Positions 1-64,000 of a DNA stretch of 64,000 bases are shown here, piece after piece. Both the position numbers and the translations under genes were made by a program. The stretch's first letter is position 1. Every line of letters starts with the position of its first letter. The notes beneath the pieces are model-generated. The model searched no databases. It worked only from the letters and a program-made list of their open reading frames with translations, and was not told the origin of the DNA. This DNA is from Planctomycetota bacterium (GTDB lineage: Bacteria; Planctomycetota; UBA8108; SXIK01), in contig CBDCXR010000004.1 in NCBI GenBank assembly GCA_965223845.1, positions 3,104,001-3,168,000 on the forward strand, read 5' to 3'.

Positions 1-2851
1 CGCGTGCCGCTTCCGGATCGAACGAGACCTGAACAGAATTGCCGTCTCGCCAGACGTTGAACGCGATCTCGGCTTCCGATCTCAGGAAGGAGTCCAGCTC
101 GGCGCGACTCGAGAATCGTCCGCCGTTGCCTCCGACTATGATGTCGCCGTTCTCGAATCCGGCTCGGGCGAGGTATCCCCCGGCGTCGTGTACCAGCACT
201 TCGACCGTGTACGCCGGCAGATCCGGTTCGAACCGTACGACTTCGTCGCCCGAGAGATCGACCATCGTAGTTCCCTGCTCGTCGATTCTTACGAGATATC
301 GCCCGCGCTGCAGGCGAGGAAACACGAATCGACCGTTCTCGTTCTCAGCCGACAGCCAGAATCCTTCCAGCGTTTCGTTTCCTCGAAGGGCGACACTCGC
401 TCGAGTTCCACTCCCGACGACCGTGAGAGAATGATACTCCGGTAGGCGAAGCCGCAGCTCGTTCTCGTCACCGGGGCGAAGCTCCACGCGTTCACGGAGG
501 ACCGCGCGTTTGTCGACGGAGAGCAGCACGAAATACTCTCCGGGCGATACCGGCCCGAACTCCTGAACGCCTTCGATGCTGAGCGGATTTTTGAGGAAAG
601 AATGACGCCACGATCGCCGGAAACGTCCTCCTCCGCGATCCTCGCCGCCGAGAAGGGTGAGTCGAACCGAGCCTCGCACCGGGCTGCGTGCGTAGTTCTC
701 GATGATGACGCGCAGCAGCGCGGGATCGCGAAATTGAATGGAGACGGCGTCGAGCCCGGTCGCGTCGACGTGCTCTCGGCCGAACTTGGAGGATTCCGCG
801 AACACCGTCCGATTTGCGGTACGGTCGAACTTTGGCGGAAAGAGCAACCACGTCGTTCCGTCGGGACGCGGTACGAACACCGCGGGCTGAGAGAGCTTGG
901 CGGCTTCCAGCCAGACGCGAGGCTTAGGAAGAATTTCGCCGGCCGGATCGAGGACGGCGACCTCGAGATAGTCGTCGCTCGAGAGTGCCGGTAGTGCCAG
1001 CTCGACGTCGGTAAAACCGTTCTCGACCGTCACCGTGGAAGAATCGACGATCTCTTCGGGAAAGCGTCCGACGCCCACCGCGTACTCTCCCGGCGGCAGA
1101 TCCTTGAACCAGAATCTGAACTCGGGCCGACTCGCAGTCGTTCGAGCTCCCGTCCGTGCCAGTTCTTCTGCATCCGCTCGGCCACCGGACGACGCGGGCG
1201 AGGCGTAGACGTGGATCGTTCGCGGCGCTTCGCCGGCCGGCACGAGCACCCGACCGGCGATTCCCGTGCGGGCCTCGAGCTCGAGCAAGAGCGGCTCGTT
1301 CTGGTCGCCGCCGAGAATCGTCCGGTACTGCGGTTCTGACATATGGGTTCTTTCGGATCCGAAGAACGCCCGAAATCGATAGTCGCCGGGGCTCAACGAG
1401 AACGTCGTCTTCTCCGGATACCAAACCCATGCATCGGTGCGATTTCCTTTTCGCACCTGAACTCGCGCGACGTCCGGCTCTCTTCCACCCGCGAAGCGGA
1501 CGTTCACGGTGACCCGCGAGGTCAGAGTTCCGCGCAGCTCCACCACGTCCCCCGCGCGAACGTTTCGTCGTTCTGAGCCCTCGGCGCTGTCGAACGTCCA
1601 GCCTTCGAGCGAGGCGGAAACGTTGTAGAGAACGGACCGACGGACGCCCTCGAGTGCGAACCAACCGTTCTCGTCCGCAACCGCGACGACCCGTTCACGC
1701 TCGCTGCTGCGATGGGACTCGATGACAGCGATGACACTCGCGAAGAGTTTGTCGTCCTCGGATAGCTCTTCGAACGATGGGGCCGCGGTGATCGCGATCG
1801 GGAGCGCTTCGATGCGGACGCCGGGAATGGGCTCGCCGGAACGACCGATCACCGAACCGTGAATTGTTCCGTTCGCAGGCGAAGCGAGCTCACCTCGGTG
1901 GCCGGTCTCGAATCGATCGAGAGCCGCGCGCAGTTGAGTTCGCGCGTCGTCGAGGCTGCCGGCAGGGTTTGATGAGATCGAACTGCCGGCGCCGGACACT
2001 CGGCCCGCGGCGCCTCGGTGTCCGGCGGCCGCAGTTTCGCCATCCGCCAGTGCTTCGGCCGCGTTAGCGGAGCTCACCAGGGGATCTCCGTTCGCTTCCC
2101 ACCCGTCCGAACTGCTTGAACTCGTCAGCGTCCCAATCGAAACGCCCACGGCGAGGATCGCGAGACTCAACCCGGTCGCGACGGCAAGCTTTTGGCTCAT
2201 GATCAAACCTCCTGCAGTCCAAAGATTCCCGGTCGATCCGGCGTTCGACGCCGCCGCGGCCGTCGCGGCCGATGCACTCGCCGGCGCGATCGCGTGGACT
2301 CCGGCTCCGGTGAGCGGAAGCAGGAGCCCGACCCAGGTCCCACGATCTCCCCCGTGACGCGCGTCGAGTCGACGGCGAACCACTTCGAGCCCTCGAGCGA
2401 TGCGCGAGCAGACGGTCGAGTAAGGGACAGATTGTCGATCGGCGATCTCCTTGGCCGTCATTTCCTCGAAGAAGCGCATGAGGAGCGTCGAGCGAACGGG
2501 CTCGTCGAGCTCGAGGACCACGTCGACGATCCGGCGGTGCAGTTCCGTTCGCTCGACGAGTTCGTCGGGAGCCAGACCGCGGCTCGACTCGGGCTTCGCC
2601 GCTGCGTGTTCCCGCCGTGTACGACGAACGTCGTCGCGGTGCGTGCGATACGCGAAATTCCGGATCACGCGGCGGAGCCATCCGGCGACACCGACTCCCG
2701 TGGGCGGACGCTCGACCGCCGCGAGCCACGTCTCCTGGACGAGGTCGTCGGCGCGAGAATCGTCGAGGACCAAGCTGCGGGCGAAAGCTCGCATCCAGTG
2801 CGCATGCTCAAGAAGCTGCTGGGGATCGACCGGGGACGGCTGCTGGCTCAT
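1..2851 (-). CDS. ECF sigma-70 factor fused to a TM segment, carboxypeptidase-regulatory-like (Ig/transthyretin-like) repeats and a C-terminal PDZ-like domain; truncated by the window edge (>=950 aa)
   Basis: Not in the ORF track because it has no stop in the window. My translation from ATG 2851 (RBS GAGG upstream): MSQQPSPVDPQQLLEHAHWMRAFARSLVLDDSRADDLVQETWLAA...WLRRVIRN (sigma2), LDEPVRSTLLMRFFEEMTAKEIADRQSVPYSTVCSRIARG (sigma4), hydrophobic LAVATGLSLAILAVGVSIGTL, then GTIHGSVIGRSGEPIPGVRI, ADENGWFALEG, FKDLPPGEY, and finally GGYLARAGFENGDIIVGGNG...FNVWRDG (PDZ-like). The frame is open to position 2. Confidence 0.9.
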   Translation of the reverse strand, partial: MSQQPSPVDPQQLLEHAHWMRAFARSLVLDDSRADDLVQETWLAAVERPPTGVGVAGWLRRVIRNFAYRTHRDDVRRTRREHAAAKPESSRGLAPDELVERTELHRRIVDVVLELDEPVRSTLLMRFFEEMTAKEIADRQSVPYSTVCSRIARGLEVVRRRLDARHGGDRGTWVGLLLPLTGAGVHAIAPASASAATAAAASNAGSTGNLWTAGGLIMSQKLAVATGLSLAILAVGVSIGTLTSSSSSDGWEANGDPLVSSANAAEALADGETAAAGHRGAAGRVSGAGSSISSNPAGSLDDARTQLRAALDRFETGHRGELASPANGTIHGSVIGRSGEPIPGVRIEALPIAITAAPSFEELSEDDKLFASVIAVIESHRSSERERVVAVADENGWFALEGVRRSVLYNVSASLEGWTFDSAEGSERRNVRAGDVVELRGTLTSRVTVNVRFAGGREPDVARVQVRKGNRTDAWVWYPEKTTFSLSPGDYRFRAFFGSERTHMSEPQYRTILGGDQNEPLLLELEARTGIAGRVLVPAGEAPRTIHVYASPASSGGRADAEELARTGARTTASRPEFRFWFKDLPPGEYAVGVGRFPEEIVDSSTVTVENGFTDVELALPALSSDDYLEVAVLDPAGEILPKPRVWLEAAKLSQPAVFVPRPDGTTWLLFPPKFDRTANRTVFAESSKFGREHVDATGLDAVSIQFRDPALLRVIIENYARSPVRGSVRLTLLGGEDRGGGRFRRSWRHSFLKNPLSIEGVQEFGPVSPGEYFVLLSVDKRAVLRERVELRPGDENELRLRLPEYHSLTVVGSGTRASVALRGNETLEGFWLSAENENGRFVFPRLQRGRYLVRIDEQGTTMVDLSGDEVVRFEPDLPAYTVEVLVHDAGGYLARAGFENGDIIVGGNGGRFSSRAELDSFLRSEAEIAFNVWRDGNSVQVSFDPEAAR

Positions 2852-3155
2852 GGTTTCCTCTACCTAAGAAACTCCGCCGCGCTTCTCGGTTACGATGCAA
2901 ATTTGGAACGTACACTCTCGCGCTCGGAGGAGAGCTTTCGTTACATTCACACGGCGACTGTCGATGCGCCACGCGGGCGGAGTCGAGATCTTCGACGACG
3001 GGCGGTGTCCCGGACGATGAATCCCGCGGGAGCGGGAGAATACGCAAGAAAGCGACGCGTCAAACGAGGATCCTTCGACGGCAGGTTGAGGTCCGGCGAG
3101 AGGCCTGGAGATGTTAGGATCCGTCGTTGGAATGCTGCACGGCCTCGAACCGAGG

Positions 3156-3183
3156 CGTCCGCCGAAAGTCGTCCGCCGAAAGT
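3156..3183 (+). repeat. Perfect 14-bp tandem repeat (CGTCCGCCGAAAGT x2)
   Basis: Copies at 3156-3169 and 3170-3183, 3 nt before the likely GTG start of the next gene. Confidence 0.85.
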
Positions 3184-3186
3184 AGA

Positions 3187-3930
3187 GTGAAGGCGAATCG
3201 ACCCGCGCGCGAGCTTCGGCTCGTGACGTACAACATGCATAAGGGGATCGGCGGCGTCGATCGACGCTATCGCCCGGAGCGCATCGTCGAGGTGCTCGCG
3301 CGGTCGCGTCCGGATCTCGTGTTTCTCCAGGAAGTCGACGAAGGCGTGCCTCGCTCACGACGCCATCGACAGGTCGATCTCGTCGGCGACGCTCTCGGCA
3401 TGCAGTATCGCGCGTTCTTTCCGAACGTGAAGCTGACGCGCGGCCACTACGGAAACGCGCTCCTCAGCCGGCTGCCTCTCGACCACGCCGAGAACATCGA
3501 TCTCACGATCCCGCTCAAGAAAGCTCGAAGCGCGCTCCACGCGCGTCTCAGTGTAAAGCTCGGCACGCGCCGCCGCCGGCTCTGGCTCTTCAACGTTCAT
3601 CTCGGTCTCGCCGCTTTCGAGCGGCGGCATCAGCTTCGCCGACTGCTCGCGTGGCAGCGAAAGCACCACTTGAAGAAATCGACGGGAGCGATCGTCGCCG
3701 GCGACTTCAACGACGTGTGGGGAACGCTCGGCGCGCGGATCCTCGAACCGGCCGGCTATTCCGGCACGAATCGGAACATCCGGACCTTTCCCGCGGTTCG
3801 ACCTCTGCGCCCGCTCGACCGTGCGTTCGTGCGGGGCCCGATCGAAATTGCGGGTGCGCATCGGGAGAGCACGCGATCCGCGCGCGAGGCGTCGGATCAT
3901 GTTCCGCTCGTCGTCGACGTTCGCCTTTGA
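3187..3930 (+). CDS. Endonuclease/exonuclease/phosphatase (EEP) family protein
   Basis: Motifs LVTYNMHKG, DLVFLQEVD, YGNALLSR, NVHL, AGDFN, PLDRAF, ASDHVPL. Start placed at GTG 3187 (the ORF track extends to 3127). Confidence 0.92.
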   Translation: MKANRPARELRLVTYNMHKGIGGVDRRYRPERIVEVLARSRPDLVFLQEVDEGVPRSRRHRQVDLVGDALGMQYRAFFPNVKLTRGHYGNALLSRLPLDHAENIDLTIPLKKARSALHARLSVKLGTRRRRLWLFNVHLGLAAFERRHQLRRLLAWQRKHHLKKSTGAIVAGDFNDVWGTLGARILEPAGYSGTNRNIRTFPAVRPLRPLDRAFVRGPIEIAGAHRESTRSAREASDHVPLVVDVRL

Positions 3931-4079
3931 TCCGTCGACTCGACGGAATCCGCGTCCGGTTGCAGGCGAAGGTTTGTTTCCGTCGGATCGGGGTTGATAT
4001 CCTATCGGCGCGGCGCGGATTTCGAATCGCTGTCGCGGTGTCCGCTGTCCACGCCTCAACCCAATGAGCGACAAAAGCC

Positions 4080-5288
4080 ATGCATTCGCACGCATCTCTG
4101 AGTCCCACTCGCCTCTCCTTGATCTTGACGGTCGCTGCGCTCGTGAACGGTCGCGCGCTCGCCGAGGACGCCCGGGCGCAGACCGTCACCGAGGGTTTGC
4201 TGGCTCCGTTTCTCGGTGAAGCGAAGTTTGCTTCACAACAGGTTTTCGAAGGCGAACGATTCCCCAATGTCGTCGTCGCGACCGATGGGACGGTGATCGT
4301 CACCTGGGGAAACAAGAGCTACCAGGTACGCCGCAGCGAGGACGGCGGCAAGACCTGGGGCGACATCGTCAAGATCGCCGACCCCGGCTTCCACGGCGGC
4401 GGCGTGACGGTAGACGAAAGGAGCGGAGACATCCTCGCGTTTGTCGAGAAGCATCACCCACCGGCGCCGCTTACCGTCTACCGGAGCAAGGATCACGGCA
4501 AGACATGGACCGCCGAGGAAACCGTGATCAAGAAGAACAGCCTCGGCCACTTGCCGTCGATGCACATGAACGAGCACGGCATCACGCTCCGTCACGGGCC
4601 TCACGCCGGTAGGCTCGTCCGGCCTACGCGCTACTACGCGGGCGGCAACAACCGAAACGAATGGCCGAGGCACTACACGAACGCTGCGTTCAGCGACGAC
4701 GGTGGCAGGACCTGGCAGACGAGCGAGCCATTCCCCGAGAACGGCACCGGAGAGGCGACGATCGCGGAGTTGACGGACGGTCGCCTCTACTACAACTCGC
4801 GCGTTCATTGGCCGGAGAACGAACGACCCACTCGCCGGCGCGAGGCGTGGAGCCGAGATGGCGGGAAGACCTGGACGGACAAGAAGATCATCGACGCACT
4901 TCCGGACGGTCGGCAAGACCGCGCTTACGGGTGCATGGGAGGTCTCGTGCGGCTACCCGTCACCGGGAAGGACGTACTGATCTTCAGCAATCTCGACACG
5001 CCGCGCGACCGGCGCGAACGCGTCACCGTCTGGGCGAGCTTCGACGGCGGATCGACCTGGCCGATCAAGCGACTCGTCCACGACGGACCGAGCGGTTATT
5101 CCTCGCTCAACGCGGGGCGTCCGGGAACGCCGAGTGAGGGTTGGATCTACCTTCAGTACGAGGGCGGACCAGGTGGCGGCTCGCAACTCGCCCGGTTCAA
5201 CCTGGCTTGGATCCTGGCCGGCGAATCGACCGGAGACGGCGCGACGCCCGAGTGGGCCCCGCGAGCAAAGGTTCCCGCTTCCAACTGA
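4080..5288 (+). CDS. Secreted sialidase-like BNR/Asp-box beta-propeller (GH33-like)
   Basis: Signal peptide; five Asp-boxes (SEDGGKTW, SKDHGKTW, SDDGGRTW, SRDGGKTW, SFDGGSTW); GYSSL and C-terminal YE motifs. Confidence 0.88.
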   Translation: MHSHASLSPTRLSLILTVAALVNGRALAEDARAQTVTEGLLAPFLGEAKFASQQVFEGERFPNVVVATDGTVIVTWGNKSYQVRRSEDGGKTWGDIVKIADPGFHGGGVTVDERSGDILAFVEKHHPPAPLTVYRSKDHGKTWTAEETVIKKNSLGHLPSMHMNEHGITLRHGPHAGRLVRPTRYYAGGNNRNEWPRHYTNAAFSDDGGRTWQTSEPFPENGTGEATIAELTDGRLYYNSRVHWPENERPTRRREAWSRDGGKTWTDKKIIDALPDGRQDRAYGCMGGLVRLPVTGKDVLIFSNLDTPRDRRERVTVWASFDGGSTWPIKRLVHDGPSGYSSLNAGRPGTPSEGWIYLQYEGGPGGGSQLARFNLAWILAGESTGDGATPEWAPRAKVPASN

Positions 5289-5333
5289 GTTTCGCTGCGT
5301 GGGGCGATCGGCCGCTCCGCGGCGGGAACGAGC

Positions 5334-5441
5334 GCGGGAGGCGCGAATTCGAGAGGCTCGCCGAATTCCGGCAATCCCCGTCGTCTCCGCGCCTCCCGCC
5401 CACCGGCTCGCGAGCTGAGTTAGCCCGAGGAGTCTCCTCGG
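5334..5441. terminator. Inverted repeats between convergent genes (possible terminator or mRNA-end structures)
   Basis: GCGGGAGGCGCG (5334-5345) pairs with CGCGCCTCCCGC (5388-5399); a second palindrome CCGAGGAG-T-CTCCTCGG lies at ~5425-5441. No U-tract. Confidence 0.35.
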
Positions 5442-5462
5442 AGTCGGTCGAGAGTCCGTCGA

Positions 5463-6245
5463 TCACTCTTCCTCTTCGAGCTCGAAAAGGACCTCCTCCG
5501 TGATCGTCCGGTTTCCGCCGGCCTCCTCTGCGATCACTTCGGCCTTCATTTCGACGAGCATCTCCGCCGCCTCGTACGCTTCGACGAGCGCGACGAACTC
5601 CGGCCCGACCGTCATCGACTTGATCCCAGCGGGAAACTCGACTCGGTGGACGAAGACGAGCTCTTCGCCGTCTTCCTCAGCAACGACTTCGAGGAGCGCC
5701 TCGTAGAGCACGACTTCGGCTCCGCCCCCTGGAACCGACCATTCGATCGTCGGGTAGTTCTCCGCGTCGATCACGGGCGCGTTCGGAAGCTCATGCGTGA
5801 GCACCGCCGTACCGATGAGAGTGTCGCCCTCGATCGTCTCGCCCTCGAAGACATACTCGCCTTCTGGGAACTTTGCGAAGAACGCCGCCATATCCTCGGC
5901 GAGGTTGTCCTCGTCGAGCGGCGGTTCGGCGCTCTCGGTGAACACCTCCGTGCTCCCGATCTCGTTCAGACCCTCGTCGTTTTCCACCTCGAAGATCGTT
6001 CCGTCGGGACCGGTGACCTCGACTTCTTCCCACGCATCGGCGTCGAAGAAGAGGTGGAGTCCGAGATCCTTGTCGGTCGAATTGAACTCGAAAAAGATCT
6101 CCGCCTTGGAGAACTCGAGGATCTCCCCCTCATCGTGTGGGTGGGGTCTATGGCGACGAGCCGACGTGTCGGACACCGATGGACCGACCATCATCGCGAG
6201 AGCGGCGACGGCCACGAGTGAGAGAATGTAGCGGGATTTCGCCAT
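5463..6245 (-). CDS. Secreted, highly acidic hypothetical protein
   Basis: RBS AGGAG before ATG 6245 (MAKSRYILSLVAVAALAMMVG, signal peptide); His/Pro patch RRHRPHPHDEG; Glu/Asp-rich beta-type sequence. Confidence 0.85.
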   Translation of the reverse strand: MAKSRYILSLVAVAALAMMVGPSVSDTSARRHRPHPHDEGEILEFSKAEIFFEFNSTDKDLGLHLFFDADAWEEVEVTGPDGTIFEVENDEGLNEIGSTEVFTESAEPPLDEDNLAEDMAAFFAKFPEGEYVFEGETIEGDTLIGTAVLTHELPNAPVIDAENYPTIEWSVPGGGAEVVLYEALLEVVAEEDGEELVFVHRVEFPAGIKSMTVGPEFVALVEAYEAAEMLVEMKAEVIAEEAGGNRTITEEVLFELEEEE

Positions 6246-6639
6246 GGTTTGATCTCCTGTTCGCGTACTAAACGGTAGAGGGTAGAGAGGACGCGTGATT
6301 CGTCGGGAGGTGGCGCCGTGAGGATCTGTCCGAGTCGATGCGTCGCGGGGATACCCTCGAGCCTCCTTCGAACCATGCGCGCCGGCGACGAACTGCCGCC
6401 GAAGCACATCTCGACGCTACCGCGCTTCGATTGGAGGCGGATTAGACCGCGGTGAATCGGGCCTAATCTCCCGACGCGGAGCGCGGCAAGTCGCTTCGCG
6501 CGAGACACTCGTCTCACGAATGCGGTCTCCGTGGCTCCCTCGCGTTAACTCTGAACGATCGTTCGGGTAGGCTGACACGCGAGTCTGGGAGCTCGCCTCC
6601 CGCGAATCGTTCGCTTCCCACGGACGACGGAACGCCGCG

Positions 6640-7929
6640 ATGACACACTCGACACTCCTCGGGCGCCGCACTTGTCTACGGCTGTTGGGCGGATCCGCGC
6701 TAGCGTTTGGAGCCTGGGGATGCCGCGCGGTTCGTCCGAGGTTCGACTTCAGCGACCGCGAACCGAAGCGAGTCGCGGCGATCATCACCGCGTACCGGAG
6801 GGGACTCCATGCGGACGTCCTCGTCGGAAAGATCCTCGACGGCTGGAAGCAAGACGGCGGCCCGGGACCGAACCTAGAGCTTGCTTCGATGTACGTCGAT
6901 CAGTTTCCGAACGGCGACCTGGCGCGCCCGATGGCGGAGAAGCACGGCGTACCGATCTTCCCGACGATCGAGGGCGCGGTCACACTCGGAACGGATGGAA
7001 TCCCCATCGATGGCGTGCTCTCGATCGGCGAACACGGCGACTACCCGTGGAACGAAGAAGGGCAGCATCTCTATCCACGCCGGAGATTCTTCTCCGCGAT
7101 CGCGAACGCGTTCGAGAAGCATGGACGATCCGTCCCGGTGTTCAACGATAAGCACCTCGGGCCGGTCTGGACGGATGCGCGGTGGATGTACGACCGTGCC
7201 GCGAAGCTCGACGTTCCGTTCATGGCGGGTTCGTCGATCCCTCTCACCTACCGGAGTCCGGATCTCGACCTCCCCCTCGGCACGGAGATCGAGGCGATGG
7301 TCGGACTGGGATACTCGGGTCTCGACATCTACGGCTTCCACGCGCTCGAGGCATTCCAATGCGTCGCCGAACGACGCCGCGGCGCCGAGTCGGGTGTCCA
7401 CACCGTCCAGTGCCTCCAGGGGAACGCGATGTGGAAGGCGATCGATGACGGCATCGTACGACGCGATGTGTTCGAGGCCGCCGTCGCCGCCGCACCGACC
7501 GCATCGGGTGTCGAACCGCGTACCCTCACGGGAGACAACGTCGCACTCTTCCTCTTCGAGTATGTCGACGGACTCGTCGGAAGCGTGTTCATGCTTCCCG
7601 GCTACGCTCAGCTGAGCGCAGTCGCCGTGCAGATTCGCGGTGAAGCCGCGCCGCGTGCGTGCTCCTTCGCCGAACGTCGCGAGCCGGCGTATCCGCATTT
7701 CGCGTTTCTCTTGAAGGCGATCGAACGCATGATCCACACGGGCGAGCCGGCGTATCCCGTCGAGCGGACACTCCTCACGTCCGGCGTTCTCGACCGCGCG
7801 CTGACGTCGAAGTTCGAAGGGTCGAGGAAGCTCGCAACGCCCGAGCTCGCGATCCGCTACGAGCCGGTGGCCTACCCGCACGCGCCGCTTCCTGCGCTCG
7901 TACCGGAGCTCGCGGAGCGCTCGGCCTGA
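6640..7929 (+). CDS. Planctomycete-type divergent Gfo/Idh/MocA-like oxidoreductase with Tat (possibly lipoprotein) signal
   Basis: N-terminus [21 protein letters not shown]; motifs [52 protein letters not shown]. Confidence 0.75.
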
Positions 7930-7930
7930 C

Positions 7931-8950
7931 ATGGCTCGATCGAGCGATACTCCGCGGCACCGCGTCCTCGTCATCGGTACGGGCTCCATCGGCGAGCGGC
8001 ACGTTCGGTGCTTCTTGGAAACCTCGCGGGCGGACGTCTCGATCTGCGAACGCAACCGGGAGCTCGCCGCGACGGTCGCTCGTCGCTACGGACTCGAGGG
8101 AGCGTGGAGCGATTTCGACGAAGCGCTCGAGCACGAGCACGATGCGGCGGTCATCTGTACGCCGGCGGACGGACACGTCGCGATCGCGCGACGACTCGTT
8201 GCACGGGGCATCCACGTTCTCGTCGAGAAGCCGCTCTCGACAGCTCTCGACGGAACGGAGGAGCTGAGCCGAGAGGCCGAGTCCTCGCGTGTGACCGTCG
8301 CGGTCGCCTACGTCTACCGGGCGAATCCCGTACTCGCCGCGATGCGGGACGCGATTCTGGGGGGACGATTCGGCGCCCCGCTCGAAGTCGTCGTCCAGAG
8401 CGGACAGCACTTCCCGACCTATCGCCCCGCGTACCGCGAGATCTACTACCGCGACCGCGCACGCGGCGGAGGCGCGATTCAGGACGCGCTCACGCACTTG
8501 ATCAACGCGGCCGAGTGGATCGTCGGGCCCGCGACCGAAGTTGTTGCCGACGCCGCCCGGCTCCAGCTCGAAGGCGTCGCCGTCGAGGACACGGTCCACG
8601 CGCTCGCGCGCCACGGAGACGTTCTCGCGAGCTACTCTCTCAACCAGCACCAAGCGCCGAACGAAACGACTCTCACCGTCGTCTGCGAGCGCGGAACCTG
8701 TCGATGGGACGCGCACGAGAATCGGTGGCGGAGTGCGGTGACACCCGGCGAACCGTGGACCATCGAGCTCGCCGGCGACGGGGAGCGCGATGAAGTCTTC
8801 GTTCGGCAGGCGAACGCGTTCCTCGACGTCCTAAGCGGAGCGAGCGATCCGCTCTGCTCGCTTCGAGACGGCGTTCAGACGCTGAGGGTCAATCTCGCTC
8901 TCCTCCGATCTCTCGACGACGATGGCCGCTTCCTCCGCACCGACGCTTGA
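7931..8950 (+). CDS. Gfo/Idh/MocA family NAD(P)-dependent oxidoreductase
   Basis: VLVIGTGSIG Rossmann motif, ICTP..H, HVLVEKP, GGGAIQDALTH; starts 1 nt after the upstream stop. Confidence 0.93.
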   Translation: MARSSDTPRHRVLVIGTGSIGERHVRCFLETSRADVSICERNRELAATVARRYGLEGAWSDFDEALEHEHDAAVICTPADGHVAIARRLVARGIHVLVEKPLSTALDGTEELSREAESSRVTVAVAYVYRANPVLAAMRDAILGGRFGAPLEVVVQSGQHFPTYRPAYREIYYRDRARGGGAIQDALTHLINAAEWIVGPATEVVADAARLQLEGVAVEDTVHALARHGDVLASYSLNQHQAPNETTLTVVCERGTCRWDAHENRWRSAVTPGEPWTIELAGDGERDEVFVRQANAFLDVLSGASDPLCSLRDGVQTLRVNLALLRSLDDDGRFLRTDA

Positions 8951-9029
8951 AACGACGTCTCGCGATCGATCGAGCCCAGCGACCCGCGAACGAGGAGTTT
9001 CGCCTCGCGACGCGAGCCGCCCGATTCCA

Positions 9030-11261
9030 TCAGCGAAAGCGAATCGCGTAGAGATCGGCGTCGCGGAGCACGAAACGCAATCGGATCGGCTTCCCACGGA
9101 GCCGACTGACGTCCGTTCCGCCCGCCCAGACGGCCGGGCGCTCGATCCAGTCACCGATCAACTCGCGGCTGTCTTCGAGACGAAAGCCCGGAATCGGGAC
9201 GCCGCTCGCGTCTTGGATCTCGACGCGAACGGATCCGGCAGCACTGGTCGCGTAGTTGAGGACGAGCTCTTGCACCGGAAACGCGCTTCCTGGTGGCAGC
9301 GAGGCGTCCTCGCCCCCTAAGGAGTTGTCGAGCCGGCCGCCGTCGTCGCCTTCCATAGAGAGGAGCACGCCGGCCGTCGCGGACGCTTGGATCGCCGTCG
9401 CCCCGCGCTCGGCGAGAGCAGCGATTTCTTCCGCTGAAAGCGCGCGCGAAAGGACCAGGACGTCGTCGACGAGACCGAGAAGGGGCTCGTTCTCCCGATC
9501 GGTAGGCGCGTAGTCCTCCCCGAGGAGAAGATTCCCGAGGCGAAGCGACACCTCTTCCGTCTTCTCCTCTCCTCCGCCGCCGACCTTCTTGCCGTCGAAG
9601 TAGATGGCAGCGACGCCGTCCCTCCATGTGAGCGCGAGGTGGTGCGTCTTCCCGTCGTTCCAGCTCCCCACGTCCTCGAGCTTCGCTCCGACGCGCTTCC
9701 CGTTCCAAAAGAAACGGATGCTCTCGTCGTTGTCGATCGCACCCCCCGAGTTGAAATCGAAGATGAGCTCGCCCGGCGCAGTCGAACCGCCGTCGTACGC
9801 GGAGAAGAGGCGCCGATGGCCCGGCGGAATGTCGCGGAGATGCGCGGAAAGAGTGAACGCGCGCCCGAGCTCCTGTGTCCCCGGAAGCTCGATCGTCGCC
9901 GGCGAACGGAACCGGAGTGAGTGACTACCGTCTAGAGCACCGTCGCCTTCGCGTCCGACCGGAGATGCCTTAGCGGACGACTCGCGCCACTTCCCTCGCC
10001 TGGCCTCCGTCTCTTCTTCCGGCGCCGCCGAGAAGACGAGCGGCTTCGTCCGCAACTCTCCCCCCGCGTACGAACCGTTTACGGAAACGAAACCGTCGAC
10101 TCGCAGCGAGTAGCGATCGATTCGCGCCGTCGGCTGACCGTAGTTCTTCTGGACCCAAATCGAGACTCGGCCGTCCCCCGTCGGCAGGATCCCGAGCGCC
10201 GGGTAGTTCGTGCGCGAGACCCAGTTCTCGACTCCCTGCCCCGGGCGGATGAAGGACTCGAGAAACATCCGCGAGTAGCGCGTCCCACCACGACTCGAGA
10301 GCAGAACGGCGTCGGAGATGTCTCCGAAGTAGCCCGGATCGACGTCGATCGCGCGCGCCTCTTCGGCCGAAAGTACGCGGCGGCCGGGCCAGAAGCGGGC
10401 CGCCACCGCAAGATAGATGTGCGGAGCGCGGTAGTAGGGATGCGTCTGGTTCGTGTAGAGGTGCTCCCAGGGCGTATCGCCGAAGCTCATCTCCTGCGGC
10501 TCGTCCCACTCGAGAAAGTCCTTCGACGTCGTCCGGCTCACGCTGCGGTATCCGCCCCAGGCGCCCGGCCCCGTCCACGTCCGGAAATAGCAGACGTAGA
10601 CGCCTTCCGACTCCGACCAAAACGGAACGTTTTGAGAATCGAAGGCGCCCTTCGTGATCACCGGTTCGTCCGCGATCTGCCGCCAGCGGATGCCGTCGGG
10701 CGACGCGAACGCGAGCAGTCCGGGACCGGCGCCTCCGAGCGCCTTGTACCTCGCCGAAGGCTCGGCCGCTGGATTTCGATCGATAAACGGCGAGAAATTG
10801 TGGGACGCGGGAGCGAAGCCCTTGAGGACGATGTTGTTCGACTTCGAGCCGTTCACCTCGAAGAGCCCGAGGTGCGGTTTCATCCAGACGAGTCCGTCCT
10901 TGCTCTCCGCGTAGCAAGTGCTTTCGACCGACGAACCGTCCGCTCCGGCAGACGGAAGCCCGCGATAGTACATGCGGAATCGATCGGTGTCGCGAAGAAC
11001 GGTGACGTACCCGCTGAATCGACCTTCCCACGGGTGGTAAAAAGCGAGGGCCTCGCCCTCGTACCGCGGATGGTGGAGACGCACGCGTGCGCCTTCGAGC
11101 TCGTCGATGAGAACATCGTCGACGAAGAGCTCGAGATGCGAACCGACGTCGACCGGTGCTTCCGCCGGCGCGGTGGGGCCGCCCCCATCGTCACGGAAGG
11201 CCACGCAGGCTACGGAAACCAGCGACACGAAAGGAAAAGCGAGTAGAGCGCGACTCATCAT
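9030..11261 (-). CDS. Secreted beta-propeller glycoside-hydrolase-like protein (GH32/43-type fold) with an inserted LamG/ConA-like domain
   Basis: LELFVDD, FRMYYRG, YAESKDG..W.KP, FDSQN, LRVDGFVS, C-terminal RLRFVLRDADLYAIRF; internal LamG-like segment (WNDGKTHHLALTW...IYFDG...GLVDDVLVLSRALSAEEI). Confidence 0.78.
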   Translation of the reverse strand: MMSRALLAFPFVSLVSVACVAFRDDGGGPTAPAEAPVDVGSHLELFVDDVLIDELEGARVRLHHPRYEGEALAFYHPWEGRFSGYVTVLRDTDRFRMYYRGLPSAGADGSSVESTCYAESKDGLVWMKPHLGLFEVNGSKSNNIVLKGFAPASHNFSPFIDRNPAAEPSARYKALGGAGPGLLAFASPDGIRWRQIADEPVITKGAFDSQNVPFWSESEGVYVCYFRTWTGPGAWGGYRSVSRTTSKDFLEWDEPQEMSFGDTPWEHLYTNQTHPYYRAPHIYLAVAARFWPGRRVLSAEEARAIDVDPGYFGDISDAVLLSSRGGTRYSRMFLESFIRPGQGVENWVSRTNYPALGILPTGDGRVSIWVQKNYGQPTARIDRYSLRVDGFVSVNGSYAGGELRTKPLVFSAAPEEETEARRGKWRESSAKASPVGREGDGALDGSHSLRFRSPATIELPGTQELGRAFTLSAHLRDIPPGHRRLFSAYDGGSTAPGELIFDFNSGGAIDNDESIRFFWNGKRVGAKLEDVGSWNDGKTHHLALTWRDGVAAIYFDGKKVGGGGEEKTEEVSLRLGNLLLGEDYAPTDRENEPLLGLVDDVLVLSRALSAEEIAALAERGATAIQASATAGVLLSMEGDDGGRLDNSLGGEDASLPPGSAFPVQELVLNYATSAAGSVRVEIQDASGVPIPGFRLEDSRELIGDWIERPAVWAGGTDVSRLRGKPIRLRFVLRDADLYAIRFR

Positions 11262-11368
11262 GCTCCGAAGGATACTCGATCTACGCCTCGGATCATCGGT
11301 TTCCCTTCCGCACCCTCCTTCGTGTCTTTCGCGGTACCGCTCTCTTGGCGCAGGGAATCGAGGCGAGT

Positions 11369-12490
11369 CTACGCGCTCGCGGAATCGGACGAATCCGAAG
11401 GCTTGTCGGACTCCTTCGGCTCCTTCGTATTCTTCGCCTCCAAGCGACCGGAGAACTCCCGCGATCCGGATCGGTCGCCGAATTCGAACTTGACCGTGCC
11501 CTTCACGGTTCCCTTGCTCAGCTTGCCCTCGAAATGAAACCGGAAGCTGCCGCGATCGGTGTCGCCGGAGAGCTCGAACGAAAGAACACCGTCCTTCACC
11601 TGAACGTTCTTCGCTTCGCGCTTGCCGTACGCGCTTTCGTACTCGCCGCGGAGCTTGTCGCCGTCGGCGGTGATCGCGAGCTTCGACTTCATCGTTTCGC
11701 CGTTCTCACGCTGGCTCTCGAGATGCCAGACTCCGACCACGGTTTCCTTGGCCGTCTCTCGCCGCCCCACGAATTTGGCCGTCCCCTCGTTACCGCCGAA
11801 ATCGTAGGAAACCGTACCCGCGATGACGTTTCCGCGAACCGTGCCGGCGTACTTCACCCGGAACTCGTCCCCGCTATCCGTTTCGCCGGAAAACGCAAAC
11901 GAGAGTTCGGTTCCGCTCAGCATCACCGTCTCGATCTCGCGCTCGGAACGCGGTCCGGTATACTGTCCCTTCAGGCGATCGCCGGCGAGGGAGATCTTGA
12001 GCCGCGTTTTGATCTTCTCGCCCTCGCCACGCGCGATCTCGAAGTTCCACACGCCGACGACGTCCTTCGGCGCAACCTTCCGCTTGGCGTGCCAGTCGAG
12101 CGTTCTGGTCTGACCGTTGCGGCGGGTAAACTCGATCGTCCCCTTGATTCCGTCCGCCGCGATCGTGCCGCGATACTCGGACTTGAATCGGCGGTCGCCG
12201 AATTGACGTGTGATCGCGAACGAGATCTTGTCCCCCTCGAGCGTGAGCTCCTCGACGGCGGATTCTCCGCGGCGGGTGCTGTACGTCCCCGCGAGCTTGC
12301 CGTCGCGAGAGTGGAGCGTGAGCGTACTCGTAAACACGCGATCTCCGCGGGTTCGCTCCCACGTGTACGTTCCCGTCGGGTCGAGCCCAGACGAGCTCCC
12401 CGGTGCGTCGCTGGCCTCGTCGGCGACGAGAGGAGACAGTCCGAACGCGAAAACCACCCAACACCATCGGCTACTCTCGATGCGATTCAT
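11369..12490 (-). CDS. Secreted protein with three tandem ~95-aa beta-barrel-like repeats
   Basis: RBS AGGAGAGG; signal peptide; repeats starting TGTYTW / VGVWNF / VGVWHL and ending IKGTIEF / IAGTVSY / VKGTVKF. Confidence 0.82.
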   Translation of the reverse strand: MNRIESSRWCWVVFAFGLSPLVADEASDAPGSSSGLDPTGTYTWERTRGDRVFTSTLTLHSRDGKLAGTYSTRRGESAVEELTLEGDKISFAITRQFGDRRFKSEYRGTIAADGIKGTIEFTRRNGQTRTLDWHAKRKVAPKDVVGVWNFEIARGEGEKIKTRLKISLAGDRLKGQYTGPRSEREIETVMLSGTELSFAFSGETDSGDEFRVKYAGTVRGNVIAGTVSYDFGGNEGTAKFVGRRETAKETVVGVWHLESQRENGETMKSKLAITADGDKLRGEYESAYGKREAKNVQVKDGVLSFELSGDTDRGSFRFHFEGKLSKGTVKGTVKFEFGDRSGSREFSGRLEAKNTKEPKESDKPSDSSDSASA

Positions 12491-12834
12491 GCGAACCTCT
12501 CCTATCGAGGCGGGTAGCGGGAACTCAACCTCGAGTGGGGCTCACTAGTGATGGAGCTCCTCTCGAGCCAACGCGATTCTCGTCGCGAACGATCCAGTGC
12601 AGATCGAACCGTGCCCGTTCAGTCTGATCCGGCGAAGGCGCGATTGCGAGAACTTCGCGCCGGGATTCTCCCGTCTCCAGTGTCCGCGATCGAATCCCGG
12701 CGAAGCAGCAGCGGTTGGCGCTGGTAGCGCCCCGCGAGATCGGTCATGCTCGCTGGCGGGGTACTGGCCGGTCGCCGGGAGCAAGTGCTTGTCCGGCGAA
12801 CTCGGCCTCGGCTGAATCGCCGAGGCGTTGATTC

Positions 12835-13779
12835 ATGAGTCCGGTTCGAAGGCGAACCATTTCTGTTCTATCGCTTGGTGCCGTTGCCGTCGGCGTGGTG
12901 CTGATTCTCTGGCCGCGCGTTCAGGAATCGCTCGCACTTCGCCGCTTGGAGTCTGATCACGCGGAGACTCGACACGCGGCCGCCCGTTGGCTTGGAGGCC
13001 ACAAGTCCAAACGCGCGATCCGGCCGCTCCTCGATCTCGCGGCAGACGACTCGAGGGATCCGCATTCGTCGCTGCCCGACGACCACTACGCGAGAGTTGC
13101 GCTCCGAGCGATCGGGCCGGATTCCCTGCGCGTATTCCTCCAGACCTGCCGCTCGAACCCGTATTCTGGAGCTCGGTCGCTCGAAGACTTGCCAAAACCC
13201 TTCGTCGACTTTTACGTCGTCGGTTGGATTCTCGTAGACGACTTGGGGAGAGAATCGATCCCCGTTCTCTATGAATCCCTTTCCTACGATTCCGGCTGCG
13301 TACGATATTTTGCTCTCACCGCACTTCAGTCGTTCCGGGACGAACGCTTCGACTTCGACGCCATGGTCGCATTGATCGCACCCATCCTTCACGACGATCG
13401 TTGGAATGGACTCCAGGAGTCTGCGGTAAGAATGCTCTGCCGAATGGGAGAACACGCGGGATCCGATCAGCACCAGGACAGGATCTTGAAACTGATCACG
13501 AAACTGCTCGAAACGAGGGATCCGTTTCTGCGGAACGCAGTGGTCGAGTGCCTTGGAACATTCGGTCGGCGGGCGGAATCGGTCGTCCCCTTCGTGGTGA
13601 ACTGGGCGCTGGAGACGCGCGAGTCACAACCCGGTTTCTACGAGACCGCGTTCGAGTGCCTCGCGCGGATCGGAATCCCCGCGCTCGACTACGTAAGAAG
13701 GCGAAGTGAAACATCGGCAGGTGAGAGTCGAGTCGAGGACCTTTATCTCGCCCTCGAAGACGCGGTTTCACGAAGGTGA
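12835..13779 (+). CDS. HEAT/armadillo-like repeat protein with N-terminal membrane anchor
   Basis: Hydrophobic N-terminus; helical repeats RHAAARWLG, ARVALRAIG, VRYFALTAL, LRNAVVECLG, FECLARIG. Confidence 0.75.
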   Translation: MSPVRRRTISVLSLGAVAVGVVLILWPRVQESLALRRLESDHAETRHAAARWLGGHKSKRAIRPLLDLAADDSRDPHSSLPDDHYARVALRAIGPDSLRVFLQTCRSNPYSGARSLEDLPKPFVDFYVVGWILVDDLGRESIPVLYESLSYDSGCVRYFALTALQSFRDERFDFDAMVALIAPILHDDRWNGLQESAVRMLCRMGEHAGSDQHQDRILKLITKLLETRDPFLRNAVVECLGTFGRRAESVVPFVVNWALETRESQPGFYETAFECLARIGIPALDYVRRRSETSAGESRVEDLYLALEDAVSRR

Positions 13780-13957
13780 TGTTCGCTACGACGCTTTCCA
13801 CTCGGCGTGGTTTGTAAGAGCTGGAGTTCGCGCGTTCGAGACGACACAACGACTCTGGCGGCTGCGAGCTTCACGACAAATCGGAGAACGGGAAAGAATC
13901 GGTCGGGCTCGATCACCAGGTCGTCCCCGCCGGCCCTTTTGAACTAGGAGGCCTCCC

Positions 13958-16900
13958 GTGACGAAGACACTCGCGCGAGTCGCAGCACTCGCATTGGTTT
14001 CGATCGGCGGCGTCTCGGCCGGCGAAGAGCGCGCGAGCCCCGCCGCGCCCGACTCCGTCCAATTCTCGGTCCGCTCCGTGCGAACGGGCGATTGGTCGAA
14101 TGCGTCCACGTGGAGCCCGGCCCGGGTTCCGGGGAGCGGTGATCGTGTCCTCGTCGCCGGTGGGACGACCGTCCGCTACGACGTGACGAGCTCTGCCGTG
14201 CTCCGCCTCGTCCAGGTCGTCGGAGTGCTCGAGTTCGCGCGCGATCGAGACACCGAACTGAACGTCGGCCTCCTCAAGATCCAAAACAGCGACGCGTGTC
14301 GCGAGAACGGGTTCGCCTGCGATTTCCACGGCGTGAACGAAGCCGGCGAGCCGCAGATCGGTCCCTCGAGCCGCCGACCGGCGCTCATCGTCGGCACTCC
14401 CGAGAATCCGATTCCACCCGATCGCACAGCGAAGATTCGGCTCCACTTCGTAGAGGGCATGAACGCCGACGACGCTCCCGCTCTCGCGTGCTGCTCCGCG
14501 CGAATGGAGCTCCACGGTGCACCTCTCCGTCGCACGTGGACGAAGCTCGACCGGGACGTCCAGCCGGGGGCATCGAGGGTCCGGGTCGCCGCTGACGTCA
14601 GCGACTGGCGCGTCGGCGACGAGGTGATCGTCACGGGAACCCATCGGAGCGACGGTTTCGGGTCGTTTCGACCCGGCGCGCGGAGAGAGAGGAAAGCTCA
14701 AACGGAACGCCGCCGCGTCGCCACCGTCGACGGCACCGAGCTCGTGCTCGATGCTCCGCTCAAATTCGAGCACTCCGGAAGCGGCGAGTTCCGGAGCGAA
14801 GTCGCAAACCTCTCTCGCAGCGTCGTCGTCGAAAGCGCGGATCCGAACGGGGTGCGCGGCCACACGGTCTACCACCGATTCAGTCGCGGCAGCGTGAGCT
14901 ACGCACGCTTCGCTCACCTCGGGAAGGAAGGCGTCCTCGGACGCTACGCGATTCACTTTCACGTCGTCGGCGACACGATGCGCGGGAGCAGTGTCGTCGG
15001 CGCGGCGATCGTCGATTCCCACAATCGCTGGATCACGGTTCACGGGACGGACTATCTCATCGTCCGCGACTGCGTGGGGTACGGAAGCGTCGGCCACGGC
15101 TTCTTCCTCGAAGACGGGTCGGAGGTCTACAACCTGTTCGAGCGGAATCTCGGCGTCCACGCCTACCGCGGCGAGAGGCTCCCGAAGCAGGTCCTCGGGT
15201 TCGATCCGAACGATGGCGCCGCGTTCTGGTGGGCGAACGGGCGCAACACGTTCGTGCGAAACGTCGCGGTCGAGAACGACGAGTACGGCTTCCGCTACGA
15301 CATGCAGAAAACGTCGCGTTTCGACTCGGAGATCTTTGTCGCACACCCGAGCGGAGGAACGCAGCGCGTCGACGTGCGCACGATCCCGATCTGGCGCTTC
15401 GAGGACAATGAGGCGCACGGAAACTTCGCGGGCATGGTGGTCGCGGCGAACGGGGGCCGTCAGCCCGACGCGCCGATCCGAGACGCCGGGATGCTCCGGC
15501 GCATCCGATCGATCGATTGGACGGGTCCCGATCGCCGCCATCCGCACGTCATCCGCGGCTTCAAGATCTGGGAAAGCCACTACGCGTTTCGCCCACAGAG
15601 CCCGTCGATGCTCATGGAAGGAATCCGAATCGATCGGGCCGCGTACGGGATTTACCGCCCCGCGTTCGACAACCACGTCTACCGCCAGCTCCGAATGTCT
15701 CGCGTGGGACCGGAGCCGTTCAATCGCGGGATGGACGACGCGAGCGCTCAGTTCGGATCGATCACCGTCGACGGCTTCGTGATCGACGACCTCGGCCGCG
15801 GCAACGATCGCCATCCGTACGTCCACATGACGGACAATGCTCTCGCGGCCGGCGCAGAGTGTCACTTCCGCGGCATCGAGATCAAATCCGCCGCTGGTAA
15901 GCGCCCCCTTTTCAACCGCGGCGGCAGCGTCCGCGCTGATCCTTTCGTCGAGCGGGGAGTCCCCTACTACGTTCACGACCACTTCGGACCGGGACGCGAC
16001 GCGCGCATAGTGAGCGCGAAAGCAGTGGATCTTCTCGCGGATGGGAAGGCGTACCGTGAGGAGCGCCCGCTCACCGGAGACGAGTCGCGCATCGCGGAGG
16101 TTGGGGACGTCGAGTGGCCCGAGCTCCTCGATCCGGTCGACGACCTGCCGCCGGCGACGGTCATCACGTCGACTGCGCGCGAAGGGAGTCGGCTTCGCGT
16201 TCGCGGCGTTTCTCACGACAACGGCGAGATCACATCGGTCGTCGTGAGCGGATCGCGAGCGAAGCTGAGCGCGAAGGGGGGAGGAATCTATGATTGGATC
16301 GCGACGATCGACGTTCCTTCCTCCGGTGCCGTCGTCGCTCGCGCGACCGACAAGGCCGGCAACGTCGAGCAGACGCCCCACCGCGTCGATACGCCGCTAC
16401 TCGCGAGCGCGAACGCCGGAACGAAGATTCGCGTCGCCGCGATTTCGTTCGTCCCGAAGAAATTCGGCCTCGACGAGAACGCCGACACCCTCGAGCGAGC
16501 GTACCGCGATGCCGCCGCCGGTGGCGCACAGCTCGCCGTTGCGCCGGAAGGGGCACTCGACGGCTACGTCGTGAACGAGATCATCGCGGGCGACGAGCCG
16601 AGCGCGCGGATGAACGAAGTCGCGATCGCGCTCGACGGTCCGGTGATCCGGCGCTTCCGGACTCTTGCGCGCGAGCTCGCGATGTGCCTCGTTTTCGGCT
16701 TCGCCGAGCGGGAGAACGGAGACGTCTTCAACTGCGCCGTCTTCATCGACGATCGCGGGAAAATCCGCGGCAAGTACCACAAGATGCAGTTCGCCGAAGG
16801 CTACGATTCCGCGTGGTGGTTCAATCGACTCGGGCGCCGGAGTCGGTCGTTCGAGACTCCGTTTGGGCGCTGCGGCATTCTCATCTGCAACGACCGCTGG

Positions 16901-17296
16901 AACCCCGATCTCGCGCGAATTCCGGTTCTCGACGGCGCGCGTTTCTTAATCGTTCCCGCCTTCGGGTCGCGGGCGAAGACCCAGGACGACGCGGTGCTGA
17001 GCCGCGCGCGCGAGAACGACGTCCCGATCGTCGAAGCGAACGTCGGGGTCGGACTCGTGATCGATGGCGGTGAAATCCAGAGCGTCGCTCGCGACGAGGT
17101 CGCTATTGTGCACGGCGAAATCACTGTGCCGCCTCCGACAGCGAGTCGACCCGGAGAGCGCGACGGGGTCGAACGGAAATTTCTCGATTGGCGGCGCGGC
17201 GAGATGGAGCGTCGGCTCGCAAAAACGATGGACCGCATTCGCGAGAAGCGCAGCAAAGCCGCGAGCGAAGCGAAGGCGCGCTCGGCGTCAAATTAG
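13958..17296 (+). CDS. Secreted G8-domain/parallel beta-helix protein fused to a carbon-nitrogen hydrolase (nitrilase-family) domain
   Basis: RBS AGGAGG before GTG; signal peptide; G8 start SVRTGDWSNASTW..RVP..GDRV; GRYAIHFH and SHNRWITVHGT motifs; from ~16420 a nitrilase fold with triad APEG / YHK / ICND. Confidence 0.88.
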   Translation: MTKTLARVAALALVSIGGVSAGEERASPAAPDSVQFSVRSVRTGDWSNASTWSPARVPGSGDRVLVAGGTTVRYDVTSSAVLRLVQVVGVLEFARDRDTELNVGLLKIQNSDACRENGFACDFHGVNEAGEPQIGPSSRRPALIVGTPENPIPPDRTAKIRLHFVEGMNADDAPALACCSARMELHGAPLRRTWTKLDRDVQPGASRVRVAADVSDWRVGDEVIVTGTHRSDGFGSFRPGARRERKAQTERRRVATVDGTELVLDAPLKFEHSGSGEFRSEVANLSRSVVVESADPNGVRGHTVYHRFSRGSVSYARFAHLGKEGVLGRYAIHFHVVGDTMRGSSVVGAAIVDSHNRWITVHGTDYLIVRDCVGYGSVGHGFFLEDGSEVYNLFERNLGVHAYRGERLPKQVLGFDPNDGAAFWWANGRNTFVRNVAVENDEYGFRYDMQKTSRFDSEIFVAHPSGGTQRVDVRTIPIWRFEDNEAHGNFAGMVVAANGGRQPDAPIRDAGMLRRIRSIDWTGPDRRHPHVIRGFKIWESHYAFRPQSPSMLMEGIRIDRAAYGIYRPAFDNHVYRQLRMSRVGPEPFNRGMDDASAQFGSITVDGFVIDDLGRGNDRHPYVHMTDNALAAGAECHFRGIEIKSAAGKRPLFNRGGSVRADPFVERGVPYYVHDHFGPGRDARIVSAKAVDLLADGKAYREERPLTGDESRIAEVGDVEWPELLDPVDDLPPATVITSTAREGSRLRVRGVSHDNGEITSVVVSGSRAKLSAKGGGIYDWIATIDVPSSGAVVARATDKAGNVEQTPHRVDTPLLASANAGTKIRVAAISFVPKKFGLDENADTLERAYRDAAAGGAQLAVAPEGALDGYVVNEIIAGDEPSARMNEVAIALDGPVIRRFRTLARELAMCLVFGFAERENGDVFNCAVFIDDRGKIRGKYHKMQFAEGYDSAWWFNRLGRRSRSFETPFGRCGILICNDRWNPDLARIPVLDGARFLIVPAFGSRAKTQDDAVLSRARENDVPIVEANVGVGLVIDGGEIQSVARDEVAIVHGEITVPPPTASRPGERDGVERKFLDWRRGEMERRLAKTMDRIREKRSKAASEAKARSASN

Positions 17297-18634
17297 CTCG
17301 TCGATCGGATCGCGGTGATCGAGTAGGTACTGCGGGCGTCCGCTGTGATCCTCGAGCGTCGCCGTGTGCGTGTCGATGCCGAGACGATCGTACAGGGTCG
17401 CGAACACGTTCTGATAGTGGACGGGTCGGTCCTTCGGCTCCTCGGCGTAGCGATTCGTTGAGCCGATCACCTGTCCGGTGCGCATTCCGCCGCCCGCGAG
17501 GATCGCGCACGAGGCCCGCGGCCAGTGGTCACGTCCCCCACCCTTGTTGATCTTCGGCGTGCGGCCGAACTCGCCCCACGCGATTACGCTCACGTCCTTC
17601 TCGAGTCCGCGGTCGTGCAAATCCTGGACGAGGGCGGTGAGCCCTTGATCGAGCTTCGCCATCTGAATCGGAAGTCGCGTGAAGTTCGCGCCGTGGCGAT
17701 CCCAGCTTCCGAACGAGAGCGTCACACAGCGCACTCCCGCTTCGACGAGACGGCGCGCCATGAGGAACTGATCCATCCAATGCGGCCCCGCGTCCTCGCC
17801 GAAGGCCGGCGACGCGCTCCCGCGGCCGTAGCGGTCGCGGATCCGCGGATCCTCCCGCTCGAGGTCCATCGCCTCGACGAGGCGGCTCGACGTGAGCACT
17901 TCGAACGCGCGCTGGCGATAGATCCCGGCCGTCTCTACGTTTTCACTGACGTCGAGACGACGGCGAAATTGATCGAGGCTCGCGAGGAGCTGCTTCCGAT
18001 CGCCCAGTCGGTCGAGCGTGACGCCCTGGAGCGTCATGTCGTCCATACCTTGGCTCTGAGGCTGGAACGGCGCGTGCGCCGCGCCAAGAAAACCCGGAAG
18101 CCCGGGATTCGAGTACGGCGCGTGACGCGTCTTGATGGTCAGCCCGACGAACGGCGGTACGCTGCGATCGACCGGGCCGTAGATCTTCGAGAGCGCCGAT
18201 CCGAGGGACGGCATCCCCGATTGATTCTTCCCGCGGCCGATGGGATGTCCGCTGAGGCACAAATCCGAGGCGTGCTGATCGGGACAACCATGGAGCGACC
18301 GGATGATGGCGAACTTGTCCATCATTCTCGCGAGACGCGGCATGTGCTCGCAGATTTCGATCCCGGAGACGTTCGTACGGATCGGCTTGAACGTCCCGCG
18401 GATCTCGGACGGCGCGTCGGGCTTCAGGTCGACGGTGTCCTGATGCGACGGACCACCCGAAAGGAAGATCATGATGATCGCCTTGTGCCCGAGGCCGCCG
18501 TCCGCATTTGCGCTCTGCGCGCGCAGGACTTCGGGAAGCGAGAGGCCTCCGAGCGCGAGGCCGCCGAGGCGAAGAAACGCCCGGCGATGGAAACCGTCGC
18601 AGAAGCGATCGCCCCGTCCGTAAATCGTCAGCAT
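17288..18634 (-). CDS. DUF1501 domain-containing protein
   Basis: RBS GAGGAG before ATG 18634 (MLTIYG); RRAFL; LSGGPSHQDT.DLKP, ARRLVEAGVR, WD.H, GEFGRTP, GRDHW. Confidence 0.93.
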   Translation of the reverse strand: MLTIYGRGDRFCDGFHRRAFLRLGGLALGGLSLPEVLRAQSANADGGLGHKAIIMIFLSGGPSHQDTVDLKPDAPSEIRGTFKPIRTNVSGIEICEHMPRLARMMDKFAIIRSLHGCPDQHASDLCLSGHPIGRGKNQSGMPSLGSALSKIYGPVDRSVPPFVGLTIKTRHAPYSNPGLPGFLGAAHAPFQPQSQGMDDMTLQGVTLDRLGDRKQLLASLDQFRRRLDVSENVETAGIYRQRAFEVLTSSRLVEAMDLEREDPRIRDRYGRGSASPAFGEDAGPHWMDQFLMARRLVEAGVRCVTLSFGSWDRHGANFTRLPIQMAKLDQGLTALVQDLHDRGLEKDVSVIAWGEFGRTPKINKGGGRDHWPRASCAILAGGGMRTGQVIGSTNRYAEEPKDRPVHYQNVFATLYDRLGIDTHTATLEDHSGRPQYLLDHRDPIDELI

Positions 18635-18724
18635 GCGATCTCCTCGGATCGGAATCCGTAGAACCTGACGCAGCGGCGAGATGGTATCCGAACTCCCCAC
18701 CGGACGGAAGCGATGTCGATGGCC

Positions 18725-19855
18725 TCAGTCGCCCTTTCGCCGGCGGTTTTCACGCTGGATCGCGCGGTAGCTCCGGTGAATCGCGCGCATGCGCTTCGTC
18801 TCGAGTGAACGCGCGGCGGCGTCGCGCCGCGTCTCGTGATAGCGCAGCTCACGGAGGAGCTTTTGGTAGCTTTCGAGCCTCTCGGCACCGAGCGCTCCCG
18901 CGTCGATCGCCGCGCGGACCGCGCATCCCGGTTCCGTATCGTGGGCGCAATCGCGGAATCGACACTGCTCCGCGAGCTCGATGATCTCTTCAAAAGTGGC
19001 GTCGGCGCCTTCGGTCGCATCCCAGAGCTGGAGCTCGCGCATACCGGGTGTATCGAGGACGAGCCCACCATCCTCGAGAAGGAAGAGCTGGCGTCGAGTC
19101 GTCGTGTGCCGGCCGCGGTCGTCGCCCGGTCGTACCGACTGAACGTCCTGAACCGCTCGACCGAGGAGCGCGTTGATGATCGTCGACTTCCCGACGCCCG
19201 AGGAGCCGACGAACCCGACCGTGCAGCCCCGGCCGAGATAAGTTCTCACGACGTCCAGCCCGTCTCCCCTGAGCGCACTCACGAGGTGAACCGGCGCGAC
19301 CGGAACCGCAGCCTCGACTTCCACTAGAACGGCGTCGGCGTCCTCGATGACGTCGGCCTTGTTGAGGACGACGACCGGCTTCGCTCCACTCTCCCACGTG
19401 GCGGTGAGGTACCGCTCGATTCGGCGCAGGTTGTAGTCTCCATCGAGGCCGGTCACTAAGAAAACGTAGTCGAGATTCGCAGCGACGACCTGCTCTTCGG
19501 TGCGATCCCCCGCCGCTTGCCGGGAGAAGCTCGATCGCCGGGATAGCACGGCGTGGATCGACGCGCGTCCGCCCGCGTCCGGCGCGCGCACCGCCACCCA
19601 GTCACCGACCGCGGGATAATCCCGCGGGCCGACCGCCTGGTGACGCAGCCGACCGGCGATCTCGGCGGCGCACTCGCCATCCGGTGTCCCTACGAAGTAG
19701 AGATCTCTCTCGCGCAGCATCACTCGCGCCGGCGCGAGTCCTTCGGATTCGAAACGAACAAACGCGCGCTCGAAGTGTTCGTTCCAGCCGAGGTCCACAA
19801 GCCCGCGATGGACGTCGTTCACTTCACCCTCCCACGTAGCAGCGAAGGCGCTCAT
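18725..19855 (-). CDS. rsgA: Ribosome small subunit-dependent GTPase A
   Basis: PAVGDWV, NKAD, GSSGVGKS, GRHTTT, DTPG in circularly permuted order; Zn finger CRFRDCAHDTEPGC. Alternative GTG start at 19822 has a GGAGG RBS. Confidence 0.96.
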   Translation of the reverse strand: MSAFAATWEGEVNDVHRGLVDLGWNEHFERAFVRFESEGLAPARVMLRERDLYFVGTPDGECAAEIAGRLRHQAVGPRDYPAVGDWVAVRAPDAGGRASIHAVLSRRSSFSRQAAGDRTEEQVVAANLDYVFLVTGLDGDYNLRRIERYLTATWESGAKPVVVLNKADVIEDADAVLVEVEAAVPVAPVHLVSALRGDGLDVVRTYLGRGCTVGFVGSSGVGKSTIINALLGRAVQDVQSVRPGDDRGRHTTTRRQLFLLEDGGLVLDTPGMRELQLWDATEGADATFEEIIELAEQCRFRDCAHDTEPGCAVRAAIDAGALGAERLESYQKLLRELRYHETRRDAAARSLETKRMRAIHRSYRAIQRENRRRKGD

Positions 19856-20072
19856 TCTCCGGCATGGCGCAAGAGAATGCTACTCGCGCCCAAGCGGAAG
19901 AGCCGCGCACCAAAGAGGGCGATGAACGCGTCACGAAAATCTTGCCGACCATCGACCCGAGACGCGAGCAATCCCGGGGATTTTCGCGGCTTCACGAGCT
20001 TGGCACTCGGTAGAATTCAGGGATTGTTCCGTCCCCTCACTGATCGTTTTTGCCCGCCGTTCGATCGTCACC

Positions 20073-22952
20073 ATGAATTCTCGCCACCGCGTCGCGGCGT
20101 CGTTCCTCTTCGTCGCGGCCATCGCGCTTCTCAGCGCTCCGCTTCGAGCGGACGAAAGCTCGCGATCCTCCTCCGTCGACTTCGCACGGGAAGTCCTCCC
20201 GATCCTCTCCGACAAGTGCTTCGCCTGCCACGGACCCGGCGCGGAAAAGAAGGACTTCCTCCGACTCGACTCGTTCGAGGGAGCGACGAGCGACCGCGGC
20301 GGCTACCGCGCGATCGATTCGTCGGAGCCCAAAAAGAGCGAAGTGCTCGTGCGGATCCATGACCGCGATGACCCGATGCCGCCGCGAAAAGCGGAGCGGC
20401 AGCTCACCGACCGCGAGCGCGCGGTCATCACGCGCTGGATACTGAGCGGCGGGAAGTACGCCGAGCACTGGGCGTTCGTTCCGCCGCGAGAAGCGGCTCC
20501 GCGCGAGACGGCGGAGCGCGCGGGGAGCACGAACCCGATCGACGCCTTCGTATTCGAGCAACTCGCCGAACGGGGAATCGAGTTCGCTCCTGAGGCCGAC
20601 CGGGCGACTCTCGCCCGCCGCGTGTCGCTCGTGCTCACCGGCCTTCCGCCCGAGCCGGAGCAGCTCGCCAGGTTCCTCGCGGACGTGCGACCCGACGCGT
20701 ACGAGCGGCTCGTCGATGAACTTCTCGCTAGCCCTCGTTACGGCGAGCACCAGGCACGCTACTGGCTCGACGCGATCCGCTACGGCGACACTCACGGCCT
20801 CCACCTCGACAACCGCCGCGGAATCTACCCCTACCGCGACTGGGTGATTCACGCGTTCAACGACAATCTGCCGCTCGATCGGTTTCTCACCGTCCAGCTC
20901 GCTGGTGATTTGCTGCCGAATCCTTCTCTCGGAGATCTCGTTGCGACTGGATTCGTCCGCATGAACCCGACAACGTCCGAGGGAGGAGCGCTGCCGGAAG
21001 AATTTCAGGCGAAGAATAACTTCGATCGCACGGAGACTCTCGGCACCGCCCTCCTCGGAATGACACTCACGTGCGCGCGTTGTCACACCCACAAGTACGA
21101 TCCGATTCCGCAAACCGAGTACTACCGACTCCTCGCGTTCTTCAACAGCACCGCGGAGCGCTCGATGGACGGAAACTCGTACACCTACGGTCCGGTGATT
21201 CGCGCGCCGGCGGATCAGACCGCTTGGAGCGAGTGGCAGGCGCTCGAGTCGACACGAGCCGCGCTGCTCTCCGCGGCGGAGACGGCGGTGCGTGCGAGGG
21301 GGAAGGACCTACTCACATTCGCCGTCGACAGTACGGAGTGGCGAACGAAGAATTGGCGATTGAGCGCGGCGCTCCCGGCCTCGGCGCCCGCGCCGAGCTT
21401 CGACGAGGCGAAGCCGATCGAAGGACTCCCCGGCGCGCTCAAGGAGAAGCTCCCGAAGACGGAGGAGGCGGTTTGGGCTAGGTTCGAGATCGAATCGACG
21501 GCAGCGCACCTCGTCCTTCTCAGCTTTTCCGGCGCCGCCGGGTCGGAAGTCTGGCTCGGGAGCGCGAAGGTCTCGGCGGTGTCCACCCACGCGACCGGTG
21601 AACGCGTCACCGAGGTTCCGCTCGCGCTCCCCGGCGGCTCCCATCGAGTTCGCATCAAGATGGTGGGCGCCGGACGCAGATCGAACATCGAAGTCCAGCT
21701 CCGGAATCCGTGGACCGCCTACGCGCAATCGAAGAGCTGGCGAGGTGCGACGGCGTCCGATCGTTTGTGGATGCTCGCCGACGAGGCGTCGCCATTCCGG
21801 CCGCTCAACCTCTTCGAGCTCGCGCGCGCCACCGCGCGCCACACCGCGATGGCAGAGTCGCGGTTCACGACGAGCCTCGTCGCGCGTGATCTCGATCAGC
21901 CGCGGCCGACGCGCCTCCTTCGGCGCGGCGAGTACAATCTCCCGATCGGAGAGCCTCTCGAGCCCGGAATCCTCTCGGTGATGGGAGCGTTTCCCGAGGA
22001 CGCACCTCGCAACCGACTCGGCCTGGCCCGCTGGCTGACTTCGCGCGATCACCCACTCGTTGCCCGCGTGCTCGTCAATCGCATTTGGCAGCGAATCTAC
22101 GGCGACGGGATCGTTCGTACGCCGGAAGACTTCGGCCGCCAGGGAGAGCAGCCGACGCACCCCGAGCTTCTCGATTGGCTCGCGGTAACGCTTCAAGACG
22201 ACGGCTGGGACATGAAGACGACGATCCGCCGGATGGTGACGAGCCGAACATTCCGTCAGAGCTCGAAACGACGCAAGGTCGTCGACGATCCGGAAAACCG
22301 TCTCTTTGCCCGCGGGCCGAGCTACCGCCTCGACGCCGAAGTTCTCCGCGACGTCGGACTGTGGGCGAGCGGTCTCCTCCTCCCCGACATGGGCGGTGAG
22401 GGCGTCAAGCCGTACCAGCCGGACGGTCTCTGGTCGGCGCTCGCGCACCCCGCGAGCAATACCAAGAAATACGTCCGCGACAAGGGCGAGAAGCTCTATC
22501 GCCGATCGATCTACGTCTACTGGAAGCGAACGAGCCCGCACCCGATGATGACGCTCTTCGACGCGCCGAGCCGCGAGTCGAGCTGCGTACGGCGATCGCG
22601 AACGGACACCTCGCTCCAGTCACTCGCACTCTTCAACGAGACCCAGCGAACGGAGATGGCGCGAGTTCTCGCCGGACGGATTCTCCGCGAACGCACGGTC
22701 GACACGGAGCGCCTCGACCTTCTCTTCGGACTCCTCGCTTGTCGCTCGCCGACGGACGTCGAGCGGCGCGCGTGCGAAGCCCTACTCGCGGCGTCGCGCG
22801 CACGATTTACGGCAGTGAGCGGAGATGCCGAATCTCTGCTCGCGATCGGCGACGCTCCGCGCGCGGAAACGATGTCCGCCGCCGATCTCGCCGCGTGGAC
22901 GCAAGTCACGACGACGGTGCTCGCGAGCGATGTCGCGATCCTTCTCTATTGA
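20073..22952 (+). CDS. PSD1/DUF1553-DUF1549 planctomycete cytochrome c domain protein
   Basis: Signal peptide; VDFAREVLPILSDKCFACHG; CARCHTHK; WLDAIRYGDT; NRIWQ; PTHPELLDWLA; RRSIY. Confidence 0.94.
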   Translation: MNSRHRVAASFLFVAAIALLSAPLRADESSRSSSVDFAREVLPILSDKCFACHGPGAEKKDFLRLDSFEGATSDRGGYRAIDSSEPKKSEVLVRIHDRDDPMPPRKAERQLTDRERAVITRWILSGGKYAEHWAFVPPREAAPRETAERAGSTNPIDAFVFEQLAERGIEFAPEADRATLARRVSLVLTGLPPEPEQLARFLADVRPDAYERLVDELLASPRYGEHQARYWLDAIRYGDTHGLHLDNRRGIYPYRDWVIHAFNDNLPLDRFLTVQLAGDLLPNPSLGDLVATGFVRMNPTTSEGGALPEEFQAKNNFDRTETLGTALLGMTLTCARCHTHKYDPIPQTEYYRLLAFFNSTAERSMDGNSYTYGPVIRAPADQTAWSEWQALESTRAALLSAAETAVRARGKDLLTFAVDSTEWRTKNWRLSAALPASAPAPSFDEAKPIEGLPGALKEKLPKTEEAVWARFEIESTAAHLVLLSFSGAAGSEVWLGSAKVSAVSTHATGERVTEVPLALPGGSHRVRIKMVGAGRRSNIEVQLRNPWTAYAQSKSWRGATASDRLWMLADEASPFRPLNLFELARATARHTAMAESRFTTSLVARDLDQPRPTRLLRRGEYNLPIGEPLEPGILSVMGAFPEDAPRNRLGLARWLTSRDHPLVARVLVNRIWQRIYGDGIVRTPEDFGRQGEQPTHPELLDWLAVTLQDDGWDMKTTIRRMVTSRTFRQSSKRRKVVDDPENRLFARGPSYRLDAEVLRDVGLWASGLLLPDMGGEGVKPYQPDGLWSALAHPASNTKKYVRDKGEKLYRRSIYVYWKRTSPHPMMTLFDAPSRESSCVRRSRTDTSLQSLALFNETQRTEMARVLAGRILRERTVDTERLDLLFGLLACRSPTDVERRACEALLAASRARFTAVSGDAESLLAIGDAPRAETMSAADLAAWTQVTTTVLASDVAILLY

Positions 22953-23018
22953 AACGAGGCTCTCGGTCCCTCGACCGAGTCGCCACCCTCGAATCACCGC
23001 CAAGGCCGAACTCGATTC

Positions 23019-24524
23019 ATGAACGACGCCCACCCCCAACGCGAACTCGAACTCCTGATGACCCGCCGGCAGCTCTTCGGCCGGTCGGCTCTCGGCGTCG
23101 GCACCGCGGCGCTCGCCGGCTTGCTCGGCGACCGGCTCGTCGCGTCCGAAAACGCCGGGCGCGATGGGCTACACCATCCCGCGAAAGCGAAGCGCGTCAT
23201 CTACCTCTTCATGAGCGGCGGCCCGAGCCACCACGATCTCTGGGACTACAAGCCGAAAATGCGCGACATGTTCGGTGAGCAGCTCCCGGATCACGTACGC
23301 GACGGCCAGCGCATCACGGGGATGACCAGCAATCAGAGAAACGGTCTTCCCGTCGCGCCGTCGAAGTACAAGTTCACTCGCTACGACAACAATGATCGCG
23401 GCGTCTGGATCAGCGAGCTCCTCCCGCACACGGCGAAAGTCGCAAGCGAGCTCTGCGTCGTCCACTCTGCGTTTACCGAGGCGATCAATCACGATCCGGC
23501 GATCACCTACATTCAGACAGGGAGCCAGATTCCCGGCCGTCCGAGCCTCGGCGCGTGGGTGAGCTACGGCCTCGGGAGCCTCAACGAGAATCTGCCCGGC
23601 TACGTCGTCATGCACGCGCGGAGCCGTTTCCCCGAGCAGAGCCTGTTCAATCGCCTCTGGGGAACGGGATTCATGCCTTCTCAGCACCAAGGCATTCTTC
23701 TCCGCAGCCAAGGAGACCCGGTTCTCTACCTCAGCAATCCAGCGGGAGTGACACGCGAGGACCGCCGAGCCCAGCTCGACGCGCTCGCGGCGATCAACGG
23801 CGAGCAGTACGCCCGGTTCGCGCATCCAGAGATCCTCTCGCGCATCGAGCAGCACGAGATGGCGTACCGTATGCAGGCTTCCGTGCCCGAGCTGATGGAC
23901 CTCTCCGGCGAGAGCGACCGGACGTTCGAGCTCTACGGTGAAGAGGCGCGCGAGCCCGGGACGTTCGCGGCGTGCTGCCTGAATGCGCGCCGCCTCGCGG
24001 AGAGAGGCGTACGCAACATTCAGATCTTTCACCGGGGCTGGGACGCGCACGGCAACCTTCCGCGCGAGCACGAGTCGCAGTGTAAGGACATCGACCAAGG
24101 CTGTGCGGCACTCATCACGGACCTCAAGAGTCGCGGGATGCTCGACGACACCCTCGTCGTCTGGGGCGGCGAGTTCGGACGCACGGCCTACTGCCAAGGC
24201 GGCCTATCGCGGGCGAACTACGGCCGGGACCACCATCCCCGGTGCTTCTCGGTTTGGTTCGCGGGCGGAGGCATCAAGCCGGGGATCACCTACGGCCGGA
24301 CGGACGACTACGGCTACAACATCGTCGATGCGGACGGCAACACGCTCACGCCGCAGCCGACGAAAGAGCACTGGACGCCCGGGACGATGCATGTCCACGA
24401 TCTCAACGCGACGATTCTCCACCTCCTCGGCATCGATCATCGCCGGCTCACGTTTCGTTACCAGGGGCGAGAGTTCCGCCTCACGGACATTCACGGCCAC
24501 GTGATCGACGACATCCTCGCTTGA
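23019..24524 (+). CDS. DUF1501 domain-containing protein (partner of the PSD1 gene)
   Basis: TRRQLF Tat-like signal; AKAKRVIYLFMSGGPS, ARRLAERGVR, WDAH, GEFGRT, GRDHHP, FRLTD. Confidence 0.94.
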   Translation: MNDAHPQRELELLMTRRQLFGRSALGVGTAALAGLLGDRLVASENAGRDGLHHPAKAKRVIYLFMSGGPSHHDLWDYKPKMRDMFGEQLPDHVRDGQRITGMTSNQRNGLPVAPSKYKFTRYDNNDRGVWISELLPHTAKVASELCVVHSAFTEAINHDPAITYIQTGSQIPGRPSLGAWVSYGLGSLNENLPGYVVMHARSRFPEQSLFNRLWGTGFMPSQHQGILLRSQGDPVLYLSNPAGVTREDRRAQLDALAAINGEQYARFAHPEILSRIEQHEMAYRMQASVPELMDLSGESDRTFELYGEEAREPGTFAACCLNARRLAERGVRNIQIFHRGWDAHGNLPREHESQCKDIDQGCAALITDLKSRGMLDDTLVVWGGEFGRTAYCQGGLSRANYGRDHHPRCFSVWFAGGGIKPGITYGRTDDYGYNIVDADGNTLTPQPTKEHWTPGTMHVHDLNATILHLLGIDHRRLTFRYQGREFRLTDIHGHVIDDILA

Positions 24525-24560
24525 TCGAGCGGCGGTTCGTTTCGAGCCATCCGGCCGAAC

Positions 24561-24977
24561 CTATTCCGCGGCTGAAGCCCCGACCCAACACGCGCCGGCG
24601 TCGTCCCAGCGGAACTTCGTACGAACGGATTCGAACGCCTCCAGGATCGCGGTGCGAAGCTCGCTCTCGGAGAAATCGCTGGCCGGCCCGGCCGATTTGA
24701 GCGCGCTTCCGACGACGTCCTTGGCGAATCGTCCGGCGACCCCGCCGCCGATCGAGCTCGAGACCATTCGCGTCACAGAACGCTGCAAACCGCCCCAGAG
24801 GTTTTTCTTCGCCGAACGTTCGGCGGTCGCGGCGACCGATGTCGACTTCTTGAGACGGGCGCGGCCCATCACTTCGACTCCGGTCGTGGGGCAGCGAAAT
24901 CCGACGGACAGGGTGCTGCCCTTCTGATCCTGGCTGCAGATCAGGGGCGCGATGGAATCGTAACTGGGGGATGTCAT
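24561..24977 (-). CDS. Hypothetical protein (138 aa)
   Basis: RBS GAGAGG before ATG 24977 (MTSPSYDSIAPLI...FRCPTTG...); protein-like composition; the upstream ORF extension looks non-coding. Confidence 0.72.
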   Translation of the reverse strand: MTSPSYDSIAPLICSQDQKGSTLSVGFRCPTTGVEVMGRARLKKSTSVAATAERSAKKNLWGGLQRSVTRMVSSSIGGGVAGRFAKDVVGSALKSAGPASDFSESELRTAILEAFESVRTKFRWDDAGACWVGASAAE

Positions 24978-25288
24978 GGTCGCGGTCCTCTCGTCTGGCC
25001 ACCTGGTGGCGACGTTCGTGGCGTCGATCCGGCGCCCGACCTCCTCGAGCGCGCCTACTTGGTGACGCGTCGCGGACTTCCGAAAGCGGAAACGATTTCT
25101 CGGCGAAATCTGAGCGAACCGGCGCCACGCGCCGAGAGGGCGCCCTCCGGCGCCCGCAAACTCCGGTAACGCAAACGCCCCGTTCGACTTGCGCGCGTCC
25201 GAGCGAATCCGGAGAATTGGAAGGGACCGTCGGCCCCCTCGAGACATCGGTGCCGATCGGCGAGCTCTCTCTCCGGTGATTCGGGACC

Positions 25289-25855
25289 ATGCGGGACGCT
25301 GCCACCGTTCAGCTGCTCACTCGCGTCTGCGAGGGTGATCGAGACGCCGCGCGCGACCTGATGCCGATCGTCTACGATCGCCTCCGCGCGCTGGCTGCGA
25401 GCTACTTCCAGCGGGAACGCTCGGATCACACGCTCCAGCCGACCGCTCTCGTCAACGAGGCGTTCGTCCAGCTCGTCGACCGCAAGGACCCTCGCTGGAA
25501 CGGCCGGACGCACTTCTTCGCGATCGCCGCGAGTGAGATGCGACGCATCCTCGTCGATCATGCGCGAGCCAGGCATGCCCTCAAGCGCGGCGGTGGCCGC
25601 CGCCGAGTGACCCTCAGCGGCCTGGCGTCGGAGCTGCCGTCGCAGCTCGATGCGATGGCGCTCGACGACGCGCTCCGCTCCCTCTCCGAGGTCGATGAAC
25701 GAGCGGCTCGGATCGTCGAGCTGCGCTACTTCGGCGGACTCGCCGTCGAGGAGATCGCGTCCGTGCTCGGCGTGACGTCTCGCACGATTCGGAACGACTG
25801 GCGCACTGCGCGCGCGTGGCTCCTCGCAGAGCTCGGGAAACCCGATGCGAATTGA
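25289..25855 (+). CDS. ECF sigma factor of the TIGR02999 (kinase-associated) type
   Basis: VYDRLRALA, DHTLQPTALVNEA, HFFAIAA..MRRILVDHAR, IVELRYFGGL..EEIA, DWRTARAWL; overlaps the start of the kinase gene. Confidence 0.95.
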   Translation: MRDAATVQLLTRVCEGDRDAARDLMPIVYDRLRALAASYFQRERSDHTLQPTALVNEAFVQLVDRKDPRWNGRTHFFAIAASEMRRILVDHARARHALKRGGGRRRVTLSGLASELPSQLDAMALDDALRSLSEVDERAARIVELRYFGGLAVEEIASVLGVTSRTIRNDWRTARAWLLAELGKPDAN

Positions 25856-28800
25856 CCCCACCGAGTACCGGCGAATCAAAGAGCTGTTTCTCGAGGCCGC
25901 CGACCTCCCCCCGGAGGCGCGGAAGAGCTTCCTCGACGAGCGCTGCGAGAACGCTTCGGAGCGCGAACGCCTCGAGGGGATGCTCGAGCAGGACACGCCC
26001 GAATTCGAAACGAAGAGTGACGAGTTCGCCAAGCCGCTCGCCCACATCGACGACAAGATCGGCCCCTACCGCATTCTCGATCACCTCGGAGAGGGGGGAT
26101 TTTGCGTCGTCTACCTCGCCGAGCAGACCGTCCCCTTGCGCCGGCAGGTCGCACTCAAGCTCATCAAGCCCGGACTCGACACCCGGAGCGTGATCGCTCG
26201 CTTCGAGGTAGAACGTCAAGCTCTTGCGATGATGAGCCATCCGGGCATCGCGCGCATCTACGACTCCGGCGTCACGCCGCAGGGTCGTCCGTACTTCGCG
26301 ATGGAGTATGTTCCCGGGATTCCCATCACCGACTACTGCGATCGCCAGCGTCTCACCATCGAAGAGCGCCTGCGACTTTTCGTGGAAGTCTGCGACGCAG
26401 TTCAGCACGCACACCACAAGGCGATCATCCATCGCGACATCAAGCCTTCGAACGTCTTGGTCGCGAAGGTCGACGGCGCGCCCGTGCTCAAGGTCATCGA
26501 TTTCGGGATCGCGAAATCCCTGGCGCAGAAGCTCACCGATCTCACCCTCCACACCATGCAGGGTCAATTCATCGGTACGCCCGAGTACATGAGTCCGGAA
26601 CAAGCCTCTGGTTCGGGCCTCGATGTCGACACGCGAACCGACGTCTACGCCCTCGGGGTCCTCCTCTACGAGCTGCTCGTCGGCCGGGTGCCCGTCGACA
26701 GCGCTCTCCTTCGGGGCTCGGGAATTCGGGAGCTGCAGAACTTCATCGGCGCCTACGAACCGCGGCGCCCCAGCTCTCGCCTCCGCGAGCTCGACGACGA
26801 AACGGCGACGCGGAATGCGGCCAGTCGGAAGTCGGATCCCCTCGCACTCGCAAATCGCGTACGCGGCGACCTGGATTGGATCACCCTCAAGGCCATCGCG
26901 AAGGAACCCGAGCGGAGGTACGCGACGCCCTCGGAGCTCGCCCGAGACATTCATCGCTACTTCGAGAACGACAACGTTTCGGCGACGCCTCCGAGTCTCG
27001 GGTACCGAGTGAAGAAGCTGTGGAAACGCAATCGCGGCCTTCTTTCCAGCGCCGCTCTCGTCTTCGTGGCGCTCGCCTCGGGAGTCGTGGTCAGCTCAGC
27101 GCTCTACTGGGAGTCGGAGAAGACGAACGCGCTTCTCGAGGACGCGCTCGTCCGATCGGAAGGGCTCCGCCTAGTCGCGGCGTCGGCGGCGGCGGTCGCC
27201 ACCGATCCGGACACCGGGCTGCTCCTCGCGCTAGAGGGAGCCCAGCGCTACCGCGGACGAGAGTCGAGCTCCGCGGTGCTCTCGGCGCTCGGACATTTCG
27301 TTCCGCACCGGACAGTCGTCGGCCATTCGCGTTGGGTGCGTTCCTGCGACTTCGATTCGAGCGGCACGCGATTCCTCACGGCGTCCCTCGATGGAACGGC
27401 GAGCGTCTGGAACGCCTCGAGCGGTGAGCTCATCCGAGTGCTGCGTTTCCACGAGAAGCCCGTCGAGTTTGCGCGGTTCAGTCCGAACGGAAAGCAGATC
27501 GCGATCGCCGCGCGGGACGGCTCCGTGTCGATCGTGAAGGATAGCGGCGAGCTCGTTCGGAAGCTCTCCGGGTTCGCCGGTCACGTCATTTGGGTCGACT
27601 GGCTCGACGACGACCGCGTAGTCGGAGTGTCGTCCTGGTTCGTAAAGGCGTTTCGCGTCTCTACCGGTGATGCCCTCGCTTCGCACCGAACCGCCGGCAA
27701 GGGGCACCTCGCCGCCGCGGCGCGAAATTCTCAGGGAGATCTCGTCGTCGCCGGTGATTCAGTCGGAGGTGTTCAGGTCTTCGGATTGGAAGATTCGACG
27801 ATTCGAACCCACTTCGAAGGCCGAACGGAGATCCGGACGATCGAGTTCAGCCCGGACGGCAAACGCGTGCTCGTGGCGAACCTCCGTCGCGCCTACGTGC
27901 GAGACCTCGCCACGAAAGAGATCGTGCTCCGGCTCGAGCGGATCAAACGCCACGTTCTCGGCGCGCGCTACTCCCCCGATGGGCGGTGGATCGTCAGCGT
28001 TTCCGACGACTGGCGCCCCCTACTCTGGAATGCCGAGACCGGCGAGCTGCACCGTGCATTCGAAGGTCACTCGTCCAGCGTGATCTGCGCCGCGTTCAGT
28101 CCCGATGGATCGCGACTCGTCACAGGATCGATCGACAACACCGCTCGGATCTGGAACGTGCTGACGGGTGAGCTCGAGTCCACACTCCGCGCACACAGCC
28201 GAAAAGTAACGCACGTCGAGTTCAGTCGGGACGGGACTCGAGTCGGCACGGCATCGATGGATACGACGGCCGGCATCTGGCACGTCGGTTCTCGAGCCAT
28301 TCCCCGGTTTGAGCATACTGACCGAATCGAGACGATCGACGTCTCCCGCGACGACAGCCGAGTGGTCTCGGCGTCATGGAATGCGGAAGCGGTGATCTGG
28401 GACATCGCAAACCGAAGACGCCTCGTGACTCTCCGCGGACACCGCCAGGGCGTGAGCTCAGCACGCTTCAGCGCCGACGGCAGCCGGATCCTCACGCGGA
28501 GTGTCCACGGCCGGACGGTTCGGATCTGGAACGCCGTGACCGGCGACGAGCTCCGGCAGTGGAAGCAAGACGGCGACACGCTGACGGCTTCGCTCAGCCC
28601 GGACGGCCTCCGCATCGTCATCGCCGATCGCAGCGCGGCGGAGTCTCGGCTCTACGACACATCGAGCGGGGAGCTTCTTCGCTCGTTTCCGATCGAGGGG
28701 AAAGTTGTGTGGCAATCGGGTTTCACGCCGGACGGAGGGGCGGTGTACGCGACCTCCGACCGCGGCGTGTACGTGTGGGATGCTCAGTCGGGCGCGGAAA

Positions 28801-29429
28801 CGTGCGTCCTCCGCGATCACGACGGATACGTTCTCGTTCGCGGACTTCACGGCGCGAGTCGCCGGATGCTCACGATCGGTCACGACGGCTTCGCGCGTCT
28901 CTGGGACTACCGCACCGGCGCAAAACTCGCTGAGTTTCCCCACGAACGCCAACTCAACGAGGCCTGTCTGAGCGACGACGGAACTCGGGCGCTCACGACG
29001 GCGCACGAGGACGTCGCGCGAGTTTGGGACACACAGAGCGGTGAGCTTCTCCTCACACTCTCCGGCCACGAGGCCAGGCTCTGCTCGCTGTCGTTCAGTG
29101 GAGATGGCCGGAGGATCCTGACGGCCGCGTTCGATGCGACCGCGAGAGTCTGGGACGCGGAGACCGGCGAAGAGTTGCTCGCCTACCGCGGTCATTCCTC
29201 GCGGCTTCAGCGCGACGCGCGATTCTTGCACGGCGGGAAGTGGGCCATCACTGCGTCCTTCGACAACACGATTCACATCTGGCCCGTCGAGCCGGTCGAG
29301 GTCGCCGAGTCGCTCCGGCCGCGCGAGCTCTATCCGCTCGAACGCAAGCGGTTTTCGGTTCCGGACGGCGCGATTCCGAGTCCTCGAGCGGTGTTGGAGA
29401 ATCACACCGAGCGGTCGAGGCAAGAATGA
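25845..29429 (+). CDS. Hanks-type Ser/Thr protein kinase with TM segment and C-terminal WD40 repeats
   Basis: GEGGF, VALK, HRDIKPSN, DFG, GTPEYMSPE, DVYALG; TM AALVFVALASGVVVSSALYW; many GH...FSPDG...D.TARIW repeats. Confidence 0.96.
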   Translation: MRIDPTEYRRIKELFLEAADLPPEARKSFLDERCENASERERLEGMLEQDTPEFETKSDEFAKPLAHIDDKIGPYRILDHLGEGGFCVVYLAEQTVPLRRQVALKLIKPGLDTRSVIARFEVERQALAMMSHPGIARIYDSGVTPQGRPYFAMEYVPGIPITDYCDRQRLTIEERLRLFVEVCDAVQHAHHKAIIHRDIKPSNVLVAKVDGAPVLKVIDFGIAKSLAQKLTDLTLHTMQGQFIGTPEYMSPEQASGSGLDVDTRTDVYALGVLLYELLVGRVPVDSALLRGSGIRELQNFIGAYEPRRPSSRLRELDDETATRNAASRKSDPLALANRVRGDLDWITLKAIAKEPERRYATPSELARDIHRYFENDNVSATPPSLGYRVKKLWKRNRGLLSSAALVFVALASGVVVSSALYWESEKTNALLEDALVRSEGLRLVAASAAAVATDPDTGLLLALEGAQRYRGRESSSAVLSALGHFVPHRTVVGHSRWVRSCDFDSSGTRFLTASLDGTASVWNASSGELIRVLRFHEKPVEFARFSPNGKQIAIAARDGSVSIVKDSGELVRKLSGFAGHVIWVDWLDDDRVVGVSSWFVKAFRVSTGDALASHRTAGKGHLAAAARNSQGDLVVAGDSVGGVQVFGLEDSTIRTHFEGRTEIRTIEFSPDGKRVLVANLRRAYVRDLATKEIVLRLERIKRHVLGARYSPDGRWIVSVSDDWRPLLWNAETGELHRAFEGHSSSVICAAFSPDGSRLVTGSIDNTARIWNVLTGELESTLRAHSRKVTHVEFSRDGTRVGTASMDTTAGIWHVGSRAIPRFEHTDRIETIDVSRDDSRVVSASWNAEAVIWDIANRRRLVTLRGHRQGVSSARFSADGSRILTRSVHGRTVRIWNAVTGDELRQWKQDGDTLTASLSPDGLRIVIADRSAAESRLYDTSSGELLRSFPIEGKVVWQSGFTPDGGAVYATSDRGVYVWDAQSGAETCVLRDHDGYVLVRGLHGASRRMLTIGHDGFARLWDYRTGAKLAEFPHERQLNEACLSDDGTRALTTAHEDVARVWDTQSGELLLTLSGHEARLCSLSFSGDGRRILTAAFDATARVWDAETGEELLAYRGHSSRLQRDARFLHGGKWAITASFDNTIHIWPVEPVEVAESLRPRELYPLERKRFSVPDGAIPSPRAVLENHTERSRQE

Positions 29430-29497
29430 CCCGAGGGCGCGGCGAAGATCTCGATCTTCGCCGCGCCCTCGGATGAAGGGACCGTTATCGCTGCCTC

Positions 29498-32400
29498 CTA
29501 CTCACACGCACTCGGGCAATCCTGAATGCGGCGACACGCGTCGATCGGGCCGAGCACGGGCTCGGCGCCGTCCGCGAAGAGGTACAGGAGACCGGCGATT
29601 CCATCGGAGATGTTGACCGCATCGTCGCCGTTCCAATCCATGAGCGTGACGTTCGCCGAGTCGTCCGCGCTCCCGTCACCGCAGGGAAGCGACTTCGGTT
29701 CACCGCCGAAGAGGAAGCCCAAGAGACAGATCGGATCGGCGATGTTGACCGCCCCGTCGACATTGCAGTCGAACGGCAGAGCCGCTCCGACCTCGCCGCC
29801 GCCGAGCGAGCACACCGCGCTTCCGGGGAGCGACATGAGCTCACCGACCATGGCGCGGACCTCGTATTCGCCCGGCTGAACCCGCAGCGACACGCGGTCC
29901 TCGAACAGGGTCGCTTGACCGTCGAGGATGTCGACGAGGTGGCCGTCTCGGTAAACCCGAATCGAGTCGTACGCGTCCCCGTTCTCCCATTTGAGGGTGA
30001 CGACGCGCTCCGAGCGAAGCGCGATGGCGTTGCAGGCGATTCCGCTCGGCGGCTCAACTCCGATGTCGAGGACGATCGGCTCTTCCGGGCGCCCCTTGCG
30101 GCGTTCCTTCCAAGCCCGACCGGCGCCGGCGACCTGCAGCTCGACGAGTCCCGCCGCCTGCGTTTCGAGTGAACCGACGATGCGAGCGCTCCGTCCCGTC
30201 GGATCCGCCTCCACCGAGACGTCCGACCATTCGTGCCCGGCGACGCTTCGCTTCGAGCGCATCTGCACGTCGAAGCTCGGCAGCTCATCCATGGGAGCGA
30301 GTCCGACATTCCGCAGATCGACCATCGCCTTGACCGTGGAGCCGGCGGGAGCGTGACGGTCACTGACCGCGAACCGATCGACGATCACTTCCGGCTCGAG
30401 GAGAGCAGCGTAGGAGCGCACGCCTGCGTCGACGTTTCCGCGCTCGAGGTGCGTCGTGTTCACGACGCAGAGATCACCGGCTCCTCCCTTCGCGATCGCT
30501 AGCTCCCAATCACGCTCGCCGTCGCGATCGAGATCCTTCACGAACCACGTCGCGTTCTCGCCCATGCTCGGGTAGTAGGTCGCGACCAGGGCGTCGCCGT
30601 CGAGCGTGAGCGGACCGTTCGCTCCCGGAGGCGGAAGCGGAAGGGACGGCGTCCCGAAGACGGTGTCACGCGCGGGGCCGCCGGCATTGAACGTTCGCGC
30701 TACGAGGCCGAAGGACTCGTCCTCGGGATCCCAGACGATGTCCGGAAAGACTCCGACCGCGACCGTCCAGCCCGGAGGACAGTTTCCGCGCTGAAGCGGA
30801 TAGGCCTGGCCGAAGGTTCCGTTGAGAAGCACGGCGGTGTAGATCACCTGCTGGTTCCCCGCACCGGTAGTAATCGCCGGACCGTCGAGCGTGTTGACGA
30901 GCGGCTGGTCCGCGGTGAACGTCAACATGCCGTCGTTGTCCGACGAGAGCGCGATCGACGGCATCTCGAGTCCGAGGAGACCGAAGTCGAGCGTCTCGAC
31001 CGGAGTCCAGACACCGTCGATGCGCATCGAAAACGCGAGCGCGCGGTCTGTGCTCGTGCCGAGGAGTCCGTCGATATCTTGGACCCACACGACGGCGACG
31101 GTGTCTCCACTCGGCGACACGGAGATTTCCGGCTCGTAGTCCGCAACCGGCTGGCCCGGCACGGCGTCGGAAATCTGCTCGACCGGTCCGAGCGAACCCC
31201 CGGCCCCGATCCGGCGCGCGACGACTTCGAGCTTCTGCCGAAGCATCGTGCCGTCCGGAGCGAGGATGTCGCTGTCTTCGCTCCGCGTCCAGACGCACCA
31301 CGCCTCGCCGGCTCCCGGTGCGGCCGCCACCTCGGGGCGTCCCTCGGGAAGCTGGTTCTGCGTGATGGCTTCTGCGGCCGACCAACCACCCGCGTTCGTC
31401 CACATGGAATAGAAGATCTCTTCGTTCCGGAAGATCTCGGCGGTCGCCTCGGTGTCCTCCATGTTCTCCGTGATCTGCTCGATCTCGGCGAACGAAAGCG
31501 TGTTCTCGGTCCACACCGCGATCGCTTGCGTATCGCTCATGAACGCCAGCGACGAATCCCGGCGGAGTCGATCGGTAGGAGCAAAGAGAGGCTGCGGCGC
31601 GGTCCAGCCGGCACCGGCGTCCTGAGAGAAGAAGAGTTCGGGATCGTAGATTTCGGGATCGGGAGCCGCGTCCTTCATGAACACCAGGAGTGTGCGTCCA
31701 CCCGACGGGCTCGTGGCGACCGACGGATGCGTCTGCTGCGGAATCGACGGATCGACGCCGATGCCTCCCGCCCCGCCGCAGCCGCCGCCCCACTCGTTCT
31801 CGTAGACGTGAAAGGTCTTGCCGACGCAGAAGAGTCCCCACAGCGCACAGGCGTGAACCTCGGCGTCGATGTCGAGACCGAGACAGAAGCCGACGTCGAT
31901 GCCGAGGTCGTTTCCGTCCCATCCGACGGTGATCGGCAACCCGAACGATCCTGTCGGATTGATCGATGCGCCCACCGACCCGAGTCCACTCGCGACCACG
32001 AGGTCGATTCCGCCGGTGACCCCGAGCGACAGCACGGGCTCGAAGGTGTACTCGAACTGAAAGTGGGGTTGGTTGCGACTCAGCTGCACGCGGATGTCAT
32101 TGAAGAGTGCGGCGCCGAGATTCACGCCGAGCTTCCCCCAGAGCTCGAGGTCGACTCCGAGCACCTTGCCGCTGACGAGAGGACCCTGAAAGAGCGTCCA
32201 GTCGAAGTCCTTCTCGAGAATCTTGAAGTTGTTGAGCTCGTAGACGATGTCGAAGTCCGGGCAGAGGAAGAATACCTGTCCCGGAATCTCCGCGTTCGGA
32301 TTGATCGACCACTGCTTGTTGACGATGTCGTAGTTGATCAGCTTGAGCGCGAGCACGGCTTTGGCTTCGTCCGCGAACCACTTCTCGTCCTCGAGCCGCA

Positions 32401-35400
32401 TCCGCGTCGTGGCACGTGCCTCAGCGTGGTTCTCGATGACGAGGTCGGTGACGAGAAGCGGGATCGTGAAGTCGTGCTCCCAGAGAAGCTGTCCCGGGAA
32501 GCTGCCTTCAACCGTGTAGCGATGGGACGTCTTGTTGTACGAGATCTCCGTCGTGATCAAAGGAAGGTCGAGGAACGCCGGCTTGGGACAGAAGGAAATC
32601 GGCCAGGTTTCCTCCGCTTCCTTGTCGTCCGAGTCTTCCACCCGGATGCGAACGCGCGCCTCGCTGACGTTCGGTACGTCACTCATGTTGAGAGTCGCCT
32701 TCCACCACGAGAGTTTCGGGTGGCCGTCGAACATCGTCGCCGATTCGGAGAGGTACACGACGTTGTCGTTCGCGGCGTGAATCACCTCGAATCGCACTTC
32801 GGTGATCTCTCCGAAGTTCGACGGCGCGACTTGGGTGTAGAACGTCACGTTGACGTCCGTCGCGATGTTCGGAATGTACTTTTTCTCCGCCGGGATCGGA
32901 TCGATTCCGAAGATTCGCGGGGGAACGAGCGCGACGAAGCTGTCGGCGTCGCTCGGCGGAATGCCCGTCCCGAAGGCGCGGAACTCCGTCGAGCTGCCGC
33001 AGGCGTTGTCTTTCACGGTGACGCGCGCCTGAACGAGCTTACCGCGGGGAAACGTGCGGGTGACCTTGTTGCCCGCGGAAACGGCCGGACCGTTGCCGAA
33101 GTCCCAGATGTACTGCGTGATGTGGCCGTCCGAGTCCTCCGCGTCGCAGGCGAACGTCATCGTGATCTCATCATCGTTCGCGCCACCGGCTGCGCCGTCG
33201 CCGCCGATGCCCCCACCACCGCCGTTCGGGAACCCGTTCGCGAGCCAGCCACCGACTCCAGGACCCGTCGTCACTCTTCGAATCTGGTGGATGAGCGGCG
33301 GGATGTTGTCCGAAAGGGGATACACCTGAATGAGCGGATAGGGAGTACAGGGGAACGGGGGCGGCAGCTCCTGGGCGGCGGCGTCCTTCGTGAGGCCGTA
33401 GATCTCGAAGTTGTCACCGCCTCCGTCCACGTAGAAGCCGACCACGTAGTCGCCCTTGACGAGCGGGACGGGAAAGATCGCTTCGGTCCACCGGTTGTGC
33501 GTCGAGACGGGCAGATTGTTGACGTCGATGTTGTCGACGATGATGTCGTACGGCGGCAGGATCGAGCGCAGGCGCGCCTTGAGATCTCCTCCGTACCGGT
33601 AGCGGCTTCCGTGGACGCGGATGCGAACACCGTTTGTCGCGTCTTCGTCGAGCGTGAAGTAGGTCCGGCGCTCGATCGAATCGTCGCCCGTGAGAGGAAG
33701 CAGCTCGTCGGTCGCGATGCCGGTGCCGCCCGTCGGAACGGGCAAGGGACAATCGGTGAATCCGCCGATCGCGCAGCTCACCGAAGGGGCGCGCGCCCCG
33801 AGCGCGTCGACGGCCGGGCCATCGAGCTCGATGGTGAACTCGTGATTCTCGTCTCCACCTCGCGTCAGCTCGTCCCATTCCGACTGGGGAATGATCAGCT
33901 CGCGAGCATCGCCCTCGAGCTCGGCCATCGGCTCGCCGTCGCAGAAGATGCGGACGATGTCCGCGAGGATGACGTGCGACCAGGAGAGCCGAGCGCCGCG
34001 TCCACCCCCGAGGTATTCGCAGTTCACATCCTGAACCGGCGGCAGCTCCGGTGTCACGTAGGTAACGGCCGCTTCCAAAGTCGCCGTCGCATCGCGCGTA
34101 TCCGTGCCGATCGACAGGTCGTACGTGCCCGGATCGCGCGGAGGAAGCGTCACCGTCGCGTGCAGGACTCCGTCCAGTCGGACGCGGTGCGCGCCGGCGA
34201 AGCCGAACACTTCGTACGTACGACTCCGCTCGAGCGGATCCTCGAACACGACGGTCACGCGACCGCCGTCCGTGGGTAGTTCACTCGGGTAAACGTCGAC
34301 GATCTCGATCTCGAGATCGCGGTAGATGATCGCCCCCGGAACTTCGATGAGACTGATCTTGTCGAAATTGAGGCTGAGGGTCGACGTCGGAATCGTACCG
34401 CCGCCCTTGAGCTCCGGCCCGGCGGGAGGGACGCGTCCAACGATCCGGGTCGAATCGATGAACTGCTGGTCCAGGATCGGGCTGTCGCCGAACTTCGCAA
34501 CGAGCTCCGGGGTGAAGTTCTCACCGTCGATGGCGACGAAACTGCCGCCCGACCGCCAGTGCTCGCGCGGATGGACTCGACCGACCTTGACCGCGGGCAG
34601 GTCAGCCACGTACTCGATGGCATCCGGAAGGAACGCCACGCGCGTCAGATCTGCGTAGATGGTGACACCGGCAAGACCGGGCTCGTCTCTGCCCGGCGCG
34701 GTCCCCTCCATGAGGCGCGAGCTCACGACGACGAGATCTTGAATCGGCTGATCGTCCACATGGACGGCCTGACCGTTTTCGAAGCCTTCGCCGACGATTT
34801 GGATGCGGACTCCCCCCGCGAGAGGAACTTGTTCCGGAACGACGTCGACGATCCTGACCCGGGAGCCGGCTCCCACGTACGTCACTCCGTCTTGGAGCGT
34901 GGCGACGAGCCGCTCACCCTCGTAGAGCTCGACGTCGTAATCGCCGGGCTCGTGCGCCGGAACGACGCCCTCGAGCCGCTGACCGGACACGAAGCTCAGC
35001 TGCGCTACCGGCTCACCACCGATGTGAACCGAGTGATCGGCGATGAATCCATTGCCGAGGATCGCGATCGCCGATCCGCCGGACGCCGAATGTTCGTCGG
35101 GGTCGACGGCCTTGATGACCGCGCTCGACTGCGAGCTGACGTACGTCACCGCATCGCGGATGCGAGCGATGCGCTCGCCGCCGCGGCCGTAGAGCGTGAG
35201 ATCGTAGGTGCCGGGGTCCGCCGCCGGCGCGATGCCGCGGATCGTCGACGCATCGACGACCTTTGCGCTCGTCAGCGGCTGAGCTCCGATCGTTACGTAG
35301 TGGCCGGCGTCGAAGCCCGATCCCGACACCGTCACTTCGGCCCCGCCGGCCGCGTCGAGCTCACTCGGGTCGACCGAGCGAAGGCTCTGCGCCATCGCCG

Positions 35401-35479
35401 GACCGGCGTGAGCGAGAACGGCGAGCGTGAGAAGCACGACTCGCCCGCTTGGAAGGAAAGCACGTTCTGGGGTCCCCAT
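29498..35479 (-). CDS. 1993-aa secreted surface protein: ~5 IPT/TIG domains, PKD, long beta-rich region, CARDB/FN3-like domains, C-terminal dockerin-like module
   Basis: RBS AGGAG; signal peptide ending AMA-Q; IPT repeats V.P...GG..V.I.G.GF; PKD ITQYIWDFGNG; C-terminus DCNVDGAVNIAD...DWNGDDAVNISD...CPSACE. Confidence 0.9.
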   Translation of the reverse strand: MGTPERAFLPSGRVVLLTLAVLAHAGPAMAQSLRSVDPSELDAAGGAEVTVSGSGFDAGHYVTIGAQPLTSAKVVDASTIRGIAPAADPGTYDLTLYGRGGERIARIRDAVTYVSSQSSAVIKAVDPDEHSASGGSAIAILGNGFIADHSVHIGGEPVAQLSFVSGQRLEGVVPAHEPGDYDVELYEGERLVATLQDGVTYVGAGSRVRIVDVVPEQVPLAGGVRIQIVGEGFENGQAVHVDDQPIQDLVVVSSRLMEGTAPGRDEPGLAGVTIYADLTRVAFLPDAIEYVADLPAVKVGRVHPREHWRSGGSFVAIDGENFTPELVAKFGDSPILDQQFIDSTRIVGRVPPAGPELKGGGTIPTSTLSLNFDKISLIEVPGAIIYRDLEIEIVDVYPSELPTDGGRVTVVFEDPLERSRTYEVFGFAGAHRVRLDGVLHATVTLPPRDPGTYDLSIGTDTRDATATLEAAVTYVTPELPPVQDVNCEYLGGGRGARLSWSHVILADIVRIFCDGEPMAELEGDARELIIPQSEWDELTRGGDENHEFTIELDGPAVDALGARAPSVSCAIGGFTDCPLPVPTGGTGIATDELLPLTGDDSIERRTYFTLDEDATNGVRIRVHGSRYRYGGDLKARLRSILPPYDIIVDNIDVNNLPVSTHNRWTEAIFPVPLVKGDYVVGFYVDGGGDNFEIYGLTKDAAAQELPPPFPCTPYPLIQVYPLSDNIPPLIHQIRRVTTGPGVGGWLANGFPNGGGGGIGGDGAAGGANDDEITMTFACDAEDSDGHITQYIWDFGNGPAVSAGNKVTRTFPRGKLVQARVTVKDNACGSSTEFRAFGTGIPPSDADSFVALVPPRIFGIDPIPAEKKYIPNIATDVNVTFYTQVAPSNFGEITEVRFEVIHAANDNVVYLSESATMFDGHPKLSWWKATLNMSDVPNVSEARVRIRVEDSDDKEAEETWPISFCPKPAFLDLPLITTEISYNKTSHRYTVEGSFPGQLLWEHDFTIPLLVTDLVIENHAEARATTRMRLEDEKWFADEAKAVLALKLINYDIVNKQWSINPNAEIPGQVFFLCPDFDIVYELNNFKILEKDFDWTLFQGPLVSGKVLGVDLELWGKLGVNLGAALFNDIRVQLSRNQPHFQFEYTFEPVLSLGVTGGIDLVVASGLGSVGASINPTGSFGLPITVGWDGNDLGIDVGFCLGLDIDAEVHACALWGLFCVGKTFHVYENEWGGGCGGAGGIGVDPSIPQQTHPSVATSPSGGRTLLVFMKDAAPDPEIYDPELFFSQDAGAGWTAPQPLFAPTDRLRRDSSLAFMSDTQAIAVWTENTLSFAEIEQITENMEDTEATAEIFRNEEIFYSMWTNAGGWSAAEAITQNQLPEGRPEVAAAPGAGEAWCVWTRSEDSDILAPDGTMLRQKLEVVARRIGAGGSLGPVEQISDAVPGQPVADYEPEISVSPSGDTVAVVWVQDIDGLLGTSTDRALAFSMRIDGVWTPVETLDFGLLGLEMPSIALSSDNDGMLTFTADQPLVNTLDGPAITTGAGNQQVIYTAVLLNGTFGQAYPLQRGNCPPGWTVAVGVFPDIVWDPEDESFGLVARTFNAGGPARDTVFGTPSLPLPPPGANGPLTLDGDALVATYYPSMGENATWFVKDLDRDGERDWELAIAKGGAGDLCVVNTTHLERGNVDAGVRSYAALLEPEVIVDRFAVSDRHAPAGSTVKAMVDLRNVGLAPMDELPSFDVQMRSKRSVAGHEWSDVSVEADPTGRSARIVGSLETQAAGLVELQVAGAGRAWKERRKGRPEEPIVLDIGVEPPSGIACNAIALRSERVVTLKWENGDAYDSIRVYRDGHLVDILDGQATLFEDRVSLRVQPGEYEVRAMVGELMSLPGSAVCSLGGGEVGAALPFDCNVDGAVNIADPICLLGFLFGGEPKSLPCGDGSADDSANVTLMDWNGDDAVNISDGIAGLLYLFADGAEPVLGPIDACRRIQDCPSACE

Positions 35480-35959
35480 AGTTCAACTCCTGTCCCTGAG
35501 GCACGCAGAAAACCTGCCGCTGCGAGCGCCTGAACTCGCTGCCGCTCGGCCCCGGGCCCGCCGAGTTCGCCCTCGGCTCGGGTCCGCGCCAGTCGGGTAC
35601 GCGGAATCGGGGCGGAGAAGTGGATGGGGTTTCTGGAATTTCTCGCCGCGACGGCTTCAGGTGAGGGCGGCGCCGCGATCTCGCCTGAACGCGCGTTCCG
35701 TCGCTTGACTCCTCGGCGCCGGGTCGCTCGCGCGGCGAGCCCAAAGGAATCCGGTGACGACGGCGAGGCGAACGGAGCACACGAGCCACCCGCCCTGAGG
35801 TGCTCCGACCCCGAACGCCGCGAGCAGATCGGGCACCGTCGAGGCCACGCCGAAGTCGACCGCGACGACTAGAGCGGCGAGGAGAAGCGTTCGACGGCGC
35901 GAATCGAACGACAGTTCGGAGGAACGCGTCGGCGCAGCGGGATGCCGTCTAGTTTCGAG

Positions 35960-38900
35960 TCAGAACCCGCATACGGTCGGGCAGTCCTCGATGCGCACGC
36001 AACCCTCCCCCAGTGCCGGCTGCGCGCCATTCGCGAAGAGGTAGTTGAGAAGGGCGACCGCGTCGGCGACGTTCACTCCTTCGTCCCCGTTCACGTCGAG
36101 GAGAAGAGCGCTTCCTCCCGATGCGAGCGGCGCGCCGTCGCAAGGAATCGGTCGCTCCGTCCCGCCGAACAAGTGGAGGAGGAGGGCGAGAGCGTCCGCG
36201 ACATCGAGACGACCGTCCTGATTTCCGTCACCCGGCCGCTGCCAGCCGCTGACTCCGCCGCTGTCTTCCGCCGCTCCCGGCGATCCGCCGATGTCGCCGC
36301 TCGCCGTCCAGCTCGCCGCGTCGGCCCAGCTCGCGGCCGGAGCGGTTTCATCGACGATGACGAGCGAGAACCCCTCTCCGTCCGTCGCCGGTTGCCAAGA
36401 ATCCGCGTATTCGAGCTCGAGGAGGGTCTCGCCGATCGGTCCGACGAGACGGATCGGGTCGGTCCGGTTGCTGAGCTTGCCGTCGTACTCGCCCGCGATC
36501 TGCATCCCGGCGGTGTCGTAGCGCTCCTCGAACGCCGAGAGGTTCCGCACGATGAGCGCGAACTCCCCGGGGCCGAGAAGCGGAACCGCGCTGCCGGCAA
36601 ACGAGAAGCGAACGCCGCCCTCGATGCGGATTCGCGAGAGGTCGAGCGTGTCCGGTCCGACGTTCCGCACCTCGACGAACTCGAAATCGTCGTCCCCGTG
36701 AAGGCTCTCCGGCGGCGGGGCCGGCGGGTGGTACATGAGCTCGGTGATCCGCAGCGGAAACTCGCTCTCGACCACGAAGACCGCTTCGTTGAGCGCACTC
36801 CATTCTCCATCGTCGAGCGTTCGCGCCCGCACTCGCGACGTGTTCGTGAGCGAGATCGGTCCCGTGTAGGTGTCGGCGTCGGGGTCCATCGGATCGCCCC
36901 CGTTCACGGTGTAGACGATGTCCCCCGACGGAACTCCAGTCTCCTCCGTGAGACCGATCAGCTCGGTGATGATCAGCATGTCACTCGACGTCGGACTCGT
37001 GTTGAGTCCGTGGATCGCGAGGAGGTTCTCCCCGACGCGAAGGTGCTCGATCGCGCTGCGCACGTTGTGGTCGACGGGAGACGTCGGGCTCGCCTCGCCA
37101 CCCGTTGTCGAGGCGGAGTTCCAGGCGATCGCGGCTTCGGACGGGGCGTTCGACGACGCGATGCGCTCGCCGTTGAGATAGGCCGCGAAGCCGTCGTCCG
37201 CAACCATGCGGAGAACCAAGTCGTCGAGATTCGCGATCGTCGCTGCGTCGGCGATCGAAAACGGAATCCGAACGTAGACGGACGTGTTGCCGCCACTCAT
37301 CTCGCTCTCGAAATCGATCTCGAGCCAGTTCTCGTAGCCGGAGCCCGTCTCGTAGCCGACTCCGTTTCCGCCGCTCGTCCACGTCTCGCCGCTCGAGCCT
37401 TCGGAGTAGGTTCTCTCACGCCACGCCGTGCCGAGAGAGTCGTCGGCGGGCACGACCGCGCGAATCGCGTCATCTCGCCCGACGAACGTCGTCTCCTCGA
37501 AGCCGAGCACGAGCTCGACCGTCATGGTGAGCGAGTCGCCTTCGTCGACAAAACCGCCGTAGCTTTCATCCCCCTCGAGGTGGAACACCGGGGCGGCGAT
37601 CTCCGGGTAGAGTCCGACGCGACGGAAGCGCTCGAGCGCGATGGGATGGATCCCGTCCCAGTACGTCTCCTGCACGAATTCCTGCTCGGCCAGCCATTCG
37701 ATTTCGCGTTTGTAGGGGACGGATTTCTTCGAATCACCCCACCGCGCGGACTCACCAACGATGGCTCGGTCGATCTCCGTGGCGCGATTCGCCCAGCGCT
37801 CGCGACTCGCTTCGGCGGTCAGCAGCCCATCGCCGAAGAGGTGGCGGTGCACGCGATCACCGAAGTCGCGACGGAAGTTCTCGTTCGCCATGAGGCGGCC
37901 GTAGAGAAACGACGGGGAAGCCGCCGAAATCGGATCTTCGAAGCGCGTTTGAAAGAGCGTGTGCGTCCGGATGAGCGAATCGTTCGAGATCTCTTGGTCC
38001 CAGACGAAAAACTGGTACCCCAGGCTCTCCGGCCCCCGGCGCCGAGCCGCCCACCAGTTGTGATTCGGCCAGTCTTCCGCGCCGGCGTAGATGTGGAGCA
38101 CCATGTAGTCGATGAGGCTGTCGACGTGGAGATAGTTGGGAAAGTCGGGATTCGGAACGCCGTCCGGGTCGTTCCCCTGAATTCTCTGGTAGGCGGAATC
38201 CGGACCGAGCCCTGCGTTCGCGAGCGCGATCATCTCGTCCCACGCCGTTCGCCGCCCCGACTGAAGCTCCGCGAAGTCCTTGATCACGTCGTACTCGTCC
38301 TTGTCACCGCCCAGGTGCTCGGCATTGAACGAGTCGGTCGGGCGCTCGGACGGATTGTAGAGACCCCAGTAGAGTCCGTTGAGAAACAGGTGAACGTAGG
38401 TTCCATGACCAGAGGGACGCCCCATCGCGATCTGCGCATCGCGCATCCACTGATCGCGCATGTAGGTCGCGTGTCGCGCCGCCCAGCGCTGTACACCGAG
38501 AACGGAACCGCCGTCGACCACCGGCCACGAGTCCGTCGACGCACCGCGGAGTAGGATCTGATCGAATCGATCGACGCGCGAGCCATCGAAAAGCGGATAA
38601 CGCAGCTTCGACGGCCCGTAGCGGCTCTTGAAGAGAACGCGGATCGGATGCTTCGGCGTGAAGCCGTGATTGCGACTCGAGTTCCCGTGCATGCGGATTC
38701 CGGCGTTCACTTGAAATCCGTCGCGACCATCGGGCCCATCCTGCCCGGGCGGATAGAAGAGCTCGATCGATGCGAGCCGCTCCCACGCCGGGCCGCGGTT
38801 ACGGGAGTTCGCGTAGATCCCCGTTGAGCCTTCAAAGAGATTCGCGGGATCTGTCGTGACGCTCATCGTCGGAATCGCGAGCAGGGCCTCTTCGAAGCTG

Positions 38901-41545
38901 TACCCGGGGAGAGTCGAGTTCACGACGTCAGGATCCACGCCGTAGTCCGCCGGAAAGCCGGCCCACGAACTCGGAAGACCCGGCGGGTTCGCCGGCTGGC
39001 GGGCGACGTCGCTCAAGAAGATGTACGTGTGCGTGTCGACATTCGTCGGGAGAAACCCGTCCTTGAACGCCGCGGCGCGCAGGTTCGTCGTCGTCGTGAT
39101 CTCGATCGGGCCATCGTAGAGAAGCGCCGTCGGCGCCTCGGGATGCGGCTCCCGCCCGTCGAGCGTGTAGTAGATGTCCGCGCCCGGTGTTTCCGTCGTG
39201 ATCTCGACGAAGAACGGGGCGGAATAGTGCCCACGATCGACGCTGAAGCTCGTGTCGGCGACGAAGTCGATCGCTCCGCTCGTATTCGCCAACCCGGGAG
39301 TCGGTGGCGAGAGGTATCGGTCGACGCCCGAGCTCACGCGAAAGAGCTCGGCGCTGAAGAGGAACTCGCCGTTCGACGGATGGTCGTTGAGCGCCTGAAC
39401 CGCGAAGACGTTGTCGCCGTCCGCGAGACTTCCCGCGTGCGCGGTGAGATCGATCTCCTCCCACCGAAGCGCCGCGCTCACCGAACGATCAATGGTGGAG
39501 CGAGAGTCGAAGTCGAGCGCGGCGGGCGCGTTCCGGCGGGCGACCTCGATGCCGTTTAAATACGCCGCGAAGCCGTCGTCGTAACGAACGCGCAGCTTGA
39601 GCGCATCGAACTCGAAGGGCGGCGTAAGAGCGAACGGGATTCGGACGTACGCCGAGGCGTTCACGCCGCGCATTTCATTCTCGATGTTCGTCGACACGAA
39701 GGGACTGAGCCCTTCCGGCGCGAGCGGAGAGCCGCCGGCGAAGAGCGCAGCGATCTCGTCCTCGTTCAGCACGTCGCTCCAAATCGCGACTTCGTCGATC
39801 CATCCGTGAAAATGATCGGACGCGGCGTCGTTCGAAAAGCCGATATTGACCGCCTGCTGCCAGTCGAAGTCGCTCGAAGACTTGCTGCCCGTCGCGACGA
39901 GCTCCCCGTCGACGTAGATCCGCTGGCCGCCGATCTCCGCACCGACGACGTGGACTAGGTGGTGCCACCGCCCGTCGGCGAAGCTCCGCCCGGAGCTCGA
40001 GATCGTCTCGTTGTTCCAGACCCGCGACGCGATATTGCTCCCGTTCAGGTAGATATGGCGGTCGTGGCCGCCGCCCCCGAGGTCGTTGTCGACGACGGTG
40101 AAGATCCCGCGTCCGGACGACTCCGCTCGAAACCAGAGTGCCATGGAGTAACTCGTCTCCGACACGTCGATGAGCGCGCTCACGTAGGCGCCGTTCCCGT
40201 CGAAGCGAAGCGACTGCCCCCCACCGACGGCGCTCGGGACGACTTCGGCGTACGTCGCACCGCGGAGATCCGCCGAGTGACCCCGCCCGGAGGCGTCGAC
40301 CGTCGTCCGATCGAAGGTCCAGTACGCGAGAAGCTCCGGCCCCCCGTCCCCGACACCCCCGGCACCACCCGCGGCCGGAACGGCCGTCGCCTCGACGGAG
40401 TACGTTCTCTCGAGCACGGATCCCGCGCCGACGTCGAGCCCCGCGGAGAGATTCGGGTACTGACCGAACCAGAGAACGTTCTCTCCGTTGTCTTGGGTGT
40501 ACGCGGGGACGCCCGCGTTGTTCAAACCGTCGCCGCCGTCCTTCCACCCGAAGAAATAGCCGGGTCCGACCGACGCACTGCCCGCCTCGAGCTCGAACGG
40601 AAACCGCTGCGCTCCGCCGCCATCGACACTCGTTCGCGTTCGGCCGACGCCGGAGATCGAATACGTGGCGCCGTTTTCCTCGAAGATAAGCGGCGTGATC
40701 GCGCGGTCGGTGTCGCTGAAGAACGCCCACTCATCGAGCTCGCCCGACCGTGTAAAGGGATGGTCGAGGAGAAGAAAAACGGTTCCACTCGAAGACGTCG
40801 TTCGCGCGCGGGCAACGAGCGGATTTCCGATGATCTCGGGATCTCCCCCGCCTGGGTCTCCCCCGCCGTCCGAACCGAACCCGATCCCGAGCGTCGCGGC
40901 GAACCAACCGGCGCCGGCCGAGTCGTCGAAGGGTTCGTCGCCGCCGAGCCACATCGCTCCGAGCGCACCGTCCGTGGGAATATGAACGCGGACCGCGTCG
41001 CCCTCGGAAAAGAGCGGATCTCCGACGACCTGCTGGCCGATTCCGAACGAGACGTCCGGGCGTTGCGACGGATAGGTAGGCGCGAACTCAGACGCGATCG
41101 TCACACCGTCCGGCTCGACGAGCGCCAGGTAGTCGCCGTCGGCATCGAGACGAAAATTCGTGTGGAGCTCTTCGCCCGTCCGGTCCTTGCCGGAAGCGAA
41201 GACGACCAAGTACGCGCCGGCCTCGAGGACTCGTGAAGGAAACCGCCAGCGGGTGAGGTCCCCCGCCGCGTCGGTGAGATACCAACCGTCGAGGTCGACA
41301 GCGTTCGCACTGACGTTGACGCACTCGATCCAGTCCGACGAGTCGCCGTTTTCGTCGACGATGCCGGTCCCGTTCGAAGCGAGGAACTCGCTGATGATGA
41401 CGTCCTGCGCGACGGTCCACGGGGAGGCGATCAACGTCGCGAAGAACGCGATGATGGCGAATCGGGGGCGCGACCGGGAATCCGCGACCGGACCGGGAGC
41501 CGCCCGCGTCCGCGCCCGGCGATCCATGAAGGCAATGTGAAGCAT
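35960..41545 (-). CDS. Lamin-tail-domain / LamG / CotH kinase family protein with C-terminal dockerin-like module
   Basis: LTD (VIISEFLASN; LRITELMYHP), LamG (WHHLV...IYVDG...IDEVAIW), chitobiase/FN3-associated (IYYTLDG), CotH (GIRMHGNSS, YWGLY, DWPNHNW, FVWDQE), dockerin DGNQDGRLDVAD/DVNGDEGVNVAD. Alternative start at 41527. Confidence 0.9.
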   Translation of the reverse strand: MLHIAFMDRRARTRAAPGPVADSRSRPRFAIIAFFATLIASPWTVAQDVIISEFLASNGTGIVDENGDSSDWIECVNVSANAVDLDGWYLTDAAGDLTRWRFPSRVLEAGAYLVVFASGKDRTGEELHTNFRLDADGDYLALVEPDGVTIASEFAPTYPSQRPDVSFGIGQQVVGDPLFSEGDAVRVHIPTDGALGAMWLGGDEPFDDSAGAGWFAATLGIGFGSDGGGDPGGGDPEIIGNPLVARARTTSSSGTVFLLLDHPFTRSGELDEWAFFSDTDRAITPLIFEENGATYSISGVGRTRTSVDGGGAQRFPFELEAGSASVGPGYFFGWKDGGDGLNNAGVPAYTQDNGENVLWFGQYPNLSAGLDVGAGSVLERTYSVEATAVPAAGGAGGVGDGGPELLAYWTFDRTTVDASGRGHSADLRGATYAEVVPSAVGGGQSLRFDGNGAYVSALIDVSETSYSMALWFRAESSGRGIFTVVDNDLGGGGHDRHIYLNGSNIASRVWNNETISSSGRSFADGRWHHLVHVVGAEIGGQRIYVDGELVATGSKSSSDFDWQQAVNIGFSNDAASDHFHGWIDEVAIWSDVLNEDEIAALFAGGSPLAPEGLSPFVSTNIENEMRGVNASAYVRIPFALTPPFEFDALKLRVRYDDGFAAYLNGIEVARRNAPAALDFDSRSTIDRSVSAALRWEEIDLTAHAGSLADGDNVFAVQALNDHPSNGEFLFSAELFRVSSGVDRYLSPPTPGLANTSGAIDFVADTSFSVDRGHYSAPFFVEITTETPGADIYYTLDGREPHPEAPTALLYDGPIEITTTTNLRAAAFKDGFLPTNVDTHTYIFLSDVARQPANPPGLPSSWAGFPADYGVDPDVVNSTLPGYSFEEALLAIPTMSVTTDPANLFEGSTGIYANSRNRGPAWERLASIELFYPPGQDGPDGRDGFQVNAGIRMHGNSSRNHGFTPKHPIRVLFKSRYGPSKLRYPLFDGSRVDRFDQILLRGASTDSWPVVDGGSVLGVQRWAARHATYMRDQWMRDAQIAMGRPSGHGTYVHLFLNGLYWGLYNPSERPTDSFNAEHLGGDKDEYDVIKDFAELQSGRRTAWDEMIALANAGLGPDSAYQRIQGNDPDGVPNPDFPNYLHVDSLIDYMVLHIYAGAEDWPNHNWWAARRRGPESLGYQFFVWDQEISNDSLIRTHTLFQTRFEDPISAASPSFLYGRLMANENFRRDFGDRVHRHLFGDGLLTAEASRERWANRATEIDRAIVGESARWGDSKKSVPYKREIEWLAEQEFVQETYWDGIHPIALERFRRVGLYPEIAAPVFHLEGDESYGGFVDEGDSLTMTVELVLGFEETTFVGRDDAIRAVVPADDSLGTAWRERTYSEGSSGETWTSGGNGVGYETGSGYENWLEIDFESEMSGGNTSVYVRIPFSIADAATIANLDDLVLRMVADDGFAAYLNGERIASSNAPSEAAIAWNSASTTGGEASPTSPVDHNVRSAIEHLRVGENLLAIHGLNTSPTSSDMLIITELIGLTEETGVPSGDIVYTVNGGDPMDPDADTYTGPISLTNTSRVRARTLDDGEWSALNEAVFVVESEFPLRITELMYHPPAPPPESLHGDDDFEFVEVRNVGPDTLDLSRIRIEGGVRFSFAGSAVPLLGPGEFALIVRNLSAFEERYDTAGMQIAGEYDGKLSNRTDPIRLVGPIGETLLELEYADSWQPATDGEGFSLVIVDETAPAASWADAASWTASGDIGGSPGAAEDSGGVSGWQRPGDGNQDGRLDVADALALLLHLFGGTERPIPCDGAPLASGGSALLLDVNGDEGVNVADAVALLNYLFANGAQPALGEGCVRIEDCPTVCGF

Positions 41546-41682
41546 GGATCAGAGTTTACGGCGAACGCGGAACGAGCGGAAGGACGCGACTGCCCGCTTA
41601 AGGGACGGCTCGACCAGAGTCGACCCGACTCCCTCGGCGCGGCCGAACGTACTCCCGGCGTGTACGGGTCCGGTTCAGGTGC

Positions 41683-44600
41683 TCACTCACACGGCGGAAA
41701 CCGATCGCACCCGATCGGTTCCGCGCGAGTTTCGACGCCGCAGACCGCGACCGGGTCCTCGGGCGGGCGTCCCGTCCCGAAGAGGAAGTTGAGAAGCGCG
41801 ATCGCGTCGGTAATCGTCAAGCCGCCGTCGCCGTCGACATCGCCGCTCGCCGCGCAGAGGAGCGGATCTCCGTCGGCGAAGAGAAACTCGAGGACGTACA
41901 CCGCGTCCGCGACGTTCGCGCCGCCGTCGGCGTTCGCGTCGCCGCGCCGGAACTGCACCCGCGGATCGTCGCCGACGACGACGTCCACCGTCGCGCGTGT
42001 CGACGCGCCGAACTCGTCGGTGACGTCGAGAATCACCGCGTGCGTTCCGGGAGTGTTGAACGTCGTGAGCACGAGTCCCCGGCTGTCGGATTCCCCCCCG
42101 ATCGTCCAGCGGTATTCGAGCGCGTCGCCCTCGGCGTCGCTCGACCCCGTCGCGTCGAAGAGCACCGTGAGCGGCGGGGCTCCGCGCAGGGTAGAAGCAG
42201 TGATGCGCGCAACGGGCGACGCGTTCGCATCCGCGGCGACGCCCGGCGACCAACCGGCGCGCCAGCTCGTCGCCTCGTCATTGTCGACATCGAGCCCGAC
42301 GCGCTCTAGGCTCGCGCCTTCGCCATCCGCCGCGTCGGGCCAGTCGCCGTCGTCGAGATAGACGACGCTGTCGATGAGCTCGGGAAAGTACTTTCCGCCC
42401 TCTCCGTCGTCGCGGAGTCGGACGATCTCGCCTCCGTTCGAGAGTCGACCCGAATAGGGGCCGAAGGTTTTCGTTTCGGCTGGGGCGATCTTGGCGACCT
42501 CGCCCGGGTCTCGCGCGACGAGAAACACTTCCCCTGCGGTTGCAACGGCTCCCGGCGGAAACGTGAACTCGATGGCCGGAATCGTCCAACCTGCGAGGTC
42601 GACGTCGGCTTCGTGTCGATTCACGATCTCGAGGAACTCCGTCACGTCTTCGCCGTCGGGGTTGTAGTGAATCTCCGTAATCTCGAGCCGAGGTGCAGGC
42701 TCGTACTCGAATCGCCGCCCCTGCGTCGTCGGCGACAGGCGCGTGAGAAAGCCGCGGAGAAACGTGGTTCGGCGCGAGACGTAGAGTCGGAAATCATCCC
42801 GCCAAAACTCGGAGTCGGTGCTCCGACTGCCCCACCGCCGCCAGCGCGCGAGATCGCGACGCGCGAGGTCCGCCGTCGCGGTGTCGTAGGCGTCGATCTT
42901 GGGGCCGAGCACACTCGGCTGGAACTTCTCTTCGACGAGGTGCCAGATGCGCCCGTAGAACGCCTTGATGTAGTAGTCGTCGGGCGCACGCTGAAGAAGC
43001 GCGTTCAGGATCCCGTGGTAGCCCTGGTCGTGAAACGGATAGGTCTGAGTCTGAAACAGCGGGTGCTCGTTGTAGACGCGAACATCGGTCGTGAGAAGCA
43101 TCTGACCGAACGTGAGGTCGACGTCCCAGGGAAAGCACGTCACCAGGAACGGACCGTCGCCGGCGAGGTCTTGCCGACCGTAGTAGAGGAGCCAGTTCTT
43201 CACGACCGAATCGCCGTCCGTGATGATCGCCTGGACCGCCTGGTAATCGATCACCCCTTCGACGTGGAGCCGCGAGTTCAGAAACTCGATCAGCTCCGTG
43301 CCCCGCAGTCGATTGAGATCCCCCGCGAAGCTCCCGATCTCCGGGAGTAGATCGGGCGCCGCATCGTTCCGCGGCTCGTAGCCTCCGGTCGATGAGGAGA
43401 GCATCGGGTTTCGCGCCTTGTAGAGTCCACCGCTCGGATCGAGTCGATTCCGCCGCAGATAGTCCTCCCGCGGATCTTCGATCGTGAAGAACGCGCCGTG
43501 GAATCGGCCGCCGTTCGAGCGCACCTCGGCCATGTGCGTCTCCGAATACGCAACCCCCGCGTCACGGAAGAGATCGAACGCGAACTGCTCGCGCAGCATC
43601 GACTTGTCGTTCCACCCCGCGTTGAAGTTGAGTCGCGACTGCCCTTCGAACTGGTCGCCCTTGTTGAAGCGAACGCGAAGCGGCTTCTTCGGGTAGCTGC
43701 ACGCGGTTTCGCCGCGAAACTTGACGCCGACGCTCCGGTACGCCCGTCCATCCGGGTCGACGAGTACACCGGATCGGTAGGTTCCAGGGTTGCACGAGAG
43801 ATCGCTCAGCGCTCCCGGCGTGAAGATGTGAAAGAGGCGAATCGGCGGCGCAGGCTCCGGCCAGTGATCGGAGACGTAGTAGCCACGGGTCGAAATCGGA
43901 TTCTTCGTCCGGGGCCACTTCGTCGCCGCGCCACCGCTCGTCGAAGCTTCGAACGAGTACCACACTAGCGAGTCGTCGGGCGCGGGAGGGATCGCCGCGC
44001 TCCAGAGTCCGTCGCCCGCGTGCGCATCCGGCAACTCACCGTCGTCGCGCAGCGGCAGGGTTTCGATCTCCGCCCCGGAGACCTGGTACTGGACCGCTGC
44101 CGAAGCGATGTCCTTGCCCTCGATTCTCACTACGAGTGTCACGTCGTCTTCGGGGGCCGCCCAGAGCGGCGAGCGCTCGACGAACCGAATCGTCGGCGGC
44201 ACCTCGTTCGGGGGGAGCTCGGCCGCGCCGACCTCGTTCGACGCGAGCGGCGTACCCGCTACCCCGCGCGCGCCGGTTACGGCGTCGCCCTCGAGCTGGA
44301 GAAGGCCCGAGTCTTCGCGCGTCACGGATGACCGAGCGATGAACGCGCTCGTGCCGGAGAGGTGCTTCATCCGGAAGCGAAGGACGAGCGGCGTCTCCGC
44401 CGGAGGACGCTCGGGAAAGGTCACGCGCAGAGCGTTTTGAAAGCCGTCGCCGTTTCCGGTCGAGCGGATGCGCGCACAGGGTCCGTCGTCGCCGAATCCG
44501 CCGGCCTCCTCGGCGACGCTCGTCTCGTGATTCCCGGTTCCGCGCCAGCGTCCGAGCCCGGCGTCGAACTCGTGATCGGGGAAATAGTTCAGCTCACCGC

Positions 44601-45777
44601 CGTCCTTTTCGAAGAGCTCGACGGCGTCGAGGAGGACTTCACCTTCGCCCAGAAGATAAAAATAGAATCTCGGCCCTTCGTGAAGGCCGACGAGTTCGAA
44701 GGTGAGCCATTCGCCGCCGCCCGGCGAACTCGCCTCGACCGGCGCGACCCGCCAGTTGCCCGGAGCGTCCGACGGACCGAGCGGCTGAACGCGCTGGAGG
44801 GTCCCGCCGAGACCATCGGCGAGCGCGGGCCACGCGCCGGCGTCGTTGTACGAAACCTCATCCCGTACGGAACCGAGCGCGTCGACGAGCCGCACCGTCT
44901 CCCCTCCGTCGGAGAGCGTCGAACCGTCGGCGAAGGGGCCGTGGACGAGGTCCGCAATGAGCCCGAATCGAGTAACGAGCTCGGGCGGATCCTGCGCCAC
45001 CAACACGAATTCTCCCGGCGGAATGACCGTCCCCGCCGCGAAGACGAAGGAGACGCCGCGGTCGAGCGACCATCCGCCGATGTCTTGCGGGACATCCGTG
45101 CGATTGACGAACTCGATGTACTCGAGCGGGACGTCGATCTCGGGATGGTAATTGATCTCGTTGATGACGACCGGCGAGCGCGCGAGATCCTCGGGAATCG
45201 GCGCGAGGGCGCAGTCGTCGAGGCTCCCGGTCACGCCGGGCGTCGGAGCTGACGCCGACCAGTTGAAGGGAGCCTCGCCCGGGAGCGCCTCGCAGCGCAG
45301 GTGAAGCGATTCGCCGGCGCCGTCGGCGGCGGTGGGAAACGGGTACCCGTCGCGAAACCTCACCTCGTCGATGAGCAGGCCGAATCCGTCGACGAGTCGC
45401 AGCCGCTCGCCGTCGTTGTCGAGCGCGCCCGAGAACGGGAAGACGGAAACTCCGGCCGGGACGCTCCACCTGGCGCGCAGCGCCTCGGGATCGCGCGCGA
45501 AGACGACCGTCCCTCCCGAAGGGATTTCCAGCGATCCCGGCGCGCCCGCGCGGATCCCGCTCGTGAACGACCAGCCGCGAATGTCGACGGCGCCCGGAGA
45601 GACATTCGCGAGCTCGACGTACTCGAGCGCGGCGTCGTCCTTCGGGTGGTAGTGGATCTCGGTGATGCGAAGCGGCGCCGCGGAGATCACGACGGGAGCA
45701 GCGGCGAAGAGCAGCGCGCACGCGAAGCCGCCGAATCGCCGGCTTCCTAGAAAGGTCCGATCAGCAGTCGAGGTCAT
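41683..45777 (-). CDS. Lamin-tail-domain (x3) / CotH kinase / PKD protein with C-terminal dockerin-like module
   Basis: Likely start ATG 45777 overlapping the upstream stop; LTDs ITEIHYHP, INEINYHP, ITEIHYNP; LRDDG...GDG motif; CotH GVKFRG, DSVVKNW, PWDVDLTFG; PKD; FRRGDANADG dockerin. Confidence 0.9.
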   Translation of the reverse strand: MTSTADRTFLGSRRFGGFACALLFAAAPVVISAAPLRITEIHYHPKDDAALEYVELANVSPGAVDIRGWSFTSGIRAGAPGSLEIPSGGTVVFARDPEALRARWSVPAGVSVFPFSGALDNDGERLRLVDGFGLLIDEVRFRDGYPFPTAADGAGESLHLRCEALPGEAPFNWSASAPTPGVTGSLDDCALAPIPEDLARSPVVINEINYHPEIDVPLEYIEFVNRTDVPQDIGGWSLDRGVSFVFAAGTVIPPGEFVLVAQDPPELVTRFGLIADLVHGPFADGSTLSDGGETVRLVDALGSVRDEVSYNDAGAWPALADGLGGTLQRVQPLGPSDAPGNWRVAPVEASSPGGGEWLTFELVGLHEGPRFYFYLLGEGEVLLDAVELFEKDGGELNYFPDHEFDAGLGRWRGTGNHETSVAEEAGGFGDDGPCARIRSTGNGDGFQNALRVTFPERPPAETPLVLRFRMKHLSGTSAFIARSSVTREDSGLLQLEGDAVTGARGVAGTPLASNEVGAAELPPNEVPPTIRFVERSPLWAAPEDDVTLVVRIEGKDIASAAVQYQVSGAEIETLPLRDDGELPDAHAGDGLWSAAIPPAPDDSLVWYSFEASTSGGAATKWPRTKNPISTRGYYVSDHWPEPAPPIRLFHIFTPGALSDLSCNPGTYRSGVLVDPDGRAYRSVGVKFRGETACSYPKKPLRVRFNKGDQFEGQSRLNFNAGWNDKSMLREQFAFDLFRDAGVAYSETHMAEVRSNGGRFHGAFFTIEDPREDYLRRNRLDPSGGLYKARNPMLSSSTGGYEPRNDAAPDLLPEIGSFAGDLNRLRGTELIEFLNSRLHVEGVIDYQAVQAIITDGDSVVKNWLLYYGRQDLAGDGPFLVTCFPWDVDLTFGQMLLTTDVRVYNEHPLFQTQTYPFHDQGYHGILNALLQRAPDDYYIKAFYGRIWHLVEEKFQPSVLGPKIDAYDTATADLARRDLARWRRWGSRSTDSEFWRDDFRLYVSRRTTFLRGFLTRLSPTTQGRRFEYEPAPRLEITEIHYNPDGEDVTEFLEIVNRHEADVDLAGWTIPAIEFTFPPGAVATAGEVFLVARDPGEVAKIAPAETKTFGPYSGRLSNGGEIVRLRDDGEGGKYFPELIDSVVYLDDGDWPDAADGEGASLERVGLDVDNDEATSWRAGWSPGVAADANASPVARITASTLRGAPPLTVLFDATGSSDAEGDALEYRWTIGGESDSRGLVLTTFNTPGTHAVILDVTDEFGASTRATVDVVVGDDPRVQFRRGDANADGGANVADAVYVLEFLFADGDPLLCAASGDVDGDGGLTITDAIALLNFLFGTGRPPEDPVAVCGVETRAEPIGCDRFPPCE

Positions 45778-48700
45778 CGGGCGTGACATCCGCTCCAGGA
45801 TGGGGGAACGGCGCGGCGGGCGGGTCGCCGGTTCCAAAGAGGTAATTGAGCGAACGAATCGGATCGGAGATGTCGATCCCGCCGTCGTCGTCCGTGTCTG
45901 CGGCATCCTCGCAAACGATGCTTCCGTCGGCAAAGAGATAGAACAGCGTCGCGATTGGATCGCCGATGTTGAGTCCGCCGTCTCGATTCGCGTCGCCGCG
46001 GATGAAGAGCACTCGCTCGTACGTGAATCCCCCGAACGCGACGACGCTCGCTTCTTCGACTGCGAGGCGAAGATCGACGCGCCCGTTCTCGGGGAGATCA
46101 TCCGGAGCCGGTGGGCTCACCGCGACCGCGAGCTCGGGCGAGCGGACATCGATCGAGGTCGCCTCCACTCCCCCAAAACGAATCGACAGATTCTCGCCGA
46201 ACCCGGTCCCGACGAACGTGACTTCCGTACCGCCCTCGGCGGGGCCGGAGTCGGGGCTCCAAGTCTCGAGCGTCGGCGGATCGGGGACACGTGACGAGCG
46301 GACGGTGAGCGACAGCTCGCCGACGAACTCGCCGTAGCCGTCGAAGCCGAAGAAGCGGAGCTCGTGGAGCTCCCGGGTTGTCGGAAACTCGAAAGACCAG
46401 CGCGTGACCGACGACCAAACGGGCGAAATGAGCTCCGTGTCGCCACCGTCGACCTCGACGTAGATCTGCTCGACGCGAAGCGGCGCCTCACCCTCGATCT
46501 CGACGTCGCGCTCCTCGGTTACGAGCGTTTCCCCGTCGCCCGATCGGATGCGAAAGGACGCCGTCGCGGAAGAGCGAACGAGCGACTCGACGCGCGACTT
46601 GACGGTGTTGATGTAGCCCTTGAAGCTCGAGGCGTTCACGCCGGTCGATCGCGTCACGGCGTCCATCCAAGGTCCGGCCGCGTCGACCGACCAGTAGCCG
46701 TCCGTGTATTGCTCGAGCGCCCGAAAGTACACGCGGCGCGGTTCGGGTCGGCTGAGGAGGCGCGCTGCGTGCACGTCGCCGGTGGGGAAAAAGCCCGCGT
46801 TCGGGTTCCCCATCGAGTTGTCCATGTCGAAGGGAAGGAGCTCCCACTTGCCGTCGGTCGGATCGTAAACGCAGTAGCCGTTGTGACCGTTTCCTACGAA
46901 GACCGCGTCCCAGTCGGAGGTCAGGATGCGGACGGCGAGCATGCGGAGATAGGCGTCGAGGTCGAGGACATCGCCCACGCGCGCGTCAAACTCGGCGTCG
47001 CGAGTCACGCGCCGGTCCATCACGCGCGTGAGCTCGATCCACTCGTCCCAACGATCCCGCGACTTGTGGATCGTGTGAGTCCAGTACCCGCGGTAGTTCT
47101 CCGCCTCCTCGTCCATATGCCAAAACGACGCCCCATCCCAATGCGATCTCGCGCACACGTCATTGAACGCGAGTCGCCCCACCGCTTTGATCACGATGGC
47201 TTCGTCGACTGCCTCGTCGCCGTACCATTTCTCGATGTAGTCGCCGTCGACCGGCTGGATCATCGCGTGGGTGCCGAGCGAGTTGCCGTTGAAGTGCGTG
47301 CGGATGTAGTGGTAGTCGGCGGTCGGCGCCGGCGCGTGCGGCCCGTTCGCTCTTCCGGCGAGAAAGTAGGCGACCCCTTCGCGCGCGTTCGCGCCGCGAC
47401 TCGAGAGGTTGATCGCCTTTCGGCCGCGATGGAAGCGATCGTCGTCGGGAAAACGAACGCGGAAATTCGTACGTCCGGGACGCCCCCACGGACTACCGCG
47501 ATAGCGGAGACCAATGTTGTACGTCGCCTCTTCGTCGTCGAAGACGAACGCCCCGTCGACGAGGTCGTTCGAATGGAGCGGACGCGTTCGGAGCTCGGTG
47601 TCGCTCGTGGCGTCGAGAATCACTCGGTAGACGTCGAGGCGGTCGGTCTCGGGCCCGGCCGCTTGGAAGAGACAAACTCGCTCGGGCGCATCGACGGGAA
47701 AGCGGCGCAAGGCACCGCTGGAGTCGACCGCTTCAACGTAGTAAACGACGCGGCGATTGCGATCGAATCCGGGAAGAGAGCCGCCGAAGACGCCATCGCC
47801 CGCGGCACCATCGCCGCGGACCCCGTCGTCGCGCAGATCGATGGACTCGGAGAACGTCCCCGCGCGATCATTCTCCCGGTAGTAGACCTTGACCGACTCG
47901 ATGCCGTCGGCGTCCGAGACGCGCGCGGTCACGATCGTCGGGACACCGGCCGCGGGCGAGACCGGAGCATGCGAGACATCCGAAATCACCGGGCCGAGAT
48001 TCGCCGCCCCGCTTTCCTCGCGCAGCCGGCGCGTCACGCTGTTTTCGCTTCCCGGCGTGCCGAGATTCCACGGGACGGTGAGGCGCAGCCGCGCCGCGAG
48101 GGTGTTTCCGGACAAGTTTTCGGCGGGCGCGGGGCGTCCGGGCCACGGCCCCGGCGTGAACTCGCCGTGCGCGATGAGGAGGCTGCTCCCGCGGATCCAG
48201 CGCGCCCAAAGCGAAACGTCGTAAGCGCCGCGCGCGAGTCTCGGCCGCGTGTCCGTCTCGATGCGATTGCAGAGAGAATCCCCCTTCGCCGAGGCGTCGA
48301 TTCGGAGACACGCGTTTCCGGAGTGGCTGTCGTCCGTGACGCGCCGGCTCCGCACGTGCGTCCCCTGGATCACCCACGGAGTAGTCGAGCTCTCGAATCC
48401 GGGATTCGGAATGCGGTTCTCCCCGCCGCCGTCCGGAGTGATCGAGACATCATCGATGTGACAGGTTCCGCGCTCCGAGAGGAAAAGATGGAGTTCCGTA
48501 TCCGCGGTCGGGGCGTAATTCGAGACGAAGAACTCGAGTTTCTCCCAATCGGCTTTCTCGCTCTCGTCGCTCGCGTCCCAGGCCGACGCGACATCGTTGT
48601 CCTGCCTCGGGTCGATGAGCTCGAGCGAGGCGCCCCGGCCGTCCGCCCACTCGGACCAGCGCCCGCCGTCGAAGTAGCGCACCTCATCGACGAGGTTCCC

Positions 48701-50500
48701 GCTCCGATCGACGAGACGAACGTTCTCGCCGCCGTCGGCGAGTGAGCCTTCGTAGGGACCGTAGGCTCCTTGGTACCCGTAGCGGTCGGCGAGAATCTGC
48801 GGATCTTCGGCGACGACGATATAGCCGCCCGCGGGCAGGGTCGTCCCGTCGGCGAAGGTGAGTTCGATCCCCTTCGAAAAGCGAAAGCCGCTGAGGTCGA
48901 TCGCCACCGAGCCGCGATTGTAGAGCTCGAGAAACTCCCCGTTGCGGTCGTCGGGCGGGTGGTAATAGATCTCGTTGATCACGACATCCGTCGTCCGCTC
49001 GACGACGTTCGGCGCCCCGGGTGTCGGTGTGAGGGTCACCCAGCGCGGACGATCGTCCGGATCGAGACGCGCTTCGGAATACTCTCCGATCGCGCCGCCG
49101 AAGGGAGGTGCGCGCTCGAAGATGGTCGCGGCGACGACGACTCCGCTCGGGTTGAAAAGAAAGAGCTTCACCTCGGCAGCCGAGAGGGCGAGCCCCGACG
49201 TCGCCTCCTCGACGACGAAAAACTCCCCCGGGGCGAGCGTCACCGCGGGAAGCACGAACGGATCGGCGCCGGACGACGGCTCCTCGATCCGGAACTCCCC
49301 GAGCGAGACGGCAGCTCGTCCGGTGTTCTCGATCTCGACCCAGCCGTCGCCGTTCGAGCCGCGAAAAAGCTCGCTGAAGAGGATGGAACCCAGGGGCGCA
49401 CTCGGTCCCCCGATCGGCCGCCGCTCGACGACGCGCGGGATCAGGCTGAAGTCGCCGCTCCCGATACTGAAGTTGAACGCGACGATCGCGAGGACGTTTG
49501 TGCCGTCGCGGACGAGTTCGCTGGACAGCGGAAAAAACTCTTCTTCGCCCGCTTCGCGCGAACCCGAAGCCGTCTCGTTCCATGCGACGGCATCCGGGCA
49601 GTTTCTGCGCGCGACCTCGACGCCGTTCAGATACGCGCAAAACCCGTCGTCGTAGTCGACGCCGAGAAAGAGGTCACCGGCTCCGGCTTCCGGAGGAAGG
49701 ACGAAGTCCACCCGGCACGCGATCGACGTGTAGTTCTCCCGCATGTCGTCCAAAACCGTCGCGTCGTCGTCATCGCCGTAGCCGATACCCGTCACCGCCG
49801 GTTCCCAAGCGGCATCGTCGAACTCGGGCTCCGTCCACTCAGTGGGAGGATCCGAGAACGCCGAGTCCCCGCGGCGCAGCCGCCACTCGGCGCCGACGGG
49901 GACGATGTCGACATCCTCGAACTGGATCTCGTCGGGCGGAAGAAAATTGACCGTGCCCGGCGTCCCACCGAGCTCGTCGCTCTGCACCCAGCTCTCCGGC
50001 TCGCTCGTATCGAGATGGACGTTTCGAAGCGCGAGCGTGTGACCCGAGCCGTCGGGACCGGTCGGCCACTTGTCGCGGTCCTTGAAGCGGAGACTTTGAA
50101 CGACGACGCCCGCGTGATTGACGAGCGTCAGCCGATCTCCGCCGGAATCCAGCCGTCCCTCGAAGTTGCCGACCGCGTTTTCGATGTCGTAGCGTTCGAC
50201 GAGCGCATCGACATCAGCACAGACGACGATGTGTGCGCGCGCGTCGAGAATGGTCCCCGGCGGAAAGACGAAACGGATCCCCTCGACGAAGGCGTAGCCG
50301 GAGAGGTCTTGGGGCGTCGACGTGTCGTTCGCGAGCTCGACAAACTCGAGGGAGTCGTTCCCCGGAGCCGGATTGTAGTGGATCTCGGAGACCACGACCG
50401 CGCGGACGGAGGTCGGCGAGACGGCCGAAGCGACGACCAGACCGAACAGAACTCGACCACGAAGCCAACGAGTGAACGACCGACTCCTACCACGTCCCAA
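45761..50500 (-). CDS. Lamin-tail-domain / CotH kinase / IPT protein with C-terminal dockerin-like module
   Basis: TTG start with GGAGGGAG RBS; signal peptide VRA-V; LTDs VSEIHYNP, INEIYYHP; YDDGF.AYLNG beta-sandwich; NPGFE CBM-like segment; CotH GLRYRG, DWD...HNGY, PFDMD; IPT; FIRGDANRDG dockerin. Confidence 0.9.
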   Translation of the reverse strand: MGRGRSRSFTRWLRGRVLFGLVVASAVSPTSVRAVVVSEIHYNPAPGNDSLEFVELANDTSTPQDLSGYAFVEGIRFVFPPGTILDARAHIVVCADVDALVERYDIENAVGNFEGRLDSGGDRLTLVNHAGVVVQSLRFKDRDKWPTGPDGSGHTLALRNVHLDTSEPESWVQSDELGGTPGTVNFLPPDEIQFEDVDIVPVGAEWRLRRGDSAFSDPPTEWTEPEFDDAAWEPAVTGIGYGDDDDATVLDDMRENYTSIACRVDFVLPPEAGAGDLFLGVDYDDGFCAYLNGVEVARRNCPDAVAWNETASGSREAGEEEFFPLSSELVRDGTNVLAIVAFNFSIGSGDFSLIPRVVERRPIGGPSAPLGSILFSELFRGSNGDGWVEIENTGRAAVSLGEFRIEEPSSGADPFVLPAVTLAPGEFFVVEEATSGLALSAAEVKLFLFNPSGVVVAATIFERAPPFGGAIGEYSEARLDPDDRPRWVTLTPTPGAPNVVERTTDVVINEIYYHPPDDRNGEFLELYNRGSVAIDLSGFRFSKGIELTFADGTTLPAGGYIVVAEDPQILADRYGYQGAYGPYEGSLADGGENVRLVDRSGNLVDEVRYFDGGRWSEWADGRGASLELIDPRQDNDVASAWDASDESEKADWEKLEFFVSNYAPTADTELHLFLSERGTCHIDDVSITPDGGGENRIPNPGFESSTTPWVIQGTHVRSRRVTDDSHSGNACLRIDASAKGDSLCNRIETDTRPRLARGAYDVSLWARWIRGSSLLIAHGEFTPGPWPGRPAPAENLSGNTLAARLRLTVPWNLGTPGSENSVTRRLREESGAANLGPVISDVSHAPVSPAAGVPTIVTARVSDADGIESVKVYYRENDRAGTFSESIDLRDDGVRGDGAAGDGVFGGSLPGFDRNRRVVYYVEAVDSSGALRRFPVDAPERVCLFQAAGPETDRLDVYRVILDATSDTELRTRPLHSNDLVDGAFVFDDEEATYNIGLRYRGSPWGRPGRTNFRVRFPDDDRFHRGRKAINLSSRGANAREGVAYFLAGRANGPHAPAPTADYHYIRTHFNGNSLGTHAMIQPVDGDYIEKWYGDEAVDEAIVIKAVGRLAFNDVCARSHWDGASFWHMDEEAENYRGYWTHTIHKSRDRWDEWIELTRVMDRRVTRDAEFDARVGDVLDLDAYLRMLAVRILTSDWDAVFVGNGHNGYCVYDPTDGKWELLPFDMDNSMGNPNAGFFPTGDVHAARLLSRPEPRRVYFRALEQYTDGYWSVDAAGPWMDAVTRSTGVNASSFKGYINTVKSRVESLVRSSATASFRIRSGDGETLVTEERDVEIEGEAPLRVEQIYVEVDGGDTELISPVWSSVTRWSFEFPTTRELHELRFFGFDGYGEFVGELSLTVRSSRVPDPPTLETWSPDSGPAEGGTEVTFVGTGFGENLSIRFGGVEATSIDVRSPELAVAVSPPAPDDLPENGRVDLRLAVEEASVVAFGGFTYERVLFIRGDANRDGGLNIGDPIATLFYLFADGSIVCEDAADTDDDGGIDISDPIRSLNYLFGTGDPPAAPFPHPGADVTPDDLDC

Positions 50501-50757
50501 TGTTTCGGCTCCCTCCGAGATTTCGACGGCCCCGTCCGGTTACCTGCGCGGCGGCGGCCCGCCCCTCACTATCCCTCACGGTCGCGCGCGGAGCGAGTTT
50601 TAAAGTGTATCGAGCGACCCCGGAGAGATAGACTCGGGGCGTTAGGGTCGATCTCGACTTCACGAGGATCGTCGAAGCGCCTCCGCCGTTGCGGGACGTC
50701 TTCGAGGTGTAGGCGCCGACTTTGCGTCGGCGTTTGGAGGGATACAAAGGAGGTGTG

Positions 50758-53439
50758 ATGCGCGCGCTCTACCTGGGTTCTGCCGTTCTGCTTGTCTCGC
50801 TCGCTTTGACGCCGGTCGTCCGAGCCCTCGACGCTCCGGTTTACATCAACTTCGGTGGTCCAGAGGTGGTCGACTCGTTCGGCCGCACGTGGCTCGGTGA
50901 TCAGGGTGCGGGGGCCGACGTGCTCGATATCCGGCCCGACGACGCGGGCGGATTCAATACGATAGAAGGCTGGTGCAATCCGTCGGCTGCGTCCGTCTCC
51001 GCACTCGTCGCGGATTCGTCTCTCGGTGTCAACTTCAACGGTTCGCACCCGGGAGACGTGAACCTCTTCCGCAGCATCCGCTGGGACCTCGGCGGGGAAG
51101 CTCCCGACTACGTGGTCGAGATTCCGATCGCGCCCGGTTCCTATCGCGTCGCCGCGTACTTCTGCGAGAGCTGCTGCCCCAATCGCCACTCGAAGGTCCT
51201 CATTCAGGGTGAAGTCGCGTTTCCGGATGTGAGTGTGGCCTCCTACGCCGGCGGCGCGACCCACACGCCCGGTGTGCACGAGCAGGCGGACGTCATGGTC
51301 GGCGAGGACGGAATCCTCAACCTCACGCTCCTCGGCTGTCTCGATCCGGAGTGTCCCGGAGGTGGCGACGGCAATCCGACGCTCACCGCGCTCGCCGTTG
51401 TCCCGTCGGATTTCGACCCTTGCTCCGATCCGGGCTTCCGCGCTTGCCCCGGTGGACTCGGTTCGTCCGTCGACGGCGACGGCAACGTCTCGCTTTCCTG
51501 GAACGCCCCGGTCTGCATCGCGCCGACGGGCTACGAAGTCAGCCGCGACGGAGAGGTCATCGCGAACATCGCAGGCGATTCGCTGTCCTTCGACGACTCG
51601 ACCGCTAGTCGCCTCACCAACTACTCGATCCAGGCGCAGTTCGACGACGACACCGTCTGCCCGCCGATGGAGATCACCGTCCTCCGCGAGGAAGTGGCGT
51701 TCGACGTCCCCGTTCGCATCAACATGGGTGGTGTACGGACCACCGACAGCCTCGGCCGAGAGTGGCTCGGTGACGGACCCGGCGGCGGCGATCCCCTCGC
51801 GATCCGCCCGAACGACCTCGGCGGAGCGAACACGATCGAGTTCTGGTGTGCGCTCAACACGGCGCTCGAGCCGGACGCCCTGCAGGCTCTCGGCCTCGAC
51901 CCCTACAACTCGAGCGATGTCTACGTCTTCAACACGATCCGCTGGGACAACGGAGGCGATGCCGAGGACTACGCGCTCGAGCTTCCGATTGCCGATGGCG
52001 ACTACATCGTGAACCTCTACTTTAACGAGTGCGGGGGCGGTACGAACCGCCACTTCAAAATTGAAATGGAGGGTGCGAGTGTCGACAACGATGTCAATTC
52101 CGGGAGGTATTCCGCGGTCGCGGCGTCCGGTCGAACGGGGATTCTGTCCTATGACGCGACCGTCGCCGACGGCGCGCTCAGCATCTCGCTCCTCCCCTGT
52201 GGCGAGTGCCTCGGCGCGACCGACACGAATCCGATTCTGAACGCAGTCGAGGTCGTCCCGGCCGGAACGGTGACCCCCGTTTGCGCGCGCCAGCTGAGAG
52301 CGACAGCAAACGAGGCAGGAGACATGGTCGACCTCGCGTGGATGGCGCCGATCGACGCCGGCCAGACCGGTTACGACGTCCTCCGAAACGGCGCGAGCAT
52401 CGGCATGGCCGCCGCCGACGCGACCACGTTCACCGACGACTCGCCGCCGTGTAACCGCACGGTTCTCTACGAGCTCGTTCCGCTCTTCGAGGGGGACTCA
52501 CCGTGTCCGGGCATCGAGCTCCGGGCGGTGGTTACGCTTCCCGATTGTCCCTTCGCAGCGCCGATTCGCGTCAACATGGGTGGACGTACGGCGAGCGATT
52601 CGAGCGGCAATCTCTGGGTCGGAGATCCGGGCGCCGGAGCGGACGTGCTCGGGATGCGACCGAATGACGATGGCGGAACGAATGCGATCGAGAACTGGTC
52701 GGCCGGGATCCTCGACGCCGACTCGTTCACGAAGCTCGGGCTCGATCCGACGCACCCCGGCGACGTTCACGTCTTCACATCGATCCGCTGGGATCCGGCG
52801 AACGACGCGGCGAACTTCATCATGGATCTCCCGCTCGCCGAGCCGGGCACCTACACAGTGAACATGTACTTCAACGAGGCGTGCTGCGTCGGCCGGAACT
52901 TCAAGATTCAGGTCCACGGTGCGATCCTCGACGACAACGTGAGCTACCTCGACTACGACGCCGAGCCGGCGCTCGGGAAGTCGGGTGTCCTCAGCTTCGA
53001 AGGAGTCCTCGCGCTCGACAATATCCTCATCGGACTTCTGCCGTGTCCCGAGTGCCCGCGCCCAGCGGGAGTCGGAGCGGACAACAACGCGATCATCGAT
53101 GCCCTTGAGATCATTCGCACCGGCGACGTCCCCGATGGGACCACCATCCAGATAGCCGGCGATTGCAACCAAGACGGCGGACTCGACATCTCCGATCTCA
53201 TGTGCTCGATTCGCACGCTGTTCCCGGGATTCCTGCTCCTAGGCTCGAGTCCGAGTCCCTGCGGAACGCCCGAGGGTGACGCGGCGCTCCTCGATTTCGA
53301 CGGGAGTGGCGGCTTCAGCACCGTCGACGTCGTCGGGTTCGCGCAGTACCTCTTCGGCGGCGGGCAAGGACCGGCGCTCGGCACCGGTTGCGGGCCCATC
53401 ACCGTTCCGGGCTGTAACGCGAGCGCGAGCTGCCCGTAA
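50758..53439 (+). CDS. Secreted protein with three Cys-rich malectin-like domains alternating with FN3-like modules, plus C-terminal dockerin-like module
   Basis: RBS AAGGAGGTG before ATG 50758; signal peptide VRA-L; repeats IN(F/M)GG...DS.G..W..D...IRWD...G.Y.V..YF.E...R.F.I...N..(L/I).A(L/V)E. Confidence 0.88.
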   Translation: MRALYLGSAVLLVSLALTPVVRALDAPVYINFGGPEVVDSFGRTWLGDQGAGADVLDIRPDDAGGFNTIEGWCNPSAASVSALVADSSLGVNFNGSHPGDVNLFRSIRWDLGGEAPDYVVEIPIAPGSYRVAAYFCESCCPNRHSKVLIQGEVAFPDVSVASYAGGATHTPGVHEQADVMVGEDGILNLTLLGCLDPECPGGGDGNPTLTALAVVPSDFDPCSDPGFRACPGGLGSSVDGDGNVSLSWNAPVCIAPTGYEVSRDGEVIANIAGDSLSFDDSTASRLTNYSIQAQFDDDTVCPPMEITVLREEVAFDVPVRINMGGVRTTDSLGREWLGDGPGGGDPLAIRPNDLGGANTIEFWCALNTALEPDALQALGLDPYNSSDVYVFNTIRWDNGGDAEDYALELPIADGDYIVNLYFNECGGGTNRHFKIEMEGASVDNDVNSGRYSAVAASGRTGILSYDATVADGALSISLLPCGECLGATDTNPILNAVEVVPAGTVTPVCARQLRATANEAGDMVDLAWMAPIDAGQTGYDVLRNGASIGMAAADATTFTDDSPPCNRTVLYELVPLFEGDSPCPGIELRAVVTLPDCPFAAPIRVNMGGRTASDSSGNLWVGDPGAGADVLGMRPNDDGGTNAIENWSAGILDADSFTKLGLDPTHPGDVHVFTSIRWDPANDAANFIMDLPLAEPGTYTVNMYFNEACCVGRNFKIQVHGAILDDNVSYLDYDAEPALGKSGVLSFEGVLALDNILIGLLPCPECPRPAGVGADNNAIIDALEIIRTGDVPDGTTIQIAGDCNQDGGLDISDLMCSIRTLFPGFLLLGSSPSPCGTPEGDAALLDFDGSGGFSTVDVVGFAQYLFGGGQGPALGTGCGPITVPGCNASASCP

Positions 53440-53483
53440 CGCGACTCGTCATTGTTTCGATTTCAACCGATCGTTGGGGAAGG

Positions 53484-53523
53484 GTGGGTCGAGTCCGGGA
53501 CAAGCGTCCCGGGCTCGACCCAC
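53484..53523 (+). other. Intergenic 18-bp stem-loop without U-tract
   Basis: GTGGGTCGAGTCCGGGAC-AAGC-GTCCCGGGCTCGACCCAC (one G-U pair), lying between the two malectin-like genes. Confidence 0.8.
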
Positions 53524-53552
53524 GGTTATCCATCTCAGGAGGGGGTCCCATC

Positions 53553-56500
53553 ATGCGTCCCATTCATCGCGTGGTCTGTTCAGCAGGGTTCGCGCTTCTC
53601 CTCGCCGCGCCGGCTGCGGCACAAGAACTGTTCAATGTGCCGGTGCGCATCAACATGGGAGGTCCGGAACTCACCGACTCGTACGAGCGGGTGTGGTTGT
53701 CCGATCGAGATGACTGCGGGGGCGCACAGAACGTCGATCCGCTGAACATTCGCCCCGACGACCAAGGCGGCGAGAACGCGATCTGCGATTGGGCGATGGG
53801 GAACTTCCAGCCGGATTCCCTCGACAATCTCGGATTCGATTCCTTCGATCCGAACGACGTGTCGATCTTCAACACGATCCGCTGGGACAACGGCGGAAAC
53901 GCGATCGACTTCTTCATGGAGATCCCGATTCCGGCCGGGTTCTACCACGTGAACATGTACTTCACCGAAGGGTGCTGCACGGGGCGGCACTTCAAGATCG
54001 AGCTCCAAGGGGAGATCGTCGACGACGACGTGAGCTACCTCGACTACGACGAGGAAGCTCCGGCTCTCGGGCGAACCGGCGTCCTCGGGTTCAGCGACAT
54101 CGAGGTCGGCGACGACCAGATCCTCCGCATCGGGCTCCTGCCGTGCCCGGAATGTCCGCGCGAGGCCGGAGAGGGTATCGACAACAACGCGATCATCGAC
54201 GCGCTCGAGATCATCTCGGACGCAAACTGTGATCACCTGGGAATGGATTTCAACAGCGAGTTCGACACCGAAACGGGCCGCGTGTTCGGCTCCTGGAACG
54301 GTGTTGCCGGGGCGGAAGCGTACCGAATCCTCCGCAACGGGGATCCTCTGGGCGATGACTTGGCCTCGAACGCGCGCAGCTTCGTGGACGCCAACCCCGG
54401 AGACGCTGGCACCGCCGGCGTCCGCTACACCGTCCAGGCTCTCGATGGCGGAGTGCCGATCAGCGAGTGCTCGAGCTTTGTGAAGACCTTCGCCTGTCCC
54501 TCCGACCTCGTCTGCGAAGTGACGGCGGGAGAGGCCGAGGTCGCGCTCTCCTGGAACCCGGGGGCTGGGCTCGACGTTTCGGGCTTCGAGATCCGCGCGA
54601 ACGGCGAGCTCATCGATACGCTCGGGCCGGACGCGAGCGTGTACGAGCACGAGCCGACGGAGAGAAACATCGCCTACACCGTAACTCCCATCACGGACCC
54701 GCCCGGCGGCTGTTCCGAGATGACCTGCACGGTCTGTGTCGACGGCGCTGCCTTCGAGACTCCGCTGCGCATCAATCTCGGCGGCCCCGAGCTCGTGGAT
54801 TCGCTCGGCCGCGTCTGGCTCTCGGACAATCTCGGTACCCAGGACGAGCTCTGCATTCGTCCCGACGACGGCGGCGGGTTCAACAACATCGTAAATTGGT
54901 GCCCGCAGACTCCCGAGTCCGTCGAGGCCCTCGGATTCGATCCGACCAATCCCAACGACACCTCGATCCTCGGTACGATTCGGTGGGACGTCGGCGGTGA
55001 CGGGGTCGACTGGATGCTCGAGCTTCCGCTCGCGGACGACGGGGAAGACTCGTACACCGTGACGATGTACTTCAACGAGTGCTGCTGTCCGGGACGACAC
55101 TTCCAGATCGCGATCGAGGAGGAGCTCGTCGAGGAGGACGTCGCGGCATCCGATTTTTTCCAGGCGGGTAGCCTCGCGAACGTCGGCGCACGCGTCTACG
55201 AAGACATCATCGTCGACGACGGCGCGCTCACGGTGCATTTCATTCCGTGCCCCGACCCGGACTGCCCGGGAGCGAACGACATCAACGCGATCTGCAGTGC
55301 GATCGAAGTCGTGCCGAGCACATTCGACCCGTGCAGCAATCCCGACTTTACGCAGTGTCCGCAGGGCCTCACCTGTGTCGTCGGTGCGAACGGCGCGGTC
55401 TCCGGCGAATGGGAAGGACCGCTTTGCTTCGACGTGCAGGGTTACGAAGTTCGGCGAGATGGAGACCTGATCGACACGCTCGCAGCGGATGCGACTTCGT
55501 TTACGGACACTCTCGAAGCACGCATTGGAAACTACACCGTCACGCCGCTCGTCGGCGAGGGCGATCGCGCCTGTAGCGCGATGAGCTGCAGCGTCGTCCG
55601 GCCCGAGATCCCGTTCGCCGTGCCGCTCTATATCAACATGGGCGGACCCGCTACGGTCGACAGCCGCGGTCGCCAGTGGCTCGGCGATGAGGGCAACACG
55701 GATCCGCTCGGCATCCGTCCGGATACCGCGGGCGGACCGAACTCGATCGTCAACTGGTGCCCACGGACGGCGGTCTCAGAAAACGACTCGTACGAGTCGC
55801 TCGGGTTCGATCCGAACGCCGAGAGCGATCGTTTGATCCTCAACTCGATCCGATGGGACGTCGGGGACGACGACCAAGACTTCCAGATTGGTAACGATCT
55901 CGACCCCGACGACATCGACTTCCGGCTCGAGATTCCGGTTCCGAACGGGGACTACCTCGTCAGTGCGTACTTCGCCGAGTGCGGCGGCCCCGGCGCCCGT
56001 CACTTCTCCGTTGAGGTCCAAGGCGATCTCGTCGCGGAGGATGTGAGCACGCTCGAATACTCGGACATCGCGCGACCCGGCCGGCTCGGTCGACTCGACT
56101 TCGACGACATCTCCGTGACGGACGGGATTCTTCGCGTCGGATTCCTCCCCTGCCCGGACTGCGTCGACGCGATCGATTTCAATCCGATTGTGAACGCCCT
56201 CGCGATTCAGGCGGCCGGTTCGGCGGAGCCCATTTGCGCGCGCGATCTCATTTGCGAAGTCGACGGCGGCTCGGTCACGGGCTCGTGGGTTCCGGGTATC
56301 GGTGTCGAGGTGACCGGATACGAAGTGCTTCGAAACGGTCAGCTCATCGATACGCTCGGTGCGGACGCGACTTCGTTCGACGACGACGTGCCTTGTTCGC
56401 GTGTCACGACGTACGAAGTCCGTCCGATGACGGACGGCGATTCTCCCTGCCCGAACCTGGCGATGCGCTGCACGATCACGGATCTGACCTGTCCGTTCGA

Positions 56501-57374
56501 GGCTCCGGTCCGCCTCAATATGGGCGGCGCGACGACCCCGGACTCGAAGGGGAACATCTGGGTCGGAGACGGCCCGGGCGCCGGCGATCCGCTCGACATC
56601 CGCCCCGAGGACGGCGGCGGAACGAACACGATCGAAAACTGGAGCGCCGGACTGCTCGCCGACGACACGTTCGAGAAGCTCGGCCTCGACCCGACGCATC
56701 CGGGCGACGTCTACATCTTCAACACGATCCGCTGGGACAACGCGGCGGACGGACCGGATTTCGATTTCCGCATGGAGATCCCGATCGACGACGGCGACTA
56801 CGACGTCCACTTCTACTTCAACGAAGCGTGCTGTCGCGGGCGTCACTTCCAGATCGAGCTGGAAGGTGAGGTGCTCAACGACGACGTGAGCTACACCGAT
56901 TACGACGAGACGCCGGACCTCGGCCGAGCGGGACGCCTCAGCTTCCCCGAGATCGCGGTCACCGGCGACATCCTCGAGATCGGCCTCCTTCCCTGCCCGC
57001 TCTGCGAGCGCGAGGCGGGCGCCGGCGTCGACAACAACGCGATCATCGACGCGATCGAGATCGTTCGTTCCGGCGACATGCCGCGCGACGAGTTCAAGCG
57101 CGGCGACGCCAACACCGACGGCTCGGTCAACATCGCCGACATGATCTTCATGCTGAACCGCCTCTTCGGCGACGGCGGCCTTCCGACCTGCCTCGAGACC
57201 GCGGATCTGAACGGCGATGCGAACTTCAACATCGCCGACGCAATCTTCGGTCTCAACCGGCTCTTCGGTGACGGTCCGCCGCCGATCGACGGTCACGGAC
57301 CGGACGGGGACGAGTGCGGTGAAGACCCGAACCCGGGGAACTCGCTCGGGTGCGAGTTCTACGACAAGTGCTGA
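53553..57374 (+). CDS. Secreted protein with four Cys-rich malectin-like domains, FN3-like modules and C-terminal dockerin-like module (paralog of the upstream gene)
   Basis: RBS AGGAGG before ATG 53553; signal peptide AAA-Q; repeats VPVRINMGG, TPLRINLGG, VPLYINMGG, APVRLNMGG; FKRGDANTDG dockerin. Confidence 0.88.
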   Translation: MRPIHRVVCSAGFALLLAAPAAAQELFNVPVRINMGGPELTDSYERVWLSDRDDCGGAQNVDPLNIRPDDQGGENAICDWAMGNFQPDSLDNLGFDSFDPNDVSIFNTIRWDNGGNAIDFFMEIPIPAGFYHVNMYFTEGCCTGRHFKIELQGEIVDDDVSYLDYDEEAPALGRTGVLGFSDIEVGDDQILRIGLLPCPECPREAGEGIDNNAIIDALEIISDANCDHLGMDFNSEFDTETGRVFGSWNGVAGAEAYRILRNGDPLGDDLASNARSFVDANPGDAGTAGVRYTVQALDGGVPISECSSFVKTFACPSDLVCEVTAGEAEVALSWNPGAGLDVSGFEIRANGELIDTLGPDASVYEHEPTERNIAYTVTPITDPPGGCSEMTCTVCVDGAAFETPLRINLGGPELVDSLGRVWLSDNLGTQDELCIRPDDGGGFNNIVNWCPQTPESVEALGFDPTNPNDTSILGTIRWDVGGDGVDWMLELPLADDGEDSYTVTMYFNECCCPGRHFQIAIEEELVEEDVAASDFFQAGSLANVGARVYEDIIVDDGALTVHFIPCPDPDCPGANDINAICSAIEVVPSTFDPCSNPDFTQCPQGLTCVVGANGAVSGEWEGPLCFDVQGYEVRRDGDLIDTLAADATSFTDTLEARIGNYTVTPLVGEGDRACSAMSCSVVRPEIPFAVPLYINMGGPATVDSRGRQWLGDEGNTDPLGIRPDTAGGPNSIVNWCPRTAVSENDSYESLGFDPNAESDRLILNSIRWDVGDDDQDFQIGNDLDPDDIDFRLEIPVPNGDYLVSAYFAECGGPGARHFSVEVQGDLVAEDVSTLEYSDIARPGRLGRLDFDDISVTDGILRVGFLPCPDCVDAIDFNPIVNALAIQAAGSAEPICARDLICEVDGGSVTGSWVPGIGVEVTGYEVLRNGQLIDTLGADATSFDDDVPCSRVTTYEVRPMTDGDSPCPNLAMRCTITDLTCPFEAPVRLNMGGATTPDSKGNIWVGDGPGAGDPLDIRPEDGGGTNTIENWSAGLLADDTFEKLGLDPTHPGDVYIFNTIRWDNAADGPDFDFRMEIPIDDGDYDVHFYFNEACCRGRHFQIELEGEVLNDDVSYTDYDETPDLGRAGRLSFPEIAVTGDILEIGLLPCPLCEREAGAGVDNNAIIDAIEIVRSGDMPRDEFKRGDANTDGSVNIADMIFMLNRLFGDGGLPTCLETADLNGDANFNIADAIFGLNRLFGDGPPPIDGHGPDGDECGEDPNPGNSLGCEFYDKC

Positions 57375-57418
57375 GTCGGGCTCGGCGGACCTCGGTTCGC
57401 TAATTCCCGAAACGGCTG

Positions 57419-57463
57419 AGCTCGGCGGCCTCGCCCCCCACGCGAGGCCGCCGAGCTTTTTTT
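57419..57463 (+). terminator. Rho-independent terminator
   Basis: Perfect 16-bp stem AGCTCGGCGGCCTCGC / GCGAGGCCGCCGAGCT with a 7-nt loop followed by a T-run, ~45 nt after the stop at 57374. Confidence 0.92.
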
Positions 57464-57492
57464 CGTTTCGCTTGGCGCGCTCGCCGCAAATC

Positions 57493-59172
57493 CTACTTCT
57501 CGCCCGCTCGCACCTCCGCGATGTTGAGAAGGTGCTCCTTGATCTTCCGGTAGGAGTGGAGCGCGTCGGAGTACGTCGTACTCACGAGCGGAGTCGACTC
57601 CTCGTGAGCGAGTCGATCCCAGTGGCGGGAGCGAAGCGAGCGGACGTGGTCGTTGATCCGCTCGCCCTCCGCTTCGGATCGTTCGAGGACTTGCTTCTCG
57701 TCGCCGGTTCCGGTGACGAGATCGAAGTACTTTTCGACCCGCTCGTGGAGCCCCGAAAGCTCGGCATTCTGCTCTTCGCTGTAGTCGAGCTCGCCCTCGC
57801 GAATGCGGAGCCGGAGCTTGAGGACCTGCGTGATGTAGTCGCTCACCGACTCGTACTCGTCGCAGATCCGGATCTGGTCCTTGGCCTCTTCGGTGAGGTC
57901 GTGACTGAGCTGACCGCTGAGCGCGTCCGTCAGGAACACCGTAATTTCCTTCTGCACGGTGTCGAGTGTTTCTTCGCGTTGGAACACGCGAGTCGAGAGG
58001 TCTTGGCGGTCCGTTGGATCCGCGAGAAACTCCTTCAACTCGTCGAGCATCGCTCGTGTGCTTTGCTTCATCTTGACGAGCTCGGCTCGCCCTTGCTCGA
58101 TCGCCGCGAAGGGAGAATCGTACATTTGAAAGTCGAGGTTCGTGAGGTAGCGCTTTTCCTTTTTCGGCTTGTCGGAAACGCGGCGCTCCAGCAGCCGGGC
58201 GAAGAAACCGATGAGGGGCAGAAAGAGTAAGACGTTTGCGACGTTGAATACCGTGTGGACGGTCGCGATTCCCGCCGTAGTGTGCGGGAAACTCTCGGCA
58301 CCGCTTTCGTCGACGACCGGAGCGTTGAGATCGTCGATTCCAAAGAAGGTGCTCACGACGGCTCGGATGAGCGGGAGATAGAGCCGGAAGATGGCCGTGA
58401 TCCAGAGGACGCCGATGAGATTGAACACCACGTGGAAATACGCCGCGCGGCGGGCGTTGGCATTCGCGCCGATCGACGCAAGAAAAGCCGTGATTGTCGT
58501 TCCGATGTTCTCCCCGAGCACGAGGGCCGCGGCCGTCTCGAACGTGAGGGCGCCGTTCAGTGCGAGTGCGATCGTAATCGCGAGCGTCGCCGAGGACGAT
58601 TGGACGATGACGGTGAGCACACAGCCAACGAAGGCGCATCTGAGGACGCCAAAGTAGCTGTCCGCGCTGAACTCCCTAAACCACGCTTCGAATGCGGGCA
58701 TGGTTCGAATCGGCTTGAAGCCGTTCTTCATCAACTCGAGGCCGAAGAACACCATGCCGATTCCCATGACCGCCATCGCGATGTACCGGACCCGCTCGCG
58801 CTTCGAGAAGAGGAGGAAGAAGGCGCCGACGCCGAGAATCGGGAGTCCGTACTTGCCGACCTTTAAGACGAGAACCCAACCGGTGATCGTCGTCCCGATG
58901 TTGGCGCCCATGACGACACCGATCGCCTGATTGAGCGCCATCAACCCGCTGTTCACGAATCCGACGACCATAACGGTCGTAATCGAGCTCGACTGAACGA
59001 GACACGTCACTAGAGTTCCGACGCCGACCGCGAGAAACCGGTTGTCGGTCACCATTCCGATCATCCGTCGGAGCGAAGGACCGGCGATCGCCTGCAACCC
59101 ATCGGACATGTTCCGCATGCCGAGGAGAAAGATGCCGAGTCCACCCACTACGGTAAAAATGAGTTCGCCCAT
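57493..59172 (-). CDS. Na+/phosphate cotransporter family protein (NptA/YjbB-like) with PhoU-like C-terminal domain
   Basis: GGLGIFLLGM, two QSSS motifs, GANIGTT and GENIGTT repeats, helical C-terminus with YESVSD. Confidence 0.95.
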   Translation of the reverse strand: MGELIFTVVGGLGIFLLGMRNMSDGLQAIAGPSLRRMIGMVTDNRFLAVGVGTLVTCLVQSSSITTVMVVGFVNSGLMALNQAIGVVMGANIGTTITGWVLVLKVGKYGLPILGVGAFFLLFSKRERVRYIAMAVMGIGMVFFGLELMKNGFKPIRTMPAFEAWFREFSADSYFGVLRCAFVGCVLTVIVQSSSATLAITIALALNGALTFETAAALVLGENIGTTITAFLASIGANANARRAAYFHVVFNLIGVLWITAIFRLYLPLIRAVVSTFFGIDDLNAPVVDESGAESFPHTTAGIATVHTVFNVANVLLFLPLIGFFARLLERRVSDKPKKEKRYLTNLDFQMYDSPFAAIEQGRAELVKMKQSTRAMLDELKEFLADPTDRQDLSTRVFQREETLDTVQKEITVFLTDALSGQLSHDLTEEAKDQIRICDEYESVSDYITQVLKLRLRIREGELDYSEEQNAELSGLHERVEKYFDLVTGTGDEKQVLERSEAEGERINDHVRSLRSRHWDRLAHEESTPLVSTTYSDALHSYRKIKEHLLNIAEVRAGEK

Positions 59173-59252
59173 GAGATCGTTCTCGGAGAGGGGGCCGGAG
59201 GTGTCGACGCGCGCCGTCGGGCCCGCGAAGCCGGGCGCGAATCGTGCTAGAG

Positions 59253-59313
59253 TTTTATGAAGATTGTGTGAAAATCTTCATATTTGACGGGGTGCCACTG
59301 GGCAGGATGGCAC
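59253..59313 (-). promoter_or_regulatory. AT-rich operator/promoter region upstream of the Na/Pi cotransporter (palindrome overlapping a Pho-box-like 11-bp direct repeat)
   Basis: TATGAAGATT-N7-AATCTTCATA (59256-59282); on the minus strand TTCACA and TTCATA lie 11 bp apart; second inverted repeat GTGCCA-N10-TGGCAC (59292-59313). Confidence 0.6.
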
Positions 59314-59433
59314 ACAAAGGCTTTCAAAATAATAGCTTGCAACATTACCCAGGCCTTCACATTCGCCTCCGAAGCCCGGCGCTGACCCGAGTTTTTTCGG
59401 GGGGTTCTATCCCCGACCGGAGCTGGTATTCGC

Positions 59434-61194
59434 TCACGGCGCGCGGAGCTGCACTGTGAACGTGCTCCCCGCGTCGAGTGCGCTCTCGAGCGAAACGCGC
59501 CCGCCGAATGAGAGCACGATGTGCTTTACGATCGCGAGTCCGAGCCCCGTCCCTCCGACCTCGCGAGACCGCGCCTTGTCCACGCGGTAAAACCGCTCGA
59601 AGACTCGCTCTTGGTCTTCCGGGCGGATTCCGATCCCGCTGTCGCGGACCTCGATCGTCACCCACGTTTCGTCTTCCTCGACCGAGACCACGACCCGCCC
59701 GCCGTTGGGGGTGTACTTGATCGCATTGTCGAGCAGGTTGTTCAGCACTTGGTGAAGTCCGTCGACGTCGCCGATCGCCTTGATCGCACGATCGAAGTGG
59801 TGCATTGCCACGGTCACTGACTTTTCGCTCGCGACCTCGACGAGCGAATGCACGACTTCCTCGACGACGCTCGTCACATCGATGGGCTCACTCTCCACGG
59901 CCGTTGGGACCGCCTCGATCCGGGCGAGGGTGAGAAGGTCCTTCACGAGCGCACCGAGTCGCTGGCACTGCGCCAAGATCTTTTCGAGAAACCGCCGCCG
60001 GATCTCAGGCTCCATCCCCTCGTCGTCGACGATCGTTTCCGTCATCGCGCGAATGGATGCGACTGGCGTTTGAAGCTCGTGCGACACGTTCGCGACGAAA
60101 TCTTGTCGAACCCGTTCGAGTCGGCGGACTCGGGACATGTCGTGAAGAACGAGAACCGCGCCGATCACGCGCGACTCGGCGTCTCGTATCGGTGCTGCGT
60201 TGACTTCGACGAAGAGGCCGCGCGCCAAGATCTCAAGCTCGACTCTACTCTCCCGGCCCTGCTGCACCGCGGACCCCGTCGCAGCGATCAATTCGCGGAT
60301 GTCGGTCACCTCCCAGACCCACTTCTGCGCGCCGCTGTCGCTCATCCCGAGGATGCTCCGCGCGGCTTCATTTGAGTGCACGACGCGCTCGTTGCGATCG
60401 ACGACGATGACCCCCTCGACCATGCTCGAGATCACGGTCATGAGACGGAGCCGCCCGAGCGCGCGAGTGCCCTCCTCATCCGCGAGTCGCGCGGCGATGC
60501 GCTGGATCGCGCCAAAGACTCTTCCAACGTCGCCGGACATCGGCGCGTGCGCGGGCCGGTCGAGCTCTCCACGAGCGAGTGCCTCGGTCGACTCCGCCAT
60601 TTCTGCGAGAAGTCGGCTCGATCTCCGGGCGAGAAGAAGGGCCACGGCGGCGCCGACGAGCGCGGCGACGACGGCGGCGAAGAGGAGTCGCGCATCCGTG
60701 GCCGAAAGGCGCGATTCCACGTCACGGAGGGGGACTGATGCACGCAGGAACCCGAGCGAACGTCCGTCGTTTTCGACGTGGAGAGCCACATTTACCATCG
60801 TCTGCTGAAGAACCGCGCTCGTGCGCGTCTCGCGGCCGACCCCGCGAGAGCGAGCTTGGTCGAGCTCACGCCGCACGATCCCTTCAGGCAGGCTCGCGAG
60901 ATCCGCCTCCGAGTCGGCGATCACCGTTTCGTCATCCGCGAATACCGTGATCCGGATTCCCAGCTCGTCGCCGAGGTCCCGGAGGGTCTCATGGAACTCC
61001 GGCTCCGGGGCGGATTCGAACGCGGCCATCGCCAGCTCGCGAATGGCGATGGCCTGCGCCTCGAGATCGTGAAGGGCGTCCTCTCGCATTCGCGACGCCA
61101 TCCACCCGCCGACGAGCGTCGCGAGTGCGCCCACGACACAGCCGATGACGAGGAGGTATTCGGCGAAAATCGTCCGGAAGCTTTTCGAGCGCAT
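59434..61194 (-). CDS. phoR: PhoR-like sensor histidine kinase (2 TM, periplasmic domain, HAMP, PAS, HisKA, HATPase)
   Basis: SMVEGVIVVD PAS start; RRLERVRQDFVANVSHELQTP; NLLDNAIKY; DSGIGI; FERFYRVDKARSREVGGTGLGLAIVKH. Start placed at ATG 61194. Confidence 0.85.
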   Translation of the reverse strand: MRSKSFRTIFAEYLLVIGCVVGALATLVGGWMASRMREDALHDLEAQAIAIRELAMAAFESAPEPEFHETLRDLGDELGIRITVFADDETVIADSEADLASLPEGIVRRELDQARSRGVGRETRTSAVLQQTMVNVALHVENDGRSLGFLRASVPLRDVESRLSATDARLLFAAVVAALVGAAVALLLARRSSRLLAEMAESTEALARGELDRPAHAPMSGDVGRVFGAIQRIAARLADEEGTRALGRLRLMTVISSMVEGVIVVDRNERVVHSNEAARSILGMSDSGAQKWVWEVTDIRELIAATGSAVQQGRESRVELEILARGLFVEVNAAPIRDAESRVIGAVLVLHDMSRVRRLERVRQDFVANVSHELQTPVASIRAMTETIVDDEGMEPEIRRRFLEKILAQCQRLGALVKDLLTLARIEAVPTAVESEPIDVTSVVEEVVHSLVEVASEKSVTVAMHHFDRAIKAIGDVDGLHQVLNNLLDNAIKYTPNGGRVVVSVEEDETWVTIEVRDSGIGIRPEDQERVFERFYRVDKARSREVGGTGLGLAIVKHIVLSFGGRVSLESALDAGSTFTVQLRAP

Positions 61195-61352
61195 CGTCCC
61201 TTCCATCGACAACTAGACGCGCCCGGCCGAACTCCGAGTGCGGAGAGGCCATTCTGTGCCGTGTCCGAAGTGTTGTCGAGCGCACGCGAGCAGATCGGGT
61301 ACGATCGAGGCGTCGATGGAAAGGGGCGAGAACCACCGTGCGGGCATGAAGA

Positions 61353-62537
61353 ATGCGTCAGGATTTCGTGAAGCCTTCGCTCTGTCTCCCGCTTGCGGGA
61401 TGGATTCTCGGCGGACTCCTCGGGACCGCGGTCGCGGGCGGAGACGGCCCGCCCGAGATCGTCGAGCGCCTCGATCGACACGATCTTCTGCTCTACCGCG
61501 CTCCCGACGGAAGACTCGCTCGCGCGGCCGAGCGCACGGGCTGGGAACGTCGTCGCGCCGAGATCGTCGCAGGAATGAGGGCCGTCATGGGCTCGCTCCC
61601 CGGCGACGAGCGACGTGTTCCGCTCGACGTACGCGTCGAGGAAGAGGTCGACCTCGGCACCTACATCCGGCGCCGCATCTCGTATCGATCCGAACCCGAC
61701 GCTCGGACGCCCGCGTATCTGTGCCTACCGAAGTCCGTCTTGGGCGGCGAGCAGCGCGCCCCCGCGGTACTCTGCCTCCACCCCACGGACAACAAGGTCG
61801 GACACCAAAACGTAGTTGGCATCGCCGGGCGACCGGGAAGACAGTACGCGGCCGAGCTCGCCGAGCGCGGCTACGTCACTCTTGCACCGTCGTATCCGCA
61901 TCTCGCGAAGTACTGGCCGAACCTCGGGAAGCTCGGCTATGAAAGCGGGACGATGAAGGCGATCTGGGACAACATCCGCGGACTCGACCTGCTCGAGACC
62001 CATCGGGGTGTCGACGCATCGCGAGGATTCGGCGTGATCGGACACTCGCTCGGCGGGCACAATGCGATCTTTACCGCAGTGTTCGACGCGCGAATCTCCG
62101 TCCTCGCGACGAGCTGCGGATTCGATAGCTTTCTCGACTACTACGACGGTCGCAAGGAGCTCTGGGAGTTCGGTCGCGGCTGGTGCCAAATCCGCTACAT
62201 GCCGAAGCTCTCGAATTACCGCGGGCGATTGTCCGAAATCCCGTTCGACTTTCCGGAGCTCCTCGGTGCGCTCGCTCCGCGTCCGGTGTTCGTCAGCGCG
62301 CCGCAGCGCGACTCGAACTTTCGGTGGCGAAGCGTCGAGCGATGCGTCTCGGCGGCGCGACCGGTTTACCGGCTGCTCGGAGCGGAGGGAGCGCTGCGCG
62401 CGACCTACCCGGACGTCGAGCACGATTTCCCGGAACCTCAACGACAAGCAGCCTACCGAGTCATCGACTCCGTTCTTCGGCGAGCTGAGTCGACGGGCGA
62501 CCCAATTCACTCGAACACGGAAGCAGCCCGCGACTGA
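61353..62537 (+). CDS. Secreted alpha/beta hydrolase (dienelactone hydrolase / acetyl esterase-like)
   Basis: PAVLCLH, nucleophile elbow GHSLGG, ALAPRP, EHDF. Confidence 0.9.
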   Translation: MRQDFVKPSLCLPLAGWILGGLLGTAVAGGDGPPEIVERLDRHDLLLYRAPDGRLARAAERTGWERRRAEIVAGMRAVMGSLPGDERRVPLDVRVEEEVDLGTYIRRRISYRSEPDARTPAYLCLPKSVLGGEQRAPAVLCLHPTDNKVGHQNVVGIAGRPGRQYAAELAERGYVTLAPSYPHLAKYWPNLGKLGYESGTMKAIWDNIRGLDLLETHRGVDASRGFGVIGHSLGGHNAIFTAVFDARISVLATSCGFDSFLDYYDGRKELWEFGRGWCQIRYMPKLSNYRGRLSEIPFDFPELLGALAPRPVFVSAPQRDSNFRWRSVERCVSAARPVYRLLGAEGALRATYPDVEHDFPEPQRQAAYRVIDSVLRRAESTGDPIHSNTEAARD

Positions 62538-62639
62538 CGCGTCCGCGCGATGTCCTCAATCGCACTGTACGTCATCGCCGAGGAGGACGATGGGCGCATG
62601 TCTCCATTTCCCCCTTCAAACGAGTAGAGAACCCCATCT

Positions 62640-63962
62640 ATGTGTCGCACTCCGCATCGCCCTCGGTCCGCGTTCGTCGTCGGCGCTCTCGCGTTGATGA
62701 TCGGCGCCAACTTACTCGCCCAGGAGAAGCAGCCGGAAGAGACAAAGAAGCCGGCCGATCCGAAAGCCCCCGACGAAAAGAAGGAACCACCTCCCCCGCA
62801 GTGGGCCGGACCGCTCGTCGGTCACGTCACGCCGACGACCGTGAGTCTCTGGATGTACGCCCCGGTCGAATCGGAGTGCGTCGTCGCGTTTCGCGAGGCG
62901 GACGCGCCCGGCGACGAACGGCGAGCATTCTTCGCGTTGATCCCTGACCCGGTCGTCGATGGACCCAGTCGTCCTCGGCGCGCCACGCTCACCGCGCTGT
63001 CACCGGAGACACGCTACGAGTTCCGTGTCCTCGTCGGCGGGAAATCGAGCCCCGAGTGGAACGGGGCCTTCGCCACCCCGCCCGAGCACCGTAAGCCGAG
63101 TCGCTTTCGCGTCGCCCTTACATCCTGCATGAAGGTCGGCCAGCCGCAGGCGTCGTGGTACCTCCTTCTCGCGCAGCAGCCCGATCTCCACCTGACGGTC
63201 GGAGACACGCACTATGCCGACACGACCGACGGCGCGATTCAGTGGAAGCATCATGTCGTCTACCGACGCGTCCCTCACTTTGCGACCGTGATCCGCCACG
63301 TCCCCACCCTCGCGATCTGGGACGATCACGACTACGGGCCGAACAACTCGGATGGAACGGCCAAGGGAAAGGAAGGATCGCTCCGCGCTTGGAACCAGTT
63401 TTGGGCGAACCCGGCCGCCGGCGCGGAAGGGATCCCCGGAGCGTTTTTCCGTTCCTCGTGGGGTGAAGTCGACTTCTTCGTCGTCGACGGGCGCTACCAC
63501 CGCTCGCCGGACGAAGCAAAGGACGACGAAAAGAAGACGATGCTCGGCGCGGCGCAGTTCGATTGGCTCGTCGACGGACTGAGGACCTCGCGCGCGAAAT
63601 TCAAGGTGATCGTCACCGGGAGCACGCTCCACCACAGCACGAACGACGGCTGGCGCATCTACACGCACGAGCGGCGGCGGCTCTTCGATACGATCCGTAC
63701 GGCGAAGATCTCTGGCGTGCTCTTCATGTCCGGGGACATCCATCGCTCGCTCGTGTGGGAGCACCACGAGTCGGCGCGCGTCGGGTATCCGTTCGTCGAG
63801 GTGATCTCGTCGGGCGTCGCGAACAGTAAGACGCTCAGCTTTGCGACGATCGACTTTGACACGACGCTCGCCGATCCCACTCTTCGCGTTCGGATCGTTC
63901 ACGGCGACGGGACGGTGCGGGACGATCGAACATGGAAACTTTCGGCGCTCGGGGGCTTCTGA
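62640..63962 (+). CDS. phoD: Alkaline phosphatase D (PhoD) family metallophosphatase
   Basis: Purple-acid-phosphatase-like N-terminal domain (GPLVGHV, L.P.TRYEF), TSC, GDTHYAD, IWDDHDYG, DGRYHR, MLG..QFDWL, SGDIH. Confidence 0.9.
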   Translation: MCRTPHRPRSAFVVGALALMIGANLLAQEKQPEETKKPADPKAPDEKKEPPPPQWAGPLVGHVTPTTVSLWMYAPVESECVVAFREADAPGDERRAFFALIPDPVVDGPSRPRRATLTALSPETRYEFRVLVGGKSSPEWNGAFATPPEHRKPSRFRVALTSCMKVGQPQASWYLLLAQQPDLHLTVGDTHYADTTDGAIQWKHHVVYRRVPHFATVIRHVPTLAIWDDHDYGPNNSDGTAKGKEGSLRAWNQFWANPAAGAEGIPGAFFRSSWGEVDFFVVDGRYHRSPDEAKDDEKKTMLGAAQFDWLVDGLRTSRAKFKVIVTGSTLHHSTNDGWRIYTHERRRLFDTIRTAKISGVLFMSGDIHRSLVWEHHESARVGYPFVEVISSGVANSKTLSFATIDFDTTLADPTLRVRIVHGDGTVRDDRTWKLSALGGF

Positions 63963-64000
63963 ACGGAGTGTTCACACGAAGAGCGCGAAGGACCGCGAAG

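Follow-up and report, generated by a model that had tools for sequence, protein, structure and literature searches.

A conserved CotH-malectin gene block as putative cargo of a non-cellulolytic cohesin-dockerin system

The cohesin-dockerin system of Clostridium thermocellum is a cellulosome proper: its CBM3 scaffoldin bears multiple cohesins, its cargo includes dozens of glycoside hydrolases, and there are one or two CotH proteins per genome. Dockerins of this system follow a Ser-Thr rule at loop positions 10/11. Its cellulosomal CotH proteins include CseP/Cthe_0044 (CotH) and Cthe_0239 (LTD, LTD, Fn3, CotH) (PMC6083626), and a review passage calls the role of cellulosomal CotH 'not clear yet' (PMC12484212). 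For B. subtilis CotH, the available text of one study describes D228 and D251 as catalytic Asp and metal-binding Asp (PMC7821199). The 'planctosome' was proposed in 2019 for freshwater Planctomycetes from genomes alone; the accessible text of that report assigns the cargo role to Zn peptidases and proposes, as membrane anchor, an LTD protein of 2210 aa that bears a cohesin (Andrei et al., ISME J 2019, PMC6461901). An earlier note on the locus analysed here had presented it as a candidate undescribed assembly, a term that is too strong, since the planctosome (PMC6461901) and the C. thermocellum LTD-CotH proteins (PMC6083626), as far as these texts describe them, precede it.

The gene block, its proteins and their conservation

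Positions 29498-57374 of the window (the whole stretch of 64,000 nucleotides analysed) contain six adjacent ORFs, all coding for putative exported proteins (Table 1). Their positions and features agree with what the earlier note had claimed, including exported-type N-termini, which by eye resemble signal peptides in all six (basic stretch, hydrophobic run, A-x-A), C-terminal two-loop Ca modules and two arms diverging from 50501-50757. Pfam also returned the cargo described there, namely three LTD-CotH proteins, two multi-malectin proteins and one IPT/PKD protein. CotH (PF08757, cut-off 23.8 bits) scored 68.4, 130 and 60.8 bits in P0002, P0003 and P0004, each of which also contains LTD; Malectin (PF11721, cut-off 23 bits) scored 56.1 and 75 bits in P0005 and P0006, and P0001 matched TIG with 109 bits as well as PKD. 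The previous statement that no glycoside hydrolase is recognisable holds for catalytic domains, none of which the Pfam scan detected in the six proteins; GH-related domains were accessory ones alone (CHB_HEX_C_1 and a weak RGI_lyase beta-sheet).

Table 1. Features of the block, in window coordinates
Feature	Position	Strand	Description
P0001	29498..35479	-	1993 aa; signal peptide, 4 IPT/TIG repeats, PKD, C-terminal dockerin
P0001 dockerin tail	29501-29794	-	loops DCNVDGAVNIAD and DWNGDDAVNISD
P0002	35960..41545	-	1861 aa; signal peptide, LTD, Laminin_G_3, CHB_HEX_C_1/Fn3_assoc, CotH, second LTD, dockerin
P0002 dockerin tail	35963-36253	-	
P0002 CotH kinase-fold domain	~37688-38470	-	
P0003	41683..45789	-	likely 1368 aa; signal peptide, 3 LTD, CotH, PKD, dockerin
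P0003 dockerin tail	41686-41964	-	
P0003 CotH	42829-43725	-	
P0004	45761..50500	-	1579 aa; signal peptide, 3 LTD, CotH, IPT/TIG, dockerin
P0004 dockerin tail	45764-46018	-	
P0004 CotH	46694-47509	-	
Divergent intergenic region	50501..50757	.	separates CotH arm from malectin arm
P0005	50722..53439	+	905 aa ORF, ATG at 50758; signal peptide, 3 malectin-like units, dockerin
P0005 dockerin tail	53137-53436	+	
P0006	53484..57374	+	1296 aa ORF, ATG at 53553; signal peptide, 4 malectin-like units, dockerin
P0006 dockerin tail	57081-57371	+	

P0005 and P0006 share 48% identity and are predicted glycan binders of a family, PF11721, that we take to be CBM57-like. Their three and four malectin-like units, respectively, were counted with a local profile, and each unit of P0005 is followed by an Ig/Fn3-like spacer. 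The ORF of P0003 as called (41683-46101, minus strand, 1472 aa) is over-extended, its first 104 codons being the P0004 tail read out of frame. The true start is likely the M at 45789, which leaves a protein of 1368 aa and lies 27 bp past the P0004 stop, and P0003 is probably co-transcribed with P0004, the leading gene of the minus-strand arm. P0001 includes about 1000 aa without any Pfam family, and an Atlas search with its residues 840-1890 returned leads that were all below 0.9.

In P0003 and P0004, Asp residues aligned to D224 and D247 of B. cereus CotH (5jd9), a pair with the same 23-residue spacing as D228/D251. P0002 had no direct PDB match; both catalytic-motif Asp are present in it in a five-way alignment, in which the CotH domains share 19-25% identity. 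The CotH domains of P0002-P0004 are predicted to be catalytically competent and would then act as kinases. Outside the cell there is no obvious ATP supply for a secreted ATP-dependent kinase, and the domains may have a role other than phosphorylation. Elsewhere in the genome, two paralogues fuse Malectin, CotH and LTD in one protein; both lack a dockerin, and therefore the CotH-malectin link is independent of docking. Other CotH proteins carry F5/8-C, GH115_C and LamG modules.

Six related contig stretches were picked for holding P0005 homologues. A P0004 orthologue lies head-to-head with malectin genes in five of them: the orthologues diverging from these genes are 46-52% identical in G002, G005, G008 and G009, while G007 has a copy that is cut. 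P0003 orthologues (50-53% identity, with tails) were found in three stretches (G002, G009, G012), and one stretch, G012, holds a P0002 orthologue (48% identity) that has the tail and adjoins malectin genes. All complete orthologues of P0004 (4/4), P0003 (3/3) and P0002 (1/1) keep the tail. Among 11 malectin homologues, 10 keep it and one runs off its contig; retention extends to orthologues of 37-53% identity in three families. The flanking genes of the block showed no conserved adjacency in the six stretches, and P0001, with no homologue above 120 bits there, is on this measure outside the conserved set. Whether the block is syntenic elsewhere had been raised as a question, and the recurrence of the CotH-malectin core in 5/6 relatives' contigs, tails included, speaks to it: as judged from these gene orders, the conserved core pairs a CotH gene with malectin genes transcribed away from it.

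The C-terminal module, its spread and its candidate partners

All six tails consist of two tandem 12-residue Ca loops, each followed by a helix, which is the organisation of a type I dockerin (PF00404). The residue pairs at positions 10/11 of the twelve loops (IA/IS, VA/VA, VA/IT, IG/IS, IS/TV, IA/IA) are exactly those listed before. With Pfam Dockerin_1 (gathering cut-off 22.9 bits), a whole-protein scan scored P0006 at 24.9 and P0002 at 19.1 bits, the other four being absent from the list at E<=0.01, and a six-frame genome scan scored the same two at 29.9 and 22.9 bits. At E<=0.01, a 15-tail profile matched 26 PDB sequences. Most of these by far are dockerins (best 2y3n_B, 3.7e-8), but four EF-hand-type Ca-binding proteins are among the matches, including SCaMC-1 and polcalcin (E 1e-4 to 1e-2). 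The fold evidence comes from one modelled tail of the six, that of P0006 (AlphaFold pLDDT 83.6, pTM 0.77; predicted helices 21-32 and 54-65). Among the matches listed by Foldseek against the PDB (to rank 34) this model found dockerin chains throughout, with target-normalised TM of 0.67-0.82 and rmsd of 1.4-2.4 A in the best dozen; the small size of the domain keeps the E-values weak (best 0.011). Profile and model both give a dockerin, which supports the earlier note's reading of the tails, and we regard the six modules as true dockerins by profile and by the predicted fold of one tail. The module also has a Pro-rich C-terminal extension, and one Cys occurs in the inter-repeat linker in 73% and another near the end in 75% of tails; this pair probably forms a disulfide staple.

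A profile search assigned the tag to 314 ORFs genome-wide (313 at E<=1e-5), about 6% of genes, with a share rising from 0.7% at 100-300 aa to 44.4% at lengths of at least 1500 aa. Its end lies <=40 aa from the stop in 282 of these ORFs, and 54 of the genome's 67 CotH ORFs bear it. Besides these six, the main contig has 307 tagged ORFs (308 genome-wide), from which 40 were drawn at random: none had a GH catalytic domain, 5 had CotH and 13 matched no Pfam family at E<=1e-5. Run statistics were based on crude gene calls, for which a GC3 filter left 4615 genes and retained 295 of the 314 tagged ORFs. On these calls, plain shuffling (2000 rounds) brought the longest tagged run to six in 0.05% of cases, and shuffling that preserves gene-length classes (5000 rounds) did so in 0.3%, so that the run is rare by the chance test that had been called for. 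Six tagged genes in succession exceed chance, yet they are not unique, as the genome has other tagged runs: one comprises 10 genes, two comprise 5 and five comprise 4.

The near-uniform 10/11 residues had been interpreted as a sign of a receptor common to the six. This reading gains no support, since 457 loops across the genome have that very consensus, I/V/L and then A/S/T/G. Nor do the six tails form a group of their own: their mean identity is 0.37, against 0.39 +/- 0.07 for pairs taken at random from the 282 C-terminal tails. When the 281 other tails are ranked by their likeness to any one of the six, its five block neighbours take places between 18 and 278, the nearest relatives being located elsewhere in the genome. 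With the tag on 314 ORFs, and no cohesin within the 64-kb window or the six related neighbourhoods, the idea of a block-local assembly is not supported either. The block is best read as a single conserved unit of cargo, kinases together with lectins, in a wider system, and not as a private complex.

The search for cohesins proposed in the earlier note was positive for the genome and for its class. Pfam Cohesin (PF00963) gave 16 matches at E<=1, four of them above the cut-off, and in the class all 31 genomes searched had cohesin matches (7-48 each). An iterated local profile yielded 47 cohesin-like domains in 32 ORFs, 31 of which also bear dockerins. We put the genome's cohesin modules at about 39-47 on 32 proteins, counts that lean partly on an iterated profile prone to drift, 4 domains passing Pfam's own cut-off. 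The profile of the local domains matched PDB cohesins (E 5e-8 to 1e-7) along nearly its whole length, positions 7-137 of 141, and the predicted fold retrieved cohesin-containing chains throughout among the matches listed (to rank 50; best 6.8e-9). Each carrier holds 1-3 cohesins and almost all have one to four dockerins (Doc-Coh-Doc, Doc-Coh-Doc-Coh-Doc), the same module here also occurring at N-terminal and internal sites and alternating with cohesins. In the 16 carriers scanned, the remaining domains were limited to PKD, Big_5, FG-GAP and CarboxypepD_reg, and neither a recognisable cell anchor nor CBM3 or SLH was found. The tagging of 31 of 32 cohesin carriers fits a lattice and equally fits a tag with another purpose; the cohesins are a candidate partner family for the tails. 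Cohesin and dockerin thus co-occur with non-cellulolytic cargo in one planctomycete genome, the planctosome-type combination. Its planctomycete character is supported by 50 PSD1 matches (0/14 control genomes), by FtsZ_C not being found at 91.7% completeness (present in 13/14 controls), and by PSCyt/DUF1501 genes inside the window.

Proposed mechanism and alternative readings

We propose, with a probability of about 0.6, that the six genes encode exported cargo of a genome-wide and lineage-wide non-cellulolytic cohesin-dockerin system, within which CotH and malectin proteins form a functional module. The six proteins would be exported via Sec, after which the tail would fold with Ca2+, probably stapled by a disulfide, and plug into cohesins on the approximately 32 small adaptor proteins encoded elsewhere. 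Almost all adaptors bear dockerins themselves and could assemble into chains or a lattice on the cell or around it. The lectin arrays of P0005 and P0006 would most likely recruit the CotH enzymes to a substrate or surface that bears glycans, with P0004 as the core CotH enzyme, P0003 and P0002 as variable companions, P0005 and P0006 as the malectin partners and P0001 as a local neighbour with a common tag. In this proposal the binding of these tails to these cohesins, a cell-surface location, the disulfide and kinase activity on some substrate are all inferred. A more specific and less likely version makes CotH enzymes, which would have expanded to dozens per genome in this planctomycete order, the main cargo of a self-linking lattice of Doc-Coh-Doc adaptors without a classical scaffoldin. 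They would work with glycan-module partners in trans, as in the conserved P0004-malectin pairing, or in cis, as in the Malectin-CotH-LTD fusions and the proteins with F5/8-C, GH115_C or LamG, and might phosphorylate glycans or glycan-bearing substrates, extracellular or periplasmic. To our knowledge, such chemistry has no description for bacterial surfaces.

Part of the evidence would also suit a module that is chiefly a sorting or attachment signal for non-cohesin machinery, serving outer-membrane passage or fixing to an envelope polymer, with cohesins mattering for the adaptor minority only. A strictly C-terminal position in 282/314 tagged ORFs, a spread over about 6% of genes of very varied functions that is typical of sorting tags, and a conserved extension, rich in Pro and bearing Cys, that the aligned clostridial dockerins lack are all compatible with this. 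So are the lack of an anchored scaffold among the 16 carriers scanned and the match of P0003 and P0004 to NCBIfam 'choice-of-anchor X' (25.9 bits, cut-off 25), a name that presumably denotes domains whose homologues bear differing C-terminal anchors. However, sortase, exosortase and rhombosortase signals have a hydrophobic helix and a basic end, neither of which the module has. By profile and model it folds as a dockerin, its N-terminal and internal copies alternate with cohesins unlike a terminal signal, and cohesins co-occur in 31/31 class genomes; we consider a sorting signal unlikely. The same alternation in the adaptors, together with tail retention in three families at 37-53% orthologue identity and the match of both partners' predicted folds to solved cohesin-dockerin complexes, argues against the module being a Ca-binding, disulfide-stabilised structural cap without a partner, spread by domain shuffling among large secreted proteins. 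That the profile touches the EF-hand proteins SCaMC-1 and polcalcin (E 1e-4 to 1e-2) is in keeping with such a cap, which we nevertheless judge highly improbable.

Docking of all six on a single block-specific receptor or scaffold, i.e. a private kinase-plus-lectin surface machine, would explain why six tagged genes stand in a row against chance, why the core is syntenic with its orthologues' tails kept, and why CotH and malectin are fused in two paralogues. These fusions lack a dockerin, however, and P0001 is not conserved with the others. Since, moreover, the block tails are no closer than random pairs, their 10/11 pattern is that of the genome, and the window and the six related neighbourhoods are free of cohesins, we regard a dedicated complex as very unlikely.

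Comparison with described systems

The proposed cargo system resembles the planctosome, likewise a genome-only model, in using cohesin and dockerin without cellulose degradation, in its Doc+Coh adaptor and in its LTD proteins (PMC6461901). Compared with what the accessible account of the planctosome describes, the present system is on a much greater scale, with 314 dockerin ORFs and 39-47 cohesins, its largest cargo class is CotH (54 ORFs), and LTD occurs in dockerin-tagged CotH cargo, the 16 scanned carriers including no cohesin-bearing LTD anchor. With the CotH proteins of Clostridium (Acetivibrio) thermocellum, as far as their published description goes, P0002-P0004 share the LTD-CotH-dockerin architecture and represent non-hydrolytic, kinase-fold cargo. 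In contrast to that organism, the present genome has 67 CotH ORFs and a conserved malectin pairing, and no GH catalytic domain occurs in the six proteins plus the 40 sampled.

A cellulosome was considered and rejected: GH catalytic domains are missing from the six and from the 40 tagged ORFs sampled at random among the other 307 of the main contig, and there is no many-cohesin scaffoldin, the carriers having 1-3 cohesins each, 31/32 with a dockerin, and no CBM3, SLH or anchor in the 16 scanned. At the level of the modules, the clostridial and ruminococcal type I pair (PF00404/PF00963; 2y3n, 1daq, 2ccl, 5lxv) has the same duplicated 12-residue Ca loop plus helix, the predicted fold is alike, and cohesin beta-sandwich partners are encoded in the same genome here. 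The differences lie in positions 10/11 (I/V/L and A/S/T/G here, M-A/S-D and S-T in two aligned clostridial dockerins), in the added Pro-rich C-terminal extension with its Cys pair, unlike the aligned clostridial dockerins, and in the single tail (P0006) that exceeds the Pfam Dockerin_1 cut-off in the whole-protein scan.

Bacillus CotH (B. cereus 5jd9; B. subtilis D228/D251), in the available description, has the Pfam CotH domain and both catalytic-motif Asp in common with P0002-P0004 (PMC7821199). It is a spore-coat Ser/Thr kinase of a single domain of ~360 aa inside the mother cell, whereas the present proteins are exported, multidomain and 1400-1900 aa long. We take the block to be a conserved CotH-malectin cargo set of a non-cellulose cohesin-dockerin system that has so far received little study.

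Six tagged genes and the dockerin character of their tails

The source genome (G000, 7.93 Mb) carries within the window, G000:C4:3104001-3168000, six neighbouring long ORFs, P0001 to P0006, each ending in a C-terminal module of about 95 aa with two Ca loops, here called the tail or tag. Gene layout and cargo domains were borne out by the ORFs and by Pfam scans, which, as the earlier note had proposed, found no glycoside-hydrolase catalytic domain in P0001-P0006; the twelve Ca loops and the residues at loop positions 10 and 11 matched its list exactly. The N-termini of all six were signal-peptide-like when judged by eye. The P0003 ORF is too long at its 5' end, where the first 104 codons are an out-of-frame read of the P0004 tail, and translation likely starts at 45789, 27 bp past the P0004 stop. 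For the middle region of P0001, Atlas scores of at most 0.89 to COG1470/fn3-type clusters are leads only.

Features of the window and of contig CBDCXR010000004.1 of the source genome (G000:C4)
Feature	Position	Strand	Content
Block of six long ORFs	window 29498-57374	four minus, two plus	divergent from 50501-50757
P0001			TIG 109 bits, 4 stretches; PKD (Pfam)
P0002			LTD, Laminin_G_3, CHB_HEX_C_1/Fn3_assoc, CotH 68.4 bits (Pfam)
P0003			LTD x3, CotH 130 bits, PKD (Pfam)
P0004			LTD x3, CotH 60.8 bits, TIG (Pfam)
P0005			Malectin 56.1 bits (Pfam); 3 malectin-like units (local profile)
P0006			Malectin 75 bits (Pfam); 4 malectin-like units (local profile)
Upstream pair	window 25289-29426	+	PF07638 ECF sigma factor (190 bits) and 1194-aa Ser/Thr kinase-WD40 propellers, 8-bp overlap
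Downstream genes	window 57496-63959		Na/Pi cotransporter, PAS histidine kinase, PhoD-like phosphatase
CotH ORF without dockerin	G000:C4:3101405-3104344, overlapping window 1-344	-	CotH
Open frame past window start	window 2-2851	-	at least 950 aa; N-terminal sigma-70 regions 2 and 4, then CarboxypepD_reg
Exo_endo_phos protein	window 3127-3927		Exo_endo_phos
G8 protein	window 13958-17293	+	1112 aa; G8 and CEMIP-type beta-helix domains joined to a carbon-nitrogen hydrolase domain
L028	G000:C4:4637243-4640422	-	Malectin-CotH-LTD fusion
L029	G000:C4:3454731-3457997	-	Malectin-CotH-LTD fusion
L080	G000:C4:2431656-2437157	-	1834 aa, dockerin-tagged; FG-GAP repeats, PPDK_N AMP/ATP-binding domain (61.3 bits)
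Longest tagged run	G000:C4:1046690-1070661 (outside window)		ten dockerin genes in succession, most of them about 480-680 aa

The window also holds PSCyt1/PSCyt2/PSD1 and DUF1501 genes besides the PF07638 ECF sigma factor. This gene set, 50 PSD1 matches in the genome against none in 14 control genomes, and the lack of an FtsZ_C match at 91.7% completeness, where 13 of the 14 controls give one, fit Planctomycetota. The sigma factor/kinase pair lies upstream of the block and converges on P0001. As neither flanking gene set adjoins the block in six related contig stretches, the flanks were given no meaning, and a Pho-regulon or ECF-control reading of the block was dropped. Elsewhere in the window, the open frame at its start may encode a sigma factor that continues in a very long C-terminal extension. 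Among the sequencing runs listed as containing the stretch, four are DNA runs of one study and none is RNA.

Of the six tails, that of P0006 alone passed the Dockerin_1 model in whole-protein Pfam scans (24.9 against 22.9 bits), with P0002 slightly below at 19.1. A local profile of 15 tails (alignment A1) retrieved 26 PDB sequences at E<=0.01, dockerins almost throughout with four EF-hand-type Ca-binding proteins among them, the top match being 2y3n_B (3.7e-8). Fold prediction covered the P0006 tail, for which AlphaFold with alignment A1 as input returned a model (pLDDT 83.6, pTM 0.77) with a long helix after each loop, two in all. Foldseek matched this model to dockerin chains throughout the PDB matches listed, to rank 34; the best dozen had target-normalised TM-scores of 0.67-0.82 and rmsd of 1.4-2.4 A, and the weak E-values (best 0.011) are expected with 60 aligned residues. 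Profile matches and model uphold the proposed dockerin fold, and by both the tail type of P0001-P0006 is a real dockerin. The local variant has a Pro-rich C-terminal extension. Moreover, all 15 aligned tails have one Cys in the inter-repeat linker and another close to the end; among 282 C-terminal tails the linker Cys occurs in 73% and the near-end Cys in 75%, and 279 contain at least two Cys, a pattern from which a disulfide staple may be predicted.

Spread of the tag and its candidate partners

An HMM built from the six tails hit 314 stop-to-stop ORFs in the genome, 313 of them at E<=1e-5, and in 282 of the 314 at most 40 aa separate the end of the module from the stop. Pfam's own dockerin model gave at least 151 matches, with 150 of 421 first-look candidates scored. 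Crude gene calls with a GC3 filter yielded 4615 genes of at least 100 aa, covering 85% of the genome, and 295 of these (6.4%) were tagged. The tagged share rose with gene length, from 0.7% (100-300 aa) through 3.5% (300-600 aa), 12.4% (600-1000 aa) and 25.8% (1000-1500 aa) to 44.4% at 1500 aa or more.

The near-uniform residues at positions 10 and 11, which the earlier note had pointed out in the six, turned out to be the genome consensus: of 457 loops taken from the 314 tails, 435 have I, V or L at position 10 and 432 have A, S, T or G at position 11, and the commonest pairs are IA and IS. Nor do the six tails form a group of their own. Their mean pairwise identity (0.37) is no higher than that of random pairs (0.39 +/- 0.07), the other five rank anywhere from 18th to 278th of 281 when each tail is queried, and the closest tails, with up to 80% identity, belong to genes elsewhere in the genome.

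Raw tag density was rejected as evidence of a special block: at least six tagged ORFs per 28 kb are reached in 73% of random placements, so that only a gene-order test is meaningful. In that test, a run of six or more tagged genes arose in 0.05% of 2000 plain shuffles and in 0.3% of 5000 length-stratified shuffles. The genome-wide count does not support a local assembly, but the run of six still lies beyond chance. Runs of three or more tagged genes number 18 against 1.1-1.8 expected, the longer ones including one of ten, two of five and five of four genes, and a CotH gene lies inside 11 of the 18. Clustering of tagged genes is thus a general habit of this genome, and the six are special in arrangement, ordinary in their tags. 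The run of ten, which has cohesin-like domains in its first two genes, looks like a tandem paralogue array.

The other tagged ORFs number 308 genome-wide, 307 of which lie on the main contig, and from these 307 a random 40 were taken as a cargo sample for Pfam scans at E<=1e-5. A glycoside-hydrolase catalytic domain was present in none of the 40, five carried CotH and 13 matched no Pfam family; the remainder had LTD, lectin-type, FG-GAP, beta-helix, PKD/TIG, lysyl-oxidase, di-haem peroxidase and other domains. Secreted CotH kinase-fold proteins are the largest recognisable cargo class of the system. Separately, L080 adds a further exported protein with the tag whose fold uses nucleotides.

As to a common partner, Pfam Cohesin gave 16 matches at E<=1, four of them above the cut-off, and an iterated local profile seeded by the best of these found 47 cohesin-like domains in 32 ORFs, 31 of which also contain a dockerin. 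Several are alternating adaptors of the form Doc-Coh-Doc or Doc-Coh-Doc-Coh-Doc, and one has four Doc and three Coh modules. A profile of 11 cohesin-like domains matched PDB cohesins at 5e-8 to 1e-7 over positions 7-137 of 141, and it found matches in all 31 genomes of the class that were searched, 39 in the source genome and between 7 and 48 in each of the remaining 30. The AlphaFold model of a cohesin was moderate (pLDDT 63.8), with a disordered insert of 49 residues, and every PDB match listed for it (to rank 50) was a cohesin-containing chain, the best at 6.8e-9. Together these profiles and models indicate that the genome has a cohesin-dockerin system. No known cell anchor or CBM3 was found in the 16 cohesin carriers scanned, which points to a system without a cellulosome-type scaffoldin. 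A candidate partner family exists in the genome; the iterated profile found no carrier within the window.

A conserved pairing of CotH and malectin

B. subtilis CotH loses activity with D228Q and D251A (PMC7821199). In B. cereus CotH (5jd9) the equivalents are D224 and D247, likewise 23 residues apart, and P0003 and P0004 have Asp at both aligned positions. P0002, whose CotH domain has no direct PDB match at E<=0.01, keeps both Asp residues in a five-way alignment, in which L029 has lost the second motif (VEHHR against WD-x-D/E in the others) and may therefore be a pseudokinase. By these residues the CotH domains of P0002-P0004 look catalytically competent; reading them as secreted ATP-dependent kinases raises the question of the ATP source.

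CotH is abundant, with 67 ORFs in the source genome, 54 of them tagged, and 12-88 first-look candidates per genome across the order. At E<=1e-30 it was found in 26 of the 31 genomes of the class and in none of four genomes of one family (f6: G023, G027, G029, G030; 2.8-3.4 Mb, 93-95% complete), each of which nevertheless has 24-29 cohesin-profile matches. This implies that in that family the cohesin-dockerin system exists in the absence of CotH cargo, and that the system predates the CotH expansion or reaches further than it.

For three families of the order, homologues of the P0005 malectin region occur in 1/3, 14/14 and 3/3 genomes, while in the remaining families of the class P0005 matches only by its tail. 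Six contig stretches were fetched around such homologues and are hence selected on that feature. In five of them (G002, G005, G007, G008, G009) a P0004 orthologue stands head-to-head with malectin genes; four copies are complete at 46-52% identity, and that of G007, cut by the contig end, reaches 68% over the fragment. P0003 orthologues (50-53% identity) lie in three stretches (G002, G009, G012), a P0002 orthologue (48%) in one (G012), and no P0001 homologue above 120 bits in any of the six. The C-terminal dockerin is kept in all complete orthologues (P0004 4/4, P0003 3/3, P0002 1/1). Among the malectin homologues 10 of 11 keep it, and the other one runs off its contig. No cohesin was found in the six neighbourhoods. 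Against contigs of named genomes, P0004 gave one match, to a Verrucomicrobia MAG, which was partial (residues 203-366, 37% identity) and uninformative.

Within the source genome, the seven malectin units of the local profile are confined to P0005 and P0006, which leaves no other CotH clusters or paralogous loci over which to count the pairing. L028 and L029 carry Pfam Malectin, CotH and LTD fused in one chain lacking a dockerin, and other CotH proteins of the random sample bear F5/8-type-C, GH115_C or CHB_HEX_C modules. Conserved adjacency combined with fusion commonly marks genes that work together, which suggests that the kinase-fold enzyme is functionally linked to glycan-binding modules. 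The comparisons indicate that the conserved core of the block is CotH plus malectin.

Readings of the block and known systems

We favour, at a probability of roughly 60%, the reading in which a non-cellulolytic, genome-wide cohesin-dockerin system has the six proteins as cargo and the block forms a conserved CotH-plus-malectin module of that cargo. The docking, location, disulfide, kinase activity and substrate of the six are all matters that we infer. The earlier note's private complex, docked on one shared receptor, would have the ordered run of six on its side and faces tails no more alike than random pairs and a tag spread over 314 ORFs; we judge it distinctly unlikely. It is somewhat less improbable, though still doubtful, that the tag is read by a non-cohesin sorting or attachment machinery: for it, the tag sits at the C-terminus in most tagged ORFs; against it, the same genome encodes a cohesin family. 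A predicted complex of a cohesin (L001) with the P0006 dockerin and two Ca, run without controls, scored 0.18 against a mark of 0.32 and weighs neither way. A tail that is simply a Ca-binding cap without a partner would leave the cohesins and the Doc-Coh adaptors aside, and we give it very little credence.

The source genome offers a cohesin-dockerin system at very large scale, with about 6% of genes tagged, 39-47 cohesins, and adaptors that carry plug and socket on the same protein. A CotH enzyme and multi-malectin lectins, found together across three families and fused in two paralogues, make a concrete, testable pairing and open a way to understand what CotH proteins with dockerins do, a question of long standing. 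Should the pairing reflect phosphorylation directed at glycans, the chemistry at the surface would be of a new type; otherwise the six genes form no more than a common cluster for surface proteins with the tag. Our literature search, which left most subscription journals outside, returned no CotH-malectin pairing in bacteria, two unrelated plant papers aside, and, in titles and abstract openings, no CotH expansion in Planctomycetes.

The textbook case of cohesin-dockerin assemblies is cellulose degradation; beyond cellulose, to our knowledge, there are mostly domain counts and one genome-based hypothesis. Cellulosomal proteins of C. thermocellum include CseP (CotH) and Cthe_0239 (LTD, LTD, Fn3, CotH) (PMC6083626), and a 2025 review describes what cellulosomal CotH proteins do as unclear (PMC12484212). 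For a planctomycete CotH/lamin-tail system, titles and abstract openings yielded nothing beyond the 2019 'planctosome' paper and its preprint. That genome-based proposal, whose term occurs in six papers of the literature searched, describes a non-cellulolytic planctomycete cohesin/dockerin system in which peptidases are the cargo, alongside a Doc-Coh adaptor and an LTD protein (PMC6461901). The system described here differs from it in its cargo, which is peptidases there, whereas CotH is the largest recognisable class here.
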